From positions 32,001 through 96,000 of the IMG/VR virus record IMGVR_UViG_3300005326_000040: a stretch of DNA of 64,000 bases, one strand, 5' to 3'. The notes beneath the pieces were generated by a model. The model did not search any database and had not been told where the DNA came from. It saw nothing but the letters and a program-made list of their open reading frames with translations. Below are positions 1 to 64,000 of the stretch, one piece after another. Both the position numbers and the translations under genes were made by a program. The stretch is from a virus. Its lineage: Duplodnaviria > Caudoviricetes. Within the stretch, counting starts at the first letter, position 1, and every line of letters starts with the position of its first letter.

Positions 1-2
1 CA

Positions 3-1289
3 GCGTGGTATATTGATGCGGTAAATGGAAATGATGAGAATGCTGGAATAACTCAATCTAGCCCTTTGAAAACTTTTGCTGAGTGGGCAAGAAGAATAGC
101 AAATGTAGTTAAGACGGCAACGACTGTTAATGTTTTGTCTTCGATTCCTGAGAGCGATCCGTTTCCAAGTTCTCTTTGTTTAGAAAAAAATCTTACAGTT
201 GCAGGAACTTTAATTGAAACATCTTCTGGAACTTTTACAAGTGTTACTCCGCTTTCAACCGCAACGAATGAAGAGATGAAGGTTGCTAAATCTTCAGGAA
301 ATTGGACGACTGATGTTGATAAATTGTTATATGATGTAAATGTTGATGCTTGGGGATTTGTTACTAAAGACGTAGGATCTAATAGCGAAGCTTATGTTAC
401 TCAATTTGCTCCATTAAGTGTTAGTTCTATGGGGAACGCATTAGCTACATTAGCTAACGGCCATGTATATAAACTGTATAACATTCAACACTCTATTTAT
501 ATGGATAAAACGGTGTCGTGGTACGGCTCAGGAGATTTTATATTTGCTGATTTAATAGTTTATGGTGGAGAATATGTTCCAACGTATAAATATACGCGAT
601 TTATGGATTGTTCGTGTTCTGTTAATTTTATACGTTGCGCTTTTGAAAGGTCCGCGCCATCAGTTGGAGTTTTCTTTACTATAACAGATTCAAATATTGG
701 TTTTCATTGCTGTAGAATTGGATCTGTTGAATCGGGCGGAGTAACAGTTCAAACATCAATATGTGGCGGATATATGAATCTAGACGTGGTGTTTTTATCA
801 GGAACCACAGAAGAAAATTCTTCATTAAATGCCTATGGTTTTGGTGGAGGAGTTAGTATTGCGTATGGAGGACTTACAGCAAGATATTCTTCGATGCGTT
901 GGTGGGATATGCCTGTTATAGATTTTTACGGTCCGATATGTATGTTCAATTCACCATATCATGGGTTAGAAATTGGAAACTCTGCTGTGCGAATACAGGG
1001 TGGTTACGGTAATTCAGCAGGCAAATTCATAGGAAAAGATATTGCACAATATGGTTTGTATGTGTGGCGAAGCAGAATTACTGGCGCTTCTGCAACTAAT
1101 TGCTATGTGACAGGCACAACTGGCGACATATTGATTGGTGGGAAAACACAACTTATGCCAGAAATTGATGCCTCGGCTGGAGCAGTTCTTCCGGCAGCAG
1201 CACCTTGTACTACTTGGGCACAATTTGCAGCCGCACCGTTCAGCGGCAAACTAATTGATTATACTAGCGCAACCTATTTTGGTCCATAA
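3..1289 (+). CDS. Tailspike/tail-fibre-like beta-helix protein, 5'-truncated by the window edge
   Basis: Frame is open back to position 3 (AWYIDAVNGNDENAG..PLKTFAEW). It shares N-terminal and C-terminal motifs with the 1337-2863 protein. G/S-rich, beta-helix-like composition. Confidence 0.55.
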   Translation, partial: AWYIDAVNGNDENAGITQSSPLKTFAEWARRIANVVKTATTVNVLSSIPESDPFPSSLCLEKNLTVAGTLIETSSGTFTSVTPLSTATNEEMKVAKSSGNWTTDVDKLLYDVNVDAWGFVTKDVGSNSEAYVTQFAPLSVSSMGNALATLANGHVYKLYNIQHSIYMDKTVSWYGSGDFIFADLIVYGGEYVPTYKYTRFMDCSCSVNFIRCAFERSAPSVGVFFTITDSNIGFHCCRIGSVESGGVTVQTSICGGYMNLDVVFLSGTTEENSSLNAYGFGGGVSIAYGGLTARYSSMRWWDMPVIDFYGPICMFNSPYHGLEIGNSAVRIQGGYGNSAGKFIGKDIAQYGLYVWRSRITGASATNCYVTGTTGDILIGGKTQLMPEIDASAGAVLPAAAPCTTWAQFAAAPFSGKLIDYTSATYFGP

Positions 1290-1336
1290 TCGGTTGATAA
1301 TGGATTAAGTTTTCGAGAGCCTAGCATATAGGTTCA

Positions 1337-2863
1337 TCAAGAAGATATTGCCGGGCCAGCGTAAGCGCCATTCGCGTGGTTGAAGGCTTTGCCGTTGAAA
1401 GGCGCCGCAGCGATCTGCGCGAACGTTGTGCAGGGTGCAAGAGCCGGAAGAACTGCTCCGGCAGACGCTGTAAGGTCGGGCAACAAATTCGCATAGCCGC
1501 CGACTGAAAGCTGCGTCGTCCCGTCAACAGTAATCTGCGCAAAGTTGCTACAGGAAAATTGCGCTCTGGCACCGACAGTCAAGCAAGTGCCTGTGTTGCC
1601 ACTGCCGAAAATTGGCGCGTCTCCTGCGAACCTGCCACCGTCACGGATCCGAATAGGTGAGGAACCGTCAAAGGCTCCCATCGAATTGATAACCTTCGAT
1701 CGGCTATTCACAGACACGTAGCCGCCAACGACAAGGTAGTCCCAAAGAGTCGATTCACCCCCACCATCAAAAACAGCGTAGCCAAGACGCTGTAGACAGC
1801 ACCGAGCAACCAACGATCCGCTGTTGAAGAACCACGACCATGGCTTTGCGGAATCTGCCCCGAAGAAACACATGGCGAAGTAGTAAGGACCAACCGGTTG
1901 CCAGTAGCCAAACTCAACACGGATGAAGACGGCCATTACACTTCCGTCAACGCTTCCCTTGATCGACTTGTACCCACCAGCTTCTTCGAGAAAGCGAAGG
2001 TCCCTGAACACAACGTTGTCGGTAGCATCTGATCTGTTGTCAGAAATGATGCCTATACCGTTATAGGCATAGACGGTCGGAACGTTGTAGACCGTGAATG
2101 TATTCCCGACTGCTGGAATAGGGTACGGAGTTGTGAATGTGATCGTGTTGTCGCCTGTGACGTTCGCAGGCTGCGTGACCAGTGCAACACCACCGCCAAG
2201 GTTCTTCGCAATGCGAACCCAGGCGTTGCACTCGGTAATGTACACACTGCGACCAACGTGTGGTGCCCAGTCGATTGCCGCTGTGATCTGTGCTCCAGTG
2301 TTCGCCGCGTAGTTGGGGGCAGTGTAGTATGTCAGCATGCCAGTAGCGACAGCTGTTCTAGTTCCAAGAATGCGAAGCTTGCCTGCATTTGTCCAGCCAA
2401 CGCGTCGCGGGATCGGGTCGGTTGTAGGAAGCGTGCTGAGTATCTGCACTTCCATCGTGATCCCATCCGCAACTCCGCCCGTTCTTCGGTACCATTCTGC
2501 TAGAGTCTTAAGCGCAGCAGAAGTGGTATTTCCAACATTTTCATCATTACCATTGATAGGATCAATATACCATTCTGTTTGTTTTGACCACACAAAATCT
2601 ATATGAGCTTCTCTAACCCATTGCTTTGTTCTTGACTTAGCTGTAACAACAGTGATGCCGTCCGCTGTTAATGTTGTGTCTGCGATGAGCCTAAAGTTTG
2701 CGCGCAGTGTTTGAACACGAACAACCCAGTCAGCCGGGAAAGCTTTATCATCAATTTCTGCCAAATTAGTTAAATTGGTTGTGGTAAACTCTTTAACAGA
2801 GAGACCAACGCCATAGCTATACTGGGAGTATTTGGAAGTGTATATGCCTTTAGGACGACTCAT
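1337..2863 (-). CDS. Tailspike/tail-fibre-like protein, paralog of 3-1289
   Basis: 508-aa ORF with WYIDPINGNDENVG..LKTLAEW and C-terminal ASAGAVLPALAPCTTFAQIAAAPF, both shared with ORF 3-1289. Confidence 0.55.
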   Translation of the reverse strand: MSRPKGIYTSKYSQYSYGVGLSVKEFTTTNLTNLAEIDDKAFPADWVVRVQTLRANFRLIADTTLTADGITVVTAKSRTKQWVREAHIDFVWSKQTEWYIDPINGNDENVGNTTSAALKTLAEWYRRTGGVADGITMEVQILSTLPTTDPIPRRVGWTNAGKLRILGTRTAVATGMLTYYTAPNYAANTGAQITAAIDWAPHVGRSVYITECNAWVRIAKNLGGGVALVTQPANVTGDNTITFTTPYPIPAVGNTFTVYNVPTVYAYNGIGIISDNRSDATDNVVFRDLRFLEEAGGYKSIKGSVDGSVMAVFIRVEFGYWQPVGPYYFAMCFFGADSAKPWSWFFNSGSLVARCCLQRLGYAVFDGGGESTLWDYLVVGGYVSVNSRSKVINSMGAFDGSSPIRIRDGGRFAGDAPIFGSGNTGTCLTVGARAQFSCSNFAQITVDGTTQLSVGGYANLLPDLTASAGAVLPALAPCTTFAQIAAAPFNGKAFNHANGAYAGPAISS

Positions 2864-2943
2864 AATTTAAATGTAAGTTTATTGCTTTATTAATTTGTCG
2901 GGCTTTCCTTAAGTTCTAATAATCTTGAACCAAGAGGATTAAA

Positions 2944-3207
2944 ATGAAATTACGCGAATTGATTGAACGATTGCAACAAATTCAAGATAAAACCAGCACA
3001 AGAGATTATGATGTTGTTGTTTCAGACAGTCATGTTATGATTGAAGATTACAACTGTGTTGTAGGGAATATTGTTCGTGATTTTGAAATTGAAATTGGAA
3101 TCATCGGAAACTTCGATGAATTTGTGACCACGGCGAATTTTGCTAAAGCTCAATGGGATAGCCTAGAAAATACCGTTTCTTTGACTTTGGTTCCTCGTTC
3201 CAAGTAA
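2944..3207 (+). CDS. Hypothetical protein
   Basis: 87-aa ORF, GAGG RBS, MKLRELIERL start typical of small phage proteins. Confidence 0.7.
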   Translation: MKLRELIERLQQIQDKTSTRDYDVVVSDSHVMIEDYNCVVGNIVRDFEIEIGIIGNFDEFVTTANFAKAQWDSLENTVSLTLVPRSK

Positions 3208-3270
3208 AAGTGGCTGTCTGCTATATATTACTCTTGTTTAGACAAAGTAATATGAAAGGGTAGGAGCCGT

Positions 3271-3774
3271 ATGGTTGATAAAAACGAAAAACATCCGATT
3301 GGTGTTGTTGACGATCTTTCAAAAGATGAATTGAAGTTCCATCAAGAAGTGTTTGTCAAAATTCACGATGCAATTGTAAAGGTCATAAATGACACTTGCA
3401 CAGAGGAACAGCGTGATAACGAAGTGTTTGGTTATCTTTGTGCAGCCGCTATTCTAAGAGTTGCGGCAGAAATTGCTTTGAATTTAAATTATCCAATTCA
3501 GGATTTCGCTGTTCTTAGTGACAGTATGTTTATCTATGAACAAAACATTCGTCTTGCTACGGACAAGGGGTTTCAGCAAAAGCTGCTTGAGAAAATTAGT
3601 GCAAAAGTTGGCGTCAAGATTGACCCCAAGAATGCAAATGAATTATCGGAAGCAATTAATAGTTTGCCTCCAGAAGAGATTTTCAAAGCGTTTATGGAAA
3701 TCAATGGAGATGAGCCGCAAAAAGAATCTATTCCACCAATTAATGTCAAGCCGCCAAAATCTTCATTAAATTAA
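3271..3774 (+). CDS. Hypothetical protein
   Basis: 167-aa ORF, AGGAG RBS. Confidence 0.75.
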   Translation: MVDKNEKHPIGVVDDLSKDELKFHQEVFVKIHDAIVKVINDTCTEEQRDNEVFGYLCAAAILRVAAEIALNLNYPIQDFAVLSDSMFIYEQNIRLATDKGFQQKLLEKISAKVGVKIDPKNANELSEAINSLPPEEIFKAFMEINGDEPQKESIPPINVKPPKSSLN

Positions 3775-3782
3775 GAGCGAAC

Positions 3783-4862
3783 ATGAAAATTGCAATTTAT
3801 TCCATTTCAAAGAATGAAGCTAAGCATGTAAAAAGATTCATGGATTCCGTAAGGGATGCTGACTACGTTTATGTTGGCGACACAGGCAGTACGGATAATA
3901 CTTGTGATTTGTTAGTTGAACAAGGAGCTACTTTACTAGTTGTAGATGTTAATCCATGGCGTTTTGATGTTGCTAGGAATTATGTTTTAGATCGCCTTCC
4001 TCTAGATGTAGATGTTGCCATTGCTTTGGACCTTGATGAAATTATGTGTTTTGATTGGCGAAACATTATCGAAAAAGCATGGGAAGTTAACAATACAACA
4101 AGGCTTATTTATTCGTTTGTTGGAAGCCATAGGGCGGATGGTACGCCAGACCTCGTTTTCTTTTCCAAGAAAATACATTCTAGATTTGGTTATGAATGGA
4201 AATATCCTGTTCACGAAACCCTGTATCCAAAGCATGCTTTTAACGAAATTGTAGTCGGGGCGCCCGATCTTTTTATCGAGCATTTTCCAGACCACAACAA
4301 GCCAAGGGCTTCATATCTTCCATTGCTAGAATTGAGCGTGAAGGAAAATCCCGATAATTTGCAGCATATAATGTATTTGGCGCGCGAGTACTTCTATGCT
4401 AATAGGTTACTTGAGGCTGAAACTTTATTCCATGATTTTATTCGTCGAGAAGGTTGGATTGTAGAACGTGTATTTTGCTATAGAATGTTGGCAAAAATAG
4501 CAAAACTAAAAGGAGATATGGATTTGCATTATTCTATGCTCCTTAAAGCTTGTGCTGAAAAACCAACCGAACGAGAACCTTGGTTTGATTTGTTGGAATA
4601 CTACTATTTGAAAGCCGAGTGGTGGAATGGTATTTTTGCTGCCAAGCAAGGTATGAAGATTGAAGAACGTCCTAGTCACTATCTTACTGATTCAAATGCT
4701 TGGGGCGCACCGTTCTACGACCTTGCGTCATTATGTATGTGGAATTCTGAGCTAATTGAATTCCGCTCTGACGCAATTTGTACCTGTCAAAGAGCATTAG
4801 CATTATGCCCTACAGACCCGCGACTGCAAATGAATTATGAAATGATGAACCGAATTTCATGA
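3783..4862 (+). CDS. Glycosyltransferase family 2 with C-terminal TPR repeats
   Basis: ISKNEAKHV, GDTGSTDNT, LDLDE and YPVHE motifs followed by TPR-like helices (YLAREY..A..LF). Confidence 0.85.
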   Translation: MKIAIYSISKNEAKHVKRFMDSVRDADYVYVGDTGSTDNTCDLLVEQGATLLVVDVNPWRFDVARNYVLDRLPLDVDVAIALDLDEIMCFDWRNIIEKAWEVNNTTRLIYSFVGSHRADGTPDLVFFSKKIHSRFGYEWKYPVHETLYPKHAFNEIVVGAPDLFIEHFPDHNKPRASYLPLLELSVKENPDNLQHIMYLAREYFYANRLLEAETLFHDFIRREGWIVERVFCYRMLAKIAKLKGDMDLHYSMLLKACAEKPTEREPWFDLLEYYYLKAEWWNGIFAAKQGMKIEERPSHYLTDSNAWGAPFYDLASLCMWNSELIEFRSDAICTCQRALALCPTDPRLQMNYEMMNRIS

Positions 4863-6166
4863 AGCCTAAAGACAACCCATATTGCACCTTCACAACATTG
4901 CGCCCTCAAGAGAATGTCGCAGATGCGACAAATGGGCATGTTGCAAAACAAGCAAAAATCATAACTGAAAAGGATCTGTCTCCAGATCAAAAAGAAGTTT
5001 ATGATTTGATGTTGAAGTTTGCAAATACTCCGCAATTAAAGCTATTGACAGTTGGCGGAGTTGCTGGGTCTGGTAAGACCACTGTGTTATCGTTGTTTGC
5101 AAAAACGATTAAACAGAGGGCTTTCTATTGTACGTTCACTGGTAAAGCAGCTTGCGTTCTTCGTAATAAGCTGATGGAGCATGGCGTTGACCCTGAGTAT
5201 TGCGGTACGATTCATAGTCTTATTTACGTTCCAATTGTTGATTGGCGAACAAAGCGCATTTTAGGCTGGAAGAAACGACCAGAACTTGATTGTGATTTGA
5301 TTGTTGTAGATGAAGGTTCAATGGTTGGGCAAAAAATATGGAATGATTTGCGATTTTATAATAAGCCCATCTTAGTGGTCGGCGATCACGCACAGCTTCC
5401 GCCGATTAATTCCTGCATCAATTTGATGGAGAACCCAACGCTAAAGTTGGAGAAAATTCACCGTCAGGCAGAAGGTAATCCTATTCTCAAGCTTTCGGCT
5501 ATGATAAGGAATGGTGAACGATATGAGAATTATGACTTTGGTGATGATAGAGTAAGATTTGTTAGTAAGTATGATTCAAAAGCTTTAGGGCAATTCATCG
5601 AAGAAGCTTATCTTAAGCCGGGCATCACAAGCGCTGAACGTTTAGACTCAGCTGTTCTAACATACTACAATAGTTCTCGGGTTAAATTCAACAAAGGTGT
5701 TAGAGCCGATTTGGGTTATGGTTCTATTCCAGAAGACGGGGATGTTGTTATTTGCTTAAAGAATTGGTATTATGATGATGGTTCTATTTACAACGGAATG
5801 CGCGGCCTAGTAAAAGAATCAGTTAGTAATATATCCGATAATATGTATACTACCAAGATTGATTTTATGTACGATTATATGGGAATCGAAGGCCATATAA
5901 ATTCGCAACAGTTCGATAACCCAAATACTTTTTCTACATTGGAAGATGTTGAATATGCTACAGGAGAACGTTTTCGTTCCTGGGGTGATGTAGGGTTGTT
6001 GTTTGATTATGGGTACGCTCTTACCTGTCATAAGGCTCAAGGCTCACAATTTTCTAATGTGCTAGTATATGTCGAACAAAATAGCAGAATGACAGACTCA
6101 GACTTTAGACGATGGATATATACAGCTACGACTCGCAGTTCAGATAGATTAGTTGTTGCAATTTGA
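4859..6166 (+). CDS. SF1B ATP-dependent DNA helicase (Dda/RecD-like)
   Basis: Walker A GVAGSGKTT, LIVVDEGSMV, VGDHAQLPP, HRQAEGNPI, YGYALTCHKAQGSQF, YTATTR. Confidence 0.92.
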   Translation: MKPKDNPYCTFTTLRPQENVADATNGHVAKQAKIITEKDLSPDQKEVYDLMLKFANTPQLKLLTVGGVAGSGKTTVLSLFAKTIKQRAFYCTFTGKAACVLRNKLMEHGVDPEYCGTIHSLIYVPIVDWRTKRILGWKKRPELDCDLIVVDEGSMVGQKIWNDLRFYNKPILVVGDHAQLPPINSCINLMENPTLKLEKIHRQAEGNPILKLSAMIRNGERYENYDFGDDRVRFVSKYDSKALGQFIEEAYLKPGITSAERLDSAVLTYYNSSRVKFNKGVRADLGYGSIPEDGDVVICLKNWYYDDGSIYNGMRGLVKESVSNISDNMYTTKIDFMYDYMGIEGHINSQQFDNPNTFSTLEDVEYATGERFRSWGDVGLLFDYGYALTCHKAQGSQFSNVLVYVEQNSRMTDSDFRRWIYTATTRSSDRLVVAI

Positions 6167-6175
6167 AAGAACACA

Positions 6176-6487
6176 ATGGAAAACGCTAAACCAAAACTCA
6201 CATATTTTGATGGCTCTAAAACTCATGTAGGCAAACAATTATGTTGTCATTGTAAATTCTTTAGCGGTAAGAACAAGGCTTGGTGGAAGAAAGAGGTTAC
6301 TGGGCATTGTGTTCGGTGCAATGATTGTTATCCACAGGCGTGTTTTTGTATGGGAAGTAACGTTGGTTTAACAGACAACTGTAACCATTGGGTAGAACGC
6401 TCTGATGCCGCATTAATAACCTCAGAAGACACTCTTCCAACAAAGTGTGAGCTAGAGTGGGACGATAAACATAATTGTAAGGTTTGA
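6176..6487 (+). CDS. Cys-rich hypothetical protein
   Basis: 103-aa ORF with several CxxC-like pairs. Confidence 0.65.
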   Translation: MENAKPKLTYFDGSKTHVGKQLCCHCKFFSGKNKAWWKKEVTGHCVRCNDCYPQACFCMGSNVGLTDNCNHWVERSDAALITSEDTLPTKCELEWDDKHNCKV

Positions 6488-6489
6488 TA

Positions 6490-7167
6490 ATGAAAACCAA
6501 AGAGCTAATTAAACTTCTTCAGGAAACGGACCCTGTAGGAGAAACGGAGGTTGTTGTTGGAGCGAGTGACATTTATTTCTTACAGCATGCTCCAATGTAT
6601 TACGACGGCTTACCCATCATTTTAATTAGAGATGATGATAAGAAACCATACTACAATATCGCAGGATTCAAGGTGACTAGCAATGGCAATAAAATCACGA
6701 TTAGGACGGTTGATTTTGAGGATGTTCTTACAAACGACCCTAACTGCACTGTCGAGCTTGCTGACGATCGTGCTGTACGAACTTATAGTAAACAGATTGA
6801 ACATTTGAAAAGACATTTGTTAACAAACTCTGAAACTTTTGTTTCGCTTCAAGCATATTCCTGTAGAGGAAAGGCTTTCTTTGCGGAGGCGGGGAAATGT
6901 TTAGACTTGGATACTAACGGCAATCTAGATTCTAGCTTAGGCTTTACATTTGAAGAAGGCCAAATTTTACGAGTAAGGTGGCCTGATAAAGAAATTTCAG
7001 AACACAAGGTTGTGTTTCAGGAAATGGAAGAAAGAGTATTTGATAATGGACAGTTTTGTACTGTTCAAAATCAAATCCCGCACATCGAACATACTATCAA
7101 TGGGCTTTCATTTCTTTTGCCCATTGATGGCGAGCTTGAAATTTGCTTGGAGGACTTAGCAAAATGA
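6490..7167 (+). CDS. Hypothetical protein
   Basis: About 225-aa ORF coupled to its neighbours. Confidence 0.75.
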   Translation: MKTKELIKLLQETDPVGETEVVVGASDIYFLQHAPMYYDGLPIILIRDDDKKPYYNIAGFKVTSNGNKITIRTVDFEDVLTNDPNCTVELADDRAVRTYSKQIEHLKRHLLTNSETFVSLQAYSCRGKAFFAEAGKCLDLDTNGNLDSSLGFTFEEGQILRVRWPDKEISEHKVVFQEMEERVFDNGQFCTVQNQIPHIEHTINGLSFLLPIDGELEICLEDLAK

Positions 7168-7526
7168 AAATAAATAAAGTAACGTATTCTTATCAGCGCG
7201 GGATGTTAGTGCCTGCTATCCTTCAAACTATTTACAATCTTGTAAACTTTATTATTCCGTTTCTGTTTGGAATGTTTGCAGGATATTACTCAAGGCATGA
7301 TGGGCGATCAATTTTTGAATCAATTATGTGGGTTGGTATATTTACGATAGGTTTTATTGCCTCAGATATTACTATTAACATTTTTCATGAACGCAGCGCG
7401 ATAAAAAAAGAAAAGAAAAAGATTGAGGAAAGCTTGAAAAAGGCTTTAGGCGATGATCTTGATTTGCAGGAAGTATCAGAGGATAAGATGAAGGCTTTGT
7501 CTAGCGAGGAAAAGAAAGAGTCGTAA
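7164..7526 (+). CDS. Hypothetical membrane protein
   Basis: Two hydrophobic segments followed by a charged tail. Confidence 0.65.
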   Translation: MKINKVTYSYQRGMLVPAILQTIYNLVNFIIPFLFGMFAGYYSRHDGRSIFESIMWVGIFTIGFIASDITINIFHERSAIKKEKKKIEESLKKALGDDLDLQEVSEDKMKALSSEEKKES

Positions 7527-7527
7527 G

Positions 7528-8187
7528 TTATCCGTAGATGTCTTCCATGGCTGGGTCATCTTCAAACTCAGTCGTCGCGTCAATTGCAGCATTCTTTTCT
7601 TTCATCGCATCAATGTATGATTGACTTGGGTACATAAACTCAAGCTCAACCATTCCTCTCTTAAGCAAAGCCTCTCTAATAAGATATGTGTTTCGAACGT
7701 CAACGGCTGCGGTGTGCTGGTCTTCTGTTTCGCCTTTGATTCCTAGCTTAACCAACATGTCTTCTAGTCTTGCACCTTTATCAAGCTTTTTATCTTTGAT
7801 ATATTTTCTACTCATAGCGAGAGTGCATTCCCACATCTTAGCGGGAAAGATTTCTCCGACACGTTTCCACATAGCCTCACAGAAACGCTGGTCGAAGGAA
7901 TAGTGATGAGCAATCATAATTCGTTCTTCTGGGCTTACTCCATCTTCGTTCAAGAATCGATTTACCATGGGAACAACTTCTGCAAGATATTTTCCACGAC
8001 TCATTAGTTCCCGTACGGTTTTGTTAGTGATTTCTAATGCTCGTGGCTGACACCATTCTGGATGTTCGATACGTATTTCCCAGATTTTTTGGGTCATATC
8101 CTCCAAACGAAGAATAGAAATCTCAGTTAGTTCTCCTTTTTCTGGAACTAATCCCGTCGTTTCCGTATCTATGAGATATCGTTTCAT
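7528..8187 (-). CDS. DEDDh 3'-5' exonuclease (DnaQ/epsilon-like)
   Basis: ExoI LIDTETTG, ExoII AHHYSFD, ExoIII HTAAVD. Confidence 0.9.
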   Translation of the reverse strand: MKRYLIDTETTGLVPEKGELTEISILRLEDMTQKIWEIRIEHPEWCQPRALEITNKTVRELMSRGKYLAEVVPMVNRFLNEDGVSPEERIMIAHHYSFDQRFCEAMWKRVGEIFPAKMWECTLAMSRKYIKDKKLDKGARLEDMLVKLGIKGETEDQHTAAVDVRNTYLIREALLKRGMVELEFMYPSQSYIDAMKEKNAAIDATTEFEDDPAMEDIYG

Positions 8188-8195
8188 TTTTAGCC

Positions 8196-8507
8196 CTATC
8201 TTTTATCAAACGAGAATACTTTGTTGATCGTTCCCGCAAGATAAACTGCAAGCGAGCGGATACGATCATTGTGGATAATAGGTTTTGATATGAAAGACGG
8301 TAGTACTCGACCTTTTTTAACTGCTTCGACGGCTTCCTTGGGGTCGAAGGCCCATACTCGAAAATGTACAGTAATAGGGGACATTACTTCCATTTTTACA
8401 TCGTAGCAAACTTTTTGTTTAGGTTTTTCTGTCTGGGCCTCTTTTTTCATCTTGGGCTTGCCCAATAGCTTTTCGGCAACTTCCTTCATTATTTTTGTTG
8501 TTGGCAT
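8196..8507 (-). CDS. Hypothetical protein
   Basis: 103-aa ORF, AGGAG RBS. Confidence 0.7.
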   Translation of the reverse strand: MPTTKIMKEVAEKLLGKPKMKKEAQTEKPKQKVCYDVKMEVMSPITVHFRVWAFDPKEAVEAVKKGRVLPSFISKPIIHNDRIRSLAVYLAGTINKVFSFDKR

Positions 8508-8548
8508 ATAGAACTCCTATCGTTAATACAATATATTACACAGCAGCC

Positions 8549-9316
8549 ATGTCAAATGATAACAATCTTGAAAAGATTTTGGGTTTATTGAAAAAAGAAG
8601 CAAAGGAGCAACCTTCTCCTTTGTCTATCGAAAACATTCCCGCAATGGAAAATGTAGGCTCAAGTAAGCCTGTCAAGTCAGAATTATCCATTGAAAATAT
8701 TCCGAAGCCTAACGAAGAAAAAAAGACAGAAGAAAAGATATTATCCACTGACGAAAGACCACAATGGCCCATTCGTGGTGGTTGGTCTTCGTTGGGAGAA
8801 TTTGGGCAAGGTGACGCCCGGCATAGAGAAGGAAAGAGTGAGCAAGAACTAGCAGCAACTGGAGGGCACGCAGGATTAGATATGGAAGCTAATGCAGGAA
8901 CCCCTATTTATCCTATGTTGTCTGGAACAGTTCAGAAGGCTTATACTCCAACCGCTAAATGGAAAAAGAAGGGTGACCCAGAGAAACAAGGTAATATCGT
9001 TGTGATTGATCATGGCAATGGGTTGATTACAAGATACATGCATCTTCAGGAAGTTACAACTTCTCCTGGAGCCAAAGTTACGCAGCAAACCCAAATAGGA
9101 AGCGTTGGTAATTCTGGCAACGCAGTCAACACAAACCCTCATCTTCATTTTGAGGTTCTTGAGAAGGGTTCTCCTAAGAATCCGAGAACAGCAATTTTAG
9201 AGAAACCTGAGCCAAAGTTAAAATCTAAACTGGATAGGAAAGCCAGAATGGTATTGTTTCAGCGATTAGTAAAGCAAGCTGTTGCTGCTGATAAAGTTTG
9301 GGAAGATGAGGACTAG
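8549..9316 (+). CDS. M23 family metallopeptidase (peptidoglycan endopeptidase)
   Basis: HAGLD (HxxxD), GNIVVIDHG, RYMHL, PHLHFEV (HxH). Confidence 0.9.
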   Translation: MSNDNNLEKILGLLKKEAKEQPSPLSIENIPAMENVGSSKPVKSELSIENIPKPNEEKKTEEKILSTDERPQWPIRGGWSSLGEFGQGDARHREGKSEQELAATGGHAGLDMEANAGTPIYPMLSGTVQKAYTPTAKWKKKGDPEKQGNIVVIDHGNGLITRYMHLQEVTTSPGAKVTQQTQIGSVGNSGNAVNTNPHLHFEVLEKGSPKNPRTAILEKPEPKLKSKLDRKARMVLFQRLVKQAVAADKVWEDED

Positions 9317-9522
9317 TCTTCTATTGGGTCATCGTTGCCAACGCCGTTGACAATAATCATTTCATCAAAGTCAGTCAAACCGCAGTAAGAACAATGTTCG
9401 TTGTAGATTTCAAAAAGCCCCAGAGTTTTGCCGCAGTTTGGACATTTGACAAACGCTCTATTTTCTAAGAAGAGCTGAATGACTGTGTGAAAGAGGTCTT
9501 TCCCGTCATGTTCTTCATCCAT
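9313..9522 (-). CDS. Small zinc-ribbon protein
   Basis: CPNC...CSYC motifs. Confidence 0.6.
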   Translation of the reverse strand: MDEEHDGKDLFHTVIQLFLENRAFVKCPNCGKTLGLFEIYNEHCSYCGLTDFDEMIIVNGVGNDDPIED

Positions 9523-9610
9523 GCTTGGATGCCCTTAAATTGCCAATAAATTCATATCGTTTCTGAAAGTCCTCCTTTAAGATATATAATTCCCAACAAA
9601 TAGGTGAACA

Positions 9611-10678
9611 ATGTTTGAGCGTTTTTTTCGTAAGGCCGCACTCGATAAGATTATTTCTAAAGCAGCAGCTTCTCTTTCCGAGATTTTAGAAGAAGAGCTT
9701 GAGAAAGCTAGACTTCATAATCAGACAGCTGGAGAAAGCAACCCTCCTGCCAAAGACAAAGAGATTCCCAATAAGCCCGTGTTTTCTAACAATCAACCCG
9801 TTCATATTGCGCTGAATACGCCTGGAACAAGTGTTACTGTTCCTACGAACCCAATTATTGGTGGAACGACTTATACAGATGAAAAGGGGCAAACAAAGTA
9901 CAAAGGAGGCAAGTACAATGTTATGATTTGGATTCGTCCAGGCAGCCTAAAGAATAGCAAAGGAGATATGCGCCCTGTGTTGACGAATTCCATTGTGGTG
10001 GTTGCGGAGGCTGGTGGGATGGGCGATTCTGAGAACACTAAAGCATATGGTAATGCAGCATTTGTTAATAACGCTCTTGCTAAAATTGATTCTCAGATGA
10101 AAGCTCGCTTTGGTGATGTATCGCTTGGTAAGTATGGTCTTGCGGCATTTTCGGGAGGAGCGGGGGCTGTTCGGCAAATTCTCAATGAAACGAGCAACAA
10201 AAAACCAGATGCAGTTATTGTTCTAGATAGTATTCATAATCTAGGAAAGGAAGTTAATCCGAAGAGTATCGAGCCGTTTGTTCAGTATGCTAAGCTGGCA
10301 GCAGAAAATCCTAATTCAGCCAAATTGTTTCTAGCTTACTCGCGAATTACGCCTTCTCGTAAAACAGACAAAGGTTATGAGAACTACGTGTCATCAAGGC
10401 AGAGCGCCGAGTATATAGCCAATCAGGTTGGTGCCAAGCAAACAAACGTCGATAAAGCTTATGGAAACATCAAGCCTTATGCTGTTCACTCCGTTGGTGG
10501 AGTTACTCTTATTGACGCCTATGACCCGGCTCGGGCAAAAGACCCTACCCGAAAGTGGGATGAAGCTAAGAAAGCTTATGTTAGTCCCCTCAAAGGCACA
10601 CTTCAGGAGCAGCATGTTGAGATAGCCAATGCTGCACCAGATATTGTTAGTGAACTCGCTATAGATTGGAACGCCTAA
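9611..10678 (+). CDS. Alpha/beta-hydrolase-like protein with N-terminal leader
   Basis: LAAFSGGAGAV nucleophile-elbow-like motif, VIVLDSIH, late His (QEQH). Confidence 0.5.
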   Translation: MFERFFRKAALDKIISKAAASLSEILEEELEKARLHNQTAGESNPPAKDKEIPNKPVFSNNQPVHIALNTPGTSVTVPTNPIIGGTTYTDEKGQTKYKGGKYNVMIWIRPGSLKNSKGDMRPVLTNSIVVVAEAGGMGDSENTKAYGNAAFVNNALAKIDSQMKARFGDVSLGKYGLAAFSGGAGAVRQILNETSNKKPDAVIVLDSIHNLGKEVNPKSIEPFVQYAKLAAENPNSAKLFLAYSRITPSRKTDKGYENYVSSRQSAEYIANQVGAKQTNVDKAYGNIKPYAVHSVGGVTLIDAYDPARAKDPTRKWDEAKKAYVSPLKGTLQEQHVEIANAAPDIVSELAIDWNA

Positions 10679-11451
10679 TGATTGTACTTAAAGATGTTGT
10701 TTTGACCTTTGTGAAAGAATGGCTTGAGGGACAGAGATCGCTTCATAAGAAGAATAGTTTTATTGTACCCATAACGAACGGAGTAGACTCTGTTGTTTGT
10801 GCATCTTTGATTGCTGATATGCGGGCAAATCAAAAGATATGTTTTGTGAATTTAGGGTTCAACCAAAAGAACGAAGAAGTTTTTAGAGCTTGGATTGAAA
10901 AAAAATATGGCGTTGATAATTTCGTGTTTTACTATCTTCCGTTAGAAGGACTAAATCATCTACGCGATGTTGGTTTATCTGAGTCTGAAGCCCGTAAATC
11001 TTTGATGTCTTCTTGGTTGGACGCTTTAGCAGGTCAACACCAAGGGTTAGTAGTTTCTCCCACTACTCGAAATGAATATCGAATGGTGAAAAGTATTTCT
11101 CGTGATTATTTTGATGTTTACCCTTTGATTGATTTGCACAGAAGTGAAGTTATAGAGTTGGGAGAGTTCATTGGTTTACCGGTTGAACTATTGAAGTCTG
11201 ATAGTAAGTTTGAAAAGGATTTTGGCGTTACTTTCGCGGAGCTTGAATGGCTTGACAGGGAGAATGAAAACACAGGCATTATTTCTTCTCCAACATTACC
11301 GACTCAATCTCGTTACTGGGGAATGTATGATGGGCGCAGAAAAGAAATTATCAGTAAAGTTTATTCTAAAAACAAGAACAATGCCCACATTGTCCTACCT
11401 GAGAAAAAAATGTGTATGATTCGTTCGGCATTACCTGGAGTTACAAGCTAG
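10678..11451 (+). CDS. NAD+ synthetase (NadE)-like protein with degenerate motifs
   Basis: VPITNGVDSVVCASL resembles SGGxDS. YPLIDLHRSEVIELGEFIGLP and FEKDFGVTFAELE resemble NadE C-terminal motifs. Confidence 0.6.
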   Translation: MIVLKDVVLTFVKEWLEGQRSLHKKNSFIVPITNGVDSVVCASLIADMRANQKICFVNLGFNQKNEEVFRAWIEKKYGVDNFVFYYLPLEGLNHLRDVGLSESEARKSLMSSWLDALAGQHQGLVVSPTTRNEYRMVKSISRDYFDVYPLIDLHRSEVIELGEFIGLPVELLKSDSKFEKDFGVTFAELEWLDRENENTGIISSPTLPTQSRYWGMYDGRRKEIISKVYSKNKNNAHIVLPEKKMCMIRSALPGVTS

Positions 11452-11462
11452 GTTGATATATA

Positions 11463-11683
11463 GTCTTTTGTCGGTGCAAACAAAACCGGCAGGAGACTGA
11501 TTTGAAATGTTCACTGAAAGAAAGAATTATAACACCCGAGGCGCAGGTTCGCGCACCCTGAAGGGGGGTGATATAGTTCAATAAAAAAAGCTTGTCTTGC
11601 TCCCCAGCGAAGCAATCTCAAACACGAATGAGCTTTGATGAGAGATTCTGTGGCAACACATCGCTGGAACGACAGACAACCAT
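11463..11683 (+). ncRNA. Candidate structured ncRNA
   Basis: ORF-free interval between a GATATATA motif and a terminator, with nested stems TTGTCT/AGACAA, CCAGCGA/TCGCTGG, AATCTC/GAGATT and a GCAA tetraloop hairpin. Confidence 0.4.
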
Positions 11684-11715
11684 AAAAAGCCCGGCCGGAA
11701 ACGGTTGGGCTTTTT
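11684..11715. terminator. Intrinsic terminator (bidirectional type)
   Basis: AAAAAGCCCGGCCG-GAAA-CGGTTGGGCTTTTT. Confidence 0.85.
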
Positions 11716-11757
11716 GCTTTCTAGGTTTAGAAGAATTGATATATAGTTGAACCAAGA

Positions 11758-12147
11758 ATGTCTCATTATATCTATGAAGTGACAAGTAAAGAACGTAAGC
11801 AATGGGCTTTCGAAGAAATTAGATGTGCTGCCATAGGTTGGTTCAGTCGTTGTAGTTTTTGGAATGAAGCTTGTAAGGATGTTGAAGGGCGCGGCTTTCA
11901 ACCGGAAACATATGAATATTATTTGGAAATTTACAAGCTTTGTATGCTTTGGGAAATGGATGAACAGATATTTCGTTATATGGATTTTGGAACAGACCGC
12001 ACAGATAACGAAGAAAAAATAGAAATAGGAGCAACAAGGAAAGAAAAAGAAGAAATAGGCATTACTGAACCACCTTCTGTAATTGAATCGCCGTATGATG
12101 GTTCTCAGCTTCGTCGGCGGTACTGGAAAAAGGTTACCGAGATTTAG
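11758..12147 (+). CDS. Hypothetical protein
   Basis: 129-aa ORF downstream of a GATATATA motif. Confidence 0.7.
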   Translation: MSHYIYEVTSKERKQWAFEEIRCAAIGWFSRCSFWNEACKDVEGRGFQPETYEYYLEIYKLCMLWEMDEQIFRYMDFGTDRTDNEEKIEIGATRKEKEEIGITEPPSVIESPYDGSQLRRRYWKKVTEI

Positions 12148-12170
12148 ATGGCATATAATTGAATCAATAT

Positions 12171-12782
12171 ATGGATGCATGTCTTTTTGGTATAACAGGC
12201 GGGATTGCAAGCGGTAAAACAACCGTATGCAAGATGTTGCAGCAAAAAGGTTTACCCATTATTAGTTTGGAAGTTCTTTTATCAAACACTATTCGTCCAG
12301 GTTCCATTTATCATAAGAAGATAATTGATCTATTGGGAGAAGATCTTTTATCTGTAAATGGCACAATTGATTTGCTAAAATTAAGTTTGCGTATGTGTGA
12401 GGCTGGTTGGATAGCTGAAAATGTTAATGATATTCTTGAGGATGGCATCGACGACAGCATAAAGAAAATTCAATTGATTTTAGCTAATACTAAAACTAGT
12501 ATTGCTGGGATTGAAGGAAAAGAAATTTTAGGCTCAAGGATATCTGCTTATATGAAAAAGGTCGTGCTCGTTACCTGTCCTGATAAAATCAGAATTGAAA
12601 GGTTGGTTGAACGAAGCAGCATGAGTCGTGTAACAGCTATAAAAGCCGTCACAAATGATTCATACTTAAATGCTTTTAGGTTTGCAGATTTTTCAATCAA
12701 CAATTCGGCGGGCATCGATGAGCTTTCGAATAATGTAGAGTGTATGTTAGAAAAACTTCTAAACAGTCTTAAACTGGTTTGA
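12171..12782 (+). CDS. coaE: Dephospho-CoA kinase (CoaE)-like protein
   Basis: GITGGIASGKTTV P-loop, LLGEDLLSVNGTID, VVLVTCPDKIRIERLVERS, ADFSINNS. Confidence 0.75.
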   Translation: MDACLFGITGGIASGKTTVCKMLQQKGLPIISLEVLLSNTIRPGSIYHKKIIDLLGEDLLSVNGTIDLLKLSLRMCEAGWIAENVNDILEDGIDDSIKKIQLILANTKTSIAGIEGKEILGSRISAYMKKVVLVTCPDKIRIERLVERSSMSRVTAIKAVTNDSYLNAFRFADFSINNSAGIDELSNNVECMLEKLLNSLKLV

Positions 12783-12848
12783 GAAACGATATATAAACCG
12801 ATAACAACCAACTAGGCGTTAACATTCAGAAAAAAGGTAAGAACAAAA

Positions 12849-13127
12849 ATGGTACGAAAAGCTGTTAGAACGGATATCAAGGAATTGGTTTTTAGTCGTC
12901 TGGATGCAATCCTGGCAAAGCCCAGGACCAGCGCACATTCACCTCTAGCCTTGGTTGAGGTTGTGTACGCTCTTCTGTTCTGCGTATATGAAGACCGCAG
13001 ATACGAGCGTTATATGAACGAAGAGTATCCGGGCGCCAAGGCTTGGTATTTTGATGAGAGTCTTGACTTCCAGATTGTGACAACGCGGCTACAGAAGTTG
13101 GTAACCAGATTAGCTGAAGAAGACTAA
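12849..13127 (+). CDS. Hypothetical protein
   Basis: 92-aa ORF. Confidence 0.65.
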   Translation: MVRKAVRTDIKELVFSRLDAILAKPRTSAHSPLALVEVVYALLFCVYEDRRYERYMNEEYPGAKAWYFDESLDFQIVTTRLQKLVTRLAEED

Positions 13128-13145
13128 AAAGTATTTAAGGTAATT

Positions 13146-13688
13146 ATGCCGGAAAAAAAGAAAAAAGCTGCTTCAACATCGAAGATAAAGAATTGGGAAA
13201 TTAAATTTCCGGTTCCGTTGGTTCTTGATTCTACAATCAGTGACGAATCACTTATTGCTGAGTTAGCGGCTGTGGAAACTGAAACTGAAATTAACAACGT
13301 TTTCAATAACGCAATTGAATTAGCCAAAGACGGTCACGTTGTTACTTGTTCGAAGCCTCGGCTTTTCAAACTCATTGAAGCCGCGCTCGAAGAAGCCGTT
13401 AATGAACCTGGGCTTCTCATCGAAATTCAAGAATGGGAAGATATGTTTCTTATTCTTGTAAAGGATGAGAAAGAGAATGTCATTGGCAGAGGTCAAATTA
13501 CTGAGGTTGGTCAAAAAGTTGACCCCGAAGTTTTCAAGAAAAAGTTTACACAAAATCTTGTTGATTTCAAAAAACGGTTTGATTTTGGTCAACAAAGAAT
13601 GACTAATTTGACATATAAGCTAAAGACGCTCCGAAATGGTATGTTTAATAACATGGCCAGCAAAGGAACACCAGAAATTGTAAATTAA
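13146..13688 (+). CDS. Hypothetical protein
   Basis: 180-aa ORF. Confidence 0.75.
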   Translation: MPEKKKKAASTSKIKNWEIKFPVPLVLDSTISDESLIAELAAVETETEINNVFNNAIELAKDGHVVTCSKPRLFKLIEAALEEAVNEPGLLIEIQEWEDMFLILVKDEKENVIGRGQITEVGQKVDPEVFKKKFTQNLVDFKKRFDFGQQRMTNLTYKLKTLRNGMFNNMASKGTPEIVN

Positions 13689-13694
13689 GGACGA

Positions 13695-14150
13695 ATGTCA
13701 TTAGATAAAGAGCTTGCCTCAGATTTTCCTACAGCTGAAGATGATACTTTCAAGGCGGCGTTAGACTCCGTATCTTCAGTCACTTCTGCTATTCTCCAAA
13801 AAAATAATGATTCGTCGCCTGTGGACGATTTCGACGATTGTGACCAAGCACAAATCACTGATTTGTTTTGCAAATGTCTAGCCGATTACCGACGTGTAAT
13901 CAAGGCGTGCATTCGTGACGGCATTGAAGTCGAAAATGATACCCAGGAAATCAAGGAAGAATATGTTACATCCTCCAGTTTTCAAAAAAGGCTAGAAATT
14001 ATTGCGAGTATTCAGGAACAAATCATTTCCATGGCGGAAGCTTGTGATAATCCCCCTCGCGGAGTTGTTAGCAAATATTCAGAAGATCTTGTGTCCCGCA
14101 TTGAAAATGGAATCATTATTGATGATGGATTTGAAGTGTACGACGAATAG
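13695..14150 (+). CDS. Acidic hypothetical protein
   Basis: 151-aa ORF. Confidence 0.75.
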   Translation: MSLDKELASDFPTAEDDTFKAALDSVSSVTSAILQKNNDSSPVDDFDDCDQAQITDLFCKCLADYRRVIKACIRDGIEVENDTQEIKEEYVTSSSFQKRLEIIASIQEQIISMAEACDNPPRGVVSKYSEDLVSRIENGIIIDDGFEVYDE

Positions 14151-14221
14151 TGTACACAAGCTAATAATCCAGCATTCCATTAGAATTTTCGCAACCTAAT
14201 ACAGTTAAACACAAAGGCTAT

Positions 14222-17200
14222 ATGGAATTCAACAAATCGGTTGAAAATATTCTTACCGTCGCTCGTTCATACTCAACCCTAGTAAAAATTGCTTCCGAAC
14301 AAAGTCGGCAGGTTTTTAGTGTTGTTGATTCTATTTTGGATATTCCATATGACGCAGCTGCCAGGATTCATTCTAGACTTAGTTCCTTCGCACAATATGG
14401 CGGCGGGAATCGTTTGTATGGTATTTTGGATACGGTCCCTCCTACAGGCGCAGAGCTTCTTCCTATGGAAGACCAGCCTTTCACGGTTATAGATTCTTTC
14501 GCTAAGAAACATCCAATTACACATGAAGAGGGTGATGACCGCTTCAAGCTAGTGCTATATGACGATGGGATTCAATATCCTATGGTTTTGGTTAGTTCCA
14601 GTGAAGGAACCGAGATTCGATATCTTGACACTTCGTTCTTTGATCTTGAAGACTTTTATGAGAAAACAAAGAAGAAAGCAGAAGAAGATTTACCAGCAGC
14701 AATAGCCCAAATCAATAGGGAGCGAAAAGAAAGAAATGAAGATCCTGATAGGCCGAAGAATCAGCCTCCAGAGATGCCTATTACTACAGATGAAGAAAAA
14801 CAAGAAGTATTCGATGAAGTACATGCCGCTTTAATTTCGGACAAAGTTGTTGGAAACATGTCTTCAGATTTTGATGCGCCCAATGGTTCGCTTGGACAAG
14901 TGAGCGCAGAGGCTGTCGGCAAACTTCGTGCCGTCATGCCTGAAGGCGAATCAAATGTTACCAAGATTGATTATGCTAGATATTTTAAGTATCCAGAAGA
15001 CGCTAACGTTTTCGCTCAGATTATGGCTATCAAAGACGTAACGAAGCGTCTTGCTGAGGCGGAACAATTCCTACAGAAAGTAGGAATGGTGGAAACAGAA
15101 GAAGAATTGACACTTGCTCCAGCTTGGAAGTTTGTAGAGCTTTACAACATCATCAATCCAAATTCTCCGTATTATTGGTTGGAGCGCGCTCGGTCATATG
15201 CAGAACGCGCAACAAAAGTTTGCACCCTTTACAATAAGATTTATACGTCTCTTATAGTCAATCCGCTTCGTGTTAAATTGGTTGACGCACAAAAAGTGGA
15301 CGGCAAAATTGTAAGCGCAAATGTTCTTATTAGCGACGAAAAACTTGCTTTAATCGAACGCGCTTTGCCCTCAGCTGAGGAAGACCTTGAAACCAAGATG
15401 TTTACGTATGTTCCAGATACGGAGCATAGCTATACATCTACTGTTGAATCCCCAATTCTTGCCAAAGAAGTTCGTAAGCTGAAGTCTTCTATTTACTTTA
15501 CAAAAGCTATGTTAAGTGAAGTTCACTCTGAAAAACCAGATAAATATGCTATTGCAAAGGTTGAAGGCGGCTGGAAGATTAATTCTGATATGACTCAATA
15601 TATTGAGCACATTTTCACCTATGCAGACGTAGATTTTAATTTGACGTTTGAAGCAATTGTAAAGGATCAAGGAGATTCTTTTTGGAAGATGTTTGATGAG
15701 TATGTAACAACATATGAATCTCTTATGAACGACGCTATTGCTGATGGCGTTAAGGTAAACGTCACAAATCGTGATAAGCTTTACACCAAACGCGGCCACG
15801 AACAATTAGATAAAGAAAAAGCCGCTTATGATCAGTTTGGCCGCCTGCTACAAAAGCAACATATAGTAAGAAGAGATGATAAAGCTTGGGATTTTCCATC
15901 AAATGATGAAGTTAATCCTGAAATTGTTTTGGATAGCAATGAAATCCAAAGTGAAATTGAGCCTGCACAAACTAGTCAAAAAGTAAAGCTTCTTTCCAGA
16001 GCGCTTTTAGAAAAGATTTTTATTGGGTTTGGCGACTCTGATGAATCTCGAAAAAGCTTGGAGGATATTGGGGAAGCCATTGATAACGCAAAGGTTTTTT
16101 CTTCTGACGTTAGTATGGATATAACGGTTGGAAAGCTTAACGTTGTTACCAAGAACATGCACAAGATTCTTCGGGAATATTCTGTCAATCGTTTGCGTGA
16201 AATTTTTATTGACCCAGAAGCTAACAAAGATGAAGTTGAGCGAATCAGTGCTATTACCGAATCTGGCAAAGATATGGCTGGTTTCTTCCTAGGGAAAGAC
16301 ACAGTCAAAAACGTTCTTGCGCTTGAAAGCAAAGTTGATTCTCTGGAAAATAAAAAGCAAGAGATTGAAACATATGACCCGGAAGCTCAGCAGCAGGAAA
16401 ATCAAGAAAAACTTGTAAAGGTTCAAGGGGAAATAGCTAAGTTAGACGCTGAGCTTGAGGCTGACAGTAAAGCTCATATGCTGTCTAATGAAGAAAAGAT
16501 GGCGATTAAAAAGAGGACTCAGTATTTGAAGAGCGTGGTGAAAAAACTAAACTCTGCACCAAGTCTTCCTACAATAAAGGATGTTGAAAATCAGCTTGTT
16601 TCTGCCCAGAAGAAGCTGGATGATTATTTGAGCGCTGTTGAAGCAGAGATTCCAAGTAAAATTGCAACGCATGTTTACTTCCAATTGAAAGAAAAGGTAA
16701 TGGAGTTGGGTTACCTTACTACATGGAGTGATACTGTTCGGCGTGAAACTAGACAGAAGATTGTTGAGGCTATTTCTGAGATTTTTGCAAAACAACCGGA
16801 GCTAGCAAAACAAATCGTTAGAGAATGTTTGGACAACAAAACTCACGGATATAAGTTCAGCGAAGCTAAGGTTAATAAGTTTTTCATTGAGCCGCTGAAA
16901 GCAAAATATCCAAACTTGAAGAAAGCTTGGAGCGGACAAATCAGCGAAGAAGACCAAGAACTGTATCGTCAGAACCAAGAGGTTTTAGGTAAGATTATAT
17001 TCATGACTGATGTTTCTGGACAAGAAGATACTGATGACACAGATGATCTTGGTAACGCTTTGTCTCCTGCCCAGCTTACAGAAGAAATGACGCAAGAATT
17101 GGTTGCAAATACAGCCCAAAATCTTCATGCGTTCGATTCTATTCTCATCAATTACATTAGATATTTCGCTAAGGGCCAGAAATATAATCAAGCCATTACA

Positions 17201-20200
17201 ACGCTTCATAACTCTAAAGCAAACTTCCGTAACCCACAAGAGTTTTTGGAGCAATATGAAGCTATAACTGAAAACTTCGTTATTTATGTAGCCAGCGCCA
17301 TTGAAAGAAACTTACGGCAGTCTACTGAGTTCAATGAGCGAATCAAGGAACAGTCGCCAAGAATTTGGGCTTACATGTATCCTGATAAGCAGGCGCAAGA
17401 AGAAGAGCCAGAACTTCCAGACGAGATGAAGGAAATGTATCTTGTCGAAAAAGAAAACAATCAAAAGAAAGTCTGGTCTTATATTCGAACCCGAATTGAA
17501 GAGCTTGTAGCTATCTACAATCAAACACTTGAAGGCTACGATGATGAAGATTTTACTTCTGCTAATCCAGCAAGAGATTTGGTTAAAAGGCTTTCAGTAC
17601 TAAAAGTCAGGCCAAAAGCTATTCGTAGTATCGTATCCAAGCTTCGTAATAACCAGCGTTTACCAGAGTCTAAGGTTATCGATGTAATTTCAGAAGCGCT
17701 GTCTTCTCAAAATGCTCAACCTGAAGTTGAAAGTAATTTAGAGCTTTCTCGAAACATTTTCACCGCCATGGTGGAAACTAGGTCTATGCTTGCGGACAGT
17801 AGCGGCAGGTATAGCTTAACAATTACGGATAACGATATCATCAATCCTGATGCACCAGCAAATTTCGCAGCAGATAAGGTTCTAAAAGGAACAGGCACAA
17901 CAGAAGGTATGTTGCTTAATATCCTTGAGCCAATTACAGCTGTTGACCCAGAGTTACTAAAACGCACTGTTCATACAATAGGTCGCGCTAGAACTATCAG
18001 CCGACCAATGGATAATACTCAGGAAAAACTTATCAACTCTATCATCGAGGAATTTGTCAAGTTTGATAAGCAGCTGTCAAATTATAGAAGCGCGGCTATC
18101 TATAAGCTTTACAAAGAACGAGAGGACGTAGAAGCACAAAAAGGACAGCATGTCTTTACCCCTGAAGAGATAAAGGGGGAAGTGTTGAAGATGATAGCAG
18201 ACAATGGTTCAACTTCTATTCTGTCTTCGCTTTTGCCGAATGCTGGAAGCAACTCTTTGAAAGATATTATGGCAGCGTATGCTGGAGAAAGATTGGATTT
18301 AATTAGCCGATTTGAAGAGCATGCTAACTTCATGTTCTCTAAGAGGAAGCGTGAGATTAAAGACGAAGAAGGAAACGTTGTTTCAGTAGAAGACGTTGAG
18401 CCTACTTTCCCTCTTACAGATAGATTTGCATTGGTGCCTACAGAAGGTATCATCGATAAGATTTATCAAGTAATCCCTGATAAAGAAGGGTTAATTGAAA
18501 ACGGCATGACGGATATTCAAATTAAGAAGATGATCAAGCGTAAACTTGAACTCCTTAACTTGAGTAACCGGTTGATTGAGCGAGATGAATCTGGGAAGTA
18601 TAAGGATACTGAGTATACCACTCCTCCCAAATATTCCAATCCTGGGCTTAAAGACCCACAGTATTTCGAGCATATTTCTAGACCATATATGATTAAGCAG
18701 AAAGAAAATATGGCTAGATTGGATACCTTGTTTGCTAGCGAAGAAAAGATTAACTGCTCAATGATGGTAAATATCTTTTACCATTTGGAAGCTAAATACA
18801 TTTGCCCAATGGGCAGGAAGCTAGCTGACAACAACGCAAACGACGAAGCTGTAGTAAACGCTGCAAATAAATTGTTTGCGCATCCGTCAGTTCGTGTGTA
18901 CCAAAAATCAATTGGCGAAAGTGCGTTACAAGCGTATATCGTCAAGAGACTTGAGGCAATTAGAAATGGCGAAAGTCATTCAACCGAATTTGTTGTTAAT
19001 AACATTACGTTGGTTGACGCCGTTGTTGATTCTTCAATTCGCTTGGTAGCAAGCATTCGTGAAAACGAAAAACAAAAGCGCGCACAAAAGGGAACGCAAG
19101 ATTTCGCAGAATATGAAGCTAATGCGCGTGAGGTTGCTGATACTTCTTTTGATGACCATGACATTGATAGGGCAGAAGACGCCTTGAATGAACAGCAAAG
19201 CATCATTGAGCAGAATCAGAGAATCATGGATCAGCCCGTGGACCCAGCAGCCATAAAGGATATGGTTGTATACCTGATTAGCTCTCGCACAAATCAGAGT
19301 TTGAATTTTGCAGCCAGAAGTTTTCTTGAAGAAAAGAAGCTGCAAGATAAGGTGGAGTCTGCTAAGATTTTCAAGACTCTACCAATTGTATTCGACAATA
19401 AGGTTTCTTATATTGATGTTGAAGCTCCTCCTGACCCAACCAAACCAGACGCCAAGAAAAGGATAATTAAGGAACCAGTATATGATAGCCCTCTATATGG
19501 AACGAAGGGTAGTCCAATCGTTATTAGATTGGCTGTCAAGCAGCTTGTTGTTGGGGGCGAAGATAAAGGTACACCTAAGGGCGTTCCCCTAGAGTATTTG
19601 AACTACTTCAACAACGCAAGCAATGCTAACGTCAATTCTTGGCAGGATATTCAATCGCAACAAGAAGAAAAACCAAATGACGTTCAACAAGGGTTGCTTG
19701 AAAAATATAATCCCAAAGGAATTCAACGGCTAAAGCAGCTTTCTAATATGATTGGCCGACAAATCTGGGGAACATTAAATCGTAACGATTACTTCTATGT
19801 TCGGTTAGTTCCATTTGAATATGGAGGCAAAGTGCCTAGCCTAGAAGGACCAGACGTGCAGGATTTAGAGCAGTCTGCTCCTGATGATATCGTATTGTAT
19901 ATGAAGGCTTACGTTCAAGATGCTCTTTCAGCTTTTACCAGAAATGGTAAGGTTTATATGGATGCGGTTCTTACTGGAACGCAGCTAGCACAAGTGAAAG
20001 CTGCTTTCAAGAAAGCGGCATCGATGGAGACAATGTTCTTATCCACCGAACGAAAGAGACGCATGTTGATGGAAGTTCAACAGGAAGCTGGTCAAAAGCT
20101 AGTGCAGGAAGAAAACGAAAAGGCTGCGCTCAAAGAAGAAGACGAGAAGCTTCTACAGCAGGCACAAGAGCAATTCATTGGCTGGTATCATATGGAATTG

Positions 20201-20959
20201 GCTAAGGTTTCTTCCAAAGCCTACGCCGAATATGTTAAGCTCCAAAAACGGCTTAGAGAAGAAAGAGAAGTTAATCCAAATACTCCGGTAAATCCAATTC
20301 TTGGTAAAGAGTTCAATGTTGTTGATTATGTTGACTTGAAGGGCATAAAAGAACCAAAACAATACGACTTGATTCCAGCTGAATTGAAGCAGTCTTTGAA
20401 AGCAAAAGTTGAGCGAGAAGTATCTTTGGAGCAACTCAGAAAGAATTCTGAGAAGGCGAAAGAAGCCGAAGAGACTTATATCCAGACCATTCAAAAATTG
20501 CTTCGTCGTTTCCCGAGGACTCGCATGGGATTGGATAAACTACTTAGTGCCCCTCCATTTGGAGTTGCTCCGAAGTTTGAAATTATTCCAGCTGATAGGC
20601 GGCGCGTCATTGAGACAGAGCTTCGAGGTAAAGAAATTGCTGAACGTGAAGAAGCGCTAAAGCAAGTGAAGGCACCAAAGAAGAAGAACCTAGACCTATT
20701 GGAAAAGGATGTTATACCTATGACTGGTGAACAAGCCGCGCCAATACAAGAACAGGGTGAAAATATTGACCCAGAACAACTTGTAACTAATATCGAAGAA
20801 AAGGCCGACGCACATGATGAAGATATTAGCTCTGAGCTTAGTGGTGCGGCAGACGTAGAAACACAAGAACAATCTGCTCCGGTATCTTCTGAGAAGCCAA
20901 AGACCCCTAAATCTAGGGCCAAGGCTACCAATAAACCAAAGAGCAAAGCTAAGAAGTAA
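14222..20959 (+). CDS. Giant acidic coiled-coil protein (2245 aa), probable virion internal/ejection protein
   Basis: Uninterrupted ORF, E/K-rich helical composition, N-terminal leader ending LVKIAS, Lys-rich C-terminus. No enzyme motif recognised, so function is inferred. Confidence 0.85.
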   Translation: MEFNKSVENILTVARSYSTLVKIASEQSRQVFSVVDSILDIPYDAAARIHSRLSSFAQYGGGNRLYGILDTVPPTGAELLPMEDQPFTVIDSFAKKHPITHEEGDDRFKLVLYDDGIQYPMVLVSSSEGTEIRYLDTSFFDLEDFYEKTKKKAEEDLPAAIAQINRERKERNEDPDRPKNQPPEMPITTDEEKQEVFDEVHAALISDKVVGNMSSDFDAPNGSLGQVSAEAVGKLRAVMPEGESNVTKIDYARYFKYPEDANVFAQIMAIKDVTKRLAEAEQFLQKVGMVETEEELTLAPAWKFVELYNIINPNSPYYWLERARSYAERATKVCTLYNKIYTSLIVNPLRVKLVDAQKVDGKIVSANVLISDEKLALIERALPSAEEDLETKMFTYVPDTEHSYTSTVESPILAKEVRKLKSSIYFTKAMLSEVHSEKPDKYAIAKVEGGWKINSDMTQYIEHIFTYADVDFNLTFEAIVKDQGDSFWKMFDEYVTTYESLMNDAIADGVKVNVTNRDKLYTKRGHEQLDKEKAAYDQFGRLLQKQHIVRRDDKAWDFPSNDEVNPEIVLDSNEIQSEIEPAQTSQKVKLLSRALLEKIFIGFGDSDESRKSLEDIGEAIDNAKVFSSDVSMDITVGKLNVVTKNMHKILREYSVNRLREIFIDPEANKDEVERISAITESGKDMAGFFLGKDTVKNVLALESKVDSLENKKQEIETYDPEAQQQENQEKLVKVQGEIAKLDAELEADSKAHMLSNEEKMAIKKRTQYLKSVVKKLNSAPSLPTIKDVENQLVSAQKKLDDYLSAVEAEIPSKIATHVYFQLKEKVMELGYLTTWSDTVRRETRQKIVEAISEIFAKQPELAKQIVRECLDNKTHGYKFSEAKVNKFFIEPLKAKYPNLKKAWSGQISEEDQELYRQNQEVLGKIIFMTDVSGQEDTDDTDDLGNALSPAQLTEEMTQELVANTAQNLHAFDSILINYIRYFAKGQKYNQAITTLHNSKANFRNPQEFLEQYEAITENFVIYVASAIERNLRQSTEFNERIKEQSPRIWAYMYPDKQAQEEEPELPDEMKEMYLVEKENNQKKVWSYIRTRIEELVAIYNQTLEGYDDEDFTSANPARDLVKRLSVLKVRPKAIRSIVSKLRNNQRLPESKVIDVISEALSSQNAQPEVESNLELSRNIFTAMVETRSMLADSSGRYSLTITDNDIINPDAPANFAADKVLKGTGTTEGMLLNILEPITAVDPELLKRTVHTIGRARTISRPMDNTQEKLINSIIEEFVKFDKQLSNYRSAAIYKLYKEREDVEAQKGQHVFTPEEIKGEVLKMIADNGSTSILSSLLPNAGSNSLKDIMAAYAGERLDLISRFEEHANFMFSKRKREIKDEEGNVVSVEDVEPTFPLTDRFALVPTEGIIDKIYQVIPDKEGLIENGMTDIQIKKMIKRKLELLNLSNRLIERDESGKYKDTEYTTPPKYSNPGLKDPQYFEHISRPYMIKQKENMARLDTLFASEEKINCSMMVNIFYHLEAKYICPMGRKLADNNANDEAVVNAANKLFAHPSVRVYQKSIGESALQAYIVKRLEAIRNGESHSTEFVVNNITLVDAVVDSSIRLVASIRENEKQKRAQKGTQDFAEYEANAREVADTSFDDHDIDRAEDALNEQQSIIEQNQRIMDQPVDPAAIKDMVVYLISSRTNQSLNFAARSFLEEKKLQDKVESAKIFKTLPIVFDNKVSYIDVEAPPDPTKPDAKKRIIKEPVYDSPLYGTKGSPIVIRLAVKQLVVGGEDKGTPKGVPLEYLNYFNNASNANVNSWQDIQSQQEEKPNDVQQGLLEKYNPKGIQRLKQLSNMIGRQIWGTLNRNDYFYVRLVPFEYGGKVPSLEGPDVQDLEQSAPDDIVLYMKAYVQDALSAFTRNGKVYMDAVLTGTQLAQVKAAFKKAASMETMFLSTERKRRMLMEVQQEAGQKLVQEENEKAALKEEDEKLLQQAQEQFIGWYHMELAKVSSKAYAEYVKLQKRLREEREVNPNTPVNPILGKEFNVVDYVDLKGIKEPKQYDLIPAELKQSLKAKVEREVSLEQLRKNSEKAKEAEETYIQTIQKLLRRFPRTRMGLDKLLSAPPFGVAPKFEIIPADRRRVIETELRGKEIAEREEALKQVKAPKKKNLDLLEKDVIPMTGEQAAPIQEQGENIDPEQLVTNIEEKADAHDEDISSELSGAADVETQEQSAPVSSEKPKTPKSRAKATNKPKSKAKK

Positions 20960-20980
20960 CAGAAGCAGAATACAAGAAAC

Positions 20981-21010
20981 AAAAACGCCACCCTAATAAG
21001 GTGGCGTTTT
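20981..21010. terminator. Bidirectional intrinsic terminator between convergent genes
   Basis: AAAAACGCCACC-CTAATAA-GGTGGCGTTTT. Confidence 0.9.
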
Positions 21011-21034
21011 CTTTTGTTTGTTTCTATGTTTGTC

Positions 21035-23230
21035 TTACTTTTTGATAATATCCATTGCCGCAGCAAACGAAGCCTGACTATCATCTAATGGTTGATTTCC
21101 GAAATATTGAACCTCTTCACCCTGAAGAAGAAACTCTTTAGCTGTTTCAGGCCACTTTTCTGTTACGGGCCACAGGTCTTCATATGCGGTAAGCATTAGC
21201 GCCGTAGCAATAACGTTTTCTAAATCAGCAGCTTTACGAGGAACGGTAATGTTCCCTGAAGCCTTATCTAATCGGAAGATGCCGAACCAATAAAAGTCTG
21301 TTGGACCAATAGCCTCGACTGTTTCTTTATCTTCTGCAATAAGCGCGTTTTTGAATTTAGGATTTTCTTCAAATCTCTTGTATGCTACTTGATCGATAAT
21401 GTGAACAGTCACAACCATTATATCTAAAGAGTTTGGGTCTAAGAGAACAGTTACGGTATTGGTGTCAATTGGTTTGTCCGTCGCTGGTTCACCAAAAGAA
21501 ATGCCGGTATTTCTTGCTGCGGCGAGTTCATACTGAATTCTCTTTATATCTTCTTGCGTATAGCCTGTGTCAGCTTCTTCTTTTTCAAGAATTGATTTCA
21601 ATGATTGCCTGTCTGCATCAGTCATACAGGCTGAATCCATGTTTGGCACAAAGTACTTGTAGTCTGTTTGGTTGACTATATCGCTATTGGCGATTTTGGT
21701 TCGGATAAATAGGTTGTTGTATTTCTTTAGCGCATCAAAATACAGATAATAAAGTGACTTCCATTCGGCAGATCCCTTTGCTAGAATACGGTTTTTCGAA
21801 GCGATAACATCCATGATTGCTTCGGCTTTTACTTTAGGCTCCAGTTCTAACCACATAGTATACAATTCATTTTGAGCAACACCGTTTTGAACTTCTTCGT
21901 TCATCATTTCTTGAATTGATTGTTTTGTTGTGTCGGTGTTCTTTGCGTTTCTGAAATAGTTGATAATAGTTGTTGCATATTCTCTACTGTTGCTGATGAT
22001 GTTGAGCACGTCTTCTGGTGTCGCAACAAGAGCAGGTACAACTTTGATTCCTTCTGCGCTTTCACCGCTTTCTTTCGCAACAGCAACTTCTCTGGAGTAA
22101 GATTTGTACGCGTTGTAATATATCCAAACTATTTTGGTAATAACTCGCTGAATGAAAAGGGCGAGAATAAGCTCATAATGCTTCTTTAGTTTTGGTATTT
22201 CGCTTTTTGCAATTTTAGGATCTATATCTAGAATGTTATAAATAGCGTAAATATGGCTCATTAGGGTTTTTTCATAACCATAAACTTTGCCATCTTGATT
22301 TCTAGGAACAACTACCAAGCGTTCATCATCATACTCGTCATACGCTCCACTATCAAGTTCTGTCATCAAGTCCATAAATCGGTCTGGATCTTGGTGCTGT
22401 GTTGCAGATGTGAAGTTATTAAGAAGTAGACTTTGGATTTGTCTAAGTCTTTCTGTGGCAGGAGTGTCCTTTACATATTGCATTGCTTGGTCGGCAAGTT
22501 CTTTAAGAGCAGGAACTCCTTTTGTTCCACGTTCTTCTCGAATTAGTTGATAGATTGTACTAAAGTTATCATCGAAAAGCTTCCTGCTATTGTTAGAAGT
22601 GCCTTTGAATTTATTATGTTTTTCAGCAATTTCTCGCCTTCGAATTAGTTCGTCTTGATCTTGTCGTGTAAGAACCTTGTTAGGTGAACCGCCACCATGC
22701 TCTCGAATTATATTGTCTGCAAGAGGCCGGGAAGCAGCCATAAATGTTGGTCCGTTTCGATATTTGCCGCCGCCCATGCCGCCAAGAATTTCACGAGCCA
22801 TTGTTAGAACACGTTCTTTTTGTTCTTCGCTAAGCTGTTCTCCAACTGTATCTCCGGCTCTGTTCTCGGGAATAAACTTGCTTGTATCTGTCGCTGCTTG
22901 TTCAGGAACGTTTGTTTCTGGTGGAACTATAGGCGGAGGAGCATTGCGACTAATCTCAGGCTTTTTGTTTTTCTTTTGCTTGATTGGAACGTCCAAAGTA
23001 ATGTCTGGTTCTGTGATGCCAGGAATAGATGGAGGCTGATTTGGGTCTATGTCTGTTACTCCTGGTATACTAGGCGCTTGCTCTGAGCTTTCACCATCAG
23101 TTACTCCAGGAATACTAGGAGCTTCTTCTTTTTGATCAGCTTGTTTGTGCATTAAATCTAAGTTTGTTGACGCATCTACGCTTAAGCTGTCAAGAAACTT
23201 TACTGCGATAGCAAATTTGTCATCCTTCAT
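21035..23230 (-). CDS. Large hypothetical protein with APSIPG repeats, probable virion protein
   Basis: 731-aa ORF, Pro-rich repeats near the N-terminus, KQAD leader motif. Confidence 0.8.
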   Translation of the reverse strand: MKDDKFAIAVKFLDSLSVDASTNLDLMHKQADQKEEAPSIPGVTDGESSEQAPSIPGVTDIDPNQPPSIPGITEPDITLDVPIKQKKNKKPEISRNAPPPIVPPETNVPEQAATDTSKFIPENRAGDTVGEQLSEEQKERVLTMAREILGGMGGGKYRNGPTFMAASRPLADNIIREHGGGSPNKVLTRQDQDELIRRREIAEKHNKFKGTSNNSRKLFDDNFSTIYQLIREERGTKGVPALKELADQAMQYVKDTPATERLRQIQSLLLNNFTSATQHQDPDRFMDLMTELDSGAYDEYDDERLVVVPRNQDGKVYGYEKTLMSHIYAIYNILDIDPKIAKSEIPKLKKHYELILALFIQRVITKIVWIYYNAYKSYSREVAVAKESGESAEGIKVVPALVATPEDVLNIISNSREYATTIINYFRNAKNTDTTKQSIQEMMNEEVQNGVAQNELYTMWLELEPKVKAEAIMDVIASKNRILAKGSAEWKSLYYLYFDALKKYNNLFIRTKIANSDIVNQTDYKYFVPNMDSACMTDADRQSLKSILEKEEADTGYTQEDIKRIQYELAAARNTGISFGEPATDKPIDTNTVTVLLDPNSLDIMVVTVHIIDQVAYKRFEENPKFKNALIAEDKETVEAIGPTDFYWFGIFRLDKASGNITVPRKAADLENVIATALMLTAYEDLWPVTEKWPETAKEFLLQGEEVQYFGNQPLDDSQASFAAAMDIIKK

Positions 23231-23250
23231 TATCTTTGCTCCGGGTTGCT

Positions 23251-25689
23251 TTATTTTGAATCCTGGGTCGATTTCTTCAAACGTTCTGCGATTAAGGCTT
23301 TTCGTCGAATAAGAGCTTTTTCTCTAAGGTCTTTTAGTATACTCTTTTGTGCTAAATTGAAACCTTCGATAATGGCATCACTGGCATCAGCCCCTACAAG
23401 ATATTCATCGCGGATATGTTCTATGGTTTGATGAAGAATATCGTCTTTTTCATCCTCATCCATATCATCTTCATATAACATGGCAGCAATAGAAGTTGTG
23501 AATTCTTTTATTTCTTCTGCTACATCTTGAACTATCTTACCTTCGATAACATTGCCTTTTTCATCGGTTCCAAGGGTTCCGTCATGAATGCCTTTTTCTA
23601 ATGCTTCAAAGAACCCAGGAACATCGATTGTTCTTTGAACTCGTCGTTTCTTTGCCTCGGGAGTTGTTTCCGGAATGGGAGGAGCAGCCTTTGGTTTATC
23701 AGAGACCTCAGGTTGCTTTATAGGCTCATCCGTTGGCGTCTTTGGAATAGGAGGAGCTTCTGTTTCAGTACTTGGAATAGGTGGTGCCTTTGTGTCCGTA
23801 TCTGGAATAGGCGGAGCAGTTTGTTCCGATGTGTCCGGAATAGGAGGAGCATCCTTATCAGGTTTTGGTTCTCTTACCTTCTTGGGCTCTGTGCTGTCAG
23901 TCTTTTTGCTTGGTTTTTTAGTACTTAAAATATTAACCATAGAGAATAGATTTTCTATGTTCTCAAAACCAAATTTCTTTTTCCAAATTTCTTTTTGGTT
24001 GTCGTCTGTTAAAGCATTGTACTGGTTTACTAGCTCTTTGCATTTGGCTAGAATTTTTACGAATTTATTTTCGCCGACCAAATCTCCGCTTCTCCTAAGA
24101 GTTCGTTTGAAGCTTTTAATTTCAGCCTCATTGTAATCATGATACTTCTTAGTGATAAATTCAAAAATTTCAGCGTCTTTAATATCAGATTGCATATTGC
24201 TGTTAGCAACAATAACAATAACAGCAGTTACATATCTGCCAAGAAAAACATTATACCACGACCCTTTAGTAACTTCAGAATAGCCAAATAGTTCTGCTGA
24301 TCTTTCATAGAGTTTAGAGCAACTTTCAATAGAAGCCATGAAAGGCTCTATAAGTTCCATAAGTCCGCTTGTGGTCTGCGCTCGATCTTTGTAGTTTATT
24401 TTTGTTCCGTCAGGAAGCGAAATATTTTGCTGTAGTAAGGCAGCTAAGAACTCTTTTATTTCATCTTTAGATTTGTTGTACCAAACAACAAATGTTTCAA
24501 ATGCGTCTTTTTTAGAAAGACCAAGCTCTAGTTCTCCTGTTAATGAAACGATTAGTTCGTCGAATTCATGTATGTCTATTCTAATTTTTTCTGGTTCAAT
24601 TTGGCGTATGTTGCCGTCAGAGTTCTTAGAAGTTAATTTGACGATTTTGTTCATAAAAGCAACGGCGAGATCAGCTTTATACACGTCAGGAGTAATAGTT
24701 GGATTCTGTTTTCCTACTTCGCTTACAATTTCTCCTTGTTCATTAATTGCGCTTATATTTCCATCTAGAATAACTTTGAGTTTATTGTACAGAGCCAGTA
24801 ATGTTCGGCCCTGATGAATATTCTTTTCAGCTGCAAGTGTGCCGTTATGAAGCCTTGTAATAATTGTCCTGAGAAAATCGTCTTCTTTTGGCTCCATTTT
24901 GTCTGATGGATTATTTTTGCTTGGTTCTGTTACTTTCTTAGGTCTCTTGGCGCTTGCTCTGTTTAATTGTTTCCATGCCGATTGAAGAATTTTAGCAGCT
25001 TCAATTACATCCTTAGCGTTTTCAACATCAGCAATATATGTCTTGTGTTCGTCAACAAATCGTGATATGTCATTTAAACTCTCATCAGATGTTACGTTGC
25101 TTATTCCTTTATTAGTTCTTCCGCGCTGATTTAGCTCGCTGCTAAAAAAGTTAGCTAGAATCTGAATAAAATCTGTTATGTCTTTCTTGCTAATGTTGGA
25201 CTGTCCAATTTGATTTCGAAGTTTAAAGTTTGCTTTTTGGAAATCTGATGCCTTTGGCGCTTCCTCTCGCGGAACACCCATTGGTTTCTTTTCTGCGGGC
25301 TCAGCTTTCGGCTTGGTTGATTTGTCTTTTTCAGGAGGAAGCGGACTTGTCATGCCTGGAATATCAGGAGCTTTTTCCGGTTCTTTATCTTCAACCTTTT
25401 CTTCAGTCTGTGTTTCAGGAACAGGCGGAGCAGCTTCAGGACTCTGAGTTTGTTCAGAGGTTTCGGGAATAGGCGGAGCTACTGTCTCTGCCACAGGTTG
25501 TTCTGAAGTGGGTTCTGCCACTGGCGCAGTATCAACAGTATCTCCCGTTAGAGTGTATTTATTTTTGTTCTTATTTCTTAGTCCACCAAGCGCATAGATG
25601 CTTTCATCAATTTTATTAACAGCTTGAAGCGCGCTCGCTTGGGAAAGTCTGATGATATTGTCATAGAAGGTTTTTTGTAGCTTCTTCAT
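23251..25689 (-). CDS. Large hypothetical protein with APPIP repeats, probable virion protein
   Basis: Likely start MKKLQKTF at 25689 with AGGCGG RBS. Two APPIP-repeat tracts. Confidence 0.8.
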   Translation of the reverse strand: MKKLQKTFYDNIIRLSQASALQAVNKIDESIYALGGLRNKNKNKYTLTGDTVDTAPVAEPTSEQPVAETVAPPIPETSEQTQSPEAAPPVPETQTEEKVEDKEPEKAPDIPGMTSPLPPEKDKSTKPKAEPAEKKPMGVPREEAPKASDFQKANFKLRNQIGQSNISKKDITDFIQILANFFSSELNQRGRTNKGISNVTSDESLNDISRFVDEHKTYIADVENAKDVIEAAKILQSAWKQLNRASAKRPKKVTEPSKNNPSDKMEPKEDDFLRTIITRLHNGTLAAEKNIHQGRTLLALYNKLKVILDGNISAINEQGEIVSEVGKQNPTITPDVYKADLAVAFMNKIVKLTSKNSDGNIRQIEPEKIRIDIHEFDELIVSLTGELELGLSKKDAFETFVVWYNKSKDEIKEFLAALLQQNISLPDGTKINYKDRAQTTSGLMELIEPFMASIESCSKLYERSAELFGYSEVTKGSWYNVFLGRYVTAVIVIVANSNMQSDIKDAEIFEFITKKYHDYNEAEIKSFKRTLRRSGDLVGENKFVKILAKCKELVNQYNALTDDNQKEIWKKKFGFENIENLFSMVNILSTKKPSKKTDSTEPKKVREPKPDKDAPPIPDTSEQTAPPIPDTDTKAPPIPSTETEAPPIPKTPTDEPIKQPEVSDKPKAAPPIPETTPEAKKRRVQRTIDVPGFFEALEKGIHDGTLGTDEKGNVIEGKIVQDVAEEIKEFTTSIAAMLYEDDMDEDEKDDILHQTIEHIRDEYLVGADASDAIIEGFNLAQKSILKDLREKALIRRKALIAERLKKSTQDSK

Positions 25690-25708
25690 GTTATAACCGC
25701 CTAAAGTC

Positions 25709-28030
25709 CTATTTCGCTGAGTTCCGGAGTAGTTGTAGAGCCTGTTTGTATGCCAACTTATTGAGCGCATGTTTGACAGCGCTTGCAGTTTTTTCTGTGT
25801 TTTGTTCTTCCTGCTTCGGCATAACGTCATCAATCAGCTGATTGTATTTTTGTTTCAATTGTACAGGGTCAGCACCCATTTTATCCGCTTCAATAAGTTC
25901 TTCGAGAACAAGCTCTCTGTGATCCCTCAATATTGTTTTGTAATTAAGCTCTTCTTTGTTTTTTGTTTCTGATCTGAGCGCGCTAACAACTTTGTTTATA
26001 GCAGTGTTCAATCTGAAAATTCCATTGCTTTCATATGTAATATCTGCAATCTGTTTTACATCGTCAACGGAATCTAGCTTGGAAACTGTTACTTCACCGT
26101 TTTCATTTTCTACAATTGTTGCTATAACAAGTGAGCCGTTAATAAATGCTGTTGGGCCGCTCTGTTCACGTATAGTCATTTCTACAGTGCCGCCTGTTGG
26201 ATTTAGCTTGGTTATGGTTACAAAACGCTTGGTTGCTTTTGCAGCTTTTTCTTTGTCCTTTATAGGAACGTCTTCTTGCCAAGTCCAAAAGTGAGAATTT
26301 ATTTGCGCGCCTTTGGCTTTTGTTTCTTGATAAACTTGTTTTGCTATTTCCTCAAGCTTCGGACCTTGTTTCAAAGCCATGTCAACCTTGATGTCTTTGA
26401 TGAGGGCACTGTCCTTACTAAGAACTTCATCCGTGACAAAACGCTTGTCAGGAACAACAGTCTTTTCTTTCTTAGCTTTTTCTTCGCTGAATTTCTGCCT
26501 TGCTTTCCATTCTTTCACTAGCTGCCCTCGAATTTGGCCTTCATGTTCGTCAATATATTTTCTCAATTCTGTTTCAATGGCGCCAAGAACCTTGAACATA
26601 TTAGGCCGATACAAAGGTGACTCTCTAACAGCAAGGTCAGATTTTGGTAAGTGTTTTAGATCGGTTGGTAAGAATCTGTTGAGCACTCGTTTGGATTCTT
26701 CTTCTAGAACTTCTTGCATACGTTCAGAAAATTTGGATGGCGCAGGTAAGGCATGCTCTTCAATTACAATATCGCGAATCGAAATGCCGTCATTTGCATT
26801 GTCATAGTCGAGCAGAATTTCTCTGGCTCGGCGTTCAATATTTTTGTCGTTTCTTGCCAAGGGCAGTTTCTCAAGCATGTTTGAGAATTTCTTCTCTTGT
26901 ACCTCTGGCGAAACATCTCCTCGACCCCATAGGTTCATAGTCTCATAATCAGGTTCGATAATCATTGATTTGACCCAGCTGAGATATGTGTCTTGATTCG
27001 GCACCTGAAAATCAACTCTTGTTCGCTTGAACTTAGCTGTTCGAAAGAAATACATAACAGCAGTGCGTGCTATATCTGGAAGAATAGACTCATAAAATTG
27101 ATTGGCAATTTCCCGATAGGCAGCTACCCATCCTTTTTTGACAGCAAAATGTTGGCGTCCTTGATCGTCTATCTCATAAATAGTGATATCATCGTTATCT
27201 AGTACTTCGAATTGCGCGCGAGTAACAGTTTCATTATATTGTCTTTGTCTTCTTCTCTCTTGCTGCTCTTGTCTTATATCCAAGATGTTATCATCATAAT
27301 CAGTTATAGCTTCGTTGAGGTTTTCATCTGTCTCATAGTTTCTTGGCGGATAATTTAACGTTGTCTTTGTCTTTGTGCGCGGCTGATTATCATACAAAAA
27401 GTCAAGCACTTGTTCTGCAAGAGCAAAATCTTGTTTTGTATTAAATTCTTTTGAAATCTGAGGCAGTAAGGCTTTAATTTCTTCAACAATGTCTTCTGAT
27501 AAATTTCTACACAATTCAACAGTATTTTCTGAGTCGAAACCATATAGTTGGTAAATGATATTGGAAACTTCTAGCATCCAACTATCAGCTTCTGCGCCCT
27601 CTGGTGAGACTTCGGGCTCTGCCAACTCTTGTGGCTCTTCTGCTGCTGGTTCCTCTACTGTTGGCTGAGAACTCATTGCTTTGTTGAAATTGGCAACAGC
27701 ATCAACGGCATCGCTGCTCATCTTTTTGTTGTACAATTCCTCATCAATCAAGCCTTCTTCTAATTCTTTATTTAGTTTGTTGATAACTTTTTCCAGTTGA
27801 ATTCTTAACGCTTCGGGCTTGTCCTTGGTTTTAGCAACAAAATAAGCTCTTAAATTTTCTGGGAGAACATCATACATTAGACTGTGGATTTCTTCCCAGT
27901 TCCAACGCATTTCTTGTTTTGATATTTCTACTTCTTCAGTAGCGTTTTTAATAAATACGGAACTTGCCTCTTTGTTCATGCCATACTTCGAAAGAACTCG
28001 AATCACAGAAGCTGAATGATAATTACGCAT
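25709..28030 (-). CDS. Large acidic hypothetical protein, probable virion protein
   Basis: Likely start MRNYHS at 28030 with AAGGA RBS. KEAS/KNAT motifs at the N-terminus and KTAS/KLAY/KQAL at the C-terminus. Confidence 0.8.
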   Translation of the reverse strand: MRNYHSASVIRVLSKYGMNKEASSVFIKNATEEVEISKQEMRWNWEEIHSLMYDVLPENLRAYFVAKTKDKPEALRIQLEKVINKLNKELEEGLIDEELYNKKMSSDAVDAVANFNKAMSSQPTVEEPAAEEPQELAEPEVSPEGAEADSWMLEVSNIIYQLYGFDSENTVELCRNLSEDIVEEIKALLPQISKEFNTKQDFALAEQVLDFLYDNQPRTKTKTTLNYPPRNYETDENLNEAITDYDDNILDIRQEQQERRRQRQYNETVTRAQFEVLDNDDITIYEIDDQGRQHFAVKKGWVAAYREIANQFYESILPDIARTAVMYFFRTAKFKRTRVDFQVPNQDTYLSWVKSMIIEPDYETMNLWGRGDVSPEVQEKKFSNMLEKLPLARNDKNIERRAREILLDYDNANDGISIRDIVIEEHALPAPSKFSERMQEVLEEESKRVLNRFLPTDLKHLPKSDLAVRESPLYRPNMFKVLGAIETELRKYIDEHEGQIRGQLVKEWKARQKFSEEKAKKEKTVVPDKRFVTDEVLSKDSALIKDIKVDMALKQGPKLEEIAKQVYQETKAKGAQINSHFWTWQEDVPIKDKEKAAKATKRFVTITKLNPTGGTVEMTIREQSGPTAFINGSLVIATIVENENGEVTVSKLDSVDDVKQIADITYESNGIFRLNTAINKVVSALRSETKNKEELNYKTILRDHRELVLEELIEADKMGADPVQLKQKYNQLIDDVMPKQEEQNTEKTASAVKHALNKLAYKQALQLLRNSAK

Positions 28031-28146
28031 GTTTTCCTTCAAACTATTCGGTACAAACATATATCAAAGTATTATCAGCCTAACAAGTCTTTTGCTGGCT
28101 GAAATGCTATTGTGAAAATTATAAGTAAGAACTGGCCGGAAATTGG

Positions 28147-28380
28147 TTATTCGTCGTCTGTCTCAGTCTCAGTAATTGTTTTTTCAATTACTGTGGCTTC
28201 GATAGTTCCAGTTCTTAGTGGAACCTTGGCAACCTCAATAACACAATTGGAAAATGCGTCACTTGCCCCGATGGACCATGTAACCTTTTGAACAAGACCA
28301 ATCACGTTGCCTTCACTGTCGTATATCTTTGTGCCGATACTTGTTCCGTCGCTGTTTATATACAATCGTGTTTTTTCCAT
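28147..28380 (-). CDS. Hypothetical protein
   Basis: About 77-aa ORF, AGGAG RBS. Confidence 0.7.
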   Translation of the reverse strand: MEKTRLYINSDGTSIGTKIYDSEGNVIGLVQKVTWSIGASDAFSNCVIEVAKVPLRTGTIEATVIEKTITETETDDE

Positions 28381-28388
28381 TTTAACTC

Positions 28389-29159
28389 CTACCACGCTCT
28401 GAAATTGCGAGTATTAACATACGCGCGGCTGTGCTCTTTAAACCAAGTAGAATCATTCATTTGATGCCATAATACAGAAGGATTCATAATTAAGAATTTA
28501 TAATCAAGCTTGTTACATACTCTTTCCATAAGCAAATCTGGCGGACAATGCTTTCGTTGTATAGCGTTCATCCCAATTATAGCTTTATAAAAATGTTTTG
28601 AAATCTGGCTCGCAGATTCTGCTCGCATTATATGTCCTTGAGCGCCTAACACTTGCCCAGGTTGCACTTCATGCAATGAGAAGTTTTCAATCGCAACGCC
28701 TACGGGACGAGTATAGTAATCCCAATATTGAGGAAAAAATATATCGTGAAGACTAAGTACAATAGGCTTATTTATTGTAGATTCTGCCGCGCAGAGTAGA
28801 TTAATGGATTTTTTTAACCAGTTTCTGGTAAAAAGAACATCATCCTCTAACTCAACAACAATCTCACTTCGTGCCGATGCCCACTCCAATGTGCGCGCTA
28901 TATTATTAACGCCGGTATATTTTACTTTGTCGATTTCGTCATAAATGGCAAGCTCATCTTCGGTGCGAACAGTTAACCCAACCTCAGGTAAAACATTAGC
29001 CTCAAAACCATCAGAAAAAACCCTTATATCACTAGGATTTACTAGACTGTCAGCCGCAATACAGGCTTTTAATGTAATGGGAAGAGGGTCAGGAACCCTT
29101 GGATATGTAATAATTCCAATTGAAATTTTACAGTTGCATGATTGGTCAAAGGTAGCCAT
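28389..29159 (-). CDS. GT-A fold glycosyltransferase-like protein
   Basis: IGIITYPR, VFSDG, VELEDDVLF (DxD-like), QGHIM, NPSVLWH. Confidence 0.65.
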   Translation of the reverse strand: MATFDQSCNCKISIGIITYPRVPDPLPITLKACIAADSLVNPSDIRVFSDGFEANVLPEVGLTVRTEDELAIYDEIDKVKYTGVNNIARTLEWASARSEIVVELEDDVLFTRNWLKKSINLLCAAESTINKPIVLSLHDIFFPQYWDYYTRPVGVAIENFSLHEVQPGQVLGAQGHIMRAESASQISKHFYKAIIGMNAIQRKHCPPDLLMERVCNKLDYKFLIMNPSVLWHQMNDSTWFKEHSRAYVNTRNFRAW

Positions 29160-29166
29160 AGAAGAT

Positions 29167-29607
29167 TTAACCCTTTAAGAGTTCAGCTACCAAAGCTTCT
29201 ACATCACTTAGCTTCACGATAAGCGCATCAGCTTTGATTGCTTTCAAAATCATTCCCTTACTTTTCCCCTCATTGCTCCCAGGCCCAATCTCAAAACCCT
29301 TCTCAAGAACATAAGCTCGAAGCTCTTCTTGTGTAAGAGGCTTTGGAAGATACTTTTCTAGCAGCAATGATTCTTTTTCTAGTCTTTCCATTTCCTTCGC
29401 CCGAGCAGAATCATCCTTAATAGCGTCAATAGAAGTAGAAATTCCACTAATTAACTTTTTGATAATAGCAAGCTTATCCGCCTCTGAAGATTTTTCCGTA
29501 CAACGAAGCTGAATCTCTCCTAAAGCTAGCCTCAAAATATCTTTGGCTAGTTCGTCTTTTTGCTTCATTGATACTAAAATGTCATTTCGTAGGTCTTGCT
29601 CTAACAT
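29167..29607 (-). CDS. yqeY: GatB/YqeY domain protein
   Basis: LRNDILVSMKQKDELAKDILRLALGEI...E..LLEKYLPKPLTQEEL pattern. Confidence 0.8.
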   Translation of the reverse strand: MLEQDLRNDILVSMKQKDELAKDILRLALGEIQLRCTEKSSEADKLAIIKKLISGISTSIDAIKDDSARAKEMERLEKESLLLEKYLPKPLTQEELRAYVLEKGFEIGPGSNEGKSKGMILKAIKADALIVKLSDVEALVAELLKG

Positions 29608-29622
29608 AATAGCCTTCTTTCT

Positions 29623-29865
29623 TTAATCGTCCGTATCGGATGTGCTAGAATCTACCCTGTTGGTCATTCGTAATATACCCCAGATTCTACCCGCCAATTC
29701 TCTACTAACAGTATTTTTTGCAATGTCTCCAAGGTGCAAAATTACTTTTTCAAAACCATATTCCTTCGTTAACTGGAAAAGCTGGTCATATAGATTTCCA
29801 ATTGTTACGAAATTGGGACGAGGAACATTGGTTCTGTTCCTATTGCTTTTACCTTTGGCAAACAT
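29623..29865 (-). CDS. Hypothetical protein
   Basis: Likely start MFAKGK at 29865 with AGAGGA RBS. Confidence 0.6.
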   Translation of the reverse strand: MFAKGKSNRNRTNVPRPNFVTIGNLYDQLFQLTKEYGFEKVILHLGDIAKNTVSRELAGRIWGILRMTNRVDSSTSDTDD

Positions 29866-30044
29866 CTTTCCTCTAAATTGTTTTGGATTTTCTAATTCTA
29901 GATGGACATTTGAACCACAGAAGATGGTTCCAACGTATCTTGATAGAATATATATCCGTTGTTGCCTAGAAATATTGCTGAAAAAATATATCAAAGACAC
30001 GCCATACTATTAGGAACGTTTTTTCTTTAGAAGGTTACATTCAC

Positions 30045-30983
30045 ATGAATATCAAGCAAATTGAAGAATCTATCTCTTTATTTTTGAAAATGGCCGACGA
30101 CCAAAGTTTTTATATGTCGCCATTTCAAGCAGAAGAAATTGTTGAGAGACGACTCAATAAAACAGCAGATTTTTGGCAAGAGAAAGCTCAACAACTGGGT
30201 ATGGAAGCTCCTCCAGAAGGAGTTGTTCTAGAGAGCGGTGGTTCAAGCTCTACATCTAGTGATGTCGTGTTGGATGACGGAGCAGATGAAGTACTAGATG
30301 AAGATACATCTGGCGAGATAGTGGGAGATGAAACAGACGAAACAGACGAAACGGATGGAACAGACGAGTTAGATGTTTTACCCACAACTGACGACGTTGA
30401 AGAGACTGATCTTGACAGCGCCAGTGATGACCTCGATGTTGAACCAGATGCTGACACTGACCTTGATTCAATTGATACGGTTTCTAGCGCGGCATATAAC
30501 GATGCTATCAAGAAAATGGCAACCATAAATAAAGCTGCATTGCTTGATGATTCCATTAGTGATGACGACGATTTGGCCAATCAAGCTCTCGACGGTTTGT
30601 TTGACAGTGAAGACAGTAAAAACAGCGAGGATAACCCTCCAATTGAAACATTTGGCTTGGAAACAGATGATGATTCAGACCTAGATGGATTTGATTCAGA
30701 AAATGATGACTCAGACCTAACCGGGCTAAATCTCGATGAAACAGGTGATGACCTTCTTGATGAAACTGGCGATGACCTTTCTGGTTTAGATACAGTTTCC
30801 CCTCATATAGATGAGTCTGAACTCGATGATATGCTGAGCAGCGAGTTAGATAGTGATATCTCAGATGAAGACAACGAAGACGGCGGAATAGATTTGACAG
30901 ACATCTTAGGCCCAGACCAAAGCGAAGATGACACAGCCATTGAAGGCGTTGAAGATTTTGAAAACTTTGAAGATGAAAAATAA
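30045..30983 (+). CDS. Extremely acidic (D/E-rich) low-complexity protein
   Basis: 312 aa dominated by D/E/T/L repeats, with N-terminal leader FLKMADD. Confidence 0.8.
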   Translation: MNIKQIEESISLFLKMADDQSFYMSPFQAEEIVERRLNKTADFWQEKAQQLGMEAPPEGVVLESGGSSSTSSDVVLDDGADEVLDEDTSGEIVGDETDETDETDGTDELDVLPTTDDVEETDLDSASDDLDVEPDADTDLDSIDTVSSAAYNDAIKKMATINKAALLDDSISDDDDLANQALDGLFDSEDSKNSEDNPPIETFGLETDDDSDLDGFDSENDDSDLTGLNLDETGDDLLDETGDDLSGLDTVSPHIDESELDDMLSSELDSDISDEDNEDGGIDLTDILGPDQSEDDTAIEGVEDFENFEDEK

Positions 30984-31004
30984 CATAATCTAAAGAAAAT
31001 AAAA

Positions 31005-31036
31005 GAAAACGGCTGGTAAAAAATACCAGCCGTTTC
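31005..31036. terminator. Bidirectional intrinsic terminator between convergent genes
   Basis: AAACGGCTGGTA-AAAAA-TACCAGCCGTTT. Confidence 0.88.
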
Positions 31037-31056
31037 TAATTTAAGCAACTATTAAG

Positions 31057-31845
31057 TTATAGATTGTACTTGTCGTAATGCTTGGCTATCTCTGTCGCTA
31101 CACCAGAAACTATACCCGTATATGTCTTAATGTTCTCGGTGTAATATCTTTTCTCTCCAAGCGCTTGCGAATATCCTTGAATGTTTCCTGCAATTGCTTG
31201 ATCAATTGCTCCCTTGTGCTTACTGAACAGAAAACTATACCAATCACCTAGCCCTTGCGCTAAAGAACTATATGACCTCCAAAACCAATCTTTGTTTATG
31301 TAACGCTCTCCAGTTTTTAAGTCTCTTTGTGGGTCATCCATGATAAATACTGAACCGTCCCAATATGTGTTCTTTGACCCAACAGCATGATAGTTGCCTA
31401 CATTGTAGTTAAAGCAACCTGCAAAGCCTGTTTCAGCTTTGATTTGTGAAGTTAATGCTACTAAAAGGTTTTTCTTTTCCTCGGGGCTTATACCGGGATG
31501 CTTCTGTATTACAATCTGATTCAAACCACGTAAGACATCTTGTTCGTTCAATCCCGTCTTTTGCTTTGGAACGATTCTATAACCTTTTTTAGTCGCAGCT
31601 TCTAAGATAGCTTTTTCTCTAGCTTCCCCTTCCAAACCATTAAATCTATCACGATAGTTCTTCTTGGGCTTTTCTTTCTTTTCGCCGGAGGGAGTTTCTT
31701 TTTTTGTTTCCCCCAAAAGCTCGCCAACCCAACCGGAAAAACTATCTGCATTTAAATTCTTATCATCTAAAGCTAGTTTGGATAAGCCATAGTACGCCTT
31801 TGCCCACTTGCTCAAAAGCTCGATATCTTTTTTGCTAGAATTCAT
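31057..31845 (-). CDS. Glucosaminidase/FlgJ-like (GH73-type) peptidoglycan hydrolase
   Basis: SQIKAETG (catalytic E), NYNVGN, RSYSSLAQGLGDWYSFL, QAL..YYTE. Confidence 0.65.
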   Translation of the reverse strand: MNSSKKDIELLSKWAKAYYGLSKLALDDKNLNADSFSGWVGELLGETKKETPSGEKKEKPKKNYRDRFNGLEGEAREKAILEAATKKGYRIVPKQKTGLNEQDVLRGLNQIVIQKHPGISPEEKKNLLVALTSQIKAETGFAGCFNYNVGNYHAVGSKNTYWDGSVFIMDDPQRDLKTGERYINKDWFWRSYSSLAQGLGDWYSFLFSKHKGAIDQAIAGNIQGYSQALGEKRYYTENIKTYTGIVSGVATEIAKHYDKYNL

Positions 31846-31912
31846 CTCAAGAATATGTCCTATTATTGCTGGTGAGATAAGAATGTGTGAGTTCCTAGAT
31901 CTCTATGATCTG

Positions 31913-32776
31913 TCAGATCCCAGTTTTCCTAATTCCTTTGTAGCTGGAACTCACAGTGCGGAGATTGTAAACGCAGCCAGCAGAACATCCCTTACATTCG
32001 TAGGACCAAAGACTTCCCCAACCATCCCCAGAACGATAAATCATAATATGTCCGCTGCTTCCATTGTTGTATACTAAAGCGTCGCCCTCTAGCATAGAAC
32101 CCCTGGAAACAGTCTTCCATAAAGAACTGGTACCATTGAAACTGCTCGTGCTGTAGGGATGTTCATCGTCCGTCAACTCAGAATTATATGACGGAACTTC
32201 CCAAGCCTTCGCTACCATTCCAGAACAGTCCGCTCCATAACTTCCACTATGAGAACAACTAGGGCAGGAGCCGCTACAATAGCCCTTGGTTGAATTGTTT
32301 GGACCTTCCCCTCGCCATCGTCCATGTCCCCACCAATAAGAAAAGCCTACGGCCGATTGCGCCCGACTAACAATACGTTTGCGCAATTCGTTACCATCAT
32401 TGCTCAATTCGTTCCCGTCGTTGCTCAAATTGTAAACCTTCAAATAACTTCCATGAACCCAACCAACCGTCCCAGCTTGCTTTACTTGATAAAAAGAACT
32501 CGTTGGCGAGCCTGATTTCACAGCAACTACTGTCGTCCCTTCCGCTAATACCTTTAGAATCCCATAAGATGTAGAAGGGCCTTTTCGAAAATTAACATTT
32601 GCCGTCGTTATCAGCGTCGTACCAGATTCTATGTAGCTCGATAACCCCTCGCCGCTAATGTCAATGTCATCAGGCACACCATAAATTTCTGCCGATTCTA
32701 CCGCCGGGGCAGCTAAAGAACAACCAAATGTTATGGAGGAGAAAACAACCAGAAAGAATTGAAAAAGCTTGTACAT
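31913..32776 (-). CDS. Lipoprotein with SH3b and NlpC/P60 (C40) domains
   Basis: Lipobox-like ITFGC, SH3b VNFRKGPSTSYGIL..GWVHGSYL, ADCSGMV catalytic Cys, GHIMIY. Confidence 0.85.
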   Translation of the reverse strand: MYKLFQFFLVVFSSITFGCSLAAPAVESAEIYGVPDDIDISGEGLSSYIESGTTLITTANVNFRKGPSTSYGILKVLAEGTTVVAVKSGSPTSSFYQVKQAGTVGWVHGSYLKVYNLSNDGNELSNDGNELRKRIVSRAQSAVGFSYWWGHGRWRGEGPNNSTKGYCSGSCPSCSHSGSYGADCSGMVAKAWEVPSYNSELTDDEHPYSTSSFNGTSSLWKTVSRGSMLEGDALVYNNGSSGHIMIYRSGDGWGSLWSYECKGCSAGCVYNLRTVSSSYKGIRKTGI

Positions 32777-32806
32777 ACATTAACTGTATGCAACGACTAT
32801 GCCATC

Positions 32807-33145
32807 TTATATTTTGAATAAACATGGATAAATTAATCTATAGATAGCTCGGTCAAGCTTGAAATATACTTTATCAACCCTGGCGTAAACATGAAATCCA
32901 AACGCAACTTCTTCGCTTAGCCCCGGCATATATCCGCTGAGAATGACAAAATCACTATCGATTTTACCTCGCAGCTTCATCATGTATTCTTTCAATACAT
33001 CCCCTACAAATATTCGCATTTCAGATTGAGCTTGAGAATCACGAGCCGAACGAAAAACAAATTTTTGTTGGGCTTGATATTTCAAGTCATAACTAATAAC
33101 TCTTACTGTGTCTTCTGGAGATGCCCCCATAATAGATTTTTTCAT
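32807..33145 (-). CDS. Hypothetical protein (IYPC paralog 3)
   Basis: Likely start overlaps the upstream TGA (ATGA). Ends RLIYPCLFKI. Confidence 0.65.
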   Translation of the reverse strand: MKKSIMGASPEDTVRVISYDLKYQAQQKFVFRSARDSQAQSEMRIFVGDVLKEYMMKLRGKIDSDFVILSGYMPGLSEEVAFGFHVYARVDKVYFKLDRAIYRLIYPCLFKI

Positions 33146-33561
33146 GGCTGAAACGTCGCGTATAAGTTTCTGGTGTACAGTTTTGAATATATCTCTTTCC
33201 AAAAACACGGATAAATTGTTTTGGCTATTGCTTCGCAAATATTATACTTGCGTTCATCTATAACAATATACGCAGTTTCAAACCAGTTTTCTTCTAACTT
33301 AATAACAACCTTAAATGAACAATCCACTTGACCGCGAAGCATTACCATAAACTTTTGTAGCTTATGCTCTATAAACCCCTCTATACGAATTGCGCTGCTT
33401 TCGCCTTCTATTCTCTTTCCAACAAAACCTTTTTGTAAATCCATAAAAACATCTACATAAAGAAGCCGAACTACCTCGTCCGGTCGTTTCCCCTCAAGAG
33501 TTTTTAATAGATTTCTGTATTTCGCGCTATACAGAGAATCTTCTATTATTTGTACTGGCAT
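33142..33561 (-). CDS. Hypothetical protein (IYPC paralog 2)
   Basis: Contains AIAKTIYPCFWK. Confidence 0.65.
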   Translation of the reverse strand: MPVQIIEDSLYSAKYRNLLKTLEGKRPDEVVRLLYVDVFMDLQKGFVGKRIEGESSAIRIEGFIEHKLQKFMVMLRGQVDCSFKVVIKLEENWFETAYIVIDERKYNICEAIAKTIYPCFWKEIYSKLYTRNLYATFQP

Positions 33562-33944
33562 GGGTAAATTAACCTTCCAATAGCTTCTTCAAAACTCACG
33601 CATAAATGAGAATCAATAGTCAAATCAATAGTAATGGTTGGTGAATTTATTTGTGAGAAATGTGCTTCTCTTACCTTTACTTCATAAGGTATAGTTGAAC
33701 AACCCCGTAAACCAAGAGCAAATTCCTCAAATGTATGTCTGATTGCATTTGTAACATTGGCAATTATATTACCGGCTTTACAATTTTCCCAACTTTTCCA
33801 ATCCCTTCCACAATTGCGCAAATAATATTGCAAACAGCCAACAATAAATTCCGTAAGCTCTTTGATTACTTGCTTGGGATTATTGTACTTGATTCTTTCA
33901 AGCATTAAATGCAGCGCTTTGTCTTCAATAATATCAGGATCCAT
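33546..33944 (-). CDS. Hypothetical protein (IYPC paralog 1)
   Basis: Ends AIGRLIYPCQYK. GAGGA RBS. Confidence 0.65.
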   Translation of the reverse strand: MDPDIIEDKALHLMLERIKYNNPKQVIKELTEFIVGCLQYYLRNCGRDWKSWENCKAGNIIANVTNAIRHTFEEFALGLRGCSTIPYEVKVREAHFSQINSPTITIDLTIDSHLCVSFEEAIGRLIYPCQYK

Positions 33945-33955
33945 AACTAACGTCC

Positions 33956-34375
33956 TCAATCATAGCAGTTGGAGTCGTCGTATCCAGTATTCTCCGCCCA
34001 CCACGCTTGATACGCTGCGTCATCTTCAACGTCAGGCATAGTTCCACTAGAAACGCTGGTAGCGCTCGTCGCCTTCTGCAATTCTTCAACAGACGTTTCG
34101 TCCAAATACTTCACGCCATACTCAATAAAATCTCTCGCTTCTTCGGAGGTATCAAAGAAGTCAAAAGAATATGCCTTGCTATGGGTAATGTCCGCTCGAA
34201 ATCTTCCCTTACATTCGCTGCAATTACATTTGAAAACGGTGCCCAAAGGAGATCTCAAACAATCGCCAGACTCAATATATTGCCATACCATAAGCCCTTT
34301 ACGATTGATCATCGTCCATTCATATTCCATAACGGATTCTTTATTCTCTGTATTTTCTGTAGACATCATCAACAC
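33956..34375 (-). CDS. Hypothetical protein
   Basis: 139-aa ORF. Confidence 0.65.
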   Translation of the reverse strand: MLMMSTENTENKESVMEYEWTMINRKGLMVWQYIESGDCLRSPLGTVFKCNCSECKGRFRADITHSKAYSFDFFDTSEEARDFIEYGVKYLDETSVEELQKATSATSVSSGTMPDVEDDAAYQAWWAENTGYDDSNCYD

Positions 34376-34691
34376 TTTCTTGCCGGGCTTTGATATATCT
34401 TTCCGTTAGAATAACTCTTTTTATAAACTCATCATTCGAAAGCTCTTCCGTGTCATGATGGTAAAGATAATGGTTGAACACAAATGAAGTCGTTACTTCC
34501 CCATATGTTCCAAATTCTCTAATGCGTAAAGGCTCTCCGCAAACATCACAACGAATATACCTTCTTCGCCATCGCCCATTTCCTCTTACCAAGAACCTTC
34601 GCCATTGCCTCCGTAGCTTTCCCCATAATGTCCTTGGCCTGTACAAAGATTTTTCTTTCTCAGGCGGGCTACGATATGGATGATTTACCAT
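34341..34691 (-). CDS. Hypothetical protein, PYRSPP/CxxC family
   Basis: Paralog of 34685-35002. Confidence 0.7.
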   Translation of the reverse strand: MVNHPYRSPPEKEKSLYRPRTLWGKLRRQWRRFLVRGNGRWRRRYIRCDVCGEPLRIREFGTYGEVTTSFVFNHYLYHHDTEELSNDEFIKRVILTERYIKARQESVDDVYRKYRE

Positions 34692-35002
34692 GGTCCATTA
34701 TCGTTTGTATAACATTTAAACATCTCTTCAACCAACATCTTTGTCGTTGCATGCCCAGGATGCTCTTTTTGATAATGTTTTAAATATCTATCCCATAATA
34801 TGGGGTCAAAACAATAATATGGCATTCGCACATTGGCTTCGCCACAAATTTCACATCGTTCAAATCTCTTCTTCCAAGTCCCACGTTTCCAAACCAGAAA
34901 CTTTCTCCGGATAGAGCGAAGTTTACCTATCCAAGTTCTGGGCCGATAAACTTTTTTCTCTTCTTCCGGCGGGCTGCGATATGGACCAAGAGAATTCATC
35001 AC
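34685..35002 (-). CDS. Hypothetical protein, PYRSPP/CxxC family
   Basis: Paralog of 34341-34691. Confidence 0.7.
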   Translation of the reverse strand: MMNSLGPYRSPPEEEKKVYRPRTWIGKLRSIRRKFLVWKRGTWKKRFERCEICGEANVRMPYYCFDPILWDRYLKHYQKEHPGHATTKMLVEEMFKCYTNDNGPW

Positions 35003-35316
35003 TCTACAAAGTGATAGTTTGATAAACCATTATAAGATCCTACTTGCTTAGCTGTTTCGTTTCTTTCTTCAGAAAACTCCGAAAGCCAAACCGACCGATG
35101 ATTCGTACAATTGTCTATACTCTCAAGAAAGAATATCTTGTCGTTTTTGTAAATTACCTTATATTGCTCAAAAGCATAATACGTAAACTTTCCTTTTGAA
35201 TACCCAATACTATAATCAAACCTCATCCCAACTTCAATATTGTCCCATGGAATGTGCCGTAAACTCTGCCTGCCATACCTGCGAGCTTCGTATTCTTTTT
35301 CAGTAATCTCTTTCAT
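34999..35316 (-). CDS. Hypothetical protein
   Basis: 105 aa, similar to 36290-36628 (IxWxN..VGMxF). Confidence 0.7.
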   Translation of the reverse strand: MKEITEKEYEARRYGRQSLRHIPWDNIEVGMRFDYSIGYSKGKFTYYAFEQYKVIYKNDKIFFLESIDNCTNHRSVWLSEFSEERNETAKQVGSYNGLSNYHFVE

Positions 35317-35325
35317 TTTTCTTCC

Positions 35326-36093
35326 CTACGGAGCATTCACATCGAAGTAGTTAATATCACAAGACAATTCTTTGAGCCCGGCGGTAGCAAGAGTTGCTAA
35401 AGTTTTTCCTAAATCATCTTCAATTTCAAAAAACTGAGAGCTATCTCCTGTCCTATCCCAAAACTTAATGCTTTGATTCACATGCCCATAATGATCAAAA
35501 CTTTGAGTGAGTGTCGTTTGCTGGTTGAAATTCCTACAGTAATACAAATGCCGGCTCGCTCCAACATTACCAGTCGTTACAATTCCTGCCCACTTCTCCG
35601 TTACTGATGCTAAGTCTGTTCTAGAAAGCGCCATCCATCCAGCATTTCGAATCAAACCTGTGCTGATGTTCCCTATGTTCCAACCGTCTGTCAAAAGATA
35701 AAAACTGGGGCTGACAGAAATTATGGGGCAAATGATGTTCGATAAACCTTTACCGTGTCTATCCGCTGCCCATTCTCGCTTCAAACAATTATATAGACAT
35801 TCAAGTTCTACCCCGCCATTTATCGGAATATTGCTTGCTACACCATTGTTCAAAGCATAACGATGTAAATGAATTAGCTTTCTTCCCACATCAATATATA
35901 CTTCCCCGTCCCCATAACTAGCTCCATCGCTTAACTTTGTTGGGTCTTTCAATATATTCAATGAGCCGCCGCTCTTACTTTGAAATGCTCCAGGCGGCAT
36001 AAAACCCTTAATCTTAGCAGAAGTAAACCCATTCAAAGGCTTTCTAGTAATCCCTTCATGCTCTTCCCCACCATCAAACGCATCAAATTTCAT
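35326..36093 (-). CDS. Hypothetical protein
   Basis: 255-aa ORF. Confidence 0.75.
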   Translation of the reverse strand: MKFDAFDGGEEHEGITRKPLNGFTSAKIKGFMPPGAFQSKSGGSLNILKDPTKLSDGASYGDGEVYIDVGRKLIHLHRYALNNGVASNIPINGGVELECLYNCLKREWAADRHGKGLSNIICPIISVSPSFYLLTDGWNIGNISTGLIRNAGWMALSRTDLASVTEKWAGIVTTGNVGASRHLYYCRNFNQQTTLTQSFDHYGHVNQSIKFWDRTGDSSQFFEIEDDLGKTLATLATAGLKELSCDINYFDVNAP

Positions 36094-36293
36094 CGCCGCG
36101 CTCCAAGAATTATAAGATCCTTCTCGCTAACAGCAAATAATACACAACTCCTGTCCCCTTCTTTTGTCGGCTTCGTCGCACATACTACCACTCCAGCGCT
36201 CTGCCCCTCTCCACAAAATTGAAAATATCCCTTCCTCCCAGCATGATATGGATGATTATCTACCACTTCCACCGCTTGATTCTTCTTCATCAC
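36090..36293 (-). CDS. Hypothetical protein
   Basis: 67-aa ORF with ATGA coupling. Confidence 0.65.
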   Translation of the reverse strand: MMKKNQAVEVVDNHPYHAGRKGYFQFCGEGQSAGVVVCATKPTKEGDRSCVLFAVSEKDLIILGARR

Positions 36294-36628
36294 TTTTCCC
36301 CATCGCGGACCAAATACAAATCGCGCATCAAATACGATGAATATAATACGCCGCTCTCAAAATCCCGCCGACCAACTACATAAGGTGACCCATCCTCCCT
36401 CTCCAATACCATATACCTGTCCGTCTTGTATACCACCGCCCTTATGGTCCGACCATATCTCCGCTCCTCTTGCGGTATCTTCTTGTATTCATAATTCTTG
36501 TTATACCCCAAACAAAATGAACAAAACTTCATCCCAACAACAAAATTCTCCCACTTTATCTCCACCGCTCGCTTCAATCCGTAAGTTTCATTCTTAAATT
36601 CTTCCCACGTATATGCCTTCTTTTCCAT
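36290..36628 (-). CDS. Hypothetical protein
   Basis: Likely start MEKKAY with GGAGG RBS. Paralog of 34999-35316. Confidence 0.65.
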   Translation of the reverse strand: MEKKAYTWEEFKNETYGLKRAVEIKWENFVVGMKFCSFCLGYNKNYEYKKIPQEERRYGRTIRAVVYKTDRYMVLEREDGSPYVVGRRDFESGVLYSSYLMRDLYLVRDGEK

Positions 36629-36684
36629 CCTCTCGCCTCCAACCTGTATCCTACACCCTCCCCCTTCCCTTGTCAACCAAACCC

Positions 36685-37098
36685 TCAATTCGCAGGCTCT
36701 CGCTCAGGTATCTTCTTCTTTTCCTTCTCCTTAGGCTCCGTCCGTAACGTCCCATATGCTACAAATCCACCACCACATCTATGCCCATTATACTCCACCA
36801 ATGATTCATATCGCGGCACTAATATCAGCCCAAGTGTCCCTATCTTCCTCTTCTTCAATTGCTCCTCTATCTTCCCACGTATATACCCAGATATCGTCTC
36901 CTCTCCCCTTTTCTCATGATCCTTACACTCTACCTCTATCACAAAACTATGCACCGCACCTAATCCATCCCCTCCCGTTACATAACTCTTGTTCCCCAAT
37001 AACGGCCCTACCTTATACCCAACCCCCATCACCGCTAACTTTACCGCATCACTTATCCCAGCCGTCAATGTCACGATATACAACTGCCATTTACACAT
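36685..37098 (-). CDS. Hypothetical protein, first gene of the leftward unit
   Basis: 137-aa ORF, GGAGG RBS. Confidence 0.65.
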   Translation of the reverse strand: MCKWQLYIVTLTAGISDAVKLAVMGVGYKVGPLLGNKSYVTGGDGLGAVHSFVIEVECKDHEKRGEETISGYIRGKIEEQLKKRKIGTLGLILVPRYESLVEYNGHRCGGGFVAYGTLRTEPKEKEKKKIPEREPAN

Positions 37099-37414
37099 CG
37101 CTTCCTCCTACTCCCCACCCTACACTACCAAATCCCCTATGTCAATCTACGGCCAATTTCCCTTTTTTAAACTCCGGAGCAAAGCCAGCAAAATAAATCT
37201 TCCCAAAAAAACACTTAATAACTTAACTTAAACTTAAACCTTAACCCCAAATTTTATTTATACCATTTCCTATATACACCCAAACCCCAATAAAATTTAA
37301 ATCCACCCCCTTCCCCTTCTCTTTATACACCCTATACCATATACACTATACACTCTCTCTTAGAGAATACTCTCTTAGATAATATACACACACATACTAT
37401 CGCCGTACCGGCCC

Positions 37415-37613
37415 CTGGTTAATTACTTGGGTTTACCACTGGTGCCCTCTGGTCAATTACTGGAGTTTGAAGATATTTATACCTGGAGTCGTCTGGTTAA
37501 TCACTGGAGTTTACTGCTAGTGCCTTCTGGTCAATTACTGGAGTTTGAAGATATTTATACCTGGAGTTTGGAGTTATTTATACCTGGAGTCGTCTGGTTA
37601 ATTACTGGAGTTT
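37415..37613. repeat. Iteron-like direct repeat cluster
   Basis: CTGGTYAATYACTKGRGTTT at 37415, 37449, 37493, 37527 and 37594, plus three ATTTATACCTGGAGT copies. Partly organised as a 78-bp tandem unit. Confidence 0.9.
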
Positions 37614-37813
37614 GCTGGTCTGTAATTTCTGGATATTATGGATTACAGTGACACTGTTACTTTTCGTAAAAACTTATGCTACAACGTTAAAAATTACCCC
37701 AAATATACATCAATAATAACAATGACTTACGAAGGTGTTAGTTTTTAGATGTTTTGATTTGGTTTAAAGTGGTGGAGAGTGGGGATAAATGGGTTGTGAT
37801 ATCCTTTTGACGT

Positions 37814-37853
37814 GGGCCGGGCGCCGGGGCCGCCAGGGGGCCTAGGGGGTGGG
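37814..37853 (+). other. Putative G-quadruplex-forming sequence
   Basis: Six G-tracts (GGG, GGG, GGGG, GGGGG, GGGGG, GGG) with 1-6-nt loops within 40 nt. Confidence 0.6.
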
Positions 37854-37916
37854 CCTAGTGTCACGTCACGCGCTGTGATGCCATCTAGTGTGATGCAACG
37901 TCGTATAGTGTAACGT

Positions 37917-38017
37917 AGCGCAGTGACCATATATTGCACTATATCGTCACTCGGTCTGCGGTGTCGTGTAGCGTAGCGTAGGCCAGCGCAGTGACCATAT
38001 ATTGCACTATATGGTCA
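37917..38017. promoter_or_regulatory. Two directly repeated palindromes (operator-like)
   Basis: TGACCATATA-TTGCAC-TATAT(C/G)GTCA at 37924 and 37992, 68 bp apart. Confidence 0.7.
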
Positions 38018-38059
38018 AACCGCCTAACCCTGCCGTTACCTTTTGCGCGACGCTTCCCA

Positions 38060-38068
38060 TGGTATCAT
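38060..38068 (+). promoter_or_regulatory. Extended -10 promoter for the rightward early region
   Basis: TGnTATCAT upstream of a structured leader. Confidence 0.5.
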
Positions 38069-38353
38069 TAAAGTATAAGGTAATGGTTCGGGGGATAATC
38101 CCCTTCCGAAACCTTATGGTTCCCCGATGTTTCCCCTAACGTTATCCAGGGGTTACTAGTGGGTTCTCCGGGCGTTCTAGAGCGCTGGCAATAAACCAGT
38201 AAGGAACCGATCTGCCCCTAGTTAGGGGTTATTAGGGTTCCGAGAACAACCTAACGGCGCAAAGCCTGGGGAATCTAACGGTAACCTTTGGGCAATCAAA
38301 GGGAAACCAAAAGCCTGACCCAGCAGGATAACTGGGATTCCACGGAGTTTACA

Positions 38354-39055
38354 ATGTCGTTCGCCAAGTCGTTCGCCGCTCGCGTTCTCTCCGCTGCTTC
38401 CGCTCAGCAGACCGCTCCGGCTCCGCAGGTTGCTCCGGTTGCCCAGGCCGCTCCGGCAATTCCGGGAACCGCTGCTCCGGTCATCCCTGGAATGGCGCCT
38501 TCGGTTCCGGTGGCGCCCCAGGCCACCGTCACGCTGGAAGCCATCAGGGCGGTCGTTGCGTCGGCTTACCCGACGCTCAACGCCGGACAGCACGACGCCA
38601 TCACCACCAACATCGCTCGGCTGACCGGGTTGCCGGTCACCGGGGCTCCGCCGAAGAACCTCGGCGGCTACGCCGCCGCAGCGGCGTTCGTCCTCAAGTC
38701 CATCCCTGGCGGGCTGGAGTTGCTCCAGGCCCAGGAGAAGAAGGGGTTGGGAAAGCGCGTGACCGACTTCCACACGGGCGTCACCGTCTGGAAGCAGGCT
38801 GATGTGCTTCGCCACGATGCTGAGACTGGGCTGGTCGTGCAGGGAAAGGAAGGGAACGCCTATCGGTCGGTGACCTTCACCGATGGCAGGGACAAGTCTG
38901 GGCAAACGCTGCGCAAGGCTCTCGTGAGTGCCCTGGCTCCCAAGGGAGCCGTCGAGACGTTGTTGGCGGCTCTGTGCCTCGCCCGGTCGTTTGGCATCAC
39001 CGATGAGATGATCCAGGAACTCGTCACCCGCAGCGCCGCCATCATGTCCAAGTAG
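38354..39055 (+). CDS. Hypothetical protein, first rightward gene (A/P-rich N-terminal linker)
   Basis: GGAG RBS then MSFAKSF. High-GC codon usage. Confidence 0.8.
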   Translation: MSFAKSFAARVLSAASAQQTAPAPQVAPVAQAAPAIPGTAAPVIPGMAPSVPVAPQATVTLEAIRAVVASAYPTLNAGQHDAITTNIARLTGLPVTGAPPKNLGGYAAAAAFVLKSIPGGLELLQAQEKKGLGKRVTDFHTGVTVWKQADVLRHDAETGLVVQGKEGNAYRSVTFTDGRDKSGQTLRKALVSALAPKGAVETLLAALCLARSFGITDEMIQELVTRSAAIMSK

Positions 39056-39080
39056 TTCCCTTCTACGTACCCACCTATTC

Positions 39081-39136
39081 GCCCCTGGTACTGACCCTCA
39101 AAGGGTTGGTGCCAGGGGCACCCTTTTACCCGTTAA
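39081..39136 (+). repeat. Intergenic hairpin repeat H0
   Basis: GCCCCTGGTACTGACCCT-CAA-AGGGTTGGTGCCAGGGGC, followed by ...GTTAA. Confidence 0.75.
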
Positions 39137-39255
39137 AGCCCCTGTAGTTCAAGGGGTTTTAACCACTACCCCTGCGGGGGATTGGAGGGACGACTCAAGG
39201 TGAGTCATGCTCCCTCATTGGGATTCAATAGGGTGTAAACCCGCAGGAGATTACC

Positions 39256-39903
39256 ATGAATAGTTCGATTACCCGCAAGGCTTTCATCGCGATGCTCAAT
39301 ACGTTCGTTCGTCAGATGGAAGGCGTCATTGACGCCTGGAACGCCATTGAACGGATGAACCATATCTGCGCCGACGTTGAGGCGCAGATCTTCAGCAACA
39401 ATAGTGACCGCTACCACGACGGTAGCGTGACCACAACTGATTACAACATCCTTCTGCGAGGGCAGAAGGTGGGGTACGTTCGGGTGCGGGAAACTCACGA
39501 ATATCGGGAGGAAAGGGAGGTCTTTGTCTCCTTCACCGAGCTTTCCCCTCGCGAATGGCGGGAGCGGAAGGCTTCACAGCGGGCTGCGGCCCGCCGTCAT
39601 CAGGAGGCGTACGACGCCTCCCGTGAAGTCGTCGCTGCCGCCCTGGCGGCGGGGCAGTCCGTCCGTGTCCAAGATGGACAGAAAGGGGGGGTTTTCGTGA
39701 TTGGCGACCACAGGGTCGCCGCTGTGCGGCTTCTCACCTCGGCGTATTTCGGTTTCTCTGAGGAAGAGGCGAATCGTCGCCTCGGGGAGGCTTGGTACAA
39801 GGGTAGTGACAGTTGGGGGGGATTCACATTCACCCTCAACCCCGAGTTGGCACATCGCCAGTTCGGTCGTCCTACCAGCATCGAATGGGAGATGACGGCC
39901 TGA
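39256..39903 (+). CDS. Hypothetical protein
   Basis: 215 aa, AGGAG RBS. Confidence 0.8.
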   Translation: MNSSITRKAFIAMLNTFVRQMEGVIDAWNAIERMNHICADVEAQIFSNNSDRYHDGSVTTTDYNILLRGQKVGYVRVRETHEYREEREVFVSFTELSPREWRERKASQRAAARRHQEAYDASREVVAAALAAGQSVRVQDGQKGGVFVIGDHRVAAVRLLTSAYFGFSEEEANRRLGEAWYKGSDSWGGFTFTLNPELAHRQFGRPTSIEWEMTA

Positions 39904-39919
39904 GGGCCTCTTTCCCAGT

Positions 39920-39980
39920 CGCCGATGTTTGCCCCTTTCTCAGCCTTCGGCTGGGGGAGGGGCGTTCTTTCGGCGGTTAA
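39920..39980 (+). repeat. Intergenic hairpin repeat H1
   Basis: CGCCGA-TGTTT-GCCCC-stem/loop-GGGGC-GTTCT-TTCGGCG-GTTAA, with G.U pairs in the upper stem. Confidence 0.92.
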
Positions 39981-40097
39981 AAGCAACCGCCTCTGAGGGG
40001 CGGTATACAAGTACCCTGACGTGAACGAAGGCTTTCCCTACCTTTGGTGAATACCCTATGGGGTAAAGGGGAGACGGTAACATTATCCCACCGACAA

Positions 40098-40173
40098 GCG
40101 GATATGTAGCACAATGTGGAACCTAATGAGTTATTGGCATTAGGGATGGGTTCGATTCCCATATGTGCTGCCG
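40098..40173 (+). ncRNA. Degenerate tRNA-like element
   Basis: T arm ATGGG-TTCGATT-CCCAT, 7-bp stem CCTAATG/CATTAGG with a 9-nt loop, imperfect acceptor stem and D arm. Confidence 0.55.
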
Positions 40174-40257
40174 AGTGAAGATAATTCTTTCATTCGATTG
40201 TGGAGCATTCACAAGTAACAGGGTGTGAGTGGATTGAATCTCCAATCCAACTCTAAC

Positions 40258-40363
40258 TGGGTTTAGCTCAAGGGTAGAGCAACTTATGTTTCAAGGTCCT
40301 TCCTAACCAGCGGGACACCGAAACATAGGGATATATCGAGTTCAAGTCTCGATAGCCCAGCCA
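40258..40363 (+). ncRNA. tRNA-like RNA with greatly extended anticodon arm
   Basis: D arm GCTC-AAGGGTA-GAGC, 10-bp stem CTTATGTTTC/GAAACATAGG enclosing a GTCC/GGAC hairpin, T arm ATCGAG-TTCAAGT-CTCGAT, 3' AGCCCA-G-CCA. Confidence 0.75.
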
Positions 40364-40479
40364 AGTTAGTTGTCCTTTTCCTCTTCGGGGGATTAGCCCA
40401 TAGGGACGTGGGCACACCAGCCGTTATGTGGACGGTTGGAATGATTGTTGGGGTAATCCCCGTTGAAGGAGAATGAATC

Positions 40480-40755
40480 ATGGCACGTCGTAATGCTGCT
40501 CGTCGGGCTCGCAATTCAAAGAGGTCTGCCCTCGTGACTGCCGCTATTCAGATGGCTTGCAATGCGGGCTCCGGGCTTCAACTCTTCGTCGGAGCCTCCG
40601 TCGAGGAGTGTGAGCATGATTACGCGAAGAGCCTCGGTGCGGAAGCTGCAAGGCTCCGCTCGGGGCTCTTGGGATACGGGCTCAATATGGCGGCATTCCG
40701 CCATGAACCGCCCGTCGTTCAAGACTACGTGAGGAACTACATCCTCCTCGCATAG
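40480..40755 (+). CDS. Hypothetical protein
   Basis: 91 aa, AAGGAG RBS, stop directly before H2. Confidence 0.75.
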   Translation: MARRNAARRARNSKRSALVTAAIQMACNAGSGLQLFVGASVEECEHDYAKSLGAEAARLRSGLLGYGLNMAAFRHEPPVVQDYVRNYILLA

Positions 40756-40760
40756 TTTTG

Positions 40761-40823
40761 CCGCCGACGTTTGCCCCTGTATCGGCCTTCGGGCCGGTAT
40801 GGGGGCGTTCTTTCGGCGGTTAA
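40761..40823 (+). repeat. Intergenic hairpin repeat H2
   Basis: Consensus arms with a cUUCGg tetraloop. Confidence 0.92.
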
Positions 40824-40867
40824 CAAGCTCCAGTGGGGTAACCAGTCCCCCATGAAAGGATATTACC

Positions 40868-41086
40868 ATGTACAAGTCCAATTCATTCGGCTCTCTCGGC
40901 GCGTCCCTTGGCGTGGCGAAGGTGCGGGAGCTTTCCCGCGCACTTCATGTCGCCGACTCCCGCCGTGAGGCGGCGAATGTGCAGAAGCTCATCGAGGCGA
41001 AAGCCTCTGAGATGCGTCGTTCGCTGAAGAATCCCGAGAGCTATGCTCTCGTGATCAATGCCCTCAAGAAGGAGGGCAAGCTGTAG
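40868..41086 (+). CDS. Hypothetical protein
   Basis: 72 aa, AAAGGA RBS. Confidence 0.75.
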   Translation: MYKSNSFGSLGASLGVAKVRELSRALHVADSRREAANVQKLIEAKASEMRRSLKNPESYALVINALKKEGKL

Positions 41087-41095
41087 AGCGGGATT

Positions 41096-41158
41096 CCGCC
41101 GATGTTTGCCCCTGCTTTGGCCTTCGGGCCATTGTGGGGGCGTTCTTTCGGCGGTTAA
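41096..41158 (+). repeat. Intergenic hairpin repeat H3
   Basis: Consensus arms, UUCG loop, abuts the AGGAGG RBS. Confidence 0.92.
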
Positions 41159-41170
41159 AGGAGGCGCAAT

Positions 41171-41458
41171 ATGAGTGCGCTCGAACGCAAGAAGGCCGCG
41201 AAGCTGGAAGCGCGGCGAAAGAAGTGTATTCTCTACGAGACAGCCAAGAAGGTTGTCTATAGCGCTGGCACTAAACAGGTGTCAGCAATGGTAAGCCGTC
41301 CGATGGCTTGCCCTCACTCGGACTTCACATACGACTTGTGGGAAGTCGTTGTTTTCAACAGCGACAATTCCACCTGTCGTGCCAGTTGCTATCTTCCAAA
41401 GGAGGAGGCTCTTGCTCTTGCTCGTAATTGGGCAATTGAGTTTGGAGCCATTCTTTGA
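41171..41458 (+). CDS. Hypothetical protein
   Basis: 95 aa. Confidence 0.75.
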   Translation: MSALERKKAAKLEARRKKCILYETAKKVVYSAGTKQVSAMVSRPMACPHSDFTYDLWEVVVFNSDNSTCRASCYLPKEEALALARNWAIEFGAIL

Positions 41459-41461
41459 TAC

Positions 41462-41524
41462 CCGCCGATGTTCGCCCCTTTCTCAGCCATTCTGGCTGGG
41501 GGAGGGGCCTTCTATCGGCGGTTA
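41462..41524 (+). repeat. Intergenic hairpin repeat H4
   Basis: Consensus arms. Upper stem nearly identical to H1. Confidence 0.92.
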
Positions 41525-41528
41525 AGAA

Positions 41529-41666
41529 TGCCAGATATCGTCCCCACTTCCTTTTCCCGCAAGGATTAGGGGGTCAAGTTGAAGAAGGACAAACCGGGAT
41601 GAACAATCCTGGAGGGACGGAGAGCTTTCGAGTTCTCAGGTGGTTCAATTCCATCATCTGGCACCA
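41529..41666 (+). ncRNA. Expanded tRNA-like RNA (138 nt)
   Basis: Acceptor GCCAGAT/ATCTGGC-A-CCA, T arm GGTGG-TTCAATT-CCATC, variable-arm hairpin GAGAGCT-TTCG-AGTTCTC, GTCCC/GGGAC long-range stem. Confidence 0.75.
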
Positions 41667-41762
41667 AAGCAAGTGTGTATCTTTAGGAGTTTGGGATTGT
41701 TTTTGCTCCGGAGTTCGGGAGCAAAGCATAATCATTCTCCTAAAGAACACAAAGGAGGAGAG

Positions 41763-41999
41763 ATGCTGACGAAAACGAATGCAAGAAGGTTGGTGGAGAT
41801 TGTTGCGCAGATAAAAGACTTGTCTGCCAAGAACGGCATGATCGATCAACGCCACGAAGATGTGGCGAAGATTCTGGGGACGTATAAGGAGGATGAATAT
41901 CCTTCTGAAGAAGACCCCGAGTGGCGCAAGAACAACGACGAGATTGGCAATCTCTACAACGAGCTTCTGTCCATCATCAACACAAGTCTCCCCCTGTAG
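41763..41999 (+). CDS. Hypothetical protein
   Basis: 78 aa, AGGAGG RBS. Confidence 0.75.
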   Translation: MLTKTNARRLVEIVAQIKDLSAKNGMIDQRHEDVAKILGTYKEDEYPSEEDPEWRKNNDEIGNLYNELLSIINTSLPL

Positions 42000-42005
42000 A
42001 GACTT

Positions 42006-42067
42006 CCGCCGATTACCCGCCCCTTTTCAGCCTTCGGGCTGAGGAGGGGCGCCCTTTCGGCGGTTAA
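42006..42067 (+). repeat. Intergenic hairpin repeat H5
   Basis: Consensus arms, UUCG loop. Confidence 0.92.
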
Positions 42068-42109
42068 AAGCTACACCCTATCCCAAGTATGTTCTCGTTC
42101 TCTCCATTA

Positions 42110-42118
42110 TGGTATGGT
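42110..42118 (+). promoter_or_regulatory. Second extended -10 promoter-like element
   Basis: TGnTATGGT followed by a leader similar to the one at 38060. Confidence 0.45.
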
Positions 42119-42343
42119 TTTCAGTAGGGGGTAAAACATAAACCCCTTCTGGAAACTCTACCTCAACAATTCCCGATGTTTCTTTGTGTAGGGTTGTTGC
42201 CTACACGAGAGATAAAAGGATAGTTGATAGTATGACCCCCACCAAAGGGTCATTTATTAATGGGTAGAGGGTGAGAACAAACCTGGAGTGGAATTATCGA
42301 ATCGCCTGATAGGCGGCCTGGGGGCGGAACAACAACTCGGAGA

Positions 42344-42886
42344 ATGATCATGAAGACGACTTCCAAGATGAACGCGCTTCTGAATGCGGCCTGTGACCAT
42401 GCGAAGGCGCGTGGTCGTTTCCCCATGTACTTGGACCCGGTTAGGTTCGAGTTTGACGGGGACAGTGACTGTTACTTCGCCGCAAGAGCGAGGGACTTCA
42501 CGTTCTCCAAAGGGGCCGCAGCGATCATTGGTGCCGACATGATCGTCACCATGTTCGCGGGGGAGGAGCAGTGGGGAATGTTCTTCTCTACTCGTGAGTT
42601 GCTTGACCCCGAAACGCTCAAGTGGCTCAAGGATTCCGACCACTTGTTGGAAGACGAGTGGAAAGCAGCGGAGTCCTTGGCGAAGAAGGCCGAGCAACTC
42701 GCCTCTCAGGCGCGAGTTTCGGCCTTGAAGGCTCGTGAAGCGAGCCTCAGTGCCAACGACTTCCAGGTGGTCATGGTGGAGATTGAGCGAAAGCCCATCT
42801 TCGCCGCGCTGCCTGAGACAGTGGAAGTTCATCCCGTCTTCAGTCAGATCAACCGAGAGGTTGATTTCGATTGCAACTGGGATTGA
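42344..42886 (+). CDS. Hypothetical protein
   Basis: 180 aa, GGAG RBS. Confidence 0.8.
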   Translation: MIMKTTSKMNALLNAACDHAKARGRFPMYLDPVRFEFDGDSDCYFAARARDFTFSKGAAAIIGADMIVTMFAGEEQWGMFFSTRELLDPETLKWLKDSDHLLEDEWKAAESLAKKAEQLASQARVSALKAREASLSANDFQVVMVEIERKPIFAALPETVEVHPVFSQINREVDFDCNWD

Positions 42887-42896
42887 ACCTGTTTCT

Positions 42897-42961
42897 CCGC
42901 CGATTGTTTGCCCCTGCTTTCGCCTTTCGAGGCGATTGAGGGGCATTCTTTCGGCGGTTAA
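42897..42961 (+). repeat. Intergenic hairpin repeat H6
   Basis: Consensus arms, UUCG loop. Confidence 0.92.
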
Positions 42962-42983
42962 CAAGCAACCACTGGAGGCTGCT

Positions 42984-43232
42984 ATGAAGAAGCTGTGGTT
43001 TTGGGTGCATAGTGCGCCCACGGGGTTCGTCAAGGATGCTGATCGTCATGTTGTTGTGATGGCGATTGCTACCGAGGACGAGATTTATGGCCCTGGTATC
43101 GGTCTCGACAACTGGCACGAGACTGGTATCGAGGGCACTCTTGATGGTTGCCTCGCGACCCTCAAGAAGAATCATCCATGCGTCAACATGGAGACAATCC
43201 TCGGCGGCTGTTTGGGTTACGCCGTCGAATAA
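42984..43232 (+). CDS. Hypothetical protein
   Basis: 82 aa, GGAGG RBS. Confidence 0.75.
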   Translation: MKKLWFWVHSAPTGFVKDADRHVVVMAIATEDEIYGPGIGLDNWHETGIEGTLDGCLATLKKNHPCVNMETILGGCLGYAVE

Positions 43233-43540
43233 TAGTGGCTGATAAGTTGCTATCAAGAAAGGGCAGGAACGTATAGGAGTAACAATCCTAGTTCGAGTCT
43301 CCCCATAGGAAAGATAGGGCAAAGCCCACGTTGGACAATCTTTCCGCAGGTTTAGGCGAGCCAACCTATGGATGACTATAAACGGTTATAAGGCTCAGGG
43401 TCCAATGTTACTAGGTTAGGAAGGAGACCCAATGTAACGATAGCGGGTCTGGAGACAACTGAATAGCCCACCCTTCGGCAAGGTGGGCAATCTTAAGGGT
43501 ATGACTATTATGGTTGTATCCTTAAGATTGCCCAATTAGC
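43233..43540 (+). ncRNA. Candidate ~300-nt multi-stem ncRNA
   Basis: ORF-free on the + strand. Stems CCATAGG/CCTATGG, GGAAAGAT/ATCTTTCC, AGTAACA/TGTTACT, AGACCC/GGGTCT, and a 22-bp terminal hairpin. Confidence 0.55.
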
Positions 43541-43568
43541 CCCAACATATACCTGAGAGGAAAGAGTC

Positions 43569-43925
43569 ATGATCAAGGTGTGTTTCAACGAAGTGCCTGC
43601 CAATGTGGCGCAGTTCGTGGCGAAGAACATCCAGTCGGCGCAAATCGTGCGAGCGGCACGACCGGCGCCGATTGCGGCAGGAATGAAGCATTCGCCCAAT
43701 GTCATTGGAGGACGCCGTTACGGCAAGTACTCCAGGGGCGATAAGAACCGTAACCTCCGTAAGTCGGTGACGACCTATGGAGGACACACCTTCAAAGAGT
43801 TGATGGTGTTGATGGGCAACTCCGTGCCGATCAGCCAACTTCTCGCCATGAAGGAGACGAGGGAGTATTACGTCGGTGTTCGTCACGAATCGTGGAAGAA
43901 GTTCCGCGACCATCAGTGGAGGTAG
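43569..43925 (+). CDS. Hypothetical basic protein
   Basis: 118 aa, GAGG RBS. Confidence 0.75.
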   Translation: MIKVCFNEVPANVAQFVAKNIQSAQIVRAARPAPIAAGMKHSPNVIGGRRYGKYSRGDKNRNLRKSVTTYGGHTFKELMVLMGNSVPISQLLAMKETREYYVGVRHESWKKFRDHQWR

Positions 43926-43929
43926 TTCG

Positions 43930-44106
43930 ATGGAAAGGTATCAGTGGGAAGCCTTGGCGGAGACGTTGTTGATGCTCTCTCGTGCTCAGACCATGAGCGG
44001 TTTGAATTACGAACGGGTTCGACAGTTCGTCCGTGGAGAGAGGCCGCTGTCGCGGCGAATTCGCCGGTCGATCAACATCCTCTCCAGAACCGTATTCGAT
44101 AAGTAG
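43930..44106 (+). CDS. Hypothetical protein (possible small DNA-binding)
   Basis: 58 aa, Arg-rich, stop directly before H7. Confidence 0.6.
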   Translation: MERYQWEALAETLLMLSRAQTMSGLNYERVRQFVRGERPLSRRIRRSINILSRTVFDK

Positions 44107-44167
44107 TTCTGTTCGCCCCTGCTTTGGCCCTTCGGGGCCATTGTGGGGGCGATTCATTGGCAGTTAA
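44107..44167 (+). repeat. Intergenic hairpin repeat H7
   Basis: Upper stem nearly identical to H3. Lower stem diverged, TTAA retained. Confidence 0.85.
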
Positions 44168-44178
44168 GGAGAGGTCCA

Positions 44179-44346
44179 ATGGAGAAGCTTCTTCAAGTGA
44201 TGAGGTCGAGGAAGTGCTCCTATACGGAGTACATTGAATTGAGGCTCGCCGTATTGGCCGACATCGGCAAGGGCGGCGACGAACTGGTAGCAAAAATCTT
44301 TCGGGGGTTGGGGATTCCGATTCCTGTGGACCCTCGTTACAACTAG
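44179..44346 (+). CDS. Hypothetical protein
   Basis: 55 aa, AGGAG RBS. Confidence 0.65.
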   Translation: MEKLLQVMRSRKCSYTEYIELRLAVLADIGKGGDELVAKIFRGLGIPIPVDPRYN

Positions 44347-44378
44347 GGTTCCTTCTCGCCGAAAGAAAGGAACACGTC

Positions 44379-44678
44379 ATGCTCTTTGAAGTGCGACCGC
44401 CGAATTCAATGAAGAACGTCATGGTGACGTTTGAATCGAGTACTCGGCGGGAAACAGCTGCCGCAAATGCTGCTGTTGAATCAGTTCTCAAAGATGAGGA
44501 CTTGCAGCCTTTTCATCAGATGGGCTGTGACCCTTTCTACGGGAACGACGCTCCCGGCATTCATGGTTGGGAAATCTGGGTTGACGGGGAGAACATTGCG
44601 CGGGTGGCGGCGCTTCTTCCAAAGATCCAGACCATCTACGAGAAGGAGTATATCCTTCGGGACTGGATGGAGGATTGA
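44379..44678 (+). CDS. Hypothetical protein
   Basis: 99 aa, AAAGGA RBS. Confidence 0.7.
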   Translation: MLFEVRPPNSMKNVMVTFESSTRRETAAANAAVESVLKDEDLQPFHQMGCDPFYGNDAPGIHGWEIWVDGENIARVAALLPKIQTIYEKEYILRDWMED

Positions 44679-44681
44679 ATT

Positions 44682-44710
44682 GGCAGGTTCGATTCCTATC
44701 CGTTCGGCCA
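44682..44710 (+). other. Isolated tRNA 3' half
   Basis: GCAGG-TTCGATT-CCTAT-CCGTTCG-G-CCA directly after a stop codon and before an RBS. No matching 5' half seen. Confidence 0.65.
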
Positions 44711-44726
44711 AGGAAGGAGATGAATC

Positions 44727-45038
44727 ATGAAGGTTCGTATGATGATTCTGGTTGATGGACAGTATCGTTGGGTCGATAGCAAATTCAAAAGCAGCTTGGA
44801 AGCTGCTCAGGAGGTGAGTATTCCCTATATCGCTGGTGCATCTCGTGGTGAGGAGGGGTGCATCGAAGTCACTGGCAACAAGGTGACTTTCGTCGGCTAT
44901 CCCGTCAACGTTCTTATCAGTGAGGATGAGAACCCGATCACCATGGTCATGTCTGTGAGGGAGCAGAACATGGTCAAGGAGTCGTATCCTTGCACGCCCG
45001 AAGAAGTCAACGAGATGAGGGCCGCCAACAAGGAATAA
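44727..45038 (+). CDS. Hypothetical protein, paralog of 54215-54526
   Basis: Shared WVDS and GEEGCIEV motifs. Confidence 0.8.
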   Translation: MKVRMMILVDGQYRWVDSKFKSSLEAAQEVSIPYIAGASRGEEGCIEVTGNKVTFVGYPVNVLISEDENPITMVMSVREQNMVKESYPCTPEEVNEMRAANKE

Positions 45039-45042
45039 CCGT

Positions 45043-45204
45043 ATGGAGCAATACGTTCACGACTTCGGCATCATCTGGCAAGTGATGTGTAAGACCTACA
45101 TTGCCCACATTCTTTTTGTGTGGGTGATGGTGGTGTTCACAGTTGAGAAGTGGCAGGAGTATCAGGAGGCCAGGGTGATGGTTCTCCGAAAGCTCCATAA
45201 GTAA
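45043..45204 (+). CDS. Small membrane protein
   Basis: 53-aa ORF read by eye (MEQYVHDFGIIWQ...), one hydrophobic segment. Confidence 0.5.
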   Translation: MEQYVHDFGIIWQVMCKTYIAHILFVWVMVVFTVEKWQEYQEARVMVLRKLHK

Positions 45205-45217
45205 GGGAGAAGAGAGA

Positions 45218-45520
45218 ATGAAGAAGGTTGTGTTCGCATTCATCCTCGCCGCTATCGTTAGTGGTTGTGCCAAACCGGAGCCGAAGGTTCCTGTTGTTTC
45301 CCAGCAGCCCCAAGTGGCGCGGGTCATCTATACCGAGAAGGATTCTCCTCTCGACTATACAATCCGCGCCGAACAGGCTGTGATCGAAGGGGGTAGGACG
45401 GCGAAGCAGGCTGCCAGTCAGGCATATGATTGGGCAGCAAAGGAAGCGGAGGAGTTGGCCGACAAGGCGCGACGCGCCAAGAAGGCGGCCAAGGAAAAGA
45501 TTCACGAGATGACGGAGTGA
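45218..45520 (+). CDS. Lipoprotein
   Basis: MKKVVFAFILAAIVSGC lipobox. Confidence 0.8.
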   Translation: MKKVVFAFILAAIVSGCAKPEPKVPVVSQQPQVARVIYTEKDSPLDYTIRAEQAVIEGGRTAKQAASQAYDWAAKEAEELADKARRAKKAAKEKIHEMTE

Positions 45521-45536
45521 CGTAGTGACGTAGTGG

Positions 45537-45597
45537 ATGGTGTTCGCCCGTTATTCGGCTATAGAGCCGGGTGACGGGCGATGCTGTTTTCTTTTAA
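45537..45597 (+). repeat. Intergenic hairpin repeat H8 (subfamily B)
   Basis: About 23-bp stem with an ATAG loop and many G.U pairs. 61/62 nt identical to H10. Confidence 0.9.
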
Positions 45598-45624
45598 CGA
45601 GAGCCTTTCCCAAGGAGAAGTAAG

Positions 45625-45801
45625 ATGAGCAAGAACGAACTGATCGCGTTGGGGCTGGAAGCGCATGAAGTCGATTACATCGCCGAAGCGGTCGCCAAGA
45701 ATGGCGAAGTACTCGGCGACATCGTGCATGTGGACTTCTGCGTCAGCCCCAGGAGCGTTGGCGTGGAAACGGTGAATGAGGCGTACGACCTGGGACTGTG
45801 A
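45625..45801 (+). CDS. Hypothetical protein
   Basis: 58-aa ORF read by eye (MSKNELIALG...), AAGGAG RBS. Confidence 0.7.
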   Translation: MSKNELIALGLEAHEVDYIAEAVAKNGEVLGDIVHVDFCVSPRSVGVETVNEAYDLGL

Positions 45802-46067
45802 GGTTCGTCATGGGGTTAAATGAAGTCATCAATGGGCTGAAGCAGGGCAAGTCCTTCGAAAGGGCAGGGACGAGCACTGGTGGTGGGAAATATGTGGAAA
45901 AACTGATTGCTGTGAGTGCAATCTACTTCAAGCATCAGATCGTTGGCGCCATGAGTGGTCATGGTTGGGGAGGGTCGAGCCAGTTGGAGATCAATATCCT
46001 CAACAACGGTCGCTGGGACGAAGATGGATGGAAGGAGATTGCACCAGCCAGAGGTGAACAGTCATAA
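45798..46067 (+). CDS. Hypothetical protein
   Basis: 89 aa. Confidence 0.65.
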   Translation: MRFVMGLNEVINGLKQGKSFERAGTSTGGGKYVEKLIAVSAIYFKHQIVGAMSGHGWGGSSQLEINILNNGRWDEDGWKEIAPARGEQS

Positions 46068-46379
46068 GTGGAGCAAACGATGACAACGATTATCGTTAAC
46101 ATATCGGATGACCTTTCCCTTGCAGATCGTGCCTACACGGTGGACGATTTGCAATTCTTGCTGAGTGATGCCTTGCGGTCTCACGGGATTGGCTGTCACC
46201 TTACGGTGCTCCCAACCGAGACAGACGAGCAACGGATCATTCAGATCATCCAAGAAAGCAAAAGTGTTTTGCACGCCATCAAAAGCGTACGAAGCACTTT
46301 TGGGTTTGATCTGCTCACCTCCAAGAGAATCGTGGAAGACCTTATCGCCAAAGGTACAACTGTGGGCGGGAAGTTGTAG
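46068..46379 (+). CDS. Hypothetical protein with L7/L12 C-terminal-like motif
   Basis: AIKSVRSTFGFDLLTSKRIVE resembles the phage L7/L12-CTD-like pattern (AIKxxRxxTGxxLxEAKxxVE). Confidence 0.55.
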   Translation: MEQTMTTIIVNISDDLSLADRAYTVDDLQFLLSDALRSHGIGCHLTVLPTETDEQRIIQIIQESKSVLHAIKSVRSTFGFDLLTSKRIVEDLIAKGTTVGGKL

Positions 46380-46391
46380 AGGGAGGACACC

Positions 46392-46784
46392 ATGCCAGCA
46401 GTGAGTCGTAAAGAAATCGATCATGAGCGTGAAGTTGACGCTCAACTCAAAACGGACCTTTGTAACCTTGCATGGTACGGGTCCGACAATCCTGAGGTTG
46501 TCAAACGAGCGGAGGCCAAGGAACGTGAGTGGAGCGAGAAGCACTATCGCTCTTTCATGGACGACCAGTTGGAGAGTCTTCGTTGTACTCTGCACAAAGA
46601 GATGATGGAAGACTTGTTGGATGACGATTTGGAAGCCTGTCAAGACAGGAGGGCAACTTCCAGGGACATCAGCGATGACCCTTACGACGCTCTGGACTTC
46701 CACGAGCCTTCGCCGTATGTCGAACAGGAGCCGGACTACGAGTCGGCGGCCGAAGAGTTCGCAGATTACGACGAGTACGATTGA
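46392..46784 (+). CDS. Acidic hypothetical protein
   Basis: 130 aa, GGAGG RBS. Confidence 0.75.
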   Translation: MPAVSRKEIDHEREVDAQLKTDLCNLAWYGSDNPEVVKRAEAKEREWSEKHYRSFMDDQLESLRCTLHKEMMEDLLDDDLEACQDRRATSRDISDDPYDALDFHEPSPYVEQEPDYESAAEEFADYDEYD

Positions 46785-46795
46785 AGGGAGGAGAT

Positions 46796-47233
46796 ATGAT
46801 TCACATCTATACAAGCACTGTGGTTCCTCTCGCCACGGTGGAGAATCACGTCGGCTATATGGCTGACCTTAATCTGCTTGAAGACTACAGGTTGGTTCAT
46901 CTCGATCACACTGCTCCGCACAACTTTCAGGCGGAAGAAGCGGAGAAGGTGATTGAGAAGCACAAGGCCAAGCCGCGCTTCATCTACGCGGTTGCTTGTG
47001 TGATGGAACCGGCGATTCTCCGGATTCTTCGGAGGGTCAGGGAGGGCAAGCTTTCCCACGAAGATGTCAAGGTTTTCGTTCTCTCATACGACGCCAACGA
47101 AAAGGAGGAAGTTTGCGAGTGTCGAGTGGATGGCGATGGGGACTTCATTGACTCCTGGCCTGATGGGTTTTTCGAGGCATGTTCCAAAGAGTTGTTTGCG
47201 GAAGGGGATACTGATGGCACCACGAACGCCTGA
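46796..47233 (+). CDS. Hypothetical protein
   Basis: About 145 aa, GGAGG RBS. VDGDGDFIDSWPDGFFE resembles DUF3696-like tails. Confidence 0.7.
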   Translation: MIHIYTSTVVPLATVENHVGYMADLNLLEDYRLVHLDHTAPHNFQAEEAEKVIEKHKAKPRFIYAVACVMEPAILRILRRVREGKLSHEDVKVFVLSYDANEKEEVCECRVDGDGDFIDSWPDGFFEACSKELFAEGDTDGTTNA

Positions 47234-47855
47234 GAGCAATCGTAGGCCGCCGACGATTAGTGACAAGCAGTTGGTCAATCGTCGCATCCGAGTGGTCTAT
47301 CGGCGCCGCAGCATTGACTCCTATCACAACATCATCTATCACGATGATATCGAATGTGAGGGGGTTCTTCGGCTCAATCCTTCGGGATATGGGTTGACGG
47401 TGTTGACGGATGACGGTCGGTCGGTTGGGTACTTCCGCGCCGACTGTCCACTCCAACGCGACGAACCGATGCCCAGTGATTTCTCCCACATGAAGGGATA
47501 CGATGGGCACGCTGATTTGAGCTATGAGTTGACGCCGGTATCCGACGAAGTGATTCCGGTGGCGACACCGGAGAACGTCGGGGAACCGGCGAAGTCTCCG
47601 GTGATGTATTACCGAAGTGAGGCTCAAGGCGTTCTCAGGAACGACCTGAACAACACAGTCGTTGGTACGATGGAATCGTATCGAGTATGGGTCGTCACCC
47701 AGAATCAGTGGCTGGAGGTCACTGAAACAATTATGAAGATGTTGTATGGGTCGGAGAGTAATCTTCGGCGCTGGCATCCTCAGGGTGAAAAGGTTTCAAC
47801 GTTCTACGATCACTTCGAAAGGAACTTCCCTGGGGTATCCCTGGGACTTGCGTGA
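47214..47855 (+). CDS. Hypothetical protein
   Basis: About 213 aa, stop just before H9. Confidence 0.7.
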   Translation: MAPRTPESNRRPPTISDKQLVNRRIRVVYRRRSIDSYHNIIYHDDIECEGVLRLNPSGYGLTVLTDDGRSVGYFRADCPLQRDEPMPSDFSHMKGYDGHADLSYELTPVSDEVIPVATPENVGEPAKSPVMYYRSEAQGVLRNDLNNTVVGTMESYRVWVVTQNQWLEVTETIMKMLYGSESNLRRWHPQGEKVSTFYDHFERNFPGVSLGLA

Positions 47856-47863
47856 GGGGTTGG

Positions 47864-47914
47864 TCGCCCGGTATCGTTCTTGGAACGGTATCGGGCGATG
47901 CTGTTTTTATTTAA
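47864..47914 (+). repeat. Intergenic hairpin repeat H9 (subfamily B)
   Basis: TCGCCCGGTATCGTTC-TTG-GAACGGTATCGGGCGA then TGCTGTTTTTATTTAA. Confidence 0.85.
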
Positions 47915-47933
47915 CGATACCAGGAGGATTACC

Positions 47934-48200
47934 ATGTGCATGTCGATTGACGACAAGGTTCCCTTCAAGTGGACGCCGCACGAGCAGGCTTCCCACGTTA
48001 TCATTGGATACTGTGCCAAGTGTGGAAGTGGCGGTATCATGATGACGGCGAAGAACGAACTGGAAGCCTACAGGATGAGGAAGTGGTATCGAGCCCACGG
48101 TTATCCGAAGGCTCGAATCGAACTGGACAATGAGGAGACCTCCAAGCAGGTTTCGGATGAGTTGACGGACCTCATCTGTTGGGAAGACTCTCACGTCTGA
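47934..48200 (+). CDS. Hypothetical protein
   Basis: 88 aa, AGGAGG RBS. Confidence 0.7.
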   Translation: MCMSIDDKVPFKWTPHEQASHVIIGYCAKCGSGGIMMTAKNELEAYRMRKWYRAHGYPKARIELDNEETSKQVSDELTDLICWEDSHV

Positions 48201-48245
48201 GTCGGGATAACGCCGCAAAGAAATCCTTTTCAAAGGGAGAGAGTT

Positions 48246-48779
48246 ATGAACCAGAGCAACATGATTGCCATGGCTACGAGCCCTTCATCGTTCGACATGT
48301 TCAAGTTGACGGAGATTCTCGTCAACTGCGGAGGGACGATCTTCGGTGGGTTCGTGAGGGACATGGTGGCTGGGCAGTTGGACTTCGTGAGCGACATCGA
48401 CGTGAGTATGCGTCAGGAGTTCAAGCTCCAGTATCTCATGGCAAGGCTTATCAAAGAATACCAGCAAGTGCTGGTGTCGGCCTTGCCTGTGAAGAATTAC
48501 GGGAGAGGGAACCCCGACGGGTTCCGGTTGACTGTGGACGGTATTGATGTTGATATCGTTTGCGAGGCCGATCGAGGAATCCTTGACCTCGACGTGAATG
48601 GGCTCCTGTGGGACAATAATGGGTTGAGGTTGGATATCAGCCGATATCGTGTCAACGGGGACACCTTCGTTCAGTTGGTTCAACGGATTCAGCAGAAGCA
48701 GTTCCGTCGAATCGACGTTCCGCTGTGGCGGGAGAGGAAGGTGGCGAAGCTGAAGTCGATGGGGTGGACGGAAGTGTGA
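48246..48779 (+). CDS. Minimal nucleotidyltransferase (CCA-adding/poly(A) polymerase head-like)
   Basis: IFGGFVRD...SDIDV signature, third acidic strand IDVDIV, DLDVNGL (DFxINAL-like). No body or tail domain. Confidence 0.75.
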   Translation: MNQSNMIAMATSPSSFDMFKLTEILVNCGGTIFGGFVRDMVAGQLDFVSDIDVSMRQEFKLQYLMARLIKEYQQVLVSALPVKNYGRGNPDGFRLTVDGIDVDIVCEADRGILDLDVNGLLWDNNGLRLDISRYRVNGDTFVQLVQRIQQKQFRRIDVPLWRERKVAKLKSMGWTEV

Positions 48780-48787
48780 GGGTAGGG

Positions 48788-48848
48788 ATGGTGTTCGCCC
48801 GTTATTCGGCTATAGAGCCGAGTGACGGGCGATGCTGTTTTCTTTTAA
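48788..48848 (+). repeat. Intergenic hairpin repeat H10 (subfamily B)
   Basis: Copy of H8 with one U.G to U-A compatible change. Confidence 0.9.
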
Positions 48849-48876
48849 TGAGGGCGTCATTGAAAGGACAAGAAGA

Positions 48877-49476
48877 ATGATCAAGACAATCAACAGCAAC
48901 ATCGTCAAGTGCTTCGACAGCTTCTGCGTTGGGACCAAGATCAAGAATGTCGAAGCGTTCTTGAGGCTGTTGGAAGCAGCCATCGAGAGTTTCGATTGGT
49001 CGTCCTGTAAGGCACCAGGGCAAGCCAAGATTCCGATGTCCACCGAAGCGTGTCAGCACGTTTACTCGGGGATTGGTTTGAAGACAGAGAACCCCAACGA
49101 TTACGTGATTCGTCAGTGGCGTGGTTCGGTAGCGATGTATCTCAAGAGGGAGCACGCCATTGCTTGTGATTCAGTGAAGGTCATTGTGTATACGAAGCAG
49201 GCGTATCTCGATGACCCGGATTGCAAGGGGAATCCTGAGAAGGGAATTATCGGGGACGAAGAGGAATACAATCGGGTAAGTCAGTCCGATTGTACACACG
49301 TTCTGATAGCGGTTCAGGCGGACGCTGGTCCGGAGAGTCCAGTTGCACCGGGGCGGTTCGTAGCGAACCTAGCCGGTGCGAACAATGAGTACGAGGCCAA
49401 AACCGCCGAGCAGCTTCAACAATTGGCGAGAGAGATTCGCGACTACTATGCGACGTATATGGTGGTTGCGGACTGA
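48877..49476 (+). CDS. Hypothetical protein
   Basis: 199 aa, AAAGGA RBS. Confidence 0.8.
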   Translation: MIKTINSNIVKCFDSFCVGTKIKNVEAFLRLLEAAIESFDWSSCKAPGQAKIPMSTEACQHVYSGIGLKTENPNDYVIRQWRGSVAMYLKREHAIACDSVKVIVYTKQAYLDDPDCKGNPEKGIIGDEEEYNRVSQSDCTHVLIAVQADAGPESPVAPGRFVANLAGANNEYEAKTAEQLQQLAREIRDYYATYMVVAD

Positions 49477-49552
49477 CAAGTAACTTCTCGTTGGTTGTTT
49501 GAAGGGTAATTACCGGGAGATAATGTAATGAAGATTGGAATCTGAGCAGTAA

Positions 49553-49640
49553 GGCCCGCTGGTGGAAATGGTGAGACACACAGGATTTAAAATCCTGCGG
49601 CCGAAAGGTCATAAGGGTTCGACTCCCTTGCGGGCTACCA
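49553..49640 (+). tRNA. trnL: tRNA-Leu (anticodon TAA)
   Basis: GGCCCGC/GCGGGCT acceptor, CAGGA-TTTAAAA-TCCTG anticodon arm, long variable arm, AAGGG-TTCGACT-CCCTT T arm, A73 and encoded CCA. Confidence 0.95.
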
Positions 49641-49660
49641 ATGGTTTGAAGGAGGTTTTT

Positions 49661-50017
49661 ATGGGGCGAAAGAAGAAGACGAAGGCTGATTACGAGGAGC
49701 TACCGTTTAGACTGGGTAATTCTAGACGCCTTCAAGTAGATGGAGTAGTAAAGAAGATGGCGCCTGGAAGATTGGACGAATGGAGGTGGGACCAATATGG
49801 TCGGTCGATAAAGGGGTTGGAATATTTTAACTTGCTTCATCAGGTTTGGGGTAGGATTGAAAGAATAACTCCAGTCCTTCACGTAGTCTACATATTCAAA
49901 GATGAAGTTACGTGGGGACGGCGAGAGTGTTGGGTAAAGCTGAAGAATGGTAAGATGGTAGAGTGGTCGAAGAAGGCGATAAGCTGGAAAGAATATCGCG
50001 AGACGCAGTATCGGTAG
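49661..50017 (+). CDS. Hypothetical protein
   Basis: 118 aa, GGAGG RBS. Confidence 0.7.
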   Translation: MGRKKKTKADYEELPFRLGNSRRLQVDGVVKKMAPGRLDEWRWDQYGRSIKGLEYFNLLHQVWGRIERITPVLHVVYIFKDEVTWGRRECWVKLKNGKMVEWSKKAISWKEYRETQYR

Positions 50018-50025
50018 TGATTGAT

Positions 50026-50105
50026 GGGGCGATAAGGTATATGGGGATATCTATTAGAATGTAATAGATATCTTTTAGAAGGTTCAAATCCTTCTAGGCC
50101 CGCCA
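50026..50105 (+). ncRNA. tRNA-like element with an 11-bp perfect stem in place of the anticodon arm
   Basis: GATATCTATTA-GAATG-TAATAGATATC, T arm (TA)GAAGG-TTCAAAT-CCTTC(TA), 3' GGCCC-G-CCA, weak D arm. Confidence 0.65.
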
Positions 50106-50134
50106 ACGAATTGGGATTTGAAAGGAACGATGAG

Positions 50135-50476
50135 ATGCCGGTTCACAAGTGGAGTGAAATCAAGAATAAAATGGCGCCAGAACGTCAGGAGAGACTTCGC
50201 GCCGAAACTGACAAGCTGCTCACTGAGATTGAGAACAAGGTAACGGTGTGCAGTTTGCGTGAACTGCGTGAGATGGTTGGCAAGACTCAAGCTGAGGTTG
50301 GCAGCAGTCTTGGAATGACTCAATCTCAAGTCTCCAAGCTCGAACGGCGCAAGGACCATCTTCTTTCAACGATTCGGCGTTATGTTGAAGCGTTGGGAGG
50401 CGAGCTTCAAGTGAGTGTGATTATTGAGGGGAAAAGAATAACGTTGGTTGGAGGACAAAAGCTTCATCGAGAGTGA
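50135..50476 (+). CDS. XRE-family HTH protein, HigA-like antitoxin
   Basis: LRELREMVGKTQAEVGSSLGMTQSQVSKLERRKDHLLSTIRRYVEALGGELQV. Confidence 0.88.
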   Translation: MPVHKWSEIKNKMAPERQERLRAETDKLLTEIENKVTVCSLRELREMVGKTQAEVGSSLGMTQSQVSKLERRKDHLLSTIRRYVEALGGELQVSVIIEGKRITLVGGQKLHRE

Positions 50477-50497
50477 AGCTTTGAAAGGAAAGCTGAG

Positions 50498-50932
50498 ATG
50501 CCGGTACAGATTACATACAAGGCGGCGCAGATTCTCGCTGAAGCAGAAAAGGTGAATCTGGAAGACGCGATTCAACTCAACCAATATGGGGCGTTGTTTC
50601 GATGTCAGGAGGGAACGGAGGTAGGCAGGACTCTTGGGGAGGAGGGGCCGAAGTATTACATATGGGGGTCTAAGCCAAGGATTCCTCAGGGGCCGGGAGG
50701 GGTTGAGGGGGACGTTCAGGAGACGCTCAAGCGGCTGAAGGAAACCATCATTGGTTTGGTTCAAGTTGCCGTACCAGCATTGATGAAGCTGGCTGTAGCA
50801 AAGGATAGGGTTACGCTTCTCGACGCAATTGGTTTTGATCAAGATGAAAAAGCCAAGGCTGTGAAGGCTAGATTGGAAAAGGAGATTCAAGACCTTCAGA
50901 CTGAAGTGACGGCTTTGTTGTACAGCATGTAG
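50498..50932 (+). CDS. Hypothetical protein
   Basis: 144 aa. Confidence 0.75.
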   Translation: MPVQITYKAAQILAEAEKVNLEDAIQLNQYGALFRCQEGTEVGRTLGEEGPKYYIWGSKPRIPQGPGGVEGDVQETLKRLKETIIGLVQVAVPALMKLAVAKDRVTLLDAIGFDQDEKAKAVKARLEKEIQDLQTEVTALLYSM

Positions 50933-50940
50933 GAGGAGAG

Positions 50941-51237
50941 ATGAGAAAAATCTTCTTGCTCCTCTTTGATACTGGGGATTACGAAGACCGTGAATCAGTC
51001 CCAGTCAAAGCCTTTGTGGATGAAACAAAGGTTCAGGCTTTGAGGGACAGCCTCAATAATAAGTTGGCTGAAAAGAACCTGTATCTTCAAGGAGATGAGG
51101 ATAACGCCGTCATTTTCAGCGGAACCAACGCAATGGCTCTTGAAAAGGAGCTTAAGGACATTTACAGCATTGATGTAAGAATCTACAGCACAGGAGGATA
51201 CTTCAGCGTAACTCATATACAGTTGGACGAAAGTTAG
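50941..51237 (+). CDS. Hypothetical protein
   Basis: 98 aa, AGGAGG RBS. Confidence 0.75.
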   Translation: MRKIFLLLFDTGDYEDRESVPVKAFVDETKVQALRDSLNNKLAEKNLYLQGDEDNAVIFSGTNAMALEKELKDIYSIDVRIYSTGGYFSVTHIQLDES

Positions 51238-51300
51238 GATAGCGGCTAGGATAACATTCCGGATCAACAACGATTTCCAGTATTGAAAGGCAGGATTACC

Positions 51301-51567
51301 ATGGCATTTACATTCGGAACTCTCGCTTCCAAGTTGGCTCCCTCGGCTGAAACCAAGAAGCTTTCGGCGACGCAGCAGCGGAAGATGATTGCTGCTGAGA
51401 TTGGGGAGAAGGTGAAGGGTGCTGGGAATCCTCAGCTGATGTTGGAGATTGTGGTTCGGCACATCAATAACCTTCATCGTCGAGACCTTGGGTACGTAGA
51501 CATGAAGAACCCGGCCCATATGGAAAGGGTGGCGGACTTCGTGGCGGCGTGTTTGAGGGTGAAGTAA
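51301..51567 (+). CDS. Hypothetical protein
   Basis: 88 aa. Confidence 0.7.
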   Translation: MAFTFGTLASKLAPSAETKKLSATQQRKMIAAEIGEKVKGAGNPQLMLEIVVRHINNLHRRDLGYVDMKNPAHMERVADFVAACLRVK

Positions 51568-51758
51568 TGAAAGTCATTCAGATTTCGGAACAACAACTGG
51601 ACTTGTTGTTCGAGACGGCGCTAGCCACCATCACGAATCACATCCTTCGGGGGAAGGAAAGGACAGCAGACTTTACTGGACAGAACGAACTTGATTCTGC
51701 TCAGCGTAACATTCACTATCACATGACAATGTTGAAGGAAGCTGTGAAGACTGGATAA
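51567..51758 (+). CDS. Hypothetical protein
   Basis: 63 aa, TAATG coupling. Confidence 0.65.
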   Translation: MKVIQISEQQLDLLFETALATITNHILRGKERTADFTGQNELDSAQRNIHYHMTMLKEAVKTG

Positions 51759-51770
51759 TCTCACCGAGCG

Positions 51771-51847
51771 AGGTAGAGTAAATGGGAACACAAGGCCCGA
51801 CCAATCATTCGATTGGGGTGAAGGTTCGAATCCTTCTCTATCTTCTA
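51771..51847 (+). ncRNA. Anticodon-less tRNA-like RNA (ATTC tetraloop)
   Basis: Acceptor AGGTAGA/TCTATCT, hairpin CCAATC-ATTC-GATTGG, T arm GAAGG-TTCGAAT-CCTTC, 3' T-CTA, degenerate D arm. Confidence 0.75.
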
Positions 51848-51863
51848 ATGAAAGGGGTTTGAA

Positions 51864-52160
51864 ATGCTAGTTGTAACGACACAATCGGGGCGATACATAG
51901 TGTTTGATGTCACTGAGTATCGACCTGGGATTCCTGTTCCACCAATCTATAACTTCTTCGCGGAGGGAGGAAAGAAACCTTTCTTCTATGAACCGCTTGA
52001 TTGGTTTCTTCGCGGTGAGAGGCCGTATCCGCCGCCATACAGCGCCTATCCGATGATGTTTTCCGAAGGATATGCGACGCAGGACGAGGCGCTGAGAGCG
52101 GCGGAAAAAACGGAAGCAATGAGAGATAGTTTGAGAGCAAAACTCTCTAGAAGGGAGTAA
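51864..52160 (+). CDS. Hypothetical protein, paralog of 53958-54218
   Basis: Shared SGRxxxFD, FFxPxDW and GYAxxxEALxAAE motifs. Confidence 0.75.
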   Translation: MLVVTTQSGRYIVFDVTEYRPGIPVPPIYNFFAEGGKKPFFYEPLDWFLRGERPYPPPYSAYPMMFSEGYATQDEALRAAEKTEAMRDSLRAKLSRRE

Positions 52161-52164
52161 GGTT

Positions 52165-52911
52165 ATGGCAAAGTACGAACCATACAGTCATGTTGTTTTC
52201 TTCCAGCGCAACGGCGATTCTGTGGAAACGTTGGCAGCTGGGTCCATCGACCCCGAAACCAACGAAATCAAAGACTTCACGATTACATACTTTGAAGATG
52301 GGAAACCGTTTCCCGCTACGAAGTATGAAGTCATCTTGGCGAAGGAATACTTCGTCGATGGTTTCCACGGAATGATGGCGCAGTTGGAGGAAGAGGATAA
52401 GCTCAGTTACGTATTGAGCTTTGCGACGGGGAGATATGAAGAACGGGAAACGAGCCCGGTTCTTGTAGTTTTTGGAAAGAAGTGCGCGTACAAACTGGTG
52501 ACCGATCTCAACAACAAGTTGGTAGAGGCTCGTCTGCACGAGGAAGAGGGGGACTTTAGGTATAGCGAAAAAGGTGCGGATGACTTCGCTGCGGCGGTCG
52601 AAAAGGAATACGGAATCACCATCACGTTCGCAAGCAATTATGGTGGTGCTTTCGATGTTACCTTGGTCCCGACGACGCTCAACATGCAAGGCCGAATTGA
52701 ACGAGCCAAGGCAGAAGCGCTGAGGGATGCGGCGGCTCTCGTGTTTGTTTGTAAGGATCGTTCTCCTGTTGAGTTGCGAGAGAAGATTATCGAGTTGATT
52801 CCGCCGTCACAATTGGACAAATGTTCCAAGTGTCATGGCAAGAGGGGCGGCGTACCCGGCAACGAAAACGTTGAAGATAGTGGGCTGCTTGTTTGCGACT
52901 ATTGCTCATAG
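52165..52911 (+). CDS. Hypothetical protein with C-terminal Zn-binding motif
   Basis: 248 aa, ends CSKC..GGVPGNEN....VCDYC. Confidence 0.8.
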   Translation: MAKYEPYSHVVFFQRNGDSVETLAAGSIDPETNEIKDFTITYFEDGKPFPATKYEVILAKEYFVDGFHGMMAQLEEEDKLSYVLSFATGRYEERETSPVLVVFGKKCAYKLVTDLNNKLVEARLHEEEGDFRYSEKGADDFAAAVEKEYGITITFASNYGGAFDVTLVPTTLNMQGRIERAKAEALRDAAALVFVCKDRSPVELREKIIELIPPSQLDKCSKCHGKRGGVPGNENVEDSGLLVCDYCS

Positions 52912-52924
52912 AAAGAGTGAAGCC

Positions 52925-53254
52925 ATGAATTCAAAGAATCAAGTGTCATCACCTTCTCGCACATACGTTGCGGTATGTAACAAGCCGAACTTCGACGGGC
53001 ACTACTTCAGGAAGTTCGATCTTCCAGAGAGCGTGCTCAATGGAATGCAATTGAATGATGGAACCTATATGGAAGGTTCTCATTCGTTCATTCTTCGCAA
53101 CAATACGGAGGATGCGTCTTGGTACTTCTTGAGCTTCCTCAATCGTGTTGCTTGCATTGATTGCGTCATCACTTGGGAGGATTATAACTCCCTGGAGAAC
53201 CAGGACGAACTCAACGCGAAGATAGAGGAAGAGTGGGCGAAGACGGGCAGTTGA
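52925..53254 (+). CDS. Hypothetical protein
   Basis: 109 aa. Confidence 0.7.
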   Translation: MNSKNQVSSPSRTYVAVCNKPNFDGHYFRKFDLPESVLNGMQLNDGTYMEGSHSFILRNNTEDASWYFLSFLNRVACIDCVITWEDYNSLENQDELNAKIEEEWAKTGS

Positions 53255-53265
53255 AGGGAGAAGTG

Positions 53266-53547
53266 ATGGGCAGACAAGTTCACACCATGCACCTTATCAA
53301 TTCCCTGGAAGAGTTGTTGTCTTGGGCGGGAGTTGATAAGTGGGAAACAGAAGAAGAGCGAGTCAAACATCGGAGGTTCTGGACGATTCGTTGGAACAGA
53401 CACGCTGAGAAACATGGGAATGTTCCCATGAAGATGAAGTGTGACGTATGCTCTGGAAAGGAGCGCAAGAACGATATCAAACACGGGAGGTTCAAGCCTT
53501 CTCAGCCGGATAAGGCATTGAGGAAAGAAAGAAAGGGAGAAGAGTAA
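53266..53547 (+). CDS. Hypothetical basic protein
   Basis: 93 aa. Confidence 0.65.
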   Translation: MGRQVHTMHLINSLEELLSWAGVDKWETEEERVKHRRFWTIRWNRHAEKHGNVPMKMKCDVCSGKERKNDIKHGRFKPSQPDKALRKERKGEE

Positions 53548-53738
53548 TGCCGCTAACAATCAACGATATGATTGCTCTGCTTGTGCGGATGAAGTCAGAG
53601 TCTCCGAAGGGAGGGAACACTGAGGTCTGTGTTCTTTTGCCTCACGAAGGGTACAAAGGGGTTACGGATGTGATGGCAGACAGGGACAATAATGGGGTTC
53701 CTGTGGTGCTTTTGATTGTTGGCGGGGAGTTGAGATAG
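53547..53738 (+). CDS. Hypothetical protein
   Basis: 63 aa, TAATG coupling. Confidence 0.65.
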   Translation: MPLTINDMIALLVRMKSESPKGGNTEVCVLLPHEGYKGVTDVMADRDNNGVPVVLLIVGGELR

Positions 53739-53739
53739 T

Positions 53740-53940
53740 ATGGGAAAGGATTCAAAAGAGTTCACTGTCGTCTATGACGATGTGGTTTTGCGTGACGATG
53801 AGACCATTGAGATTCACGCAAAACCTGGGACGGGATTGGTGTGCGGCGCTGCCAACGATTGCACAAGATTGAAAGGGCACAAAGGAAAACACGCTAATCT
53901 TTACAACGGGAGAAGGTGGGGAGGATATATTAGTTACTAA
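53740..53940 (+). CDS. Hypothetical protein
   Basis: 66 aa, Cys/His motif C...C...GHxGxH. Confidence 0.65.
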   Translation: MGKDSKEFTVVYDDVVLRDDETIEIHAKPGTGLVCGAANDCTRLKGHKGKHANLYNGRRWGGYISY

Positions 53941-53957
53941 GGAGCGTAGGAATTAAA

Positions 53958-54218
53958 ATGAAAACCAAGAGCGGTCGGCATGTCATTTTCGACGCAACTT
54001 CCCCCGAGTTCTTGAAGGGGCAGTTGTTGTCCAAAGACTTTGTGGATGCGGCTCCGAATGGGGAGCCGTGGTTCTTCCAACCTGCTGATTGGAACGAGGA
54101 AAACTTCTGGGGAGGATTGTACAGCAGGAAGTCTCCTTTCGCTTATTCTCCTGGGTATGCTTCTGCGGAAGAAGCATTGGAGGCGGCTGAGGGTTGGGAG
54201 AGCAGGAGAAAATCATGA
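53958..54218 (+). CDS. Hypothetical protein, paralog of 51864-52160
   Basis: Shared motifs with 51864-52160. Confidence 0.75.
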   Translation: MKTKSGRHVIFDATSPEFLKGQLLSKDFVDAAPNGEPWFFQPADWNEENFWGGLYSRKSPFAYSPGYASAEEALEAAEGWESRRKS

Positions 54219-54526
54219 GCAACGGTCGAGCGATGGTTTTGATTGATGGAGTTCACAAGTGGGTGGACTCTGACTTCCTGCGCTTGATTGAGGGGCAGGA
54301 CAGTCGCGTAGAGTATCTAGGGGGAACGAAGAGTGGGGAGGAGGGATGCATCGAAGTGATTGGGGAGAATGTGTACTTCAGCGCATTCCCCGACAACGAT
54401 AGCGGACAGACCAACCTTCAGGCTTTCATCAAGCCTCTCTCGGAAAAGGAGAAGGCGTTGGTGGAAGCTGGGGTTGAGTGTTCGCCCAAAGAGGTTCAGG
54501 AACTAAGGAGCTACTGGGTACTATGA
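54215..54526 (+). CDS. Hypothetical protein, paralog of 44727-45038
   Basis: WVDS and GEEGCIEV motifs. Confidence 0.8.
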   Translation: MSNGRAMVLIDGVHKWVDSDFLRLIEGQDSRVEYLGGTKSGEEGCIEVIGENVYFSAFPDNDSGQTNLQAFIKPLSEKEKALVEAGVECSPKEVQELRSYWVL

Positions 54527-55011
54527 GTCCATATGCAGGCTGTCAAGGGCAAAGCATAGGAAGAGTGCTTCACTTTCTCTACCATTACTGTGGACTTCTC
54601 GTTGCTGAATATGCAGAAATCGGAGACCGTGAAGTAAAGTATAATGGCAAGAAGATCGCCTTCTTTTACTTCAGGGGAGACGTTCCGATATTCGAGTTCG
54701 TCAACCCAGATTACAATGAAGTACAGTCGTTCAAGCGAGACGAGGCGATTCGAGATGGGGCGCCTCGGATTCCTGAAGGCACGAGAGAGGCTGTAAAGGA
54801 AGCGATTCTGGCATTCTGTAAGATTGGGGATGCCAACTATCTGGAATATCCAACCAGCCACGTTGCTGCAAGAAGCATCTCCAAGGCAGCAAGTGTTCTT
54901 GAGACGTGGTTCGACGGAAACCTCAGGAACATGCCGAAAGAAGACTATCTCCGCGCAATCGAACTCGGGGTGAAAGCCATGAGGGAGATTGAGTCAATCA
55001 GACCCAAATAG
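54523..55011 (+). CDS. Hypothetical protein
   Basis: 162 aa, ATGA coupling. Confidence 0.75.
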   Translation: MSPYAGCQGQSIGRVLHFLYHYCGLLVAEYAEIGDREVKYNGKKIAFFYFRGDVPIFEFVNPDYNEVQSFKRDEAIRDGAPRIPEGTREAVKEAILAFCKIGDANYLEYPTSHVAARSISKAASVLETWFDGNLRNMPKEDYLRAIELGVKAMREIESIRPK

Positions 55012-55023
55012 GAGGGTAGCAGA

Positions 55024-55326
55024 ATGAAGTTGAACACAACGAAGAAGTATTGGTTCAAGGATCCCAAGACGAAGGAGGTAGATGTGCCATTGGCAGAATT
55101 GATTGTGCAGTTGACGGACAAGATTCTGCCATTCACGTCGGAGTTGACGATCAACAACTTCTCGGCGGAAACGGCAGAAATCAGGTTGACTCAGGTCAAC
55201 GGGTTCTTCTGCAAGAGAACCTTCACCATCACCGGGACACCCGAGGAAATCAAGCTCCTCGGGGAAACGATTCAGGTGTATACGCGGCGGCATCCCCTTC
55301 TCAAGAAGGAGGGGCGGCGGCGATGA
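55024..55326 (+). CDS. Hypothetical protein
   Basis: 100 aa, GGAGG RBS. Confidence 0.75.
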   Translation: MKLNTTKKYWFKDPKTKEVDVPLAELIVQLTDKILPFTSELTINNFSAETAEIRLTQVNGFFCKRTFTITGTPEEIKLLGETIQVYTRRHPLLKKEGRRR

Positions 55327-55469
55327 GTCGAAAGATTCTTTCCAGTGACCTTTACTGGCCGCCCAGTAATCTTCACTGGTACGGCGGCTACTACTATCGG
55401 TGAATAAAAACATGAGCCAAAGAATCGAGAACGGTCCAAACATAAGCTAGGTGAACGGGGAATACTGGA

Positions 55470-55823
55470 ATGGTTCTAGCCCCGCTTCACCGCTTATACA
55501 GAGGACCATTGGAAAAGAACAAGAAGCGTGGAAACCGCCGCTCTCAGAGTGAAACCATCGTAGCCCGCCGCCATCACAGTCACAAGAGGGACAATGATAG
55601 AATTGTTCAGAACTGCTGGGGCGGTAGGGAACAGTATCTTGCGAAAATCGTGATTCCTCCCAGAGGAGAATGTTCACCGAACATCTACCGAAAGTGGAAT
55701 GGTACTTGTGATTGTTGTCATTGTAAGTGGAATCAAGTATGGGATCACGAGGAAGTAAAGCGCGAGAGAGCGGCAGGAAAGGAAGAAGTTCTGAAAGGGC
55801 TTCTTGAATACATGGGCAATTAG
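55470..55823 (+). CDS. Hypothetical basic, Cys-containing protein
   Basis: 117 aa, start uncertain. Confidence 0.55.
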   Translation: MVLAPLHRLYRGPLEKNKKRGNRRSQSETIVARRHHSHKRDNDRIVQNCWGGREQYLAKIVIPPRGECSPNIYRKWNGTCDCCHCKWNQVWDHEEVKRERAAGKEEVLKGLLEYMGN

Positions 55824-55932
55824 TAAACCGCAGGAGGCGCCATGAGAATTCTGACGAAGATGTAGCGATTAGGCTTAGTTAGTTCCTGCTCTTTAGGCTC
55901 ACCGAATCACTGCTAGAAAAAGTCAATACAAA

Positions 55933-56006
55933 TGGCAAGTAGCTCAATTGGATAGAGCGTCAGCGTTCGCTGAAGGTTATAGGTTCAAATCCTATCTTGC
56001 CTACTA
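55933..56006 (+). ncRNA. Anticodon-less tRNA-like RNA (GTTC tetraloop)
   Basis: GGCAAG/CTTGCC acceptor, TA, GCTC-AATTGGATA-GAGC, TCAGC-GTTC-GCTGA, AGGTT, ATAGG-TTCAAAT-CCTAT, A-CTA. Confidence 0.9.
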
Positions 56007-56101
56007 GGAAAGGAGGAAGCAATGTACAGAATTGAATTTATCTAGGTGGATGAATCTTTTGGGTGGTCCTTGGGTTCACTCCACCGGAAGCAGGAAAAAC
56101 C

Positions 56102-56374
56102 ATGCGATACGGACTGCATATCGAGTTGAGCGATACGGTAATCGAGCAGACTGAAACCCACACGAGATGTTCTTCCTGGCACAATATCCACAAGAACTGC
56201 AAGAGTCTGGAGGAAGCAGACGAGATTTGCTACAAGATTCTCTCTACGTTCTCTAAGGGTTTCGGAAGGGATGAGTATGTGTCATTCAACCAAGAAAGGA
56301 GAAGCTTCTATACCTTCCGAGAAGGTGGCTCGATTGTTGGTGTAGCCAACTGCCGTGTTACGACCCTGAATTGA
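56102..56374 (+). CDS. Hypothetical protein
   Basis: 90 aa. Confidence 0.65.
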   Translation: MRYGLHIELSDTVIEQTETHTRCSSWHNIHKNCKSLEEADEICYKILSTFSKGFGRDEYVSFNQERRSFYTFREGGSIVGVANCRVTTLN

Positions 56375-56387
56375 AAACCCGCCCAAA

Positions 56388-56457
56388 AGATAAGTAGCTC
56401 AATGGTAGAGCGCCAGCATTCGCTGGGGTGCAGGTTCGAGCCCTGCCTTATCTTCTA
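56388..56457 (+). ncRNA. Anticodon-less tRNA-like RNA (ATTC tetraloop)
   Basis: AGATAAG/CTTATCT acceptor, TA, GCTC-AATGGTA-GAGC, CCAGC-ATTC-GCTGG, GGT, GCAGG-TTCGAGC-CCTGC, T-CTA. Confidence 0.9.
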
Positions 56458-56464
56458 AGGAGGA

Positions 56465-56926
56465 ATGGTCATGAGTATATCTCTCAGGTTTAGTCAGGTG
56501 GTTTTGTTTGCCAATCAGATTGGAATAGACCCAAAGCAACGAATCCAAAGCCTCGCAATTGAAAGCGGGCTGTTGGCGGGTACTCTATTCAAAACGTTGG
56601 ATGGTGCCTATCTTACATACAGGTATTACCCTGAGACCAAGAGTACAGAATGGTTCTTAGTGACGAAAGGTATGAATGTTGATCAGGTGAAGAAGAACCT
56701 GAGAAAGCTGGAAGCAGATCGGCTTGAAATCCTGATGGAGCACGCTCGTCAAGTTGATTCTGATTGGATCAACCTTAACGCCATTCGAGATAACAGGCGC
56801 AAGATGTGTTCCGCTCCATTCAAAATCGAAGTACAAGAACATGAACACGAGGTGTTTTTGGAGAAACGAGCAGGAGAAATTAACGCCGAGATTGCGGAGC
56901 TATTGCACTGTTTGATCGAGGGGTGA
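56465..56926 (+). CDS. Hypothetical protein
   Basis: 153 aa, AGGAGG RBS directly after the tRNA-like element. Confidence 0.75.
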   Translation: MVMSISLRFSQVVLFANQIGIDPKQRIQSLAIESGLLAGTLFKTLDGAYLTYRYYPETKSTEWFLVTKGMNVDQVKKNLRKLEADRLEILMEHARQVDSDWINLNAIRDNRRKMCSAPFKIEVQEHEHEVFLEKRAGEINAEIAELLHCLIEG

Positions 56927-56931
56927 GAGCC

Positions 56932-57213
56932 ATGGGAAAGAAAGCCGAATTCGTTTTTGTCAACATCTTCAACACATATCAAGAGTACGGAGGGCCGGAA
57001 GAAGGGGGATGGTATTACACAGTGGGGCACTGTATCAAGAGTGTTCGGTGCATCAAAGGTGGGCCTGGGCATAAGGCCACGCTCGATTGGGCGAAGAAGA
57101 CGTACGACAACAACAAGCGACTGTCGCGTTATGATTCGTCCAATCGCTACATGATCAAGATTCAGAATCATCGCGGGATTGATTTCCCGCAGCGTACTCC
57201 TCACTACGAGTAA
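56932..57213 (+). CDS. Hypothetical protein
   Basis: 93 aa, contains YGGPEEGGWYY, a motif seen in small phage proteins. Confidence 0.8.
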   Translation: MGKKAEFVFVNIFNTYQEYGGPEEGGWYYTVGHCIKSVRCIKGGPGHKATLDWAKKTYDNNKRLSRYDSSNRYMIKIQNHRGIDFPQRTPHYE

Positions 57214-57219
57214 AGTATC

Positions 57220-57465
57220 ATGAAGAAAATGTATCGTTTGGTTCAGGTTACCTTCGACATGAAGGAGATTGACACCAAGACGGCAGTTCATCGAAAGGAG
57301 TTGGTGGTATTCGAGACTGACGACCAGAAGACTGGGCCAGAAAAGATGCGGGATTTCATTGCGTTGTTGCCTCCTCCTATCTTGTATCTGGGGCGTGATA
57401 ACAACGTCTACCCGCAGTTCCTAGTCGAATACTTCACAATTTCATCAGCGCACACTGAGAGGTAA
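57220..57465 (+). CDS. Hypothetical protein
   Basis: 81 aa. Confidence 0.7.
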   Translation: MKKMYRLVQVTFDMKEIDTKTAVHRKELVVFETDDQKTGPEKMRDFIALLPPPILYLGRDNNVYPQFLVEYFTISSAHTER

Positions 57466-57471
57466 TCATTC

Positions 57472-57789
57472 ATGATTGACCTTGGGCCAGAAATACCGAG
57501 CGATGAGTTGGTTGATAACTCAGCCGACATTGAAACAATAGTCGAACCAACGCACATGCTGATGGAGATTAGCAATCTGACTACAACCAAGGGAAGAACT
57601 CTTGGGATGTTGTTGGAGATTGATATCTTCACCGGCTTGAAGCGAATGATGCCGTTCAGTGGCTCGCCGTCTAAAAGGGATGGCGTCACTGGATTTGAGT
57701 TACAGCTTCTTGGGAAGATTGCAAGGGAGATGTTTCCCAAGATGAAGATGCTGATGTTTGTTGAATTGATGAAACTTCCGACAGATTAG
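57472..57789 (+). CDS. Hypothetical protein
   Basis: 105 aa. Confidence 0.65.
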   Translation: MIDLGPEIPSDELVDNSADIETIVEPTHMLMEISNLTTTKGRTLGMLLEIDIFTGLKRMMPFSGSPSKRDGVTGFELQLLGKIAREMFPKMKMLMFVELMKLPTD

Positions 57790-57797
57790 AGGAAATC

Positions 57798-57962
57798 ATG
57801 AAGAATATGCTTCATTACATCTGGTGCTTGTTGATGTCGGTTGGATATCAATTCTTCGTTTGGTATCAATGGATTGCGAGTTATCCAGCCAGAAGGCGCG
57901 AGCGTCTTTGGTTTGATAGGAAGAAGGTCCTTCCTAAGGAGATTTACAATGTTCATGGTTGA
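57798..57962 (+). CDS. Small membrane protein
   Basis: 54-aa ORF read by eye, hydrophobic N-terminal half, GAGG RBS. Confidence 0.5.
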   Translation: MKNMLHYIWCLLMSVGYQFFVWYQWIASYPARRRERLWFDRKKVLPKEIYNVHG

Positions 57963-58167
57963 CGTGCATTACAAGCCCGTTGGCATTCATGCTCCCAAGA
58001 TTGAGCGAAAGGAGTTTGAGAAGATTGAAGGGGCGATTCGATATCAGGAATCGTTTTGGGATCAACCTGGGGTTGCTCGGGTTGTGATTCTTCTCAAGAC
58101 GGCTGACAGACTGTTTGTGTTGGTTCCTGGGAACCTTTTCGAGAAGGTTCTTCCGATGCTGATGTAG
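57949..58167 (+). CDS. Hypothetical protein
   Basis: 72 aa, AAGGAG RBS. Confidence 0.65.
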   Translation: MFMVDVHYKPVGIHAPKIERKEFEKIEGAIRYQESFWDQPGVARVVILLKTADRLFVLVPGNLFEKVLPMLM

Positions 58168-58185
58168 GAGGTATGAAATGAATCC

Positions 58186-58572
58186 TTGGCGAGACACGGT
58201 GTTGGTTTGTTCTTGTCCGCCAGAAAGAAAGAAGGTGCAAAAGAAGGGCTTGCCTTCTGGCCCGAAAGCGAATCGACTCTGGAAGGGGCGGCGCGGAAGA
58301 TAGGGGAAATTATGGCAACGAGAATGCGGGTTGCAGCGTTCAGGCTAGCCGTGAAGCAAATCAAGGCGATTTTGCCTTTGCTTTCGGAAAAAGAAGTTCA
58401 AGCAATCTCGAAAGAGCTTAGCGATGAAGCTCATGGGGAGAACCAGTTCATCAGGGTTTCCAAGTCGAGGGTTATTCATCGGCTTTCTCCGGTAGAGATG
58501 GCTGACCATTACGTCATTCAGCTGTGTCTGGAGACGGAAAAGAAACTCGAACCTGAGAAGAAGAAGCGCTAG
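58186..58572 (+). CDS. Hypothetical protein
   Basis: 128 aa, start uncertain. Confidence 0.65.
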   Translation: MARHGVGLFLSARKKEGAKEGLAFWPESESTLEGAARKIGEIMATRMRVAAFRLAVKQIKAILPLLSEKEVQAISKELSDEAHGENQFIRVSKSRVIHRLSPVEMADHYVIQLCLETEKKLEPEKKKR

Positions 58573-58610
58573 GTCTGGGCAACTGACTCTAAGGTAGGTA
58601 GGAAAACATC

Positions 58611-58973
58611 ATGGCAAACAATACCGAAATCGTCATCATTCGTCGTCGTCCGGTCATCAACGCTGGCGTTCCTACGGAGCGAACGGTAGCGAACAAGACG
58701 ACATTCGTGTCATATACGGAGCGAAACGAAGAAGCTCCGGTTCGTCGCAATCCGCCGGAGAAGAAGCAGGAGTTGCCGATTCTCGATGAGCGAGAGATGT
58801 CTCTCTCGGCGGCAACGTTTCTTCGGCACTTGATTGAGGATGACGGCGGGTACGCGACGATCATCACAGAGTTCAACGCTGGAAAGAAGGAGTATACAAT
58901 CCGGCTTCATCGGGTTGGGAAGACGTACAAGAGCTTGAGTACGGCAGTGCTCAAGGGAATGACCACGCTGTAA
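58611..58973 (+). CDS. Hypothetical protein
   Basis: 120 aa. Confidence 0.7.
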   Translation: MANNTEIVIIRRRPVINAGVPTERTVANKTTFVSYTERNEEAPVRRNPPEKKQELPILDEREMSLSAATFLRHLIEDDGGYATIITEFNAGKKEYTIRLHRVGKTYKSLSTAVLKGMTTL

Positions 58974-59037
58974 GGTTGAATTGGGAGCACAAGGGAGGTG
59001 ACTACCCTTGTGCTTTACGATAGATTGGAAACATACA

Positions 59038-59808
59038 ATGGAAGCTAACGTTTCAACGCAAGCTGGTATTGAGCAGTTCTTCTCGGGGTACAAAGAAGCA
59101 CAACAGCTACTTGAAGCTTATGAAAGGAAGCTACTTGATCGTGACAGAAAGGAGATGCAATCGGGGCAGCTTCGGGGTGAATGTTTGTTGGAAAGGCTTC
59201 ATTGGTTGAAGGAACCAACACATTACATTCACAAGATTTTCAATGTGCTTCGCAGTAGCGACCCTGAAGTGAACGCAAGAAAGTCCAGCAGTGTATATTT
59301 GTATGAGCCATCGAATGTTTCATGGCTCATTGAGATGGTTCGGCGGCTTCGATTGACGAAGAAGGATGTTTTCTACGATTTGGGGTCGGGCCGTGGCGTA
59401 ACCATCAACCTCATGGGTTTGCTTACCAAAGCTCAATTCAAGGGAGTTGAGTTGATGCCTGAGTATGCTCGTGATTCCGAAAGAATTACGAAGGAGATGA
59501 AAATCAAGAACGTTACTACCATTCAAAGTAACGTTGTTGATGTGGACTTTTCGGATGGAACGGTTTTCTATACGTTCAATCCTTTTGGGAGCGCAACAAT
59601 CCGAAGGGTAGTGAAAAACATTCAGAAAATTGCAGAAAAGAGAGCGGTTCGGGTTGTGGCTGTCTGCAACAGCGAAGAGTTTGAGCCTTATCCATGGCTT
59701 CGGCGTTGGAGTTTGTATGAAGGCTGGACCAACGGAGCAGAATACGACCGATATCGCTCCGATTACAATCGCGTGCATATTTTCGAGAGCACGCTGCACG
59801 GAGAATGA
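59038..59808 (+). CDS. Class I SAM-dependent methyltransferase (DOT1-like)
   Basis: YEPS..., DVFYDLGSGRG motif I, FKGVELMP, SNVVDVDFSDGTVFYTFNPF. Confidence 0.88.
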   Translation: MEANVSTQAGIEQFFSGYKEAQQLLEAYERKLLDRDRKEMQSGQLRGECLLERLHWLKEPTHYIHKIFNVLRSSDPEVNARKSSSVYLYEPSNVSWLIEMVRRLRLTKKDVFYDLGSGRGVTINLMGLLTKAQFKGVELMPEYARDSERITKEMKIKNVTTIQSNVVDVDFSDGTVFYTFNPFGSATIRRVVKNIQKIAEKRAVRVVAVCNSEEFEPYPWLRRWSLYEGWTNGAEYDRYRSDYNRVHIFESTLHGE

Positions 59809-59809
59809 C

Positions 59810-60040
59810 ATGGCAAAGAAGCTTTATATCTTTTCGAACGAATGGGACCAGAAAATTGCACTCATTGAATCAGATTTGGAGCTTGATGTAGTGAGGGATA
59901 TGGTTGCTGAATCCAACAAGACGAAAACAGTGCCAGCCGATTTGTTGGGAGTAGCTGACGGTCCGGAATGGATTGAAGGTTCTGCGCCAACTACAACATT
60001 GGAAGAATATCTTGAATATGATTTGAAGTTCAGGAGATAG
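59810..60040 (+). CDS. Hypothetical protein
   Basis: 76 aa. Confidence 0.65.
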   Translation: MAKKLYIFSNEWDQKIALIESDLELDVVRDMVAESNKTKTVPADLLGVADGPEWIEGSAPTTTLEEYLEYDLKFRR

Positions 60041-60047
60041 GCCCAAC

Positions 60048-60149
60048 GTCCGTTCCCGTGATTATACGGGGCCGGACATAAGCAAACGAGCTAGGAAGCT
60101 AGTAAGACCTGAAAACGGTTTGAATCGTTTGCTTATGTCTGTCTATAAT
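60048..60149 (+). promoter_or_regulatory. Inverted-repeat / branched structure overlapping a sigma70-like promoter
   Basis: Perfect 15-bp inverted repeat at 60075-60089 and 60125-60139. TTGAAT-N18-TATAAT (60120-60149). Confidence 0.6.
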
Positions 60150-60162
60150 CAAGCATCATATT

Positions 60163-60507
60163 ATGGACATCTTAAAATTAGCGCAGGAATTTGAGCGCTT
60201 GGCTTCTTGGGATATCAAAGAGATAAAGTCTATAGAGGACCGGCCGTCAAAAGATGGCAAGCATAGCGTTGAAACTCATTTGATGAAACAGTATGGGTTT
60301 ACTCGCTTTCAGGCAACGGTGCTTCTAAAATCGTTGTTTGACCCTCGCAAGCTGCGTCGGTTTGAAGATAAGGGCGGGTATCAATTGGTTGGGTTTGGTG
60401 AGCTAAAGACGCCCAGTGGTAAGATAGTTTCTTTAGACCTTTTGAAATCCACTGTTACGGCCCACAGTAACGAGGTTACTTCTTCTTCCGTTCAACCCAA
60501 CGAGTAG
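60163..60507 (+). CDS. Hypothetical protein with K/R-x-A leader
   Basis: MDILKLAQEFERLASW. Confidence 0.7.
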   Translation: MDILKLAQEFERLASWDIKEIKSIEDRPSKDGKHSVETHLMKQYGFTRFQATVLLKSLFDPRKLRRFEDKGGYQLVGFGELKTPSGKIVSLDLLKSTVTAHSNEVTSSSVQPNE

Positions 60508-60928
60508 TGAAGTTTATAAAGGTGAGGCGTTCGTCTTCATCTTTATACTCATCATTATCTTCGTTGATGCTCCAAATAATACGAATAACGACGGCTGGGG
60601 TTGTGAGATTGTTCCGACCCGTGAAGCTGTTTTCTGATTTGAACTTAGGCAATATATCGACATAGCTTTTTCCGGCGTCAATGTATTGTTTTACTCTAAA
60701 CATCAAGGCATCGTCTTCGACATGCTGATGGAGGTTATTGGAAATAAAGAGTTTGAGCGCGTGAAAGATGTTGTTTGGATGGTCGGGCGGAAGGGAATCA
60801 TCCTCGACATTGAATGTTTCTGGGTTTGTTTTGTAGCGCTCAATGGTCTTGAAGATATAATCGGAGCCTGTTTGTGGTTTATCTTTAGAGGCTCTGACGA
60901 AGAAGGAAGATAGTTTCAACAAGTCCAT
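60476..60928 (-). CDS. Hypothetical protein with similar leader, convergent and overlapping
   Basis: MDLLKLSSFFVRASKD. Only substantial minus-strand gene in 38-64 kb. Confidence 0.7.
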   Translation of the reverse strand: MDLLKLSSFFVRASKDKPQTGSDYIFKTIERYKTNPETFNVEDDSLPPDHPNNIFHALKLFISNNLHQHVEDDALMFRVKQYIDAGKSYVDILPKFKSENSFTGRNNLTTPAVVIRIIWSINEDNDEYKDEDERLTFINFTTRWVERKKK

Positions 60929-60962
60929 ATAGATATGTGGGCTAAATAGTAGGAGGAAACAG

Positions 60963-61271
60963 ATGAACAGATTGAAGGGTTGGGCGGTTACATTGCGTTT
61001 GTTTGCTATCGCTATGTTGCTTATTAGTTGTTCAGAAAGTGAGCTTCAACGGTACAGCAAATCCGACGCACAGTCTGATGGGCTTGAGGTTATCCTTATG
61101 TACAACAGCGCTCGATTCTATGTGCGCGATGAATACAAAAACTGTTTCATTGTGTGGAAACTCCAAGCGGGCGGTTCTGCTGGCGGCAAAACGGTGGCTA
61201 TGGCTACGGTCCCTTGTGATTCAATAAAGGAAAACAATGCCAAAGATTCCGATTCGCGAAGCGTTGATTGA
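60963..61271 (+). CDS. Lipoprotein
   Basis: Signal peptide ending MLLISC. Confidence 0.7.
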   Translation: MNRLKGWAVTLRLFAIAMLLISCSESELQRYSKSDAQSDGLEVILMYNSARFYVRDEYKNCFIVWKLQAGGSAGGKTVAMATVPCDSIKENNAKDSDSRSVD

Positions 61272-61476
61272 GCAAGAGGAAGTGGCTGGAATTGACGAAG
61301 ATGTATTCAATCTGATTCGTTACGGAACGGACGATAAGGAAAAAGTAAAAGAATACGTAACAGCAGAAATTGCGTATCTGCATGAACTTGAGAGGGAGGC
61401 GGATGACGAATTTGATCTTGTAGAAGATGACGGATTCCTTTTCCCAAAGTTCAGAGGGCCAAATGAAGGTTCCTAG
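61237..61476 (+). CDS. Acidic hypothetical protein
   Basis: 79 aa, AAGGA RBS. Confidence 0.65.
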   Translation: MPKIPIREALIEQEEVAGIDEDVFNLIRYGTDDKEKVKEYVTAEIAYLHELEREADDEFDLVEDDGFLFPKFRGPNEGS

Positions 61477-61906
61477 TTCAGCGATTAAGATATCTCAACT
61501 AAAAAGCGCTGAGTTCGCCATTGAGCTTCCTGGAACAACGACATTGTTGTTCTTGTTTACTGGCTTAGGGGAATCTGAACCAGCAACAAGGGGTTTGAGA
61601 TTCGAGAACTATAAGTGGTTTGGCGCTGGGTTTTTCATTGGTGAACACGCCAATGAAAATGCAGACTTGAGCGGCATGACCGATATGCCGTTTGCTGACA
61701 AGGTTTATTCTAAGAACCTATGGAAAGACAACATGACTCACGCCGATATTGAGATGGTGTATGAGTACATGTTGAAAAGGTCTGAAAAGAAAGTGGTTGC
61801 GCAGACCGGAGGAATATGTTCTGCGCCTAGTTGTGGGGTGTATGATGAGTTTGCTTCACCATCACGTAATCATGGTGGACAGATTCGTTGCTATAAGCAC
61901 TGGTGA
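61463..61906 (+). CDS. Hypothetical protein with C-terminal Cys motif
   Basis: 147 aa, CSAPSC...CYKH. Confidence 0.7.
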   Translation: MKVPSSAIKISQLKSAEFAIELPGTTTLLFLFTGLGESEPATRGLRFENYKWFGAGFFIGEHANENADLSGMTDMPFADKVYSKNLWKDNMTHADIEMVYEYMLKRSEKKVVAQTGGICSAPSCGVYDEFASPSRNHGGQIRCYKHW

Positions 61907-62229
61907 AAACAATGATGAGAAAGATTTGTTTTGTTTGCCCGGCATGTAAGAAGGAAGCAGAGATTGAAGAGATTCTTGTTCAAGCGCGAGTAGTTAGCGT
62001 GCTGACAGGACTTGAAAAAGGAAAGTTGTTTCAGTATAAAGTAGACCCATTGGTCGAAGAAGGGGAAGTGCTGAAATATCAATGCTATTCTTGTGGTGAA
62101 TCGTTGAAGAACAAGAAGGGCAAAGATATTACGGATATGGAAGAGCTTTACAAACACCTGAGGAAACATGGATTTTTGGAAGGCGTTCGTATCAAGCAAA
62201 AGCAGCGAAAAACTTCCGGGGAAGGTTAA
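61903..62229 (+). CDS. Zinc-ribbon protein
   Basis: CPAC and CYSC pairs. Confidence 0.7.
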   Translation: MKTMMRKICFVCPACKKEAEIEEILVQARVVSVLTGLEKGKLFQYKVDPLVEEGEVLKYQCYSCGESLKNKKGKDITDMEELYKHLRKHGFLEGVRIKQKQRKTSGEG

Positions 62230-62626
62230 TCCCGAGCTAATTACGAAGGAGTTTTTTCCAGAATACGTTGATAACACCTGGGCAATTAATTGTGGACGAT
62301 GTATGGCTTGGGCGTACATCGCTTATTTGTTGTACGATGACGTGACGCTTTTGAGTACAGATTATCACGCCTTTGTACAGCAGGAAGGGAAGTTTTACGA
62401 TTCAGAAAGCGGTAAAGGAAAAAGAAACTGGGAGCATTTGAACTGCATTATGATGTGGTGGGAGGAAGAAAACAACGAACTATTTGTAGATGACGTTCGA
62501 GACTTCAAGAATCGTTGGGCGGGATGTTTTACTGGATGGGAAGAATGCGAGAAGAAGGTAGAAGAATATCTCAAGAAGCGTAAGGCTACTATCGTCAACG
62601 ACAGTCTACTGGCACAGGAGATGTAA
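62168..62626 (+). CDS. Hypothetical protein
   Basis: 152 aa, INCGRCMAWA motif. Confidence 0.7.
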   Translation: MDFWKAFVSSKSSEKLPGKVNPELITKEFFPEYVDNTWAINCGRCMAWAYIAYLLYDDVTLLSTDYHAFVQQEGKFYDSESGKGKRNWEHLNCIMMWWEEENNELFVDDVRDFKNRWAGCFTGWEECEKKVEEYLKKRKATIVNDSLLAQEM

Positions 62627-62627
62627 C

Positions 62628-62855
62628 ATGAGAGTATTTACTGACAATCAGCGCATCGTGGACCTCAAGCACTTCCAGTACTCTTCGAAGAATTATCGGC
62701 TGCTTCTGGAACTTCAGCAAGCTGCGCCGAATGCTCCGCTGGAGATTGAAAGCACAGGAGTGGCGAAGAAATTCGTTACTGCCTGTGAAATCAATCTGGA
62801 AAATCATCAGACTGTTCTGATGTTGAATGGTCACAACTCCAGCATCAGCAAGTGA
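62628..62855 (+). CDS. Hypothetical protein
   Basis: 75 aa, AGGAG RBS. Confidence 0.65.
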   Translation: MRVFTDNQRIVDLKHFQYSSKNYRLLLELQQAAPNAPLEIESTGVAKKFVTACEINLENHQTVLMLNGHNSSISK

Positions 62856-62861
62856 GCAAGA

Positions 62862-63089
62862 ATGTTTCGCAATAGAGTTTTCGGATACATCGCTGTTGGT
62901 GTGCATAAGGTTGCTGACGCAGCATACATTGCCGCCATGATTGGAGACGGCGTTTATTCTTGGGCGGAGGAGGCTGTTCGTACGGTTTTTCACAAGAAGG
63001 AAGATAGCTTTCCGATTGATTGCGCTGAGGAGTTTGAGATGGTTCCGATCAAGACTCTTCCTCGGCCTGGGATGCAAAGGCGACGTTAG
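62862..63089 (+). CDS. Hypothetical protein
   Basis: 75 aa. Confidence 0.6.
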   Translation: MFRNRVFGYIAVGVHKVADAAYIAAMIGDGVYSWAEEAVRTVFHKKEDSFPIDCAEEFEMVPIKTLPRPGMQRRR

Positions 63090-63175
63090 ATGAATGCTCT
63101 GCTGGTTTTTGTTGCCCTTTATTGGGCAGCATTCTTTGTCAAGTGTGTCCGTTCGATTATGAATGGAGGAGAGAC

Positions 63176-63481
63176 ATGAAGTCAAAGCTCACGATGGTTG
63201 TCAACGGGCAGGCACATGAAGTAAGTGTTCCTGACGTAGGGATTTCGATTTACAATCCTACGGAAGAGATGACGGCTTTGATGCTCAAGATTTTGGGCGC
63301 CGAAGGAAACGATGTTTCGTTGGGCTGGGAGTATCCTCCTGGCTGTTGTCAAGTGAAGGAAATCAATGAAGAGAAGTACGAAACGGAATCGAAGATTTAC
63401 GTGATTCCGCTTCGCAACAACGAAGATGTTGGAGTTCATGTTCCTGTGAGGTTGATTCAATCTCATGACTACACGAAATAA
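63176..63481 (+). CDS. Hypothetical protein
   Basis: 101 aa, GGAGG RBS. Confidence 0.7.
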   Translation: MKSKLTMVVNGQAHEVSVPDVGISIYNPTEEMTALMLKILGAEGNDVSLGWEYPPGCCQVKEINEEKYETESKIYVIPLRNNEDVGVHVPVRLIQSHDYTK

Positions 63482-63500
63482 AAGTCCGAGAGATTGATTT

Positions 63501-63914
63501 ATGTGGGACTTTGTCGTTGGTTTTGTAGTAATAGCTTTGTTTATGACGGTTCCGTTTTTGTCGGATTTTGTGTTTCGCCAATGGAAGAATAAAGAGCAGT
63601 CAAATAATTCCATTACTTCTCCAGCGCCACCACCAAAGATTGATCACATTCAGATTCAGAAGCGATTGCCCCCTGCACCAAAACAGTCGCCTTATCGTGA
63701 ACCTGAACCGCAAGACGTAGCGGCTTTGGTGGCGCATTTAGCGGAGCTAACCGAAGAAAATGGTAAGCTGCGTGAACGGTGCAAGAAACTAGAACAGGAG
63801 AAACAAGCTTCTTCAAAGAGTCTTATCAGTATTGATATTGCAGCGGAGGTTGAATATGGCGATTTGCCCGCTTCTTCAGACAGCACCATCAAAAGAGAAC
63901 ATCGCCGCACTTGA
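63501..63914 (+). CDS. Membrane-anchored coiled-coil protein
   Basis: N-terminal transmembrane helix, SPYREP motif, coiled coil. Confidence 0.7.
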   Translation: MWDFVVGFVVIALFMTVPFLSDFVFRQWKNKEQSNNSITSPAPPPKIDHIQIQKRLPPAPKQSPYREPEPQDVAALVAHLAELTEENGKLRERCKKLEQEKQASSKSLISIDIAAEVEYGDLPASSDSTIKREHRRT

Positions 63915-64000
63915 AAAGGAGATTGAATTGTTTGCGGCGGACAAACAGATTCGTCCTGAGGTTGTAAAGCAGCTTCGGGAAATGCGCAAGAAGCTCAGTG

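Follow-up and report, generated by a model that had tools for sequence, protein, structure and literature searches.

The window analysed here, 64 kb long, covers bases 32001-96000 of a virus record (338,055 bp, 97% complete) that represents an uncultured ~338-kb phage from groundwater; the record's sequence was found in a single DNA run, from groundwater. Between 38 and 57 kb, the window harbors ~50 small genes, all on one strand and mostly orphans. RNA elements, either hairpins or tRNA-shaped structures, are present at ~18 of the ~50 gene junctions, i.e., about one third of them, which confirms the claim of an earlier note that such elements mark junctions over ~18 kb. The junctions devoid of an element are tight (0-20 nt). 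TTA and AGA codons, common in the rest of the genome, are avoided in this block, and GC3 drops from 0.79 to 0.50 along it, as would suit genes expressed when the phage's own tRNAs are not yet at hand. Sigma-70-type promoters show no excess in the block (11 found versus 14.9 expected), which fits long transcripts. We infer that the block is an early or host-takeover gene region of this uncultured jumbo phage, with a presumed early timing. The RNA elements and the nucleotidyltransferase (NTase) gene of the block are given below (L011 is a related locus to which the window was compared).

39081..39119, + strand: GC-rich variant of the hairpin families, 26 nt past the stop codon of gene 38354-39055; strong intergenic fold (-0.45 kcal/mol per nt)
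39919..39976, + strand: family A hairpin copy 1; three helices, ~22 bp, UUCG-type loop
39985..40096, + strand: structured leader, a hairpin and a multi-stem region directly upstream of the first tRNA-like element; consensus fold
40106..40172, + strand: D-arm-less tRNA-like RNA; 8-bp acceptor-type stem, 7-bp stem with 9-nt loop, T arm; E 0.02
40257..40363, + strand: cloverleaf with greatly lengthened anticodon-type arm, normal D and T arms, CCA end; E 6e-4, z -4.8
40761..40819, + strand: family A hairpin copy 2; sequence family, pairing
41096..41154, + strand: family A hairpin copy 3; 3' end 4 nt upstream of a ribosome-binding site
41462..41521, + strand: family A hairpin copy 4; sequence family, pairing; z -7.6
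41530..41666, + strand: 137-nt expanded tRNA-like RNA; perfect 7-bp acceptor stem, T arm, ACCA end, multi-hairpin core; z -4.0
42006..42063, + strand: family A hairpin copy 5; sequence family, pairing
42897..42957, + strand: family A hairpin copy 6; sequence family, pairing
44112..44153, + strand: family A variant without outer helix; sequence, intergenic fold
44664..44711, + strand: plain 16-bp hairpin across a stop codon; folding; covariance model E 0.86
45544..45595, + strand: family B hairpin copy 1; 17-bp stem and T-run, like an intrinsic terminator; z -8.1
47863..47912, + strand: family B hairpin copy 2, terminator-like; stem and T-run
48246..48779, + strand: head-only nucleotidyltransferase of class II CCA/poly(A) type, 177 aa; sequence and fold matches
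48795..48846, + strand: family B hairpin copy 3, terminator-like, directly 3' of the NTase gene
49553..49640, + strand: genuine tRNA-Leu(UAA) with encoded CCA end; Rfam, ARAGORN; 81% identical to L011:8144-8229
50027..50105, + strand: tRNA-like RNA; short acceptor stem, 13-bp hairpin replacing the anticodon arm, T arm, GCCA end; E 1e-3, z -3.4
51771..51846, + strand: anticodon-less tRNA; 6-bp stem with AUUC loop, degenerate D arm, U-CUA tail
55430..55500, + strand: conserved 5'-UTR hairpin, not tRNA-like, upstream of gene 55509-55823
55933..56006, + strand: anticodon-less cloverleaf; 5-bp stem with GUUC loop, A-CUA tail; 57 bits
56388..56457, + strand: anticodon-less cloverleaf; 5-bp stem with AUUC loop, U-CUA tail abutting a ribosome-binding site; 52.9 bits

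Eleven GC-rich hairpins, each located 4-26 nt 3' of a stop codon, comprise family A (seven copies and one variant) and family B (three copies). Family A displays an outer helix (CCGCCGA/TCGGCGG), a second helix (GCCCC/GGGGC), and a variable apical helix. Its pairing is kept in 90.6% of cells, versus 42-57% when the partners are slid, with double-sided changes in five pairs. In family B, the stem has 17 bp and a T-run comes after it; these hairpins resemble intrinsic terminators rather than RNase III sites. In the early polycistronic RNA of phage T7, RNase III sites are irregular ~20-bp hairpins with an internal loop, located between the cistrons. Family A resembles these sites in shape but, unlike them, hugs the upstream stop codon and carries a terminator-like T-rich tract after its inner hairpin; the family B hairpins look like plain terminators. 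Family A is ambiguous and might cause leaky termination, block 3' exonucleases, or be cut by RNase III. A search for an RNase III domain (PF14622) in the phage found none.

The real tRNA-shaped elements number eight: one genuine tRNA-Leu(UAA), three cloverleaves with a NUUC loop, and four expanded or D-arm-less forms. The Rfam tRNA model scores above threshold at 49553, 55933, and 56388, the first of which is called tRNA-Leu(UAA) by ARAGORN. A purpose-built covariance model, applied with filters off to both strands of 27 kb, also matches 40258 (E 6e-4), 50027 (E 1e-3), and 40097 (E 0.02), all on the + strand; its top match on the - strand has an E-value of 0.77. The earlier note had listed nine tRNA-shaped positions, among which 44682 is rejected, with an E-value of 0.86 and a simple 16-bp hairpin on folding. 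The shift from hairpins to tRNA-like elements that it described along the array holds roughly, although the family A hairpins are interspersed with three tRNA-like elements at 40.1-41.7 kb. There, as it had noticed, a hairpin is immediately followed by a tRNA-like RNA, the 41530 element starting 8 nt after the family A copy at 41462-41521.

The anticodon-less family, in which a 4-nt NUUC loop replaces the anticodon loop, possesses six members genome-wide. These paralogues share a mean alignment-column identity of only about 64%; 96.3% of their cells are paired, and 17 of 21 pairs are changed on both sides, including all five pairs of the tetraloop-capped stem, values reached in 0 of 500 shuffles. 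The family and the weaker tRNA-like matches are found on the coding strand only. At the tightly filled junctions 50027, 51771, and 56388, the element starts 8-13 nt after the stop codon, and the next ATG comes 15-29 nt after each of the five elements from 49553 to 56388, of which those at 49553, 55933, and 56388 directly abut the ribosome-binding site of the next gene. For the family members at genome positions 99075 and 112577, the distance to a downstream ATG is 19-22 nt. The tRNA-shaped elements are real, under structural selection, and co-oriented with the genes, placed after a stop codon and ahead of the following ribosome-binding site.

The CCA/PAP-head enzyme that the earlier note had placed inside the array is indeed encoded there. 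CCA-adding enzymes are its top matches in both sequence and fold, and motifs A and B are aligned with its GGxVRD, DxD, and D..N motifs. Class II CCA-adding enzymes and poly(A) polymerases occur, among others, in jumbo phages (PMC7824862). They have the head domain in common with the phage protein, but the latter is less than half the normal length and lacks the neck, body, and tail, which hold the tRNA, as well as the EDxxR nucleotide-selection motif. At another site, the genome encodes a second PolyA_pol-head protein of a more orthodox type. The recurrent neighbor of the NTase, in three lineages, is the genuine tRNA-Leu(UAA) and not the mimics; four other contexts of the NTase family, about half of the contexts, show no tRNA nearby. 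The NTase is part of the tRNA toolkit, but is tied to tRNA-Leu(UAA) and not clearly to the mimics.

In metagenomic relatives, the layout is kept (with 42% identity for the NTase), and the tRNA-like elements are retained together with the NTase. When the window is compared with L011, no DNA is as well conserved as the RNA elements (78-82% by blastn), the proteins being 40-60% identical; orthologous elements are better conserved than their flanking genes and exhibit compensatory changes. The strongest DNA match to L011 covers the leader and the element following it (192 nt, 82% identity to L011:138-325), with compensatory AU>UA and GC>AU changes in the acceptor and anticodon-type stems of the 40106 element, respectively. 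The 50027 element is 87% identical to its L011 counterpart in pairwise alignment, and its long stem shows a compensatory swap; the 55430 hairpin is 79-81% identical to L011:11953-12053, with a compensatory A-U to G-C change. Hairpin families A and B were looked for in the relatives and neither was seen; other hairpins are present there, and blastn of the window against L011 yields no match at the hairpin positions. In the relatives compared, the co-occurrence envisaged by the earlier note extends to the tRNA-like elements and the NTase, and not to the hairpin families. Its proposal of a single, integrated three-part system is not demonstrated, since the NTase is associated with tRNA-Leu(UAA) and the hairpin families were not seen in these relatives.

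Large phages intersperse tRNAs among small genes, and the block might simply be a fast-evolving region of orphan genes and tRNAs, as in T4- or T5-type phages, with ordinary terminators and harmless, decaying tRNA duplicates. The nearly complete orphan status of the block's proteins, the terminator-like family B, the absence of both hairpin families from the relatives compared, and the half of NTase-family contexts without a nearby tRNA would all agree with such a lack of function. Decay would, however, break pairing, yet pairing persists in 96% of cells with compensation in 17 of 21 pairs, the orthologous elements exceed the flanking genes in conservation, and the loss of the anticodon loop with retention of the rest recurs in L011 and in unrelated contigs. 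We consider this explanation quite unlikely.

The window and L011 have strongly different gene orders, with conserved RNA elements at cassette borders; for example, gene 49661 and the 50027 element correspond to L011:4568-4974. Because gene order is shuffled, the high conservation of the elements could stem in part from inter-phage recombination at these sites. The PeSL promoter-stem-loop cassettes of T4-type phages have been proposed as recombination linkers that shuffle gene cassettes (PMC2839356, PMC4122927). Like the present elements, they are short, repeated, structured motifs located beside small orphan genes, in an early region that is hyperplastic and has a shuffled gene order in relatives. 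Following this precedent, the hairpins and tRNA-like elements could mainly be short homologous linkers shuffling cassettes among related phages, as the identity between family A copies (up to 92% within 5 kb) might suggest. As a principal role, this is very unlikely: recombination needs identity, not pairing, whereas the compensatory variation points to selection on RNA structure, and, unlike in PeSL, no early-promoter motif was detected in the elements. A linker role is compatible with the excision of the elements from transcripts, considered below.

The acceptor stem and T arm are kept in all variants, whether cloverleaf, D-arm-less, expanded, or reduced to the 44-60-nt minihelices of L011 and L018. 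The acceptor/T-arm stack is a sufficient minimal substrate for RNase P, RNase Z, and the CCA-adding enzyme. The 3' ends read CTA in five of six anticodon-less elements and CCA in three of four expanded ones; among the phage's genuine tRNAs, 7/16 end with CCA and 5/16 with CTA, the CTA background being 1.1%. This ever-present unit and the tails shared with genuine tRNAs make it the best reading, with about an even chance of being correct, that host tRNA-processing enzymes cut the elements from a long phage transcript. The gaps between gene groups would carry two kinds of cis-acting RNA: hairpins, of which family B would serve as intrinsic terminator or attenuator, and tRNA-derived elements that keep the acceptor/T-arm stack, and mostly the D/T elbow too, having lost the anticodon loop. 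RNase P and the 3' tRNA-processing enzymes of the host would excise the latter, which would cut the mRNAs apart a short distance ahead of the following ribosome-binding site and release stable, CCA-finished tRNA-like by-products. Co-transcription, cleavage, and timing are steps that we infer. Since half of the junctions lack an element, punctuation would be partial at most, and the terminator-like family B hairpins interrupt the supposed polycistron. The earlier note had combined host RNase III with RNase P/Z: the tRNA-like part fits excision, while family B resembles terminators and family A is equivocal.

In mitochondrial tRNA punctuation, and with the t-elements of plant mitochondria, non-decoding tRNA-like folds set mRNA ends via RNase P and RNase Z (Forner et al. 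2007, PMC1920247). As in organelles, tRNA or tRNA-like folds lie here between coding regions on the same strand, with presumed co-transcription. Unlike the organelle systems, the present one belongs to a bacteriophage and is known from sequence, has an element at ~1/3 of the junctions, and also uses hairpins; moreover, it includes a multi-copy family, not part of the organelle systems, of full cloverleaves that carry a tetraloop where the anticodon loop would be. The earlier note knew of no described phage system of this kind, and no report of such tRNA-like/hairpin gene punctuation was found in the phage literature either.

Full cloverleaves with intact D arms exceed the needs of a processing signal, a hint that the RNA may have some role once released. 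The matured, CCA-ended mimics might act in trans, by binding or titrating a tRNA-recognising factor such as a host defence or toxin directed against tRNA ends, the phage Ro60-like protein, or one of the two NTases, their intergenic position being a mere expression route. A minihelix would suffice for excision, yet six paralogues keep a D arm with GG, the T loop, and a 7-bp acceptor stem, and a compact NUUC loop repeatedly replaces the anticodon loop. The phage's wide tRNA toolkit (at least 16 tRNAs including a suppressor, a PTH2 hydrolase, two CCA-type NTases, and a TROVE/Ro60-like protein) also suits such a role. YrlA-type Y RNAs, bacterial and phage, are non-decoding mimics with a tRNA-like domain that partner Ro60, some being substrates of RNase P and the CCA-adding enzyme (PMC4201824). 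Y RNAs, however, are encoded beside Ro60 and have a permuted topology and a Ro-binding stem, whereas the phage elements differ in topology, have open acceptor ends, give no match to any Y RNA model, and lie >135 kb from the TROVE gene, near which no match to Y RNA models was found either; no partner is adjacent to them. As read from their sequences, they lack a G3:U70 pair and a long variable arm, making anticodon-independent charging unlikely. The degenerate minihelix and stub variants of the relatives favor a minimal processing role, and action in trans is, on balance, unlikely.

In the tRNA cluster of phage T4, two stable RNAs of obscure function, species 1 and 2 (rnaC, rnaD), are processed together with the tRNAs. 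The 137-nt, ACCA-ended 41530 element may resemble them in size and concept. Unlike the T4 cluster, the elements of the present phage are scattered singly among protein genes.

In the array, the plus-strand block that starts at about 38 kb of the window, the earlier note had placed tRNA-shaped elements at nine gene junctions. Eight of these positions are upheld by the Rfam tRNA model, a covariance model or folding. The ninth, at 44682, is rejected as tRNA-like, being a plain 16-bp hairpin with TTCGATTCC in one arm by chance. The elements, by window start, are the following:

40097, plus strand: element with an enlarged or replaced anticodon arm
40257-40363 (element 40258), plus strand: cloverleaf with a greatly lengthened anticodon-type arm; fold z-score -4.8
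41530-41666, plus strand: expanded tRNA-like RNA ending in ACCA, with a T arm, a multi-hairpin core and an acceptor stem of 7 perfect bp; anticodon arm enlarged or replaced; z-score -4.0
49553, plus strand: tRNA-Leu(UAA), found by ARAGORN; the sole element with a normal anticodon loop (UAA); 50.6 bits with Rfam
50027, plus strand: element with an enlarged or replaced anticodon arm and a short acceptor stem of ~4 bp
51771, plus strand: AUUC as a 4-nt loop in the anticodon-loop position; only 19.2 bits with Rfam
55933, plus strand: GUUC in the same position, on a 5-bp stem; 57 bits
56388, plus strand: AUUC in the same position, on a 5-bp stem; 52.9 bits

The threshold of the Rfam tRNA model (RF00005, 29 bits) is exceeded by 49553, 55933 and 56388, 51771 falls below it, and 40097, 40258, 41530 and 50027 are undetected. 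Seven of the eight elements, all but 50027, combine an acceptor stem of 7-8 bp with a T arm of 5 bp whose loop reads TTCRANY. The non-decoding elements, or mimics, lack the canonical 7-nt anticodon loop with its triplet.

The cloverleaves with a 4-nt loop replacing the anticodon loop form an anticodon-less family. A genome-wide search reveals six members (genome 83771, 87933, 88388, 99075, 110581, and 112577), all on the plus strand and all within the block of raised G+C or the stretch just past it. In an alignment of eight sequences, two of them from the related metagenome contig L011, 96.3% of the cells are paired, and 17 of the 21 pairs are altered on both sides, including all five of the loop-capped stem; none of 500 shuffles reaches these pairing and covariation values. 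Such covariation would hardly be expected if tRNA genes were simply decaying. The covariance model built from this alignment, run unfiltered on both strands of 27 kb, additionally picks 40258 (E 6e-4), 50027 (E 1e-3), and 40097 (E 0.02); on the minus strand, no match is better than E 0.77. A scan of the whole genome for a T arm with an acceptor stem returned 30 matches on the plus strand and three poor ones on the minus strand.

The tRNA-like folds occupy the boundaries of coding regions on the coding strand, as punctuation elements do. At the tightly filled junctions (50027, 51771, and 56388), the element begins 8-13 nt past the stop codon, the distance being 76 nt for 49553 and 109 nt for 55933. 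All five end 15-29 nt ahead of the next ATG, and the ribosome-binding site of the next gene directly abuts 49553, 55933, and 56388. Beyond the window, 19-22 nt separate the 3' ends of the anticodon-less members genome 99075 and 112577 from an ATG downstream. Hairpins or tRNA-like elements are found in about 18 of the ~50 junctions, the others being tight. Directly after 55933, a mini-ORF of seven codons with a strong ribosome-binding site (window 56023-56046) precedes the real gene at 56102.

Past the discriminator base, the genuine tRNAs of the phage carry CCA (7/16) or CTA (5/16, against a background of 1.1%), the latter in genes such as G000:C1:162354, 162468, 28032, 1595, and 236645 (G000:C1 being the whole record). 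The anticodon-less elements display CTA in five cases and CCA in one, and three of the four expanded elements end in CCA. By these frequencies, mimics and real tRNAs share one 3' signature, which suggests that the mimics go through the same 3' maturation. The CTA tail may represent a conserved 3' trailer or processing signature.

RNase P, RNase Z, and CCA-adding enzymes are established to need no more than an acceptor/T-arm stack. This stack is kept in every variant of the mimics, and decoding is lost in all of them. In the reading that we consider the best, and to which we give about an even chance, the stack would be recognised by host tRNA-processing enzymes, and excision of the elements would both split the early transcript and set free stable tRNA-like RNAs. 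The arguments for it are the coding-strand location, after a stop codon and before the ribosome-binding site that follows, the tRNA-type 3' tails, and the structural selection seen among paralogues and orthologues. Such an excision would parallel mitochondrial tRNA punctuation and plant t-elements (PMC1920247). If host enzymes do cut early transcripts at non-decoding tRNA look-alikes, phages have reached the mitochondrial gene-separating trick independently; predictions of gene boundaries, mRNA stability, and translation starts would have to change for large phages, and phage tRNA genes of "undetermined anticodon", reported or discarded by annotation pipelines, would gain meaning. No description of anticodon-less tRNAs or of tRNA-type punctuation in phages was found in the literature searched, and a review of jumbo phages goes no further than CCA-adding enzymes and a Ro/TROVE protein that has a tRNA-like partner (PMC7824862).

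The RNAs set free might have a role of their own. According to this proposal, which we judge unlikely, the anticodon-less cloverleaves and the expanded CCA-ended RNAs would be a new class of phage tRNA mimics, freed by tRNA-processing enzymes and acting in trans in host takeover, possibly as non-decoding RNAs that resist cleavage and serve as decoys or inhibitors of host factors binding tRNA, or as partner RNAs of a head-only nucleotidyltransferase (NTase, see below) or of a Ro60-like protein; punctuation and mimic production would be twin outputs of one device. The full cloverleaf form of six paralogues speaks for it, as does the presence in the phage of a Ro60-like protein, a peptidyl-tRNA hydrolase, and two NTases. 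The TROVE/Ro60-like ORF (536 aa, 30.5 bits) and the PTH2-type peptidyl-tRNA hydrolase (100 bits) are both located outside the window, at G000:C1:248300-249900 and G000:C1:127090-127494, respectively. The latter lies 14 kb beyond the last anticodon-less tRNA and hence is not adjacent to the mimics. Y RNAs are the nearest precedent (PMC4201824), although their defining features are not found here: YrlA-type Y RNAs are encoded beside Ro60 and possess a Ro-binding stem and a permuted tRNA-like domain, whereas the phage mimics have open acceptor ends and the TROVE-like ORF is as far off as genome 248-250 kb. Models of Y RNAs match neither the 6 kb on either side of this ORF nor the window, and the mimics were rejected as YrlA-type Y RNAs on these grounds. 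A search for phage RNA repair genes did not find RtcB; for T4 RNA ligase, the search gave no signal in any control genome.

The earlier note's identification of an enzyme with a CCA/poly(A)-polymerase head inside the array is borne out by sequence motifs, profile, and predicted fold. The NTase (177 aa, window 48246-48779, plus strand) has no Pfam match, PolyA_pol not being reached at E 0.01, and matches weakly a PHROG named "nucleotidyltransferase". A library-wide search, however, gathers 15 homologues of 153-189 aa, in which G34, G35, R38, D50, D52, D114, and N118 are invariant, corresponding to motif A (GGxVRD, DxD) and motif B. Profile comparison aligns this family with the head of class II CCA-adding enzymes (human TRNT1, E 3e-5), and the match includes the RRD..N motif. 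The AlphaFold model (mean pLDDT 85.5) finds CCA-adding and A-adding enzymes as top Foldseek matches, with TM-scores of about 0.45-0.54 over the query. Solved class II enzymes are 340-450 aa long, and the profile alignment stops after the head; motif D (EDxxR) is absent from the conserved columns of the 15 homologues, and the neck, body, and tail domains are also missing. The protein is therefore a head-only relative and not a demonstrated CCA-adding enzyme. A second NTase of 256 aa (G000:C1:296216-296986; L049:1435-2205 in a retrieved locus) has a clear PolyA_pol head (54.5 bits) and is, likewise, smaller than the CCA-adding enzymes of cells.

For the head-only family, eight genomic contexts could be read. 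A tRNA-Leu(UAA) is found within 1.2 kb on the same strand in three of them, a minihelix in one (contig L018), and nothing in four, so that the enzyme's tie is to tRNA-Leu(UAA), a tie to the mimics being less clear. The three pairs of NTase and tRNA-Leu(UAA) are:

window 48246-49640: pair of the array
L011:8144-8769: pair of the main relative, a metagenome contig
L053:42-1823: pair of a further retrieved locus, in which the tRNA-Leu(UAA) ends A-CTA

The proteins of these three lineages share only 27-42% identity (27% for the L053 homologue), and the head-only NTase tied to tRNA-Leu(UAA) is a candidate enzyme type. In IMG/VR, the search for its relatives returned nothing, or one doubtful partial match of 27% (L022) with no tRNA near it.

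Homologues of the NTase are also carried by the metagenome contigs L011 to L017 (42% identical) and L018 (30%). Contig L011 (13.5 kb) shares the design of the array, with small plus-strand genes and a G+C content going from 0.56 down to about 0.40, and harbors at least eight tRNA-type elements, among them homologues of 40097 and 50027. Its elements include:

7 nt upstream of the NTase gene: tRNA-Leu(UAA)
3700: anticodon-less cloverleaf with an AUUC loop
11499: 60-nt form without any anticodon arm
1680 and 7692: acceptor/T-arm minihelices

Proteins common to the window and L011 are 40-60% identical and the gene order is shuffled. The best-conserved DNA is that of the RNA elements, at 78-82% by blastn and 87% by pairwise alignment for 50027, with compensatory changes in the acceptor-type and anticodon-type stems. 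In L018, a 44-nt acceptor/T-arm minihelix is located immediately upstream of the NTase gene. Hairpins, tRNA-type elements, and the NTase had been expected to co-occur in relatives: the last two do so in L011 and L018, but the two hairpin families of the array (A and B, see below) are not seen there, other hairpins being present instead.

An exact pattern for the anticodon-less tRNA gave no more than two chance-like matches in IMG/VR. A looser one retrieved one IMG/VR locus (L024) and 24 metagenome loci, most of which prove to be regular tRNAs, for example Gly-UCC, whose variable loops are short. Loops of 3-5 nt are present in L024 and in seven of the 24 (L028, L030, L032, L033, L046, L047, and L048), L044 having 6 nt. 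Anticodon-less cloverleaves with such loops thus also occur in unrelated viral, marine, and other metagenome contigs, one of them lying between two genes of a 64-kb IMG/VR contig of 67% G+C:

L024:3418-3488: cloverleaf in an unrelated contig
L030:1352-1424: cloverleaf in an unrelated contig
L028, L046, L047 and L048: further cloverleaves in unrelated contigs

The multi-copy family of cloverleaves of the phage, in which a tetraloop takes the position of the anticodon loop, offers a clean natural substrate set for the requirements of RNase P, RNase Z, and CCA-adding enzymes.

The hairpins of the array belong to two families, with a further variant:

39919, 40761, 41096, 41462, 42006 and 42897, plus strand: six full copies of family A
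44112, plus strand: family A copy without the outer helix
about 39081, plus strand: further hairpin variant
45544, 47863 and 48795, plus strand: three copies of family B, a 17-bp stem followed by a T-run, scored as terminator-like

In family A, an outer helix of 7 bp leads through an asymmetric internal loop to 15 more pairs, which are capped by a UUCG-type loop. Over its seven copies, 90.6% of the cells are paired, as compared with 42-57% with slid partners, five pairs are altered on both sides, and the fold has a z-score of -7.6. Every hairpin begins 4-26 nt past the stop codon of the upstream gene, whereas anything from 16 to more than 280 nt separates the hairpins from the start codon that follows; they therefore belong to the 3' end of the upstream gene. 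A GC-rich stem-loop directly before a U-run, as in intrinsic terminators, is found in all three copies of family B and in the inner hairpins of two family A copies, with a weaker T-tract (TTCTTTC) in the latter. The outer helix of family A closes over this tract, which trails the inner hairpin. Judged from this architecture, family A could be a leaky terminator that turns into a 22-bp RNase III-type substrate upon read-through. Lying between cistrons, irregular, about two helical turns long and interrupted by an internal loop, this hairpin has the shape of T7-type RNase III sites. An RNase III domain (PF14622) was not found in the phage, and the exact pattern for hairpin A has no more than two chance-like matches in IMG/VR.

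The array lies in a record of 338,055 bp rated 97% complete, of which the window covers bases 32001-96000. The sole public sequencing run holding the region is a groundwater DNA metagenome, and megablast of both window halves against 50,697 phage records returned no DNA-level match. At 37.8-38.0 kb of the window, a divergent junction, the gene strand flips from minus to plus and G+C rises sharply from 0.40 to about 0.58-0.60, then declines smoothly to 0.40 over ~35 kb (window 37750-64000 and on to genome about 105 kb). The plus-strand block harbors about 50 small genes, nearly all orphans: for 25 proteins, Pfam and PHROGs yield an HTH protein, a DOT1-like methyltransferase, a weak DUF3696, the weak NTase PHROG, and little else. 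Stem-loops are repeated at gene borders here, and the gene order is shuffled. In PeSL cassettes, a composite early promoter and a stem-loop are repeated at orphan-gene borders (PMC2839356, PMC4122927). A PeSL-like role in recombination may exist alongside the proposed excision of the elements. Sigma-70-type promoters, the only type scored, are not in excess, numbering 11 against 14.9 expected.

Along the block, third-position G+C falls from 0.79 to 0.50. At genome 70-90 kb, 1-3% of the leucine codons are TTA and 3-15% of the arginine codons are AGA, as compared with 15-28% and 20-39%, respectively, across most of the remaining genome. At least 16 tRNAs are encoded by the phage itself, those for Leu(UAA) and Ile(UAU) and two for Arg among them. 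This codon usage fits a block that would be translated with the host tRNA pool, before the phage's own tRNAs are on hand, and that would also deliver tRNA-Leu(UAA). The block shuns TTA and AGA yet carries the tRNA for TTA, a codon that the remaining genome uses often; this provides a testable picture of timed codon supply in infection. In a tRNA cluster outside the window, ARAGORN reports a tRNA with anticodon UUA (G000:C1:28046-28121), which would read the TAA stop codon.

Two intergenic regions of ~340 nt are strongly structured (43233-43568, -0.34 kcal/mol per nt, and 42000-42343, -0.43) and match no Rfam family. The sequences at 38075 and 42070, compared as homologous 270-nt RNAs, have no blastn match with 7-base words and share by eye only short motifs. 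Ahead of the array, the very GC-rich divergent intergenic region contains two copies of a ~30-nt repeat (window 37919-37950 and 37988-38018) with a 10-bp palindrome within (TGACCATATA...TATATGGTCA), which could be a candidate operator, promoter, or origin.

Follow-up and report, generated by a model that had tools for sequence, protein, structure and literature searches.

Phages T7 and SP82 carry RNase III sites in hairpins between the genes of their early mRNA, and several SP82 sites are similar to each other in sequence. When T7 and SP82 substrates have an internal loop, they receive one cut, on the downstream side (PMC1935012). In T7, a protective 3′ hairpin is left behind (PMC1935012), while in SP82 the downstream strand is cut by a narrow-specificity RNase III (PMC1935012, PMC4838370), as the B. 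subtilis enzyme with its SP82 early-mRNA targets is known to be (PMC4838370). The E. coli enzyme covers ~24 positions of a helix (PMC6212723).

We describe here 11 related intergenic RNA hairpins in a GC-rich block of small genes of a 338-kb groundwater phage, all within the 64,000-nt stretch of DNA that was analysed (the window). The features are as follows.

Punctuated array, 38354..49476, + strand: 24 small genes with Shine-Dalgarno sites.
H1, 39081..39136, + strand, 44.6 bits: 18-bp upper stem (39081-39119) with CAA loop, without lower stem; TTAA 39133-39136; after the g1 stop codon (39055).
Possible truncated relative, 39139..39165, + strand, directly after H1: 6-bp mini hairpin, then UUUUAAC.
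H2, 39919..39980, + strand, 75.2 bits, subfamily A: lower stem 39919-39925 / 39970-39976, upper stem 39931-39963; TTAA 39977-39980; after the g2 stop codon (39903).
H3, 40761..40823, + strand, 80.2 bits, subfamily A: upper stem 40773-40806 with C(UUCG)G loop, lower stem CCGCCGA/TCGGCGG (P=0.99 in context); TTAA 40820-40823; after the g3 stop codon (40755).
H4, 41096..41158, + strand, 82.5 bits, subfamily A: upper stem 41108-41141 with UUCG loop and two U·U mismatches; TTAA 41155-41158, the g5 ribosome-binding site directly next and the g5 ATG 12 nt past TTAA.
H5, 41462..41525, + strand, 82.6 bits, subfamily A: 8-bp lower stem, upper stem 41474-41508; TTAA 41522-41525, with a tRNA-like RNA beginning 3 nt downstream.
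H6, 42006..42067, + strand, 58.9 bits, subfamily A: upper stem 42019-42050 with UUCG loop; internal loop UUACC / CCCUU beyond an extra C-G closing pair; TTAA 42064-42067.
H7, 42897..42961, + strand, 74.1 bits, subfamily A: upper stem 42910-42944 with inner bulge and U(UUCG)A loop; TTAA 42958-42961; g8 ATG 22 nt downstream.
H8, 44107..44167, + strand, 58.4 bits, intermediate form: H4-like upper stem 44115-44150 with UUCG loop; lower stem degenerate, its 5′ strand lost; 3′ flank subfamily-B-like; TTAA 44164-44167, the g11 ATG 11 nt after it.
H9, 45535..45597, + strand, 65.2 bits, subfamily B: upper stem 45546-45579 (17 bp including an extension), 9-bp G·U-rich lower stem, then UCUUUUAA; TTAA 45594-45597; closes the g11-g15 block.
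H10, 47862..47914, + strand, 47.1 bits, subfamily B: upper stem 47866-47896; TTAA 47911-47914; closes the g16-g21 block.
H11, 48786..48848, + strand, 62 bits, subfamily B: upper stem 48797-48830; TTAA 48845-48848; closes the g22-g23 block; 96% identity to H9 over 70 nt.

The covariance model R1 has exactly 11 matches, whether the window or the complete 338,055-bp virus record is searched, and these are the very loci that an earlier, sequence-only reading had picked out. All lie on the + strand inside 9.8 kb and score 44.6–82.6 bits, as compared with ≤17 bits for the same loci on the reverse strand. With folding energies of −30 to −47 kcal/mol (z-scores −5.2 to −7.9 versus shuffles), they lie near the top of the stability range for 70-nt segments of this genome. 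The mini hairpin behind H1 lies outside the R1 matches; it uses the stem-base sequence of the family (2 matches versus 0.03 expected). An Rfam search with the hairpins gave no match, no RNA run was found to contain the sequence, and no relatives of the family were found anywhere searched outside this genome.

The array genes have a GC3 of 0.55–0.79 in a genome of 40% GC, and all 24 are orphans except a small nucleotidyltransferase and a lipoprotein. Judging by gene size and position, the block is presumably early. Every hairpin is intergenic and starts 2–25 nt past a stop codon, in agreement with the earlier estimate of at most ~25 nt. The layout thus described is like that of the T7 early signals (R0.3, R0.5, R1, R1.1, R1.3), which are also ~60-nt hairpins between small genes of a polycistronic, in T7 host-transcribed, unit, located immediately past stop codons and ahead of the next ribosome-binding site, and in which an internal loop likewise separates an upper from a lower stem. 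Unlike the T7 signals, with which they share no sequence similarity, the present hairpins have a longer upper stem (14–18 bp), a shorter lower stem (7 bp), an internal loop that is pyrimidine-rich on both sides, and an invariant UUAA 14–15 nt from the stem. The SP82 sites, compared in layout, are likewise hairpins interrupted by an internal loop and located between the cistrons of early phage mRNA; here there are 11 copies in two subfamilies. In our analysis, the succession of lower stem, internal loop and long upper stem matches the described T7/SP82 RNase III sites (PMC1935012, PMC6212723), and 9 of the 11 copies, with 26–29 helix positions, reach the ~24 positions spanned by the E. coli enzyme.

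The upper stems differ in sequence between copies and keep their pairing. The counted positions comprise 132 Watson-Crick pairs, 27 G·U, 1 A·C and 9 other juxtapositions, and at variable positions a copy's own arms pair at 92%, versus 57–60% for arms taken from different copies, so that the variable yet paired, wobble-rich stems reported from the sequence are confirmed. The covariation score on the model-fitted alignment, which rests on 11 paralogous copies in ~7 stem lineages since no relatives were found, is 0.286 versus 0.175 in shuffles; it is reached by 0 of 500 shuffles and exceeds that of every slid register. The only stem difference between the copies at 45537 and 48788 is indeed a U·G to U-A change. 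The compensatory changes indicate that the hairpins are under selection for structure. They also bear on the idea that the copies are functionless duplicates, spread by gene duplication or by a small selfish element. This idea draws on the restriction of the family to 9.8 kb of a single genome and on the near identity of H9 and H11, flanks included. Nevertheless, stems that have diverged at many positions and are still paired require selection, all copies lie between genes, point the same way and come close behind a stop codon, and the genes between the hairpins are not mutual paralogues, one distant pair excepted. We therefore regard functionless duplication as extremely improbable.

The fold also has a strand. 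Folded from the other strand, the upper stems are 2–10 kcal/mol weaker. UUCG loops occur in five copies (40761, 41096, 42006, 42897 and 44107), precisely those named before, and are closed as C(UUCG)G in four and as U(UUCG)A in one; such tetraloops are unusually stable as RNA. The G·U to A·C asymmetry, these loops and an orientation that is always + behind stop codons indicate that the element acts single-stranded, in the transcribed sense, as had been proposed.

It could be asked whether the copies are instead single-stranded DNA sites for recombination or transposition (attC-, PeSL- or REP-like), each gene being a swappable cassette. A folded attC consists of a 7-bp lower stem, ~5 nt of unpaired spacer, an upper stem and a variable tip, and our hairpins resemble it superficially: they are strand-specific, imperfect, placed behind each small gene (one small orphan gene per element across the first half of the array), and their GTTAA resembles the integron core site GTTRRRY over its first five bases. 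H8, with a stem like H4 and flanks like subfamily B, looks mosaic. However, GTTAA is unpaired and outside the lower stem, its RYYYAAC partner is absent so that no paired box exists, 9 of the 11 upper stems are without extrahelical bases, and neither a tyrosine recombinase (integrase) nor a Y1 transposase was found in the 97%-complete genome. It is furthermore the mRNA-sense strand that folds best, with RNA-type UUCG loops and many G·T juxtapositions if read as DNA. The PeSL cassettes of T4-like phages are also repeated, conserved stem-loops flanking single orphan genes in a plastic region, and PeSL-like repeats could favour recombinational shuffling; a PeSL, though, joins a short stem-loop to a near-consensus sigma-70 promoter (PMC2839356, PMC4122927). 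The present stems are far longer, and the copies are not PeSLs since none is adjoined by a sigma-70-type promoter. The uniformly high GC3 of all units is unlike that of independently acquired cassettes. Alternative joints at the elements were absent from the sole DNA run, which as contigs only is weak evidence. Recombination sites are thus very unlikely.

A different question is whether the transcript ends at the hairpins. No promoter-like site was detected beside any of the 11 copies in a consensus scan, and the next start codon lies only 11–28 nt past TTAA for H4, H7, H8, H9, H10 and H11, so that these six must be inside a read-through transcript; the whole block is probably one transcript. 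They might still be leaky intrinsic terminators or attenuators, in which the stem and the U/C-rich stretch halt a fraction of polymerases per unit, creating an expression gradient, and the hairpin protects the ended RNA from 3′ exonucleases with no need for an endonuclease. Like intrinsic (Rho-independent) terminators and the T4 CUUCGG hairpins, which are unusually stable intercistronic structures, the copies lie between genes and combine a GC-rich stem, frequently capped by a UUCG loop, with a U-rich run that follows the stem in most of them (UUCUUUCG in four members of subfamily A; UCUUUUAA behind the complete G·U-rich helix of all three subfamily B copies). H2, H3, H9, H10 and H11 are terminator-like in a consensus scan, and each subfamily B copy closes a block of several tightly packed genes. 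Subfamily B, and to a lesser degree subfamily A, thus resembles weak intrinsic terminators. One study gives 132 terminators for phage 201phi2-1 (PMC11512511), and giant-phage transcriptomes show intergenic terminators in large numbers.

The U tracts are nevertheless weak, with 3–5 U of 8 and 0–2 U in the first 3: next to the stem, the first three bases are ACC in H1 and CCC in H6, both without U, and include one U in subfamily B. The ~15 canonical terminators of this genome have 8–14-bp stems and, by the scan criterion, at least 6 U of 8. Efficient termination would silence the six closely spaced downstream genes, which have no room for a promoter of their own. In subfamily A the U tract lies inside the conserved lower stem, and termination explains neither this invariant stem, transcribed after the U stretch, nor the fixed TTAA. 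Leaky termination is therefore possible but doubtful.

In the reading that we prefer, and to which we assign a probability of roughly 40%, the 11 hairpins are cis-acting signals for endonucleolytic processing and 3′ protection, of the T7/SP82 type and cut by host RNase III; both the cleavage and the enzyme are what we infer. As the polymerase passes, the GC-rich upper stem (−22 to −35 kcal/mol) would fold. In subfamily A the 7-bp lower stem would then close over the internal loop, and host RNase III would make a single cut on the 3′ side of the interrupted helix of 26–29 positions, at or near the loop, while in subfamily B a nearly continuous 26–27-bp G·U-rich duplex would be cut on both strands. 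A hairpin cap would then shield each upstream message from 3′ exonucleases, and every unit downstream would be released along with its ribosome-binding site. No gene for a phage-encoded RNase III was found in the genome. A sequence-conserved hairpin family fits a narrow-specificity RNase III, given the B. subtilis precedent (PMC4838370). Of the processing signal first proposed, the position in a read-through transcript and the T7/SP82-like architecture stand, while UUAA is left unexplained and subfamily B is terminator-like.

The lower part of the element is less variable than its stem. TTAA follows the upper stem in all 11 copies, as noticed earlier, at exactly 14 nt in eight and 15 nt in three, even in copies lacking the lower stem. 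Subfamily A had been given eight members; six share the invariant 7-bp lower stem and pyrimidine-rich internal loop, whereas the lower stem is absent from the copy at 39081 and degenerate in that at 44107. Among the six, the 22-nt 3′ block from GGGGC to TTAA is 93% identical, versus 40–48% for the middle of the stem, although some of the flank conservation might stem from gene conversion among the copies, H9 and H11 being 96% identical. There are no compensatory changes in the lower stem, which suggests that its sequence, beyond its shape, is read. To judge from the sequence, this invariant part points to specific recognition and lends support to the protein recognition suggested before.

Several features of this part speak against RNase III. 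A proper lower stem is missing from H1 and H8, and that of H2 is outcompeted (predicted P of only 0.03 in its ±100-nt context). The conservation of the 3′ block and the fixed TTAA exceed the known needs of a structure-reading enzyme, and the conserved pyrimidine-rich stretch right behind a strong GC stem would be expected of an attenuator. For the invariant UUAA at its fixed distance, RNase III gives no account.

The same conservation could mark the site of a dedicated, sequence-specific RNA-binding protein, either a phage endoribonuclease measuring from the stem base and cutting at UUAA, or a regulator reading the lower stem and internal loop, Nus/boxA-like antitermination loading included. 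There is a loose resemblance to the boxB–boxA order of rrn leaders, in that the hairpin precedes a U-rich ...UUAAC(A/G)A; the boxA likeness is weak, since C follows TTAA in only 4 of the 11 copies, and antitermination sites normally occur once per operon. Moreover, no candidate protein was found, the 24 block genes being orphans with the two exceptions named, and gene conversion may account for part of the flank conservation. A dedicated protein is accordingly judged unlikely.

Taken together, the hairpin signal is genuine, though of a type already familiar. Most likely, by our analysis, the hairpins mark the points at which a long read-through transcript of this phage would be cut and its pieces protected, with RNase III as the candidate enzyme.

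When R1, the covariance model built from the eleven hairpins, was run on the window with filters off and then on the whole genome, exactly 11 matches were returned in both cases, all on the + strand with scores of 44.6–82.6 bits, and the reverse strand at the same loci reached no more than 17 bits. All 11 lie where the sequence-only reading had placed them. The family, a small hairpin beside it and the gene array it punctuates are located as follows:

39081–48848, + strand: eleven RNA hairpins, H1–H11 in order along the window (H2–H7, subfamily A; H9–H11, subfamily B; H1, without the lower stem; H8, intermediate)
39139–39165, directly 3′ of H1: mini hairpin, GCCCCU-8 nt-AGGGGU followed by UUUUAAC
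38354–49476, + strand: 24 small genes of the hairpin-punctuated array

The folding energy per copy is −30 to −47 kcal/mol (z-scores −5.2 to −7.9), which places the hairpins among the most stable of the 70-nt windows genome-wide. With the conserved GCCC/GGGC base setting the register, the variable GC-rich upper stems comprise 14–18 bp (132 Watson–Crick pairs, 27 G.U, 1 A.C and 9 other juxtapositions in all) and by themselves contribute −22 to −35 kcal/mol. The earlier proposal that these stems vary in sequence yet stay paired holds up well, with 92% pairing at variable positions for a copy's own arms versus 57–60% for arms taken from different copies. Both sides have changed in 11 of 22 pairs of the model-fitted alignment, and the covariation score of 0.286 exceeds all of 500 shuffles (mean 0.175) as well as every slid register. 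The proposed specificity of the fold for the transcribed strand is likewise confirmed by the excess of G.U over A.C juxtapositions (27 against 1; P ~1e-7 under equal odds, 0.003 when the G-/T-rich composition of the arms is allowed for) and by upper stems that are 2–10 kcal/mol weaker on the opposite strand. The five UUCG loops are also present, as C(UUCG)G in four copies and U(UUCG)A in one. Taken together, the model matches, folding energies, covariation, G.U asymmetry and loops show that the hairpin structure is real and under selection, on the strand of mRNA sense.

All of this comparative evidence comes from 11 paralogous copies (about seven stem lineages), since no relatives of the element or of its neighbouring proteins were found. 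The 10-kb region gave no megablast match among phage records, and the subfamily A motif gave none in IMG/VR; a 16-mer of subfamily B gave 21 single matches, judged to be chance without model scoring. Motif scans returned five chance matches in JGI metagenomes, none of the five scoring with R1, and four in GTDB genomes, all of high GC. Four proteins of the record, searched against IMG/VR and large protein libraries, retrieved nothing beyond their own records apart from a single short match, which was weak. A search of Rfam 15 families, self-cleaving ribozymes included, gave only chance-level microRNA matches over the copies (E 1–4).

All copies have in common the GCCC/GGGC base of the stem, with YGUUY-like bases on its 5′ side and a pyrimidine-rich stretch on its 3′ side. 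As had been noticed from the sequence, every copy ends in TTAA, and the distance from the upper stem to this motif is exactly 14 nt in eight copies and 15 nt in the other three. In H2–H7, an invariant lower stem, CCGCCGA/UCGGCGG, encloses an internal loop that is typically UGUUU opposite GUUCUU; this stem has P = 0.90–1.00 in context in five of the six copies and is outcompeted in H2. The lower part of the element is constrained in sequence and the upper part in pairing only, because identity among subfamily A copies is 93% in the 22-nt 3′ block versus 40–48% in the middle of the stem. The lower stem is absent in H1 and has lost its 5′ strand in H8, and in H9–H11 its place is taken by a 9-bp G.U-rich helix, followed by UCUUUUAA. 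H9 and H11 are 96% identical across 70 nt, flanks included, and it is between these two that the lone U.G to U-A stem change reported earlier is found.

Several sequences nearby resemble parts of the element. The mini hairpin at 39139–39165 resembles a truncated copy of the element, or else a small terminator. The leader of g1, the first gene (38122–38190), carries the family 9-mers CCGATGTTT and GGGCGTTCT in the right order without an R1 match, and may be a decayed copy upstream of that gene. In the g11–g12 spacer, CGCCGAAAGAA (44357–44367) is the perfect complement of UUCUUUCGGCG, conserved in subfamily A, and lies partly within the loop of a small hairpin and partly next to it; it may be a relic 5′ half or a pairing partner, or the complementarity may have arisen by chance (rough odds ~0.03).

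The layout of basal stem, unpaired spacer and variable tip recalls a folded attC site, but it is very unlikely that the family belongs to a DNA-level site class such as attC or PeSL. The basal stem, CCGCCGA/TCGGCGG, does not correspond to the attC R boxes RYYYAAC/GTTRRRY, the unpaired GTTAA on its 3′ side lacks a 5′ partner, and, unlike the attC L box, nine of the 11 upper stems (in register, no bulges) contain no extrahelical bases. A tyrosine recombinase is also lacking, PF00589 having no match across the 338-kb record although the controls gave signals in 14 of 14 genomes; attC arrays without an integrase do exist, and the absent recombinase is not decisive. It is the mRNA-sense strand that folds more stably, with RNA-type loops. 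Moreover, third-position GC (GC3) is uniform across the units (0.55–0.79 in all 24 array genes), and no alternative joints are seen among the DNA contigs available, which are interrupted only by assembly breaks at the H9/H11 repeat. Finally, no promoter accompanies any copy, which places the family outside the PeSL definition, a near-consensus early promoter fused to a stem-loop (PMC4122927).

Other identities were rejected as well. For a REP or IS200-IS605-type ssDNA hairpin, PF01797 (Y1, the HUH transposase or RAYT) was unmatched, and 11 of 11 copies lie on the + strand where both orientations would be expected. N4-type DNA-hairpin promoters form on the template strand, which here has A.C mismatches and folds 2–10 kcal/mol worse. 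A micro-ORF is not indicated, element lengths not being multiples of three and ATG...TAA being in frame only in H4, nor does the TAA of TTAA serve as a back-up stop, its frame relative to the upstream stop differing between copies by hand count. A likeness to boxA/nut was too weak to count.

Each hairpin starts 2–25 nt past a stop codon, in agreement with the ~25 nt first proposed. For H4, H7, H8, H9, H10 and H11, the distance from TTAA to the next start codon is 11–28 nt, and H1, H2, H3, H5 and H6 are followed by long non-coding stretches with tRNA-like or other structured RNA. No sigma-70-like promoter site adjoins any copy; on the + strand, promoter-like sites occur only at 40156, 43484, 48013 and 51732, and the region shows no enrichment of sigma-70-like sites (11 found, 15 expected). 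With the next starts so close and no such site adjoining the copies, expression of the downstream genes requires the polymerase to read through the hairpins, along a polycistronic transcript that we infer.

Between the hairpins lie tRNA-like stretches with canonical T arms (GGTTCGATTCC) at 40085–40365, 41529–41666 and 44680–44715, none called by ARAGORN or Rfam. Further tRNA matches with an odd anticodon arm are found at 55933–56004, for which ARAGORN gives a 2-nt 'anticodon', and 56388–56454. The proposed homology of two ~270-nt leader RNAs (gap-rich alignment, 66% column identity) was not convincing. Unrelated, very long + strand hairpins (22–28 bp, with G.U pairs), mostly without U tracts, occur at 43484–43534 and, outside the window, at 67019–67072 and 107410–107470 (genome 99019–99072 and 139410–139470); long dsRNA hairpins may be a general trait of the phage transcripts.

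Since the elements combine a GC-rich stem-loop of intrinsic-terminator type, at the upper-stem stabilities given, with a conserved pyrimidine-rich stretch past the stem, and five copies were flagged as terminator-like by a looser consensus scan, they might be leaky terminators or attenuators. We consider this unlikely. There is no uninterrupted U tract, only 3–5 U in eight bases and 0–2 U among the three bases nearest the stem (ACC in H1, CCC in H6), and in six copies the next gene, without a promoter of its own, begins so soon afterwards that efficient termination would silence it. Termination also leaves unexplained the fixed TTAA and the lower stem: the U stretch has already been transcribed by the time the 3′ strand of that stem is synthesised. 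Elsewhere in the genome, a scan requiring at least 6 U in eight found ~15 canonical terminators with stems of 8–14 bp, from which it is clear that the phage otherwise relies on terminators of the ordinary bacterial type. Examples, including one bidirectional terminator between convergent genes, are:

20982–21045 (20982/21010): canonical intrinsic terminator
11687–11730: canonical intrinsic terminator
31000–31036: canonical intrinsic terminator

Our preferred reading, held tentatively at a probability of roughly 0.4, is that the hairpins are RNase III-type processing and protection signals, a mechanism that we infer from their anatomy. Like the RNase III signals of T7 and SP82, they lie between cistrons with no promoter before the next gene, and they match the irregular helix of ~22–24 positions (about two turns), often with an internal loop, of those signals. 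The subfamily A helix comprises 7 + 5/6 + 15–16 positions and that of subfamily B 26–27 bp; the full span is 26–29 positions in nine of 11 copies, long enough for the ~24-position footprint of E. coli RNase III (PMC6212723). Two copies are too short, H1 with 18 bp and H8 with 16 bp above a degenerate stem base. When a T7 or SP82 substrate contains an internal loop, it receives a single cut on the downstream side (PMC1935012), and a cut of this kind would leave each upstream message capped by its hairpin. Sequence conservation across such a family would not be surprising for the enzyme, since B. subtilis RNase III is described as having narrow specificity, with targets in SP82 early mRNA (PMC4838370). 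Pfam models detected neither RNase III nor a beta subunit in the phage record, both controls being positive, and no T7-like RNA polymerase, for which the model also matched no control genome and is thus uninformative; host enzymes are assumed because none of the three is detectable in the phage.

The conservation of the lower module and the fixed-distance UUAA go beyond the needs of known RNase III sites. It is nevertheless improbable that the invariant module and UUAA serve a dedicated sequence-specific factor; encoded by phage or host, this factor would recognise the stem base together with the lower stem and the pyrimidine loop, and would cut or act at the UUAA exactly 14–15 nt away. Mitochondrial transcripts are punctuated by tRNAs, and we give similarly small weight to a phage-specific RNA punctuation in which such a factor would act on the hairpins and RNase P/Z would cut the tRNA-like RNAs among them, the two kinds of element jointly dicing a GC-rich, highly structured early transcript. 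The block also encodes a small nucleotidyltransferase (g23, 48246–48779; 177 aa, phrog_1614, E=6e-5), for which the newly formed 3′ ends are a conceivable substrate.

The source is a 338,055-bp linear IMG/VR virus record, estimated by CheckV to be 97% complete, and the one public run containing the hairpin region is a groundwater metagenome of DNA, not RNA. Overall GC is ~40%, jumping to 51–60% at window ~37800 and then declining slowly to ~45% in an island at 37800–64000 (genome 69800–~105000). The jump is not a misjoin at ~37800, because one Logan contig (37538–45569) spans it; foreign origin or selection for structured RNA are possible explanations of the island. The 24 array genes have Shine–Dalgarno sites and are almost all orphans (Pfam, PHROGs, large protein libraries); calling them 'early genes' is thus a reading of their layout and not a result. 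Atlas look-ups of g2 and g21 gave no lead, and g15 (45218–45520), a lipoprotein, has weak matches to Cor-type superinfection-exclusion and to Rz-like proteins. Upstream of the array is a divergent control-like region (37415–37617 and 37906–38017) with about three 78-nt direct repeats and two 44-nt repeats, each of the latter with a palindrome, TGACCATATA-TTGCAC-TATATGGTCA; this could be an operator, origin or promoter region. The large proteins of the window are mostly orphan too, such as the 2245-aa ORF at 14222–20959, which has no match in Pfam, PHROG or PDB and no RNA polymerase signature.

Thus, the family of intercistronic RNA hairpins is real and well supported. Hairpins of this kind have been described in T7, SP82 and T4; what is unusual here is the strict conservation of the lower module, the UUAA at a fixed distance and the tRNA-like RNA neighbours in a GC-rich island. 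Should the hairpins indeed serve processing and protection, a huge, almost all-orphan groundwater phage would share with T7 and SP82 the trick of turning one long transcript into separately stable messages. The compact 60-nt module, with its invariant base, free-to-vary stem and fixed UUAA, is a candidate portable insulator or stabiliser, and its conserved lower part and UUAA may point the way to a new factor that binds or cuts RNA sequence-specifically. In this genome, which homology leaves without annotation, the hairpin helps to delimit the units of expression.

What the first reader, a model, noticed from the sequence alone, without database searches (positions are those of the whole stretch)
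39904..40479. 575-nt non-coding block packed with hairpins and two tRNA-like domains
Seen in sequence: besides H1 and the tRNA-like elements at 40098 and 40258, nearly all spacer sequence can pair, for example ACCGCCTC/GGGGCGGT, TTGTG/CACAA, GGATTG/CAATCC, a UUCG hairpin near 40380, GCCCA/TGGGC and CCAGCCGT/ACGGTTGG. This is unusual in an otherwise densely coding array. Inference: a multi-domain ncRNA or a decaying tRNA cluster being repurposed.
Basis: partly seen in the sequence, partly recalled or inferred. Interest (0 to 1): 0.6.

Follow-up and report, generated by a model that had tools for sequence, protein, structure and literature searches.

The report
Phage spacer with two tRNA look-alikes
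A 576-base gene-free gap in the early region of a 338-kb uncultured phage is not one large RNA. It is a row of separate RNA modules: a repeated hairpin, two odd tRNA-shaped genes and a folded leader, which most likely serve to cut up and stabilise a long messenger RNA.

Summary
It is a composite, not one multi-domain RNA.

- **H1 (39919-39980)** is one of seven consecutive post-stop-codon hairpins of a repeat family. The family shows compensatory changes and G-U pairs that fit only the + strand.
- **el1 (40108-40170)** has an intact acceptor stem and T arm, no D arm, and a 7-bp stem with a 9-nt loop. It cannot decode.
- **el2 (40258-40363)** is a complete cloverleaf ending in CCA, with 30 extra bases that zip its anticodon into a 10-bp helix. 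ARAGORN calls it a tRNA only once those 30 bases are removed.
- **40373-40470** is a folded leader that pairs with the next gene's ribosome-binding site.

A strict acceptor-plus-T-arm scan finds 17 such elements in the phage, all on the + strand, against 0.27 expected by chance. The spacers are no more structured than the neighbouring genes, and 40008-40100 is not structured at all. No relatives exist, so covariation is untestable outside H1, and RNA-seq was unavailable.

Best reading: tRNA-processing and hairpin punctuation of an early operon. el2 may instead, or also, be a spliced tRNA. Earlier notes of this scan describe related tRNA look-alikes in this genome and short-insert phage tRNAs on other DNA.

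The parts
39919..39980 (+). H1: a copy of the post-stop-codon hairpin family. It has an outer stem (U/C)CGCCGA / UCGGCGG, a conserved internal loop UGUUU / GUUCUUU, a variable upper stem of about 16 bp, and ends in UUAA.
   Evidence: Four exact or near-exact 5' motif copies against 0.2 expected. Paralogues found by BLAST. The six-copy consensus fold has 22 pairs, 3 of them with compensatory double changes. Single-copy z is -5.12. U-G pairs exist only on the + strand. A copy sits in each of seven consecutive intergenic gaps.
39986..40004 (+). 8-bp hairpin ACCGCCUC-UGA-GGGGCGGU. Its 5' arm (AACCGCC) is also complementary to the 3' outer strand of H1 (GGCGGUU), so the pairings 1:2, 2:3 and 3:4 exclude one another.
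   Evidence: Fold z is -3.89. The alternative pairing was read directly from the sequence. It is seen only at this H1 copy. Its functional meaning is inferred.
40005..40105 (+). Spacer without significant structure or a recognisable signal.
   Evidence: z is +1.22, and 176 of 200 shuffles fold as well. No convincing promoter match. The ARAGORN 'tRNA-Val with intron' model here is weak and was rejected.
40108..40170 (+). el1: a tRNA-like RNA without a D arm. The acceptor helix is 6-8 bp: AGCACA/UGUGCU, extendable to GUAGCACA/UGUGCUGC from 40106 to 40171. An 8-nt connector AUGUGGAA follows, then a 7-bp stem CCUAAUG/CAUUAGG with a 9-nt loop, then the T arm AUGGG-UUCGAUU-CCCAU. The discriminator is G40170, followed by CC.
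   Evidence: Passes the strict top-half scan. Rfam tRNA score is 15.7 bits, below the 29-bit threshold. Not called by ARAGORN in standard, intron or mitochondrial mode. Fold z is -2.29.
40172..40253 (+). Three spacer hairpins between el1 and el2, at 40172-40196, 40198-40214 and 40227-40253.
   Evidence: Fold z is -3.00. This is no more than typical for this 8-kb region. No paralogue or Rfam match.
40258..40363 (+). el2: a tRNA-shaped gene with an encoded G73-CCA end. It has a 6-bp acceptor plus a 6-bp T stem, a normal D arm (AGCUCAAGGGUAGAGC) and the T loop UUCAAGU. Its anticodon arm is lengthened to a 10-bp helix, a 3x3 internal loop, a 4-bp helix and a 13-nt loop.
   Evidence: Passes the strict top-half scan. 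Fold z is -5.05. ARAGORN calls it only with the intron option and a relaxed threshold. After 30 nt are removed, the default ARAGORN calls a tRNA in 7 of 8 registers. No Rfam tRNA hit even at E <= 10.
40295..40324 (+). The 30-nt insert of el2, in ARAGORN's register. The boundaries can slide between 40290 and 40324, which changes the anticodon: UUC, UUA, UAA or GAA.
   Evidence: Its 3' end GAAAC pairs perfectly with GUUUC, which would be the 5' part of the anticodon loop and the anticodon itself.
40373..40470 (+). Folded 5' leader of ORF 40480-40755. UCCUUU (40373-40378) pairs with the Shine-Dalgarno GAAGGA (40464-40469) and encloses four hairpins. In an alternative fold GGGGAUUA pairs with UAAUCCCC.
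   Evidence: Folds (z -2.44 and -3.38). SD and start codon read. A regulatory role is inferred only.

Best explanation
The block is a transcribed spacer of a rightward early operon. It carries four independent RNA modules rather than one RNA.

1. H1 caps the upstream message. It acts either as a leaky terminator and 3' stabiliser, or as an RNase III-type site like those between phage T7 early genes.
2. el1 and el2 are tRNA-derived genes that keep only what tRNA-end enzymes need: the acceptor/T-arm stack, the T loop and a (C)CA end. The host's RNase P would cut at their 5' ends. RNase Z, or RNase E plus exonucleases, would trim their 3' ends. A CCA-adding enzyme, one of which the phage encodes, would finish el1.
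3. These cuts release two small stable RNAs and at the same time separate the upstream and downstream messages.
4. The last 100 bases form the structured leader of the next gene and mask its ribosome-binding site.

Shown: the anatomy, the repeat family with covariation, the strand, and the enrichment of top-half elements. Inferred: every enzymatic step, and what the released RNAs then do.
For: - Non-coding block between ORFs that show a coding signature.
- H1 is a repeat with compensatory changes and + strand-only G-U pairs. It follows the stop codon in seven consecutive gaps.
- The strict scan (T arm NNNNG-TTCRANN-CNNNN plus a 7/7 closing helix within 140 nt) gives 17 hits on the + strand and none on the - strand. 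Thirty shuffled genomes average 0.27 hits. el1 and el2 are two of the 17. Others are ordinary tRNAs or further odd tRNA shapes lying between early genes.
- All helices of el1 and el2 are free of mismatches, and the T loops match consensus.
- In this phage the decoding half is what varies while the top half is kept.
- The + strand folds 36 kcal/mol better than the - strand.
- The phage encodes a CCA-adding-type nucleotidyltransferase, and many of its tRNAs lack an encoded CCA.
Against: - Co-transcription, cleavage sites and RNA stability are therefore unproven.
- There are no relatives, so no covariation for el1, el2 or the leader. The same phage is 100% identical in two other assemblies.
- The spacer hairpins are no stronger than those in the surrounding coding sequence, so they may carry no function.
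- Most gene junctions in the array need no tRNA-like element, so punctuation alone does not explain why two sit here.
- el2 keeps a full D arm and tertiary core, more than a mere cutting signal needs.
Confidence: 0.5

Rival explanations
1. el2 is a real decoding tRNA gene split by a 30-nt intron that is too short to be a ribozyme. An unknown endonuclease removes the insert and a phage RNA ligase reseals the loop, most likely giving the phage's only tRNA-Glu(UUC). This partly overlaps the best explanation, because end-processing would still occur.
For: - With 30 nt removed, ARAGORN at default settings calls a tRNA in 7 of 8 registers.
- The body has the D-loop G18 G19, U8, A14, an A15-U48 pair, the T-loop consensus and an encoded CCA.
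- The 3' end of the insert pairs perfectly with the anticodon region, as true tRNA introns do. The chance of 5 fixed pairs is about 0.007 (my calculation).
- None of the tRNAs ARAGORN calls in this phage has a Glu anticodon.
- The same genome has a tRNA-Asn(GUU) with a 57-nt insert that leaves a textbook loop UUGUUAA.
- The phage has two PF09414 RNA-ligase-family ORFs.
- Short introns in phage tRNAs are reported for Lak megaphages (PMC6784885).
- One narrow pattern pulls more than 113 insert-bearing tRNA-shaped genes from IMG/VR.
Against: - The splice register is undefined, giving UUC, UUA, UAA or GAA.
- Every register leaves G at position 32, which is rare in tRNAs (my knowledge). Most registers also leave a G32-C38 Watson-Crick pair that would close the loop.
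- The acceptor (U1-A72, G2-C71, G3-C70, G73) looks like tRNA-Gln, not tRNA-Glu, by E. coli identity rules (my knowledge).
- There is no bulge-helix-bulge motif, and the 3' junction lies inside a perfect helix.
- The phage has no EndA, RtcB or T4 Rnl1 homologue.
- Rfam's tRNA model scores other insert-bearing phage tRNAs at 41-52 bits but does not report el2 at all.
- The insert lacks the hairpin-ACAGCAA motif shared by 40 of 115 IMG/VR cases.
Confidence: 0.27
2. el1 and el2 are dead tRNA genes, and the other hairpins are by-products of the GC-rich, fold-prone local sequence. Only H1 is functional.
For: - Neither element is recognised by standard tRNA finders.
- el1 lacks a D arm and a 7-nt anticodon loop.
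- el1's 5' strand (GUAGCACAAUG) is identical to the D-arm region of the phage's tRNA-Asp, hinting at a rearranged tRNA.
- Neighbouring coding sequence folds as well as the spacers.
- Nothing here can be shown to be conserved, because no relatives exist.
Against: - There are 46 base pairs in the two elements, none mismatched, and both T-loop consensus sequences are intact.
- The el2 insert extends the anticodon helix perfectly instead of disrupting it.
- All 17 top-half hits lie on the transcribed strand, against 0.27 expected.
- This genome holds many further tRNA shapes with a kept top half and an altered bottom half. That points to selection on the top half rather than random decay.
Confidence: 0.17
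3. The whole 576 bases form one large structured non-coding RNA of the GOLLD/ROOL kind.
For: The block as a whole folds better than shuffles (z -4.65). In that global fold, long-range pairs link its ends.
Against: - No Rfam match at gathering or E-value thresholds.
- The first module is a repeat unit that occurs alone after other genes.
- 40008-40100 is unstructured.
- The two internal tRNA-like modules would be cut out by RNase P.
- The centroid and the minimum-energy structure disagree on the long-range pairs.
Confidence: 0.04

Closest known systems
'Enigmatic' short introns in tRNA genes of Lak megaphages (Devoto et al. 2019, PMC6784885)
   Same: el2 is a gene of a very large phage that becomes a recognisable tRNA only after a short non-ribozyme insert is removed from the anticodon loop. 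No splicing enzyme is known in either case.
   Different: The Lak boundaries were fixed by aligning alleles with and without the intron, and no such allele exists for el2. The el2 splice register and amino-acid identity are ambiguous, the mature loop would be atypical (G32), and the acceptor/T stack is 6+6.
Small stable RNAs C and D (species 1 and 2) in the tRNA region of phage T4 (from my knowledge, not checked here)
   Same: They are non-decoding stable RNAs encoded among phage tRNA genes. They are thought to be matured by the host's tRNA-processing enzymes, and their function is unknown.
   Different: There is no sequence relation. el1 and el2 sit singly between protein genes of an early operon, not inside a tRNA cluster, and their processing is untested.
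RNase III processing hairpins between phage T7 early genes, such as R1.1 (from my knowledge)
   Same: H1 is an irregular hairpin of about 23 bp with a conserved internal loop, placed directly after each gene of an early polycistronic array. The stems vary while the loop is conserved.
   Different: Cleavage is untested and the phage has no RNase III of its own. The inner stem followed by UUCUUUC also looks like a weak intrinsic terminator.
t-elements of plant mitochondria and mitochondrial tRNA punctuation (Forner et al. 2007, PMC1920247). mascRNA cut from MALAT1 is a further example (my knowledge).
   Same: These are tRNA-like acceptor/T structures with no decoding function that mark where RNase P and RNase Z cut a longer transcript.
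   Different: They are known in organelles and nuclei. They have not been established for phage messenger RNAs, and no cleavage data exist here.
D-armless mitochondrial tRNAs of nematodes, and the tRNA-like domain of tmRNA (from my knowledge)
   Same: Like them, el1 has an acceptor stem stacked on a T arm, an unpaired connector containing GG in place of the D arm, and a helix where the anticodon stem would be.
   Different: el1 has a 7-bp stem with a 9-nt loop and so no anticodon. ARAGORN's mitochondrial and tmRNA modes find nothing. There is no G3-U70 pair and no tag reading frame.

Membership tests
Canonical tRNA (Rfam RF00005) | Score at or above the 29-bit gathering threshold | tested here: not met
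   el1 scores 15.7 bits (E 4.4). el2 is not reported even at E <= 10.
Canonical tRNA (Rfam RF00005) | Acceptor stem stacked on a T arm with the T-loop consensus UUCRANY | tested here: met
   Both elements pass the strict scan: 17 hits observed against 0.27 expected.
Canonical tRNA (Rfam RF00005) | 5-bp anticodon stem with a 7-nt loop, U33 and a readable anticodon | tested here: not met
   el1 has a 7-bp stem and the 9-nt loop AGUUAUUGG. In el2 the loop bases are locked in a 10-bp helix unless 30 nt are removed.
Canonical tRNA (Rfam RF00005) | D arm with G18 G19 | tested here: inconclusive
   el2 has it (GCUC-AAGGGUA-GAGC). el1 has no D stem, only a connector containing GG.
Archaeal/eukaryal protein-spliced tRNA intron | Bulge-helix-bulge motif, or single-stranded splice sites at 37/38 | tested here: not met
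   The structure is a 10-bp helix, a symmetric 3x3 loop, a 4-bp helix and a 13-nt loop. The 3' junction lies inside a perfect helix.
Archaeal/eukaryal protein-spliced tRNA intron | Splicing endonuclease (PF01974) and RtcB-type ligase available | tested here: not met
   No PF01974 or PF01139 match in the phage at E <= 1. The host is unknown. Two PF09414 ligase-family ORFs exist.
Group I intron in a tRNA anticodon loop | Ribozyme core of about 200 nt or more that matches Rfam Intron_gpI | tested here: not met
   The insert is 30 nt and no Rfam ribozyme match was found.
Short 'enigmatic' phage tRNA introns (Lak type) | A phage gene recognised as a tRNA once a short anticodon-loop insert is removed | tested here: met
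   ARAGORN at default settings of 8 spliced registers.
Short 'enigmatic' phage tRNA introns (Lak type) | Boundaries fixed by intron-less alleles or by a spliced RNA | not testable with these tools
   No relatives were found and read data were unavailable.
GOLLD / ROOL and other large phage ncRNAs | Match to the family covariance model | tested here: not met
   No such hit at gathering or E-value thresholds.
T7-type RNase III processing site (for H1) | Irregular hairpin of 20 bp or more with a conserved internal loop, placed between the genes of one transcript | tested here: met
   Consensus fold, covariation and position after seven successive stop codons.
T7-type RNase III processing site (for H1) | Cleavage by RNase III | not testable with these tools
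   No RNA data. The phage has no RNase III gene, so the host enzyme would be needed.
Intrinsic terminator (for H1) | GC-rich stem directly followed by a U tract | tested here: inconclusive
   The inner stem is followed by UUCUUUC, which has 5 U in 8 bases and is flagged by the scan. The tract is interrupted, and it becomes an internal loop once the outer stem forms.
tmRNA tRNA-like domain (for el1) | G3-U70 pair, tag reading frame, detection by ARAGORN -m | tested here: not met
   No tmRNA found. Positions 3-70 are C-G or A-U depending on the register.

The most novel reading that the evidence does not exclude
The block is one node of a phage-wide RNA punctuation system. The early polycistronic message would be cut into units by host RNase III at H1 hairpins and by host tRNA-end enzymes at a set of tRNA mimics that have lost their decoding half. 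In addition, el2 would be matured by a protein-catalysed, non-ribozyme tRNA splicing route, using an unknown endonuclease and a phage Rnl2-family ligase, a route never shown in bacteria or their viruses.
Probability: 0.2. Interest if true: 0.75.

Novelty: new variant of a known kind. Interest (0 to 1): 0.45.

Why it matters
If el1 and el2 are cut out by tRNA enzymes, a bacterial virus would be organising its early messenger RNA by the 'tRNA punctuation' principle known from mitochondria. It would also be producing small tRNA-shaped RNAs that cannot decode, which could act as decoys for tRNA-targeting defences.

If el2 is spliced, it adds a case to the unexplained short introns of phage tRNAs. 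It also points to the phage's two RNA-ligase-family genes as candidates for part of the machinery.

As it stands the block is mainly a well-defined test object: a 576-nt transcript with predicted cut sites.

Tried and rejected
- **Rfam.** Scans at gathering and E-value thresholds over the block and over 38-58 kb found no large ncRNA, ribozyme, riboswitch, tmRNA or Y-RNA-like family.
- **Hidden coding.** Reading TAA through (the phage has a UUA suppressor tRNA), codon periodicity, and a Pfam scan of the minus-strand ORFs were all negative.
- **Weak ARAGORN models.** The 'tRNA-Val with 31-nt intron' (40046-40172) and 'tRNA-Ser' (40385-40467) models have mismatched acceptors and were rejected.
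- **el1 as a D-armless decoding tRNA or tmRNA domain.** ARAGORN -mt and -m find nothing.
- **Bulge-helix-bulge reading of the el2 insert.** It does not fit.
- **Relatives for covariation.**
  - GenBank phages.
  - IMG/VR by three proteins and two DNA patterns.
  - JGI metagenomes by two patterns, which gave only chance hits.
  - The 5.8-billion-protein collection, which returned only the protein itself.
  - Two further assemblies of the same phage are 100% identical.
- **Antisense targets.** The el2 apical loop and the el1 loop have none in the phage beyond chance.
- **ACAGCAA family.** The el2 insert does not share the hairpin-ACAGCAA motif common in IMG/VR insert-bearing tRNAs.
- **Paralogues.** BLAST of the block against the genome finds paralogues only for H1.

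Full report
**Setting.** The window is bases 32001-96000 of a 338-kb IMG/VR phage record that CheckV estimates to be 97% complete. From about 38.3 kb of the window, a long array of small + strand ORFs begins. None of the eight ORFs tested around the block matches Pfam or PHROGs. They are nonetheless clearly coding: GC3 is mostly 0.55-0.78 against GC2 of 0.32-0.52, and the first codon position is purine-rich. The block lies between ORF 39256-39903 and ORF 40480-40755.

- Each + frame has 7-11 stops and no codon periodicity.
- Reading TAA through opens nothing. This was worth checking because the phage carries a UUA suppressor tRNA.
- The minus-strand ORFs have no family match.

The block as a whole beats its dinucleotide shuffles, with z -4.65 on the + strand and -4.23 on the - strand. 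The + strand is 36 kcal/mol more stable because of G-U pairs.

Two points are overstated.
- Segment 40008-40100 folds no better than shuffles (z +1.22).
- A sliding control shows that the block (mean z -1.9 in 150-nt windows) is not more structured than the surrounding 38-46 kb, which averages -2.6 with coding sequence included. The AT-rich genes to the left average -0.68 and the 46-63 kb stretch averages -1.12.

The plain spacer hairpins therefore carry little weight on their own. The gap is also not unique, since gaps of 344 and 682 nt follow within 3 kb.

**Module 1, H1 (39919-39980).** This is a copy of a repeat.
- The 5' motif CGCCGAYGTTTGCCCCT occurs four times against 0.2 expected.
- BLAST against the genome finds paralogues only for this part of the block.
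- The 3' motif GGGGC...GTTAA marks eight copies.
- Seven consecutive intergenic gaps, from 39056 to 42887, each carry one copy just after the stop codon.
- The six closest copies share a 22-pair consensus structure. It has an invariant outer stem CCGCCGA/UCGGCGG, a conserved internal loop, and an upper stem that varies, with three pairs changed on both sides.
- Several pairs are U-G, which would be C-A on the other strand. The element therefore works as + strand RNA.

Its shape matches the RNase III sites between phage T7 early genes (my knowledge). The inner stem followed by UUCUUUC also scores as a weak terminator. The phage has no RNase III gene of its own. I cannot separate 'processing site' from 'leaky terminator and 3' stabiliser'.

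At this copy only, a second hairpin (39986-40004) follows. Its 5' arm can also pair with H1's 3' strand, which gives an attenuator-like choice of helices. This may be chance.

**Modules 2 and 3, the tRNA look-alikes.** I wrote a strict scan. It requires a fully paired T arm NNNNG-TTCRANN-CNNNN, followed within one base by seven bases that pair 7/7 with a segment no more than 140 nt upstream. The genome gives 17 hits, all on the + strand. Thirty first-order shuffles give 0.27 on average for both strands together. el1 (40107-40170) and el2 (40257-40360) are among the 17. The others are ordinary tRNAs or further odd tRNA shapes between early genes.

*el1:*
- The closing helix is 6-8 bp.
- An 8-nt connector (AUGUGGAA) stands where the D arm should be.
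- A perfect 7-bp stem carries a 9-nt loop.
- One base links this to the T arm AUGGG-UUCGAUU-CCCAT.
- The discriminator is G, followed by CC.
- Rfam's tRNA model gives 15.7 bits, below its 29-bit threshold.
- ARAGORN finds nothing in standard, intron, mitochondrial or tmRNA mode.

With no 7-nt loop, el1 cannot decode.

*el2:*
- It has a normal D arm, the bases of the tertiary core, a T arm and an encoded G-CCA end.
- It has a 6-bp acceptor plus a 6-bp T stem, so the usual 12-bp stack is kept.
- Thirty extra bases in the anticodon region pair GAAAC with GUUUC. The arm becomes a 10-bp helix, a 3x3 loop, a 4-bp helix and a 13-nt loop (z -5.05).

**Is el2 a split tRNA?**

*For:*
- Once 30 nt are removed, ARAGORN at default settings calls a tRNA in 7 of 8 registers.
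- The phage's other tRNAs include no Glu species.
- The same genome has a tRNA-Asn with a 57-nt insert that leaves a textbook loop.
- Lak megaphages have short tRNA introns of unknown mechanism (PMC6784885).
- ARAGORN calls most of those as insert-bearing tRNAs, and Rfam scores several of those checked at 41-52 bits.
- The phage has two RNA-ligase-family ORFs.

*Against:*
- The register is undefined, giving UUC, UUA, UAA or GAA.
- Every register leaves G32, and most leave a G32-C38 pair.
- The acceptor looks like tRNA-Gln rather than tRNA-Glu (E. coli identity rules, my knowledge).
- There is no bulge-helix-bulge motif.
- The phage has no EndA, RtcB or Rnl1.
- Rfam does not report el2 at all.
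- The insert lacks the hairpin-ACAGCAA motif found in 40 of 115 IMG/VR cases, against 3 expected.

I put splicing at about one in four.

**Module 4, the leader (40373-40470).** UCCUUU pairs with the Shine-Dalgarno GAAGGA of the next gene and encloses four hairpins. A regulatory role is inferred only.

**Synthesis.** The block is best read as a transcribed spacer with separate modules, not as one RNA. What el1, el2 and the other odd tRNA shapes of this phage share is the top half. That is the substrate of RNase P, RNase Z and the CCA-adding enzyme, and the phage encodes a nucleotidyltransferase of the CCA-adding type. The most economical mechanism is excision by these enzymes. Excision would both release small stable RNAs and cut the early message, while H1 protects or defines the upstream 3' end.

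Decay into pseudogenes is unlikely, because 46 base pairs show no mismatch and both T loops match consensus. A single GOLLD/ROOL-like RNA is not supported.

**Limits.** No relative of this phage region exists in any collection I could search, and two other assemblies of the phage are identical. Covariation is therefore available only for H1.

**Relation to earlier notes of this scan.** These notes already list the hairpin family, el2's doubled anticodon arm, other tRNA look-alikes in this genome, and short-insert phage tRNAs on other DNA. I re-derived the hairpin family and the el2 anatomy independently and tested the other points in part.

Noticed in passing
window 38000-68000 (genome 70-100 kb): A GC-rich island in a 40% GC phage. 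GC is 0.555 at genome 70-75 kb and decays to about 0.43 by 100 kb. Genes in it have GC3 of 0.55-0.78 against 0.34-0.36 in genes to the left. The early genes may be tuned to a GC-rich host's codon usage, before the phage's own tRNAs for AT-rich codons are made.
   Followed up: partly
window 38000-46000: The whole high-GC early region, coding sequence included, folds much better than its shuffles. The mean z is -2.6 in 150-nt windows, against -0.68 and -1.12 in control regions. Peaks inside ORFs include 39350-39499 (z -5.2), 41225-41374 (-6.4) and 43475-43624 (-6.7).
   Followed up: partly
IMG/VR loci L015-L127 (for example L033:6634-6734, L083, L090, L059, L054): One narrow tRNA pattern found more than 113 viral stretches holding tRNA-shaped genes with 12-58-nt inserts. 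Forty of 115 share a hairpin, often with a GUUC/GUUU loop, followed by ACAGCAA, against 3 expected by shuffling. The motif occurs in tRNAs that ARAGORN assigns to many different anticodons. Several lie in tandem in tRNA clusters.
   Followed up: partly
genome 27815-27946 (4 kb before the window) and genome 28046-28121: tRNA-Asn(GUU) with a 57-nt insert and an encoded CCA. Next to it is a tRNA with anticodon UUA, which would read the stop codon UAA.
   Followed up: partly
window 50026-50105, 44682-44712 and 41529-41663: Further tRNA-shaped elements with an intact acceptor and T arm but an altered bottom half. At 50026 a 13-bp hairpin replaces the anticodon arm.
   Followed up: partly
genome 151730-152269, 198734-199303 and 296282-296665: Two RNA-ligase-family (PF09414) ORFs and one nucleotidyltransferase ORF of the CCA-adding type (PF01743). 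This amounts to a partial RNA repair or maturation toolkit.
   Followed up: no
window 40106-40116 versus genome 27737-27747: The 5' strand of el1 (GTAGCACAATG) is identical over 11 bases to the U8-to-D-loop region of the phage's tRNA-Asp. This may hint that el1 arose by rearrangement of a tRNA gene, or it may reflect the generic D-arm consensus.
   Followed up: no
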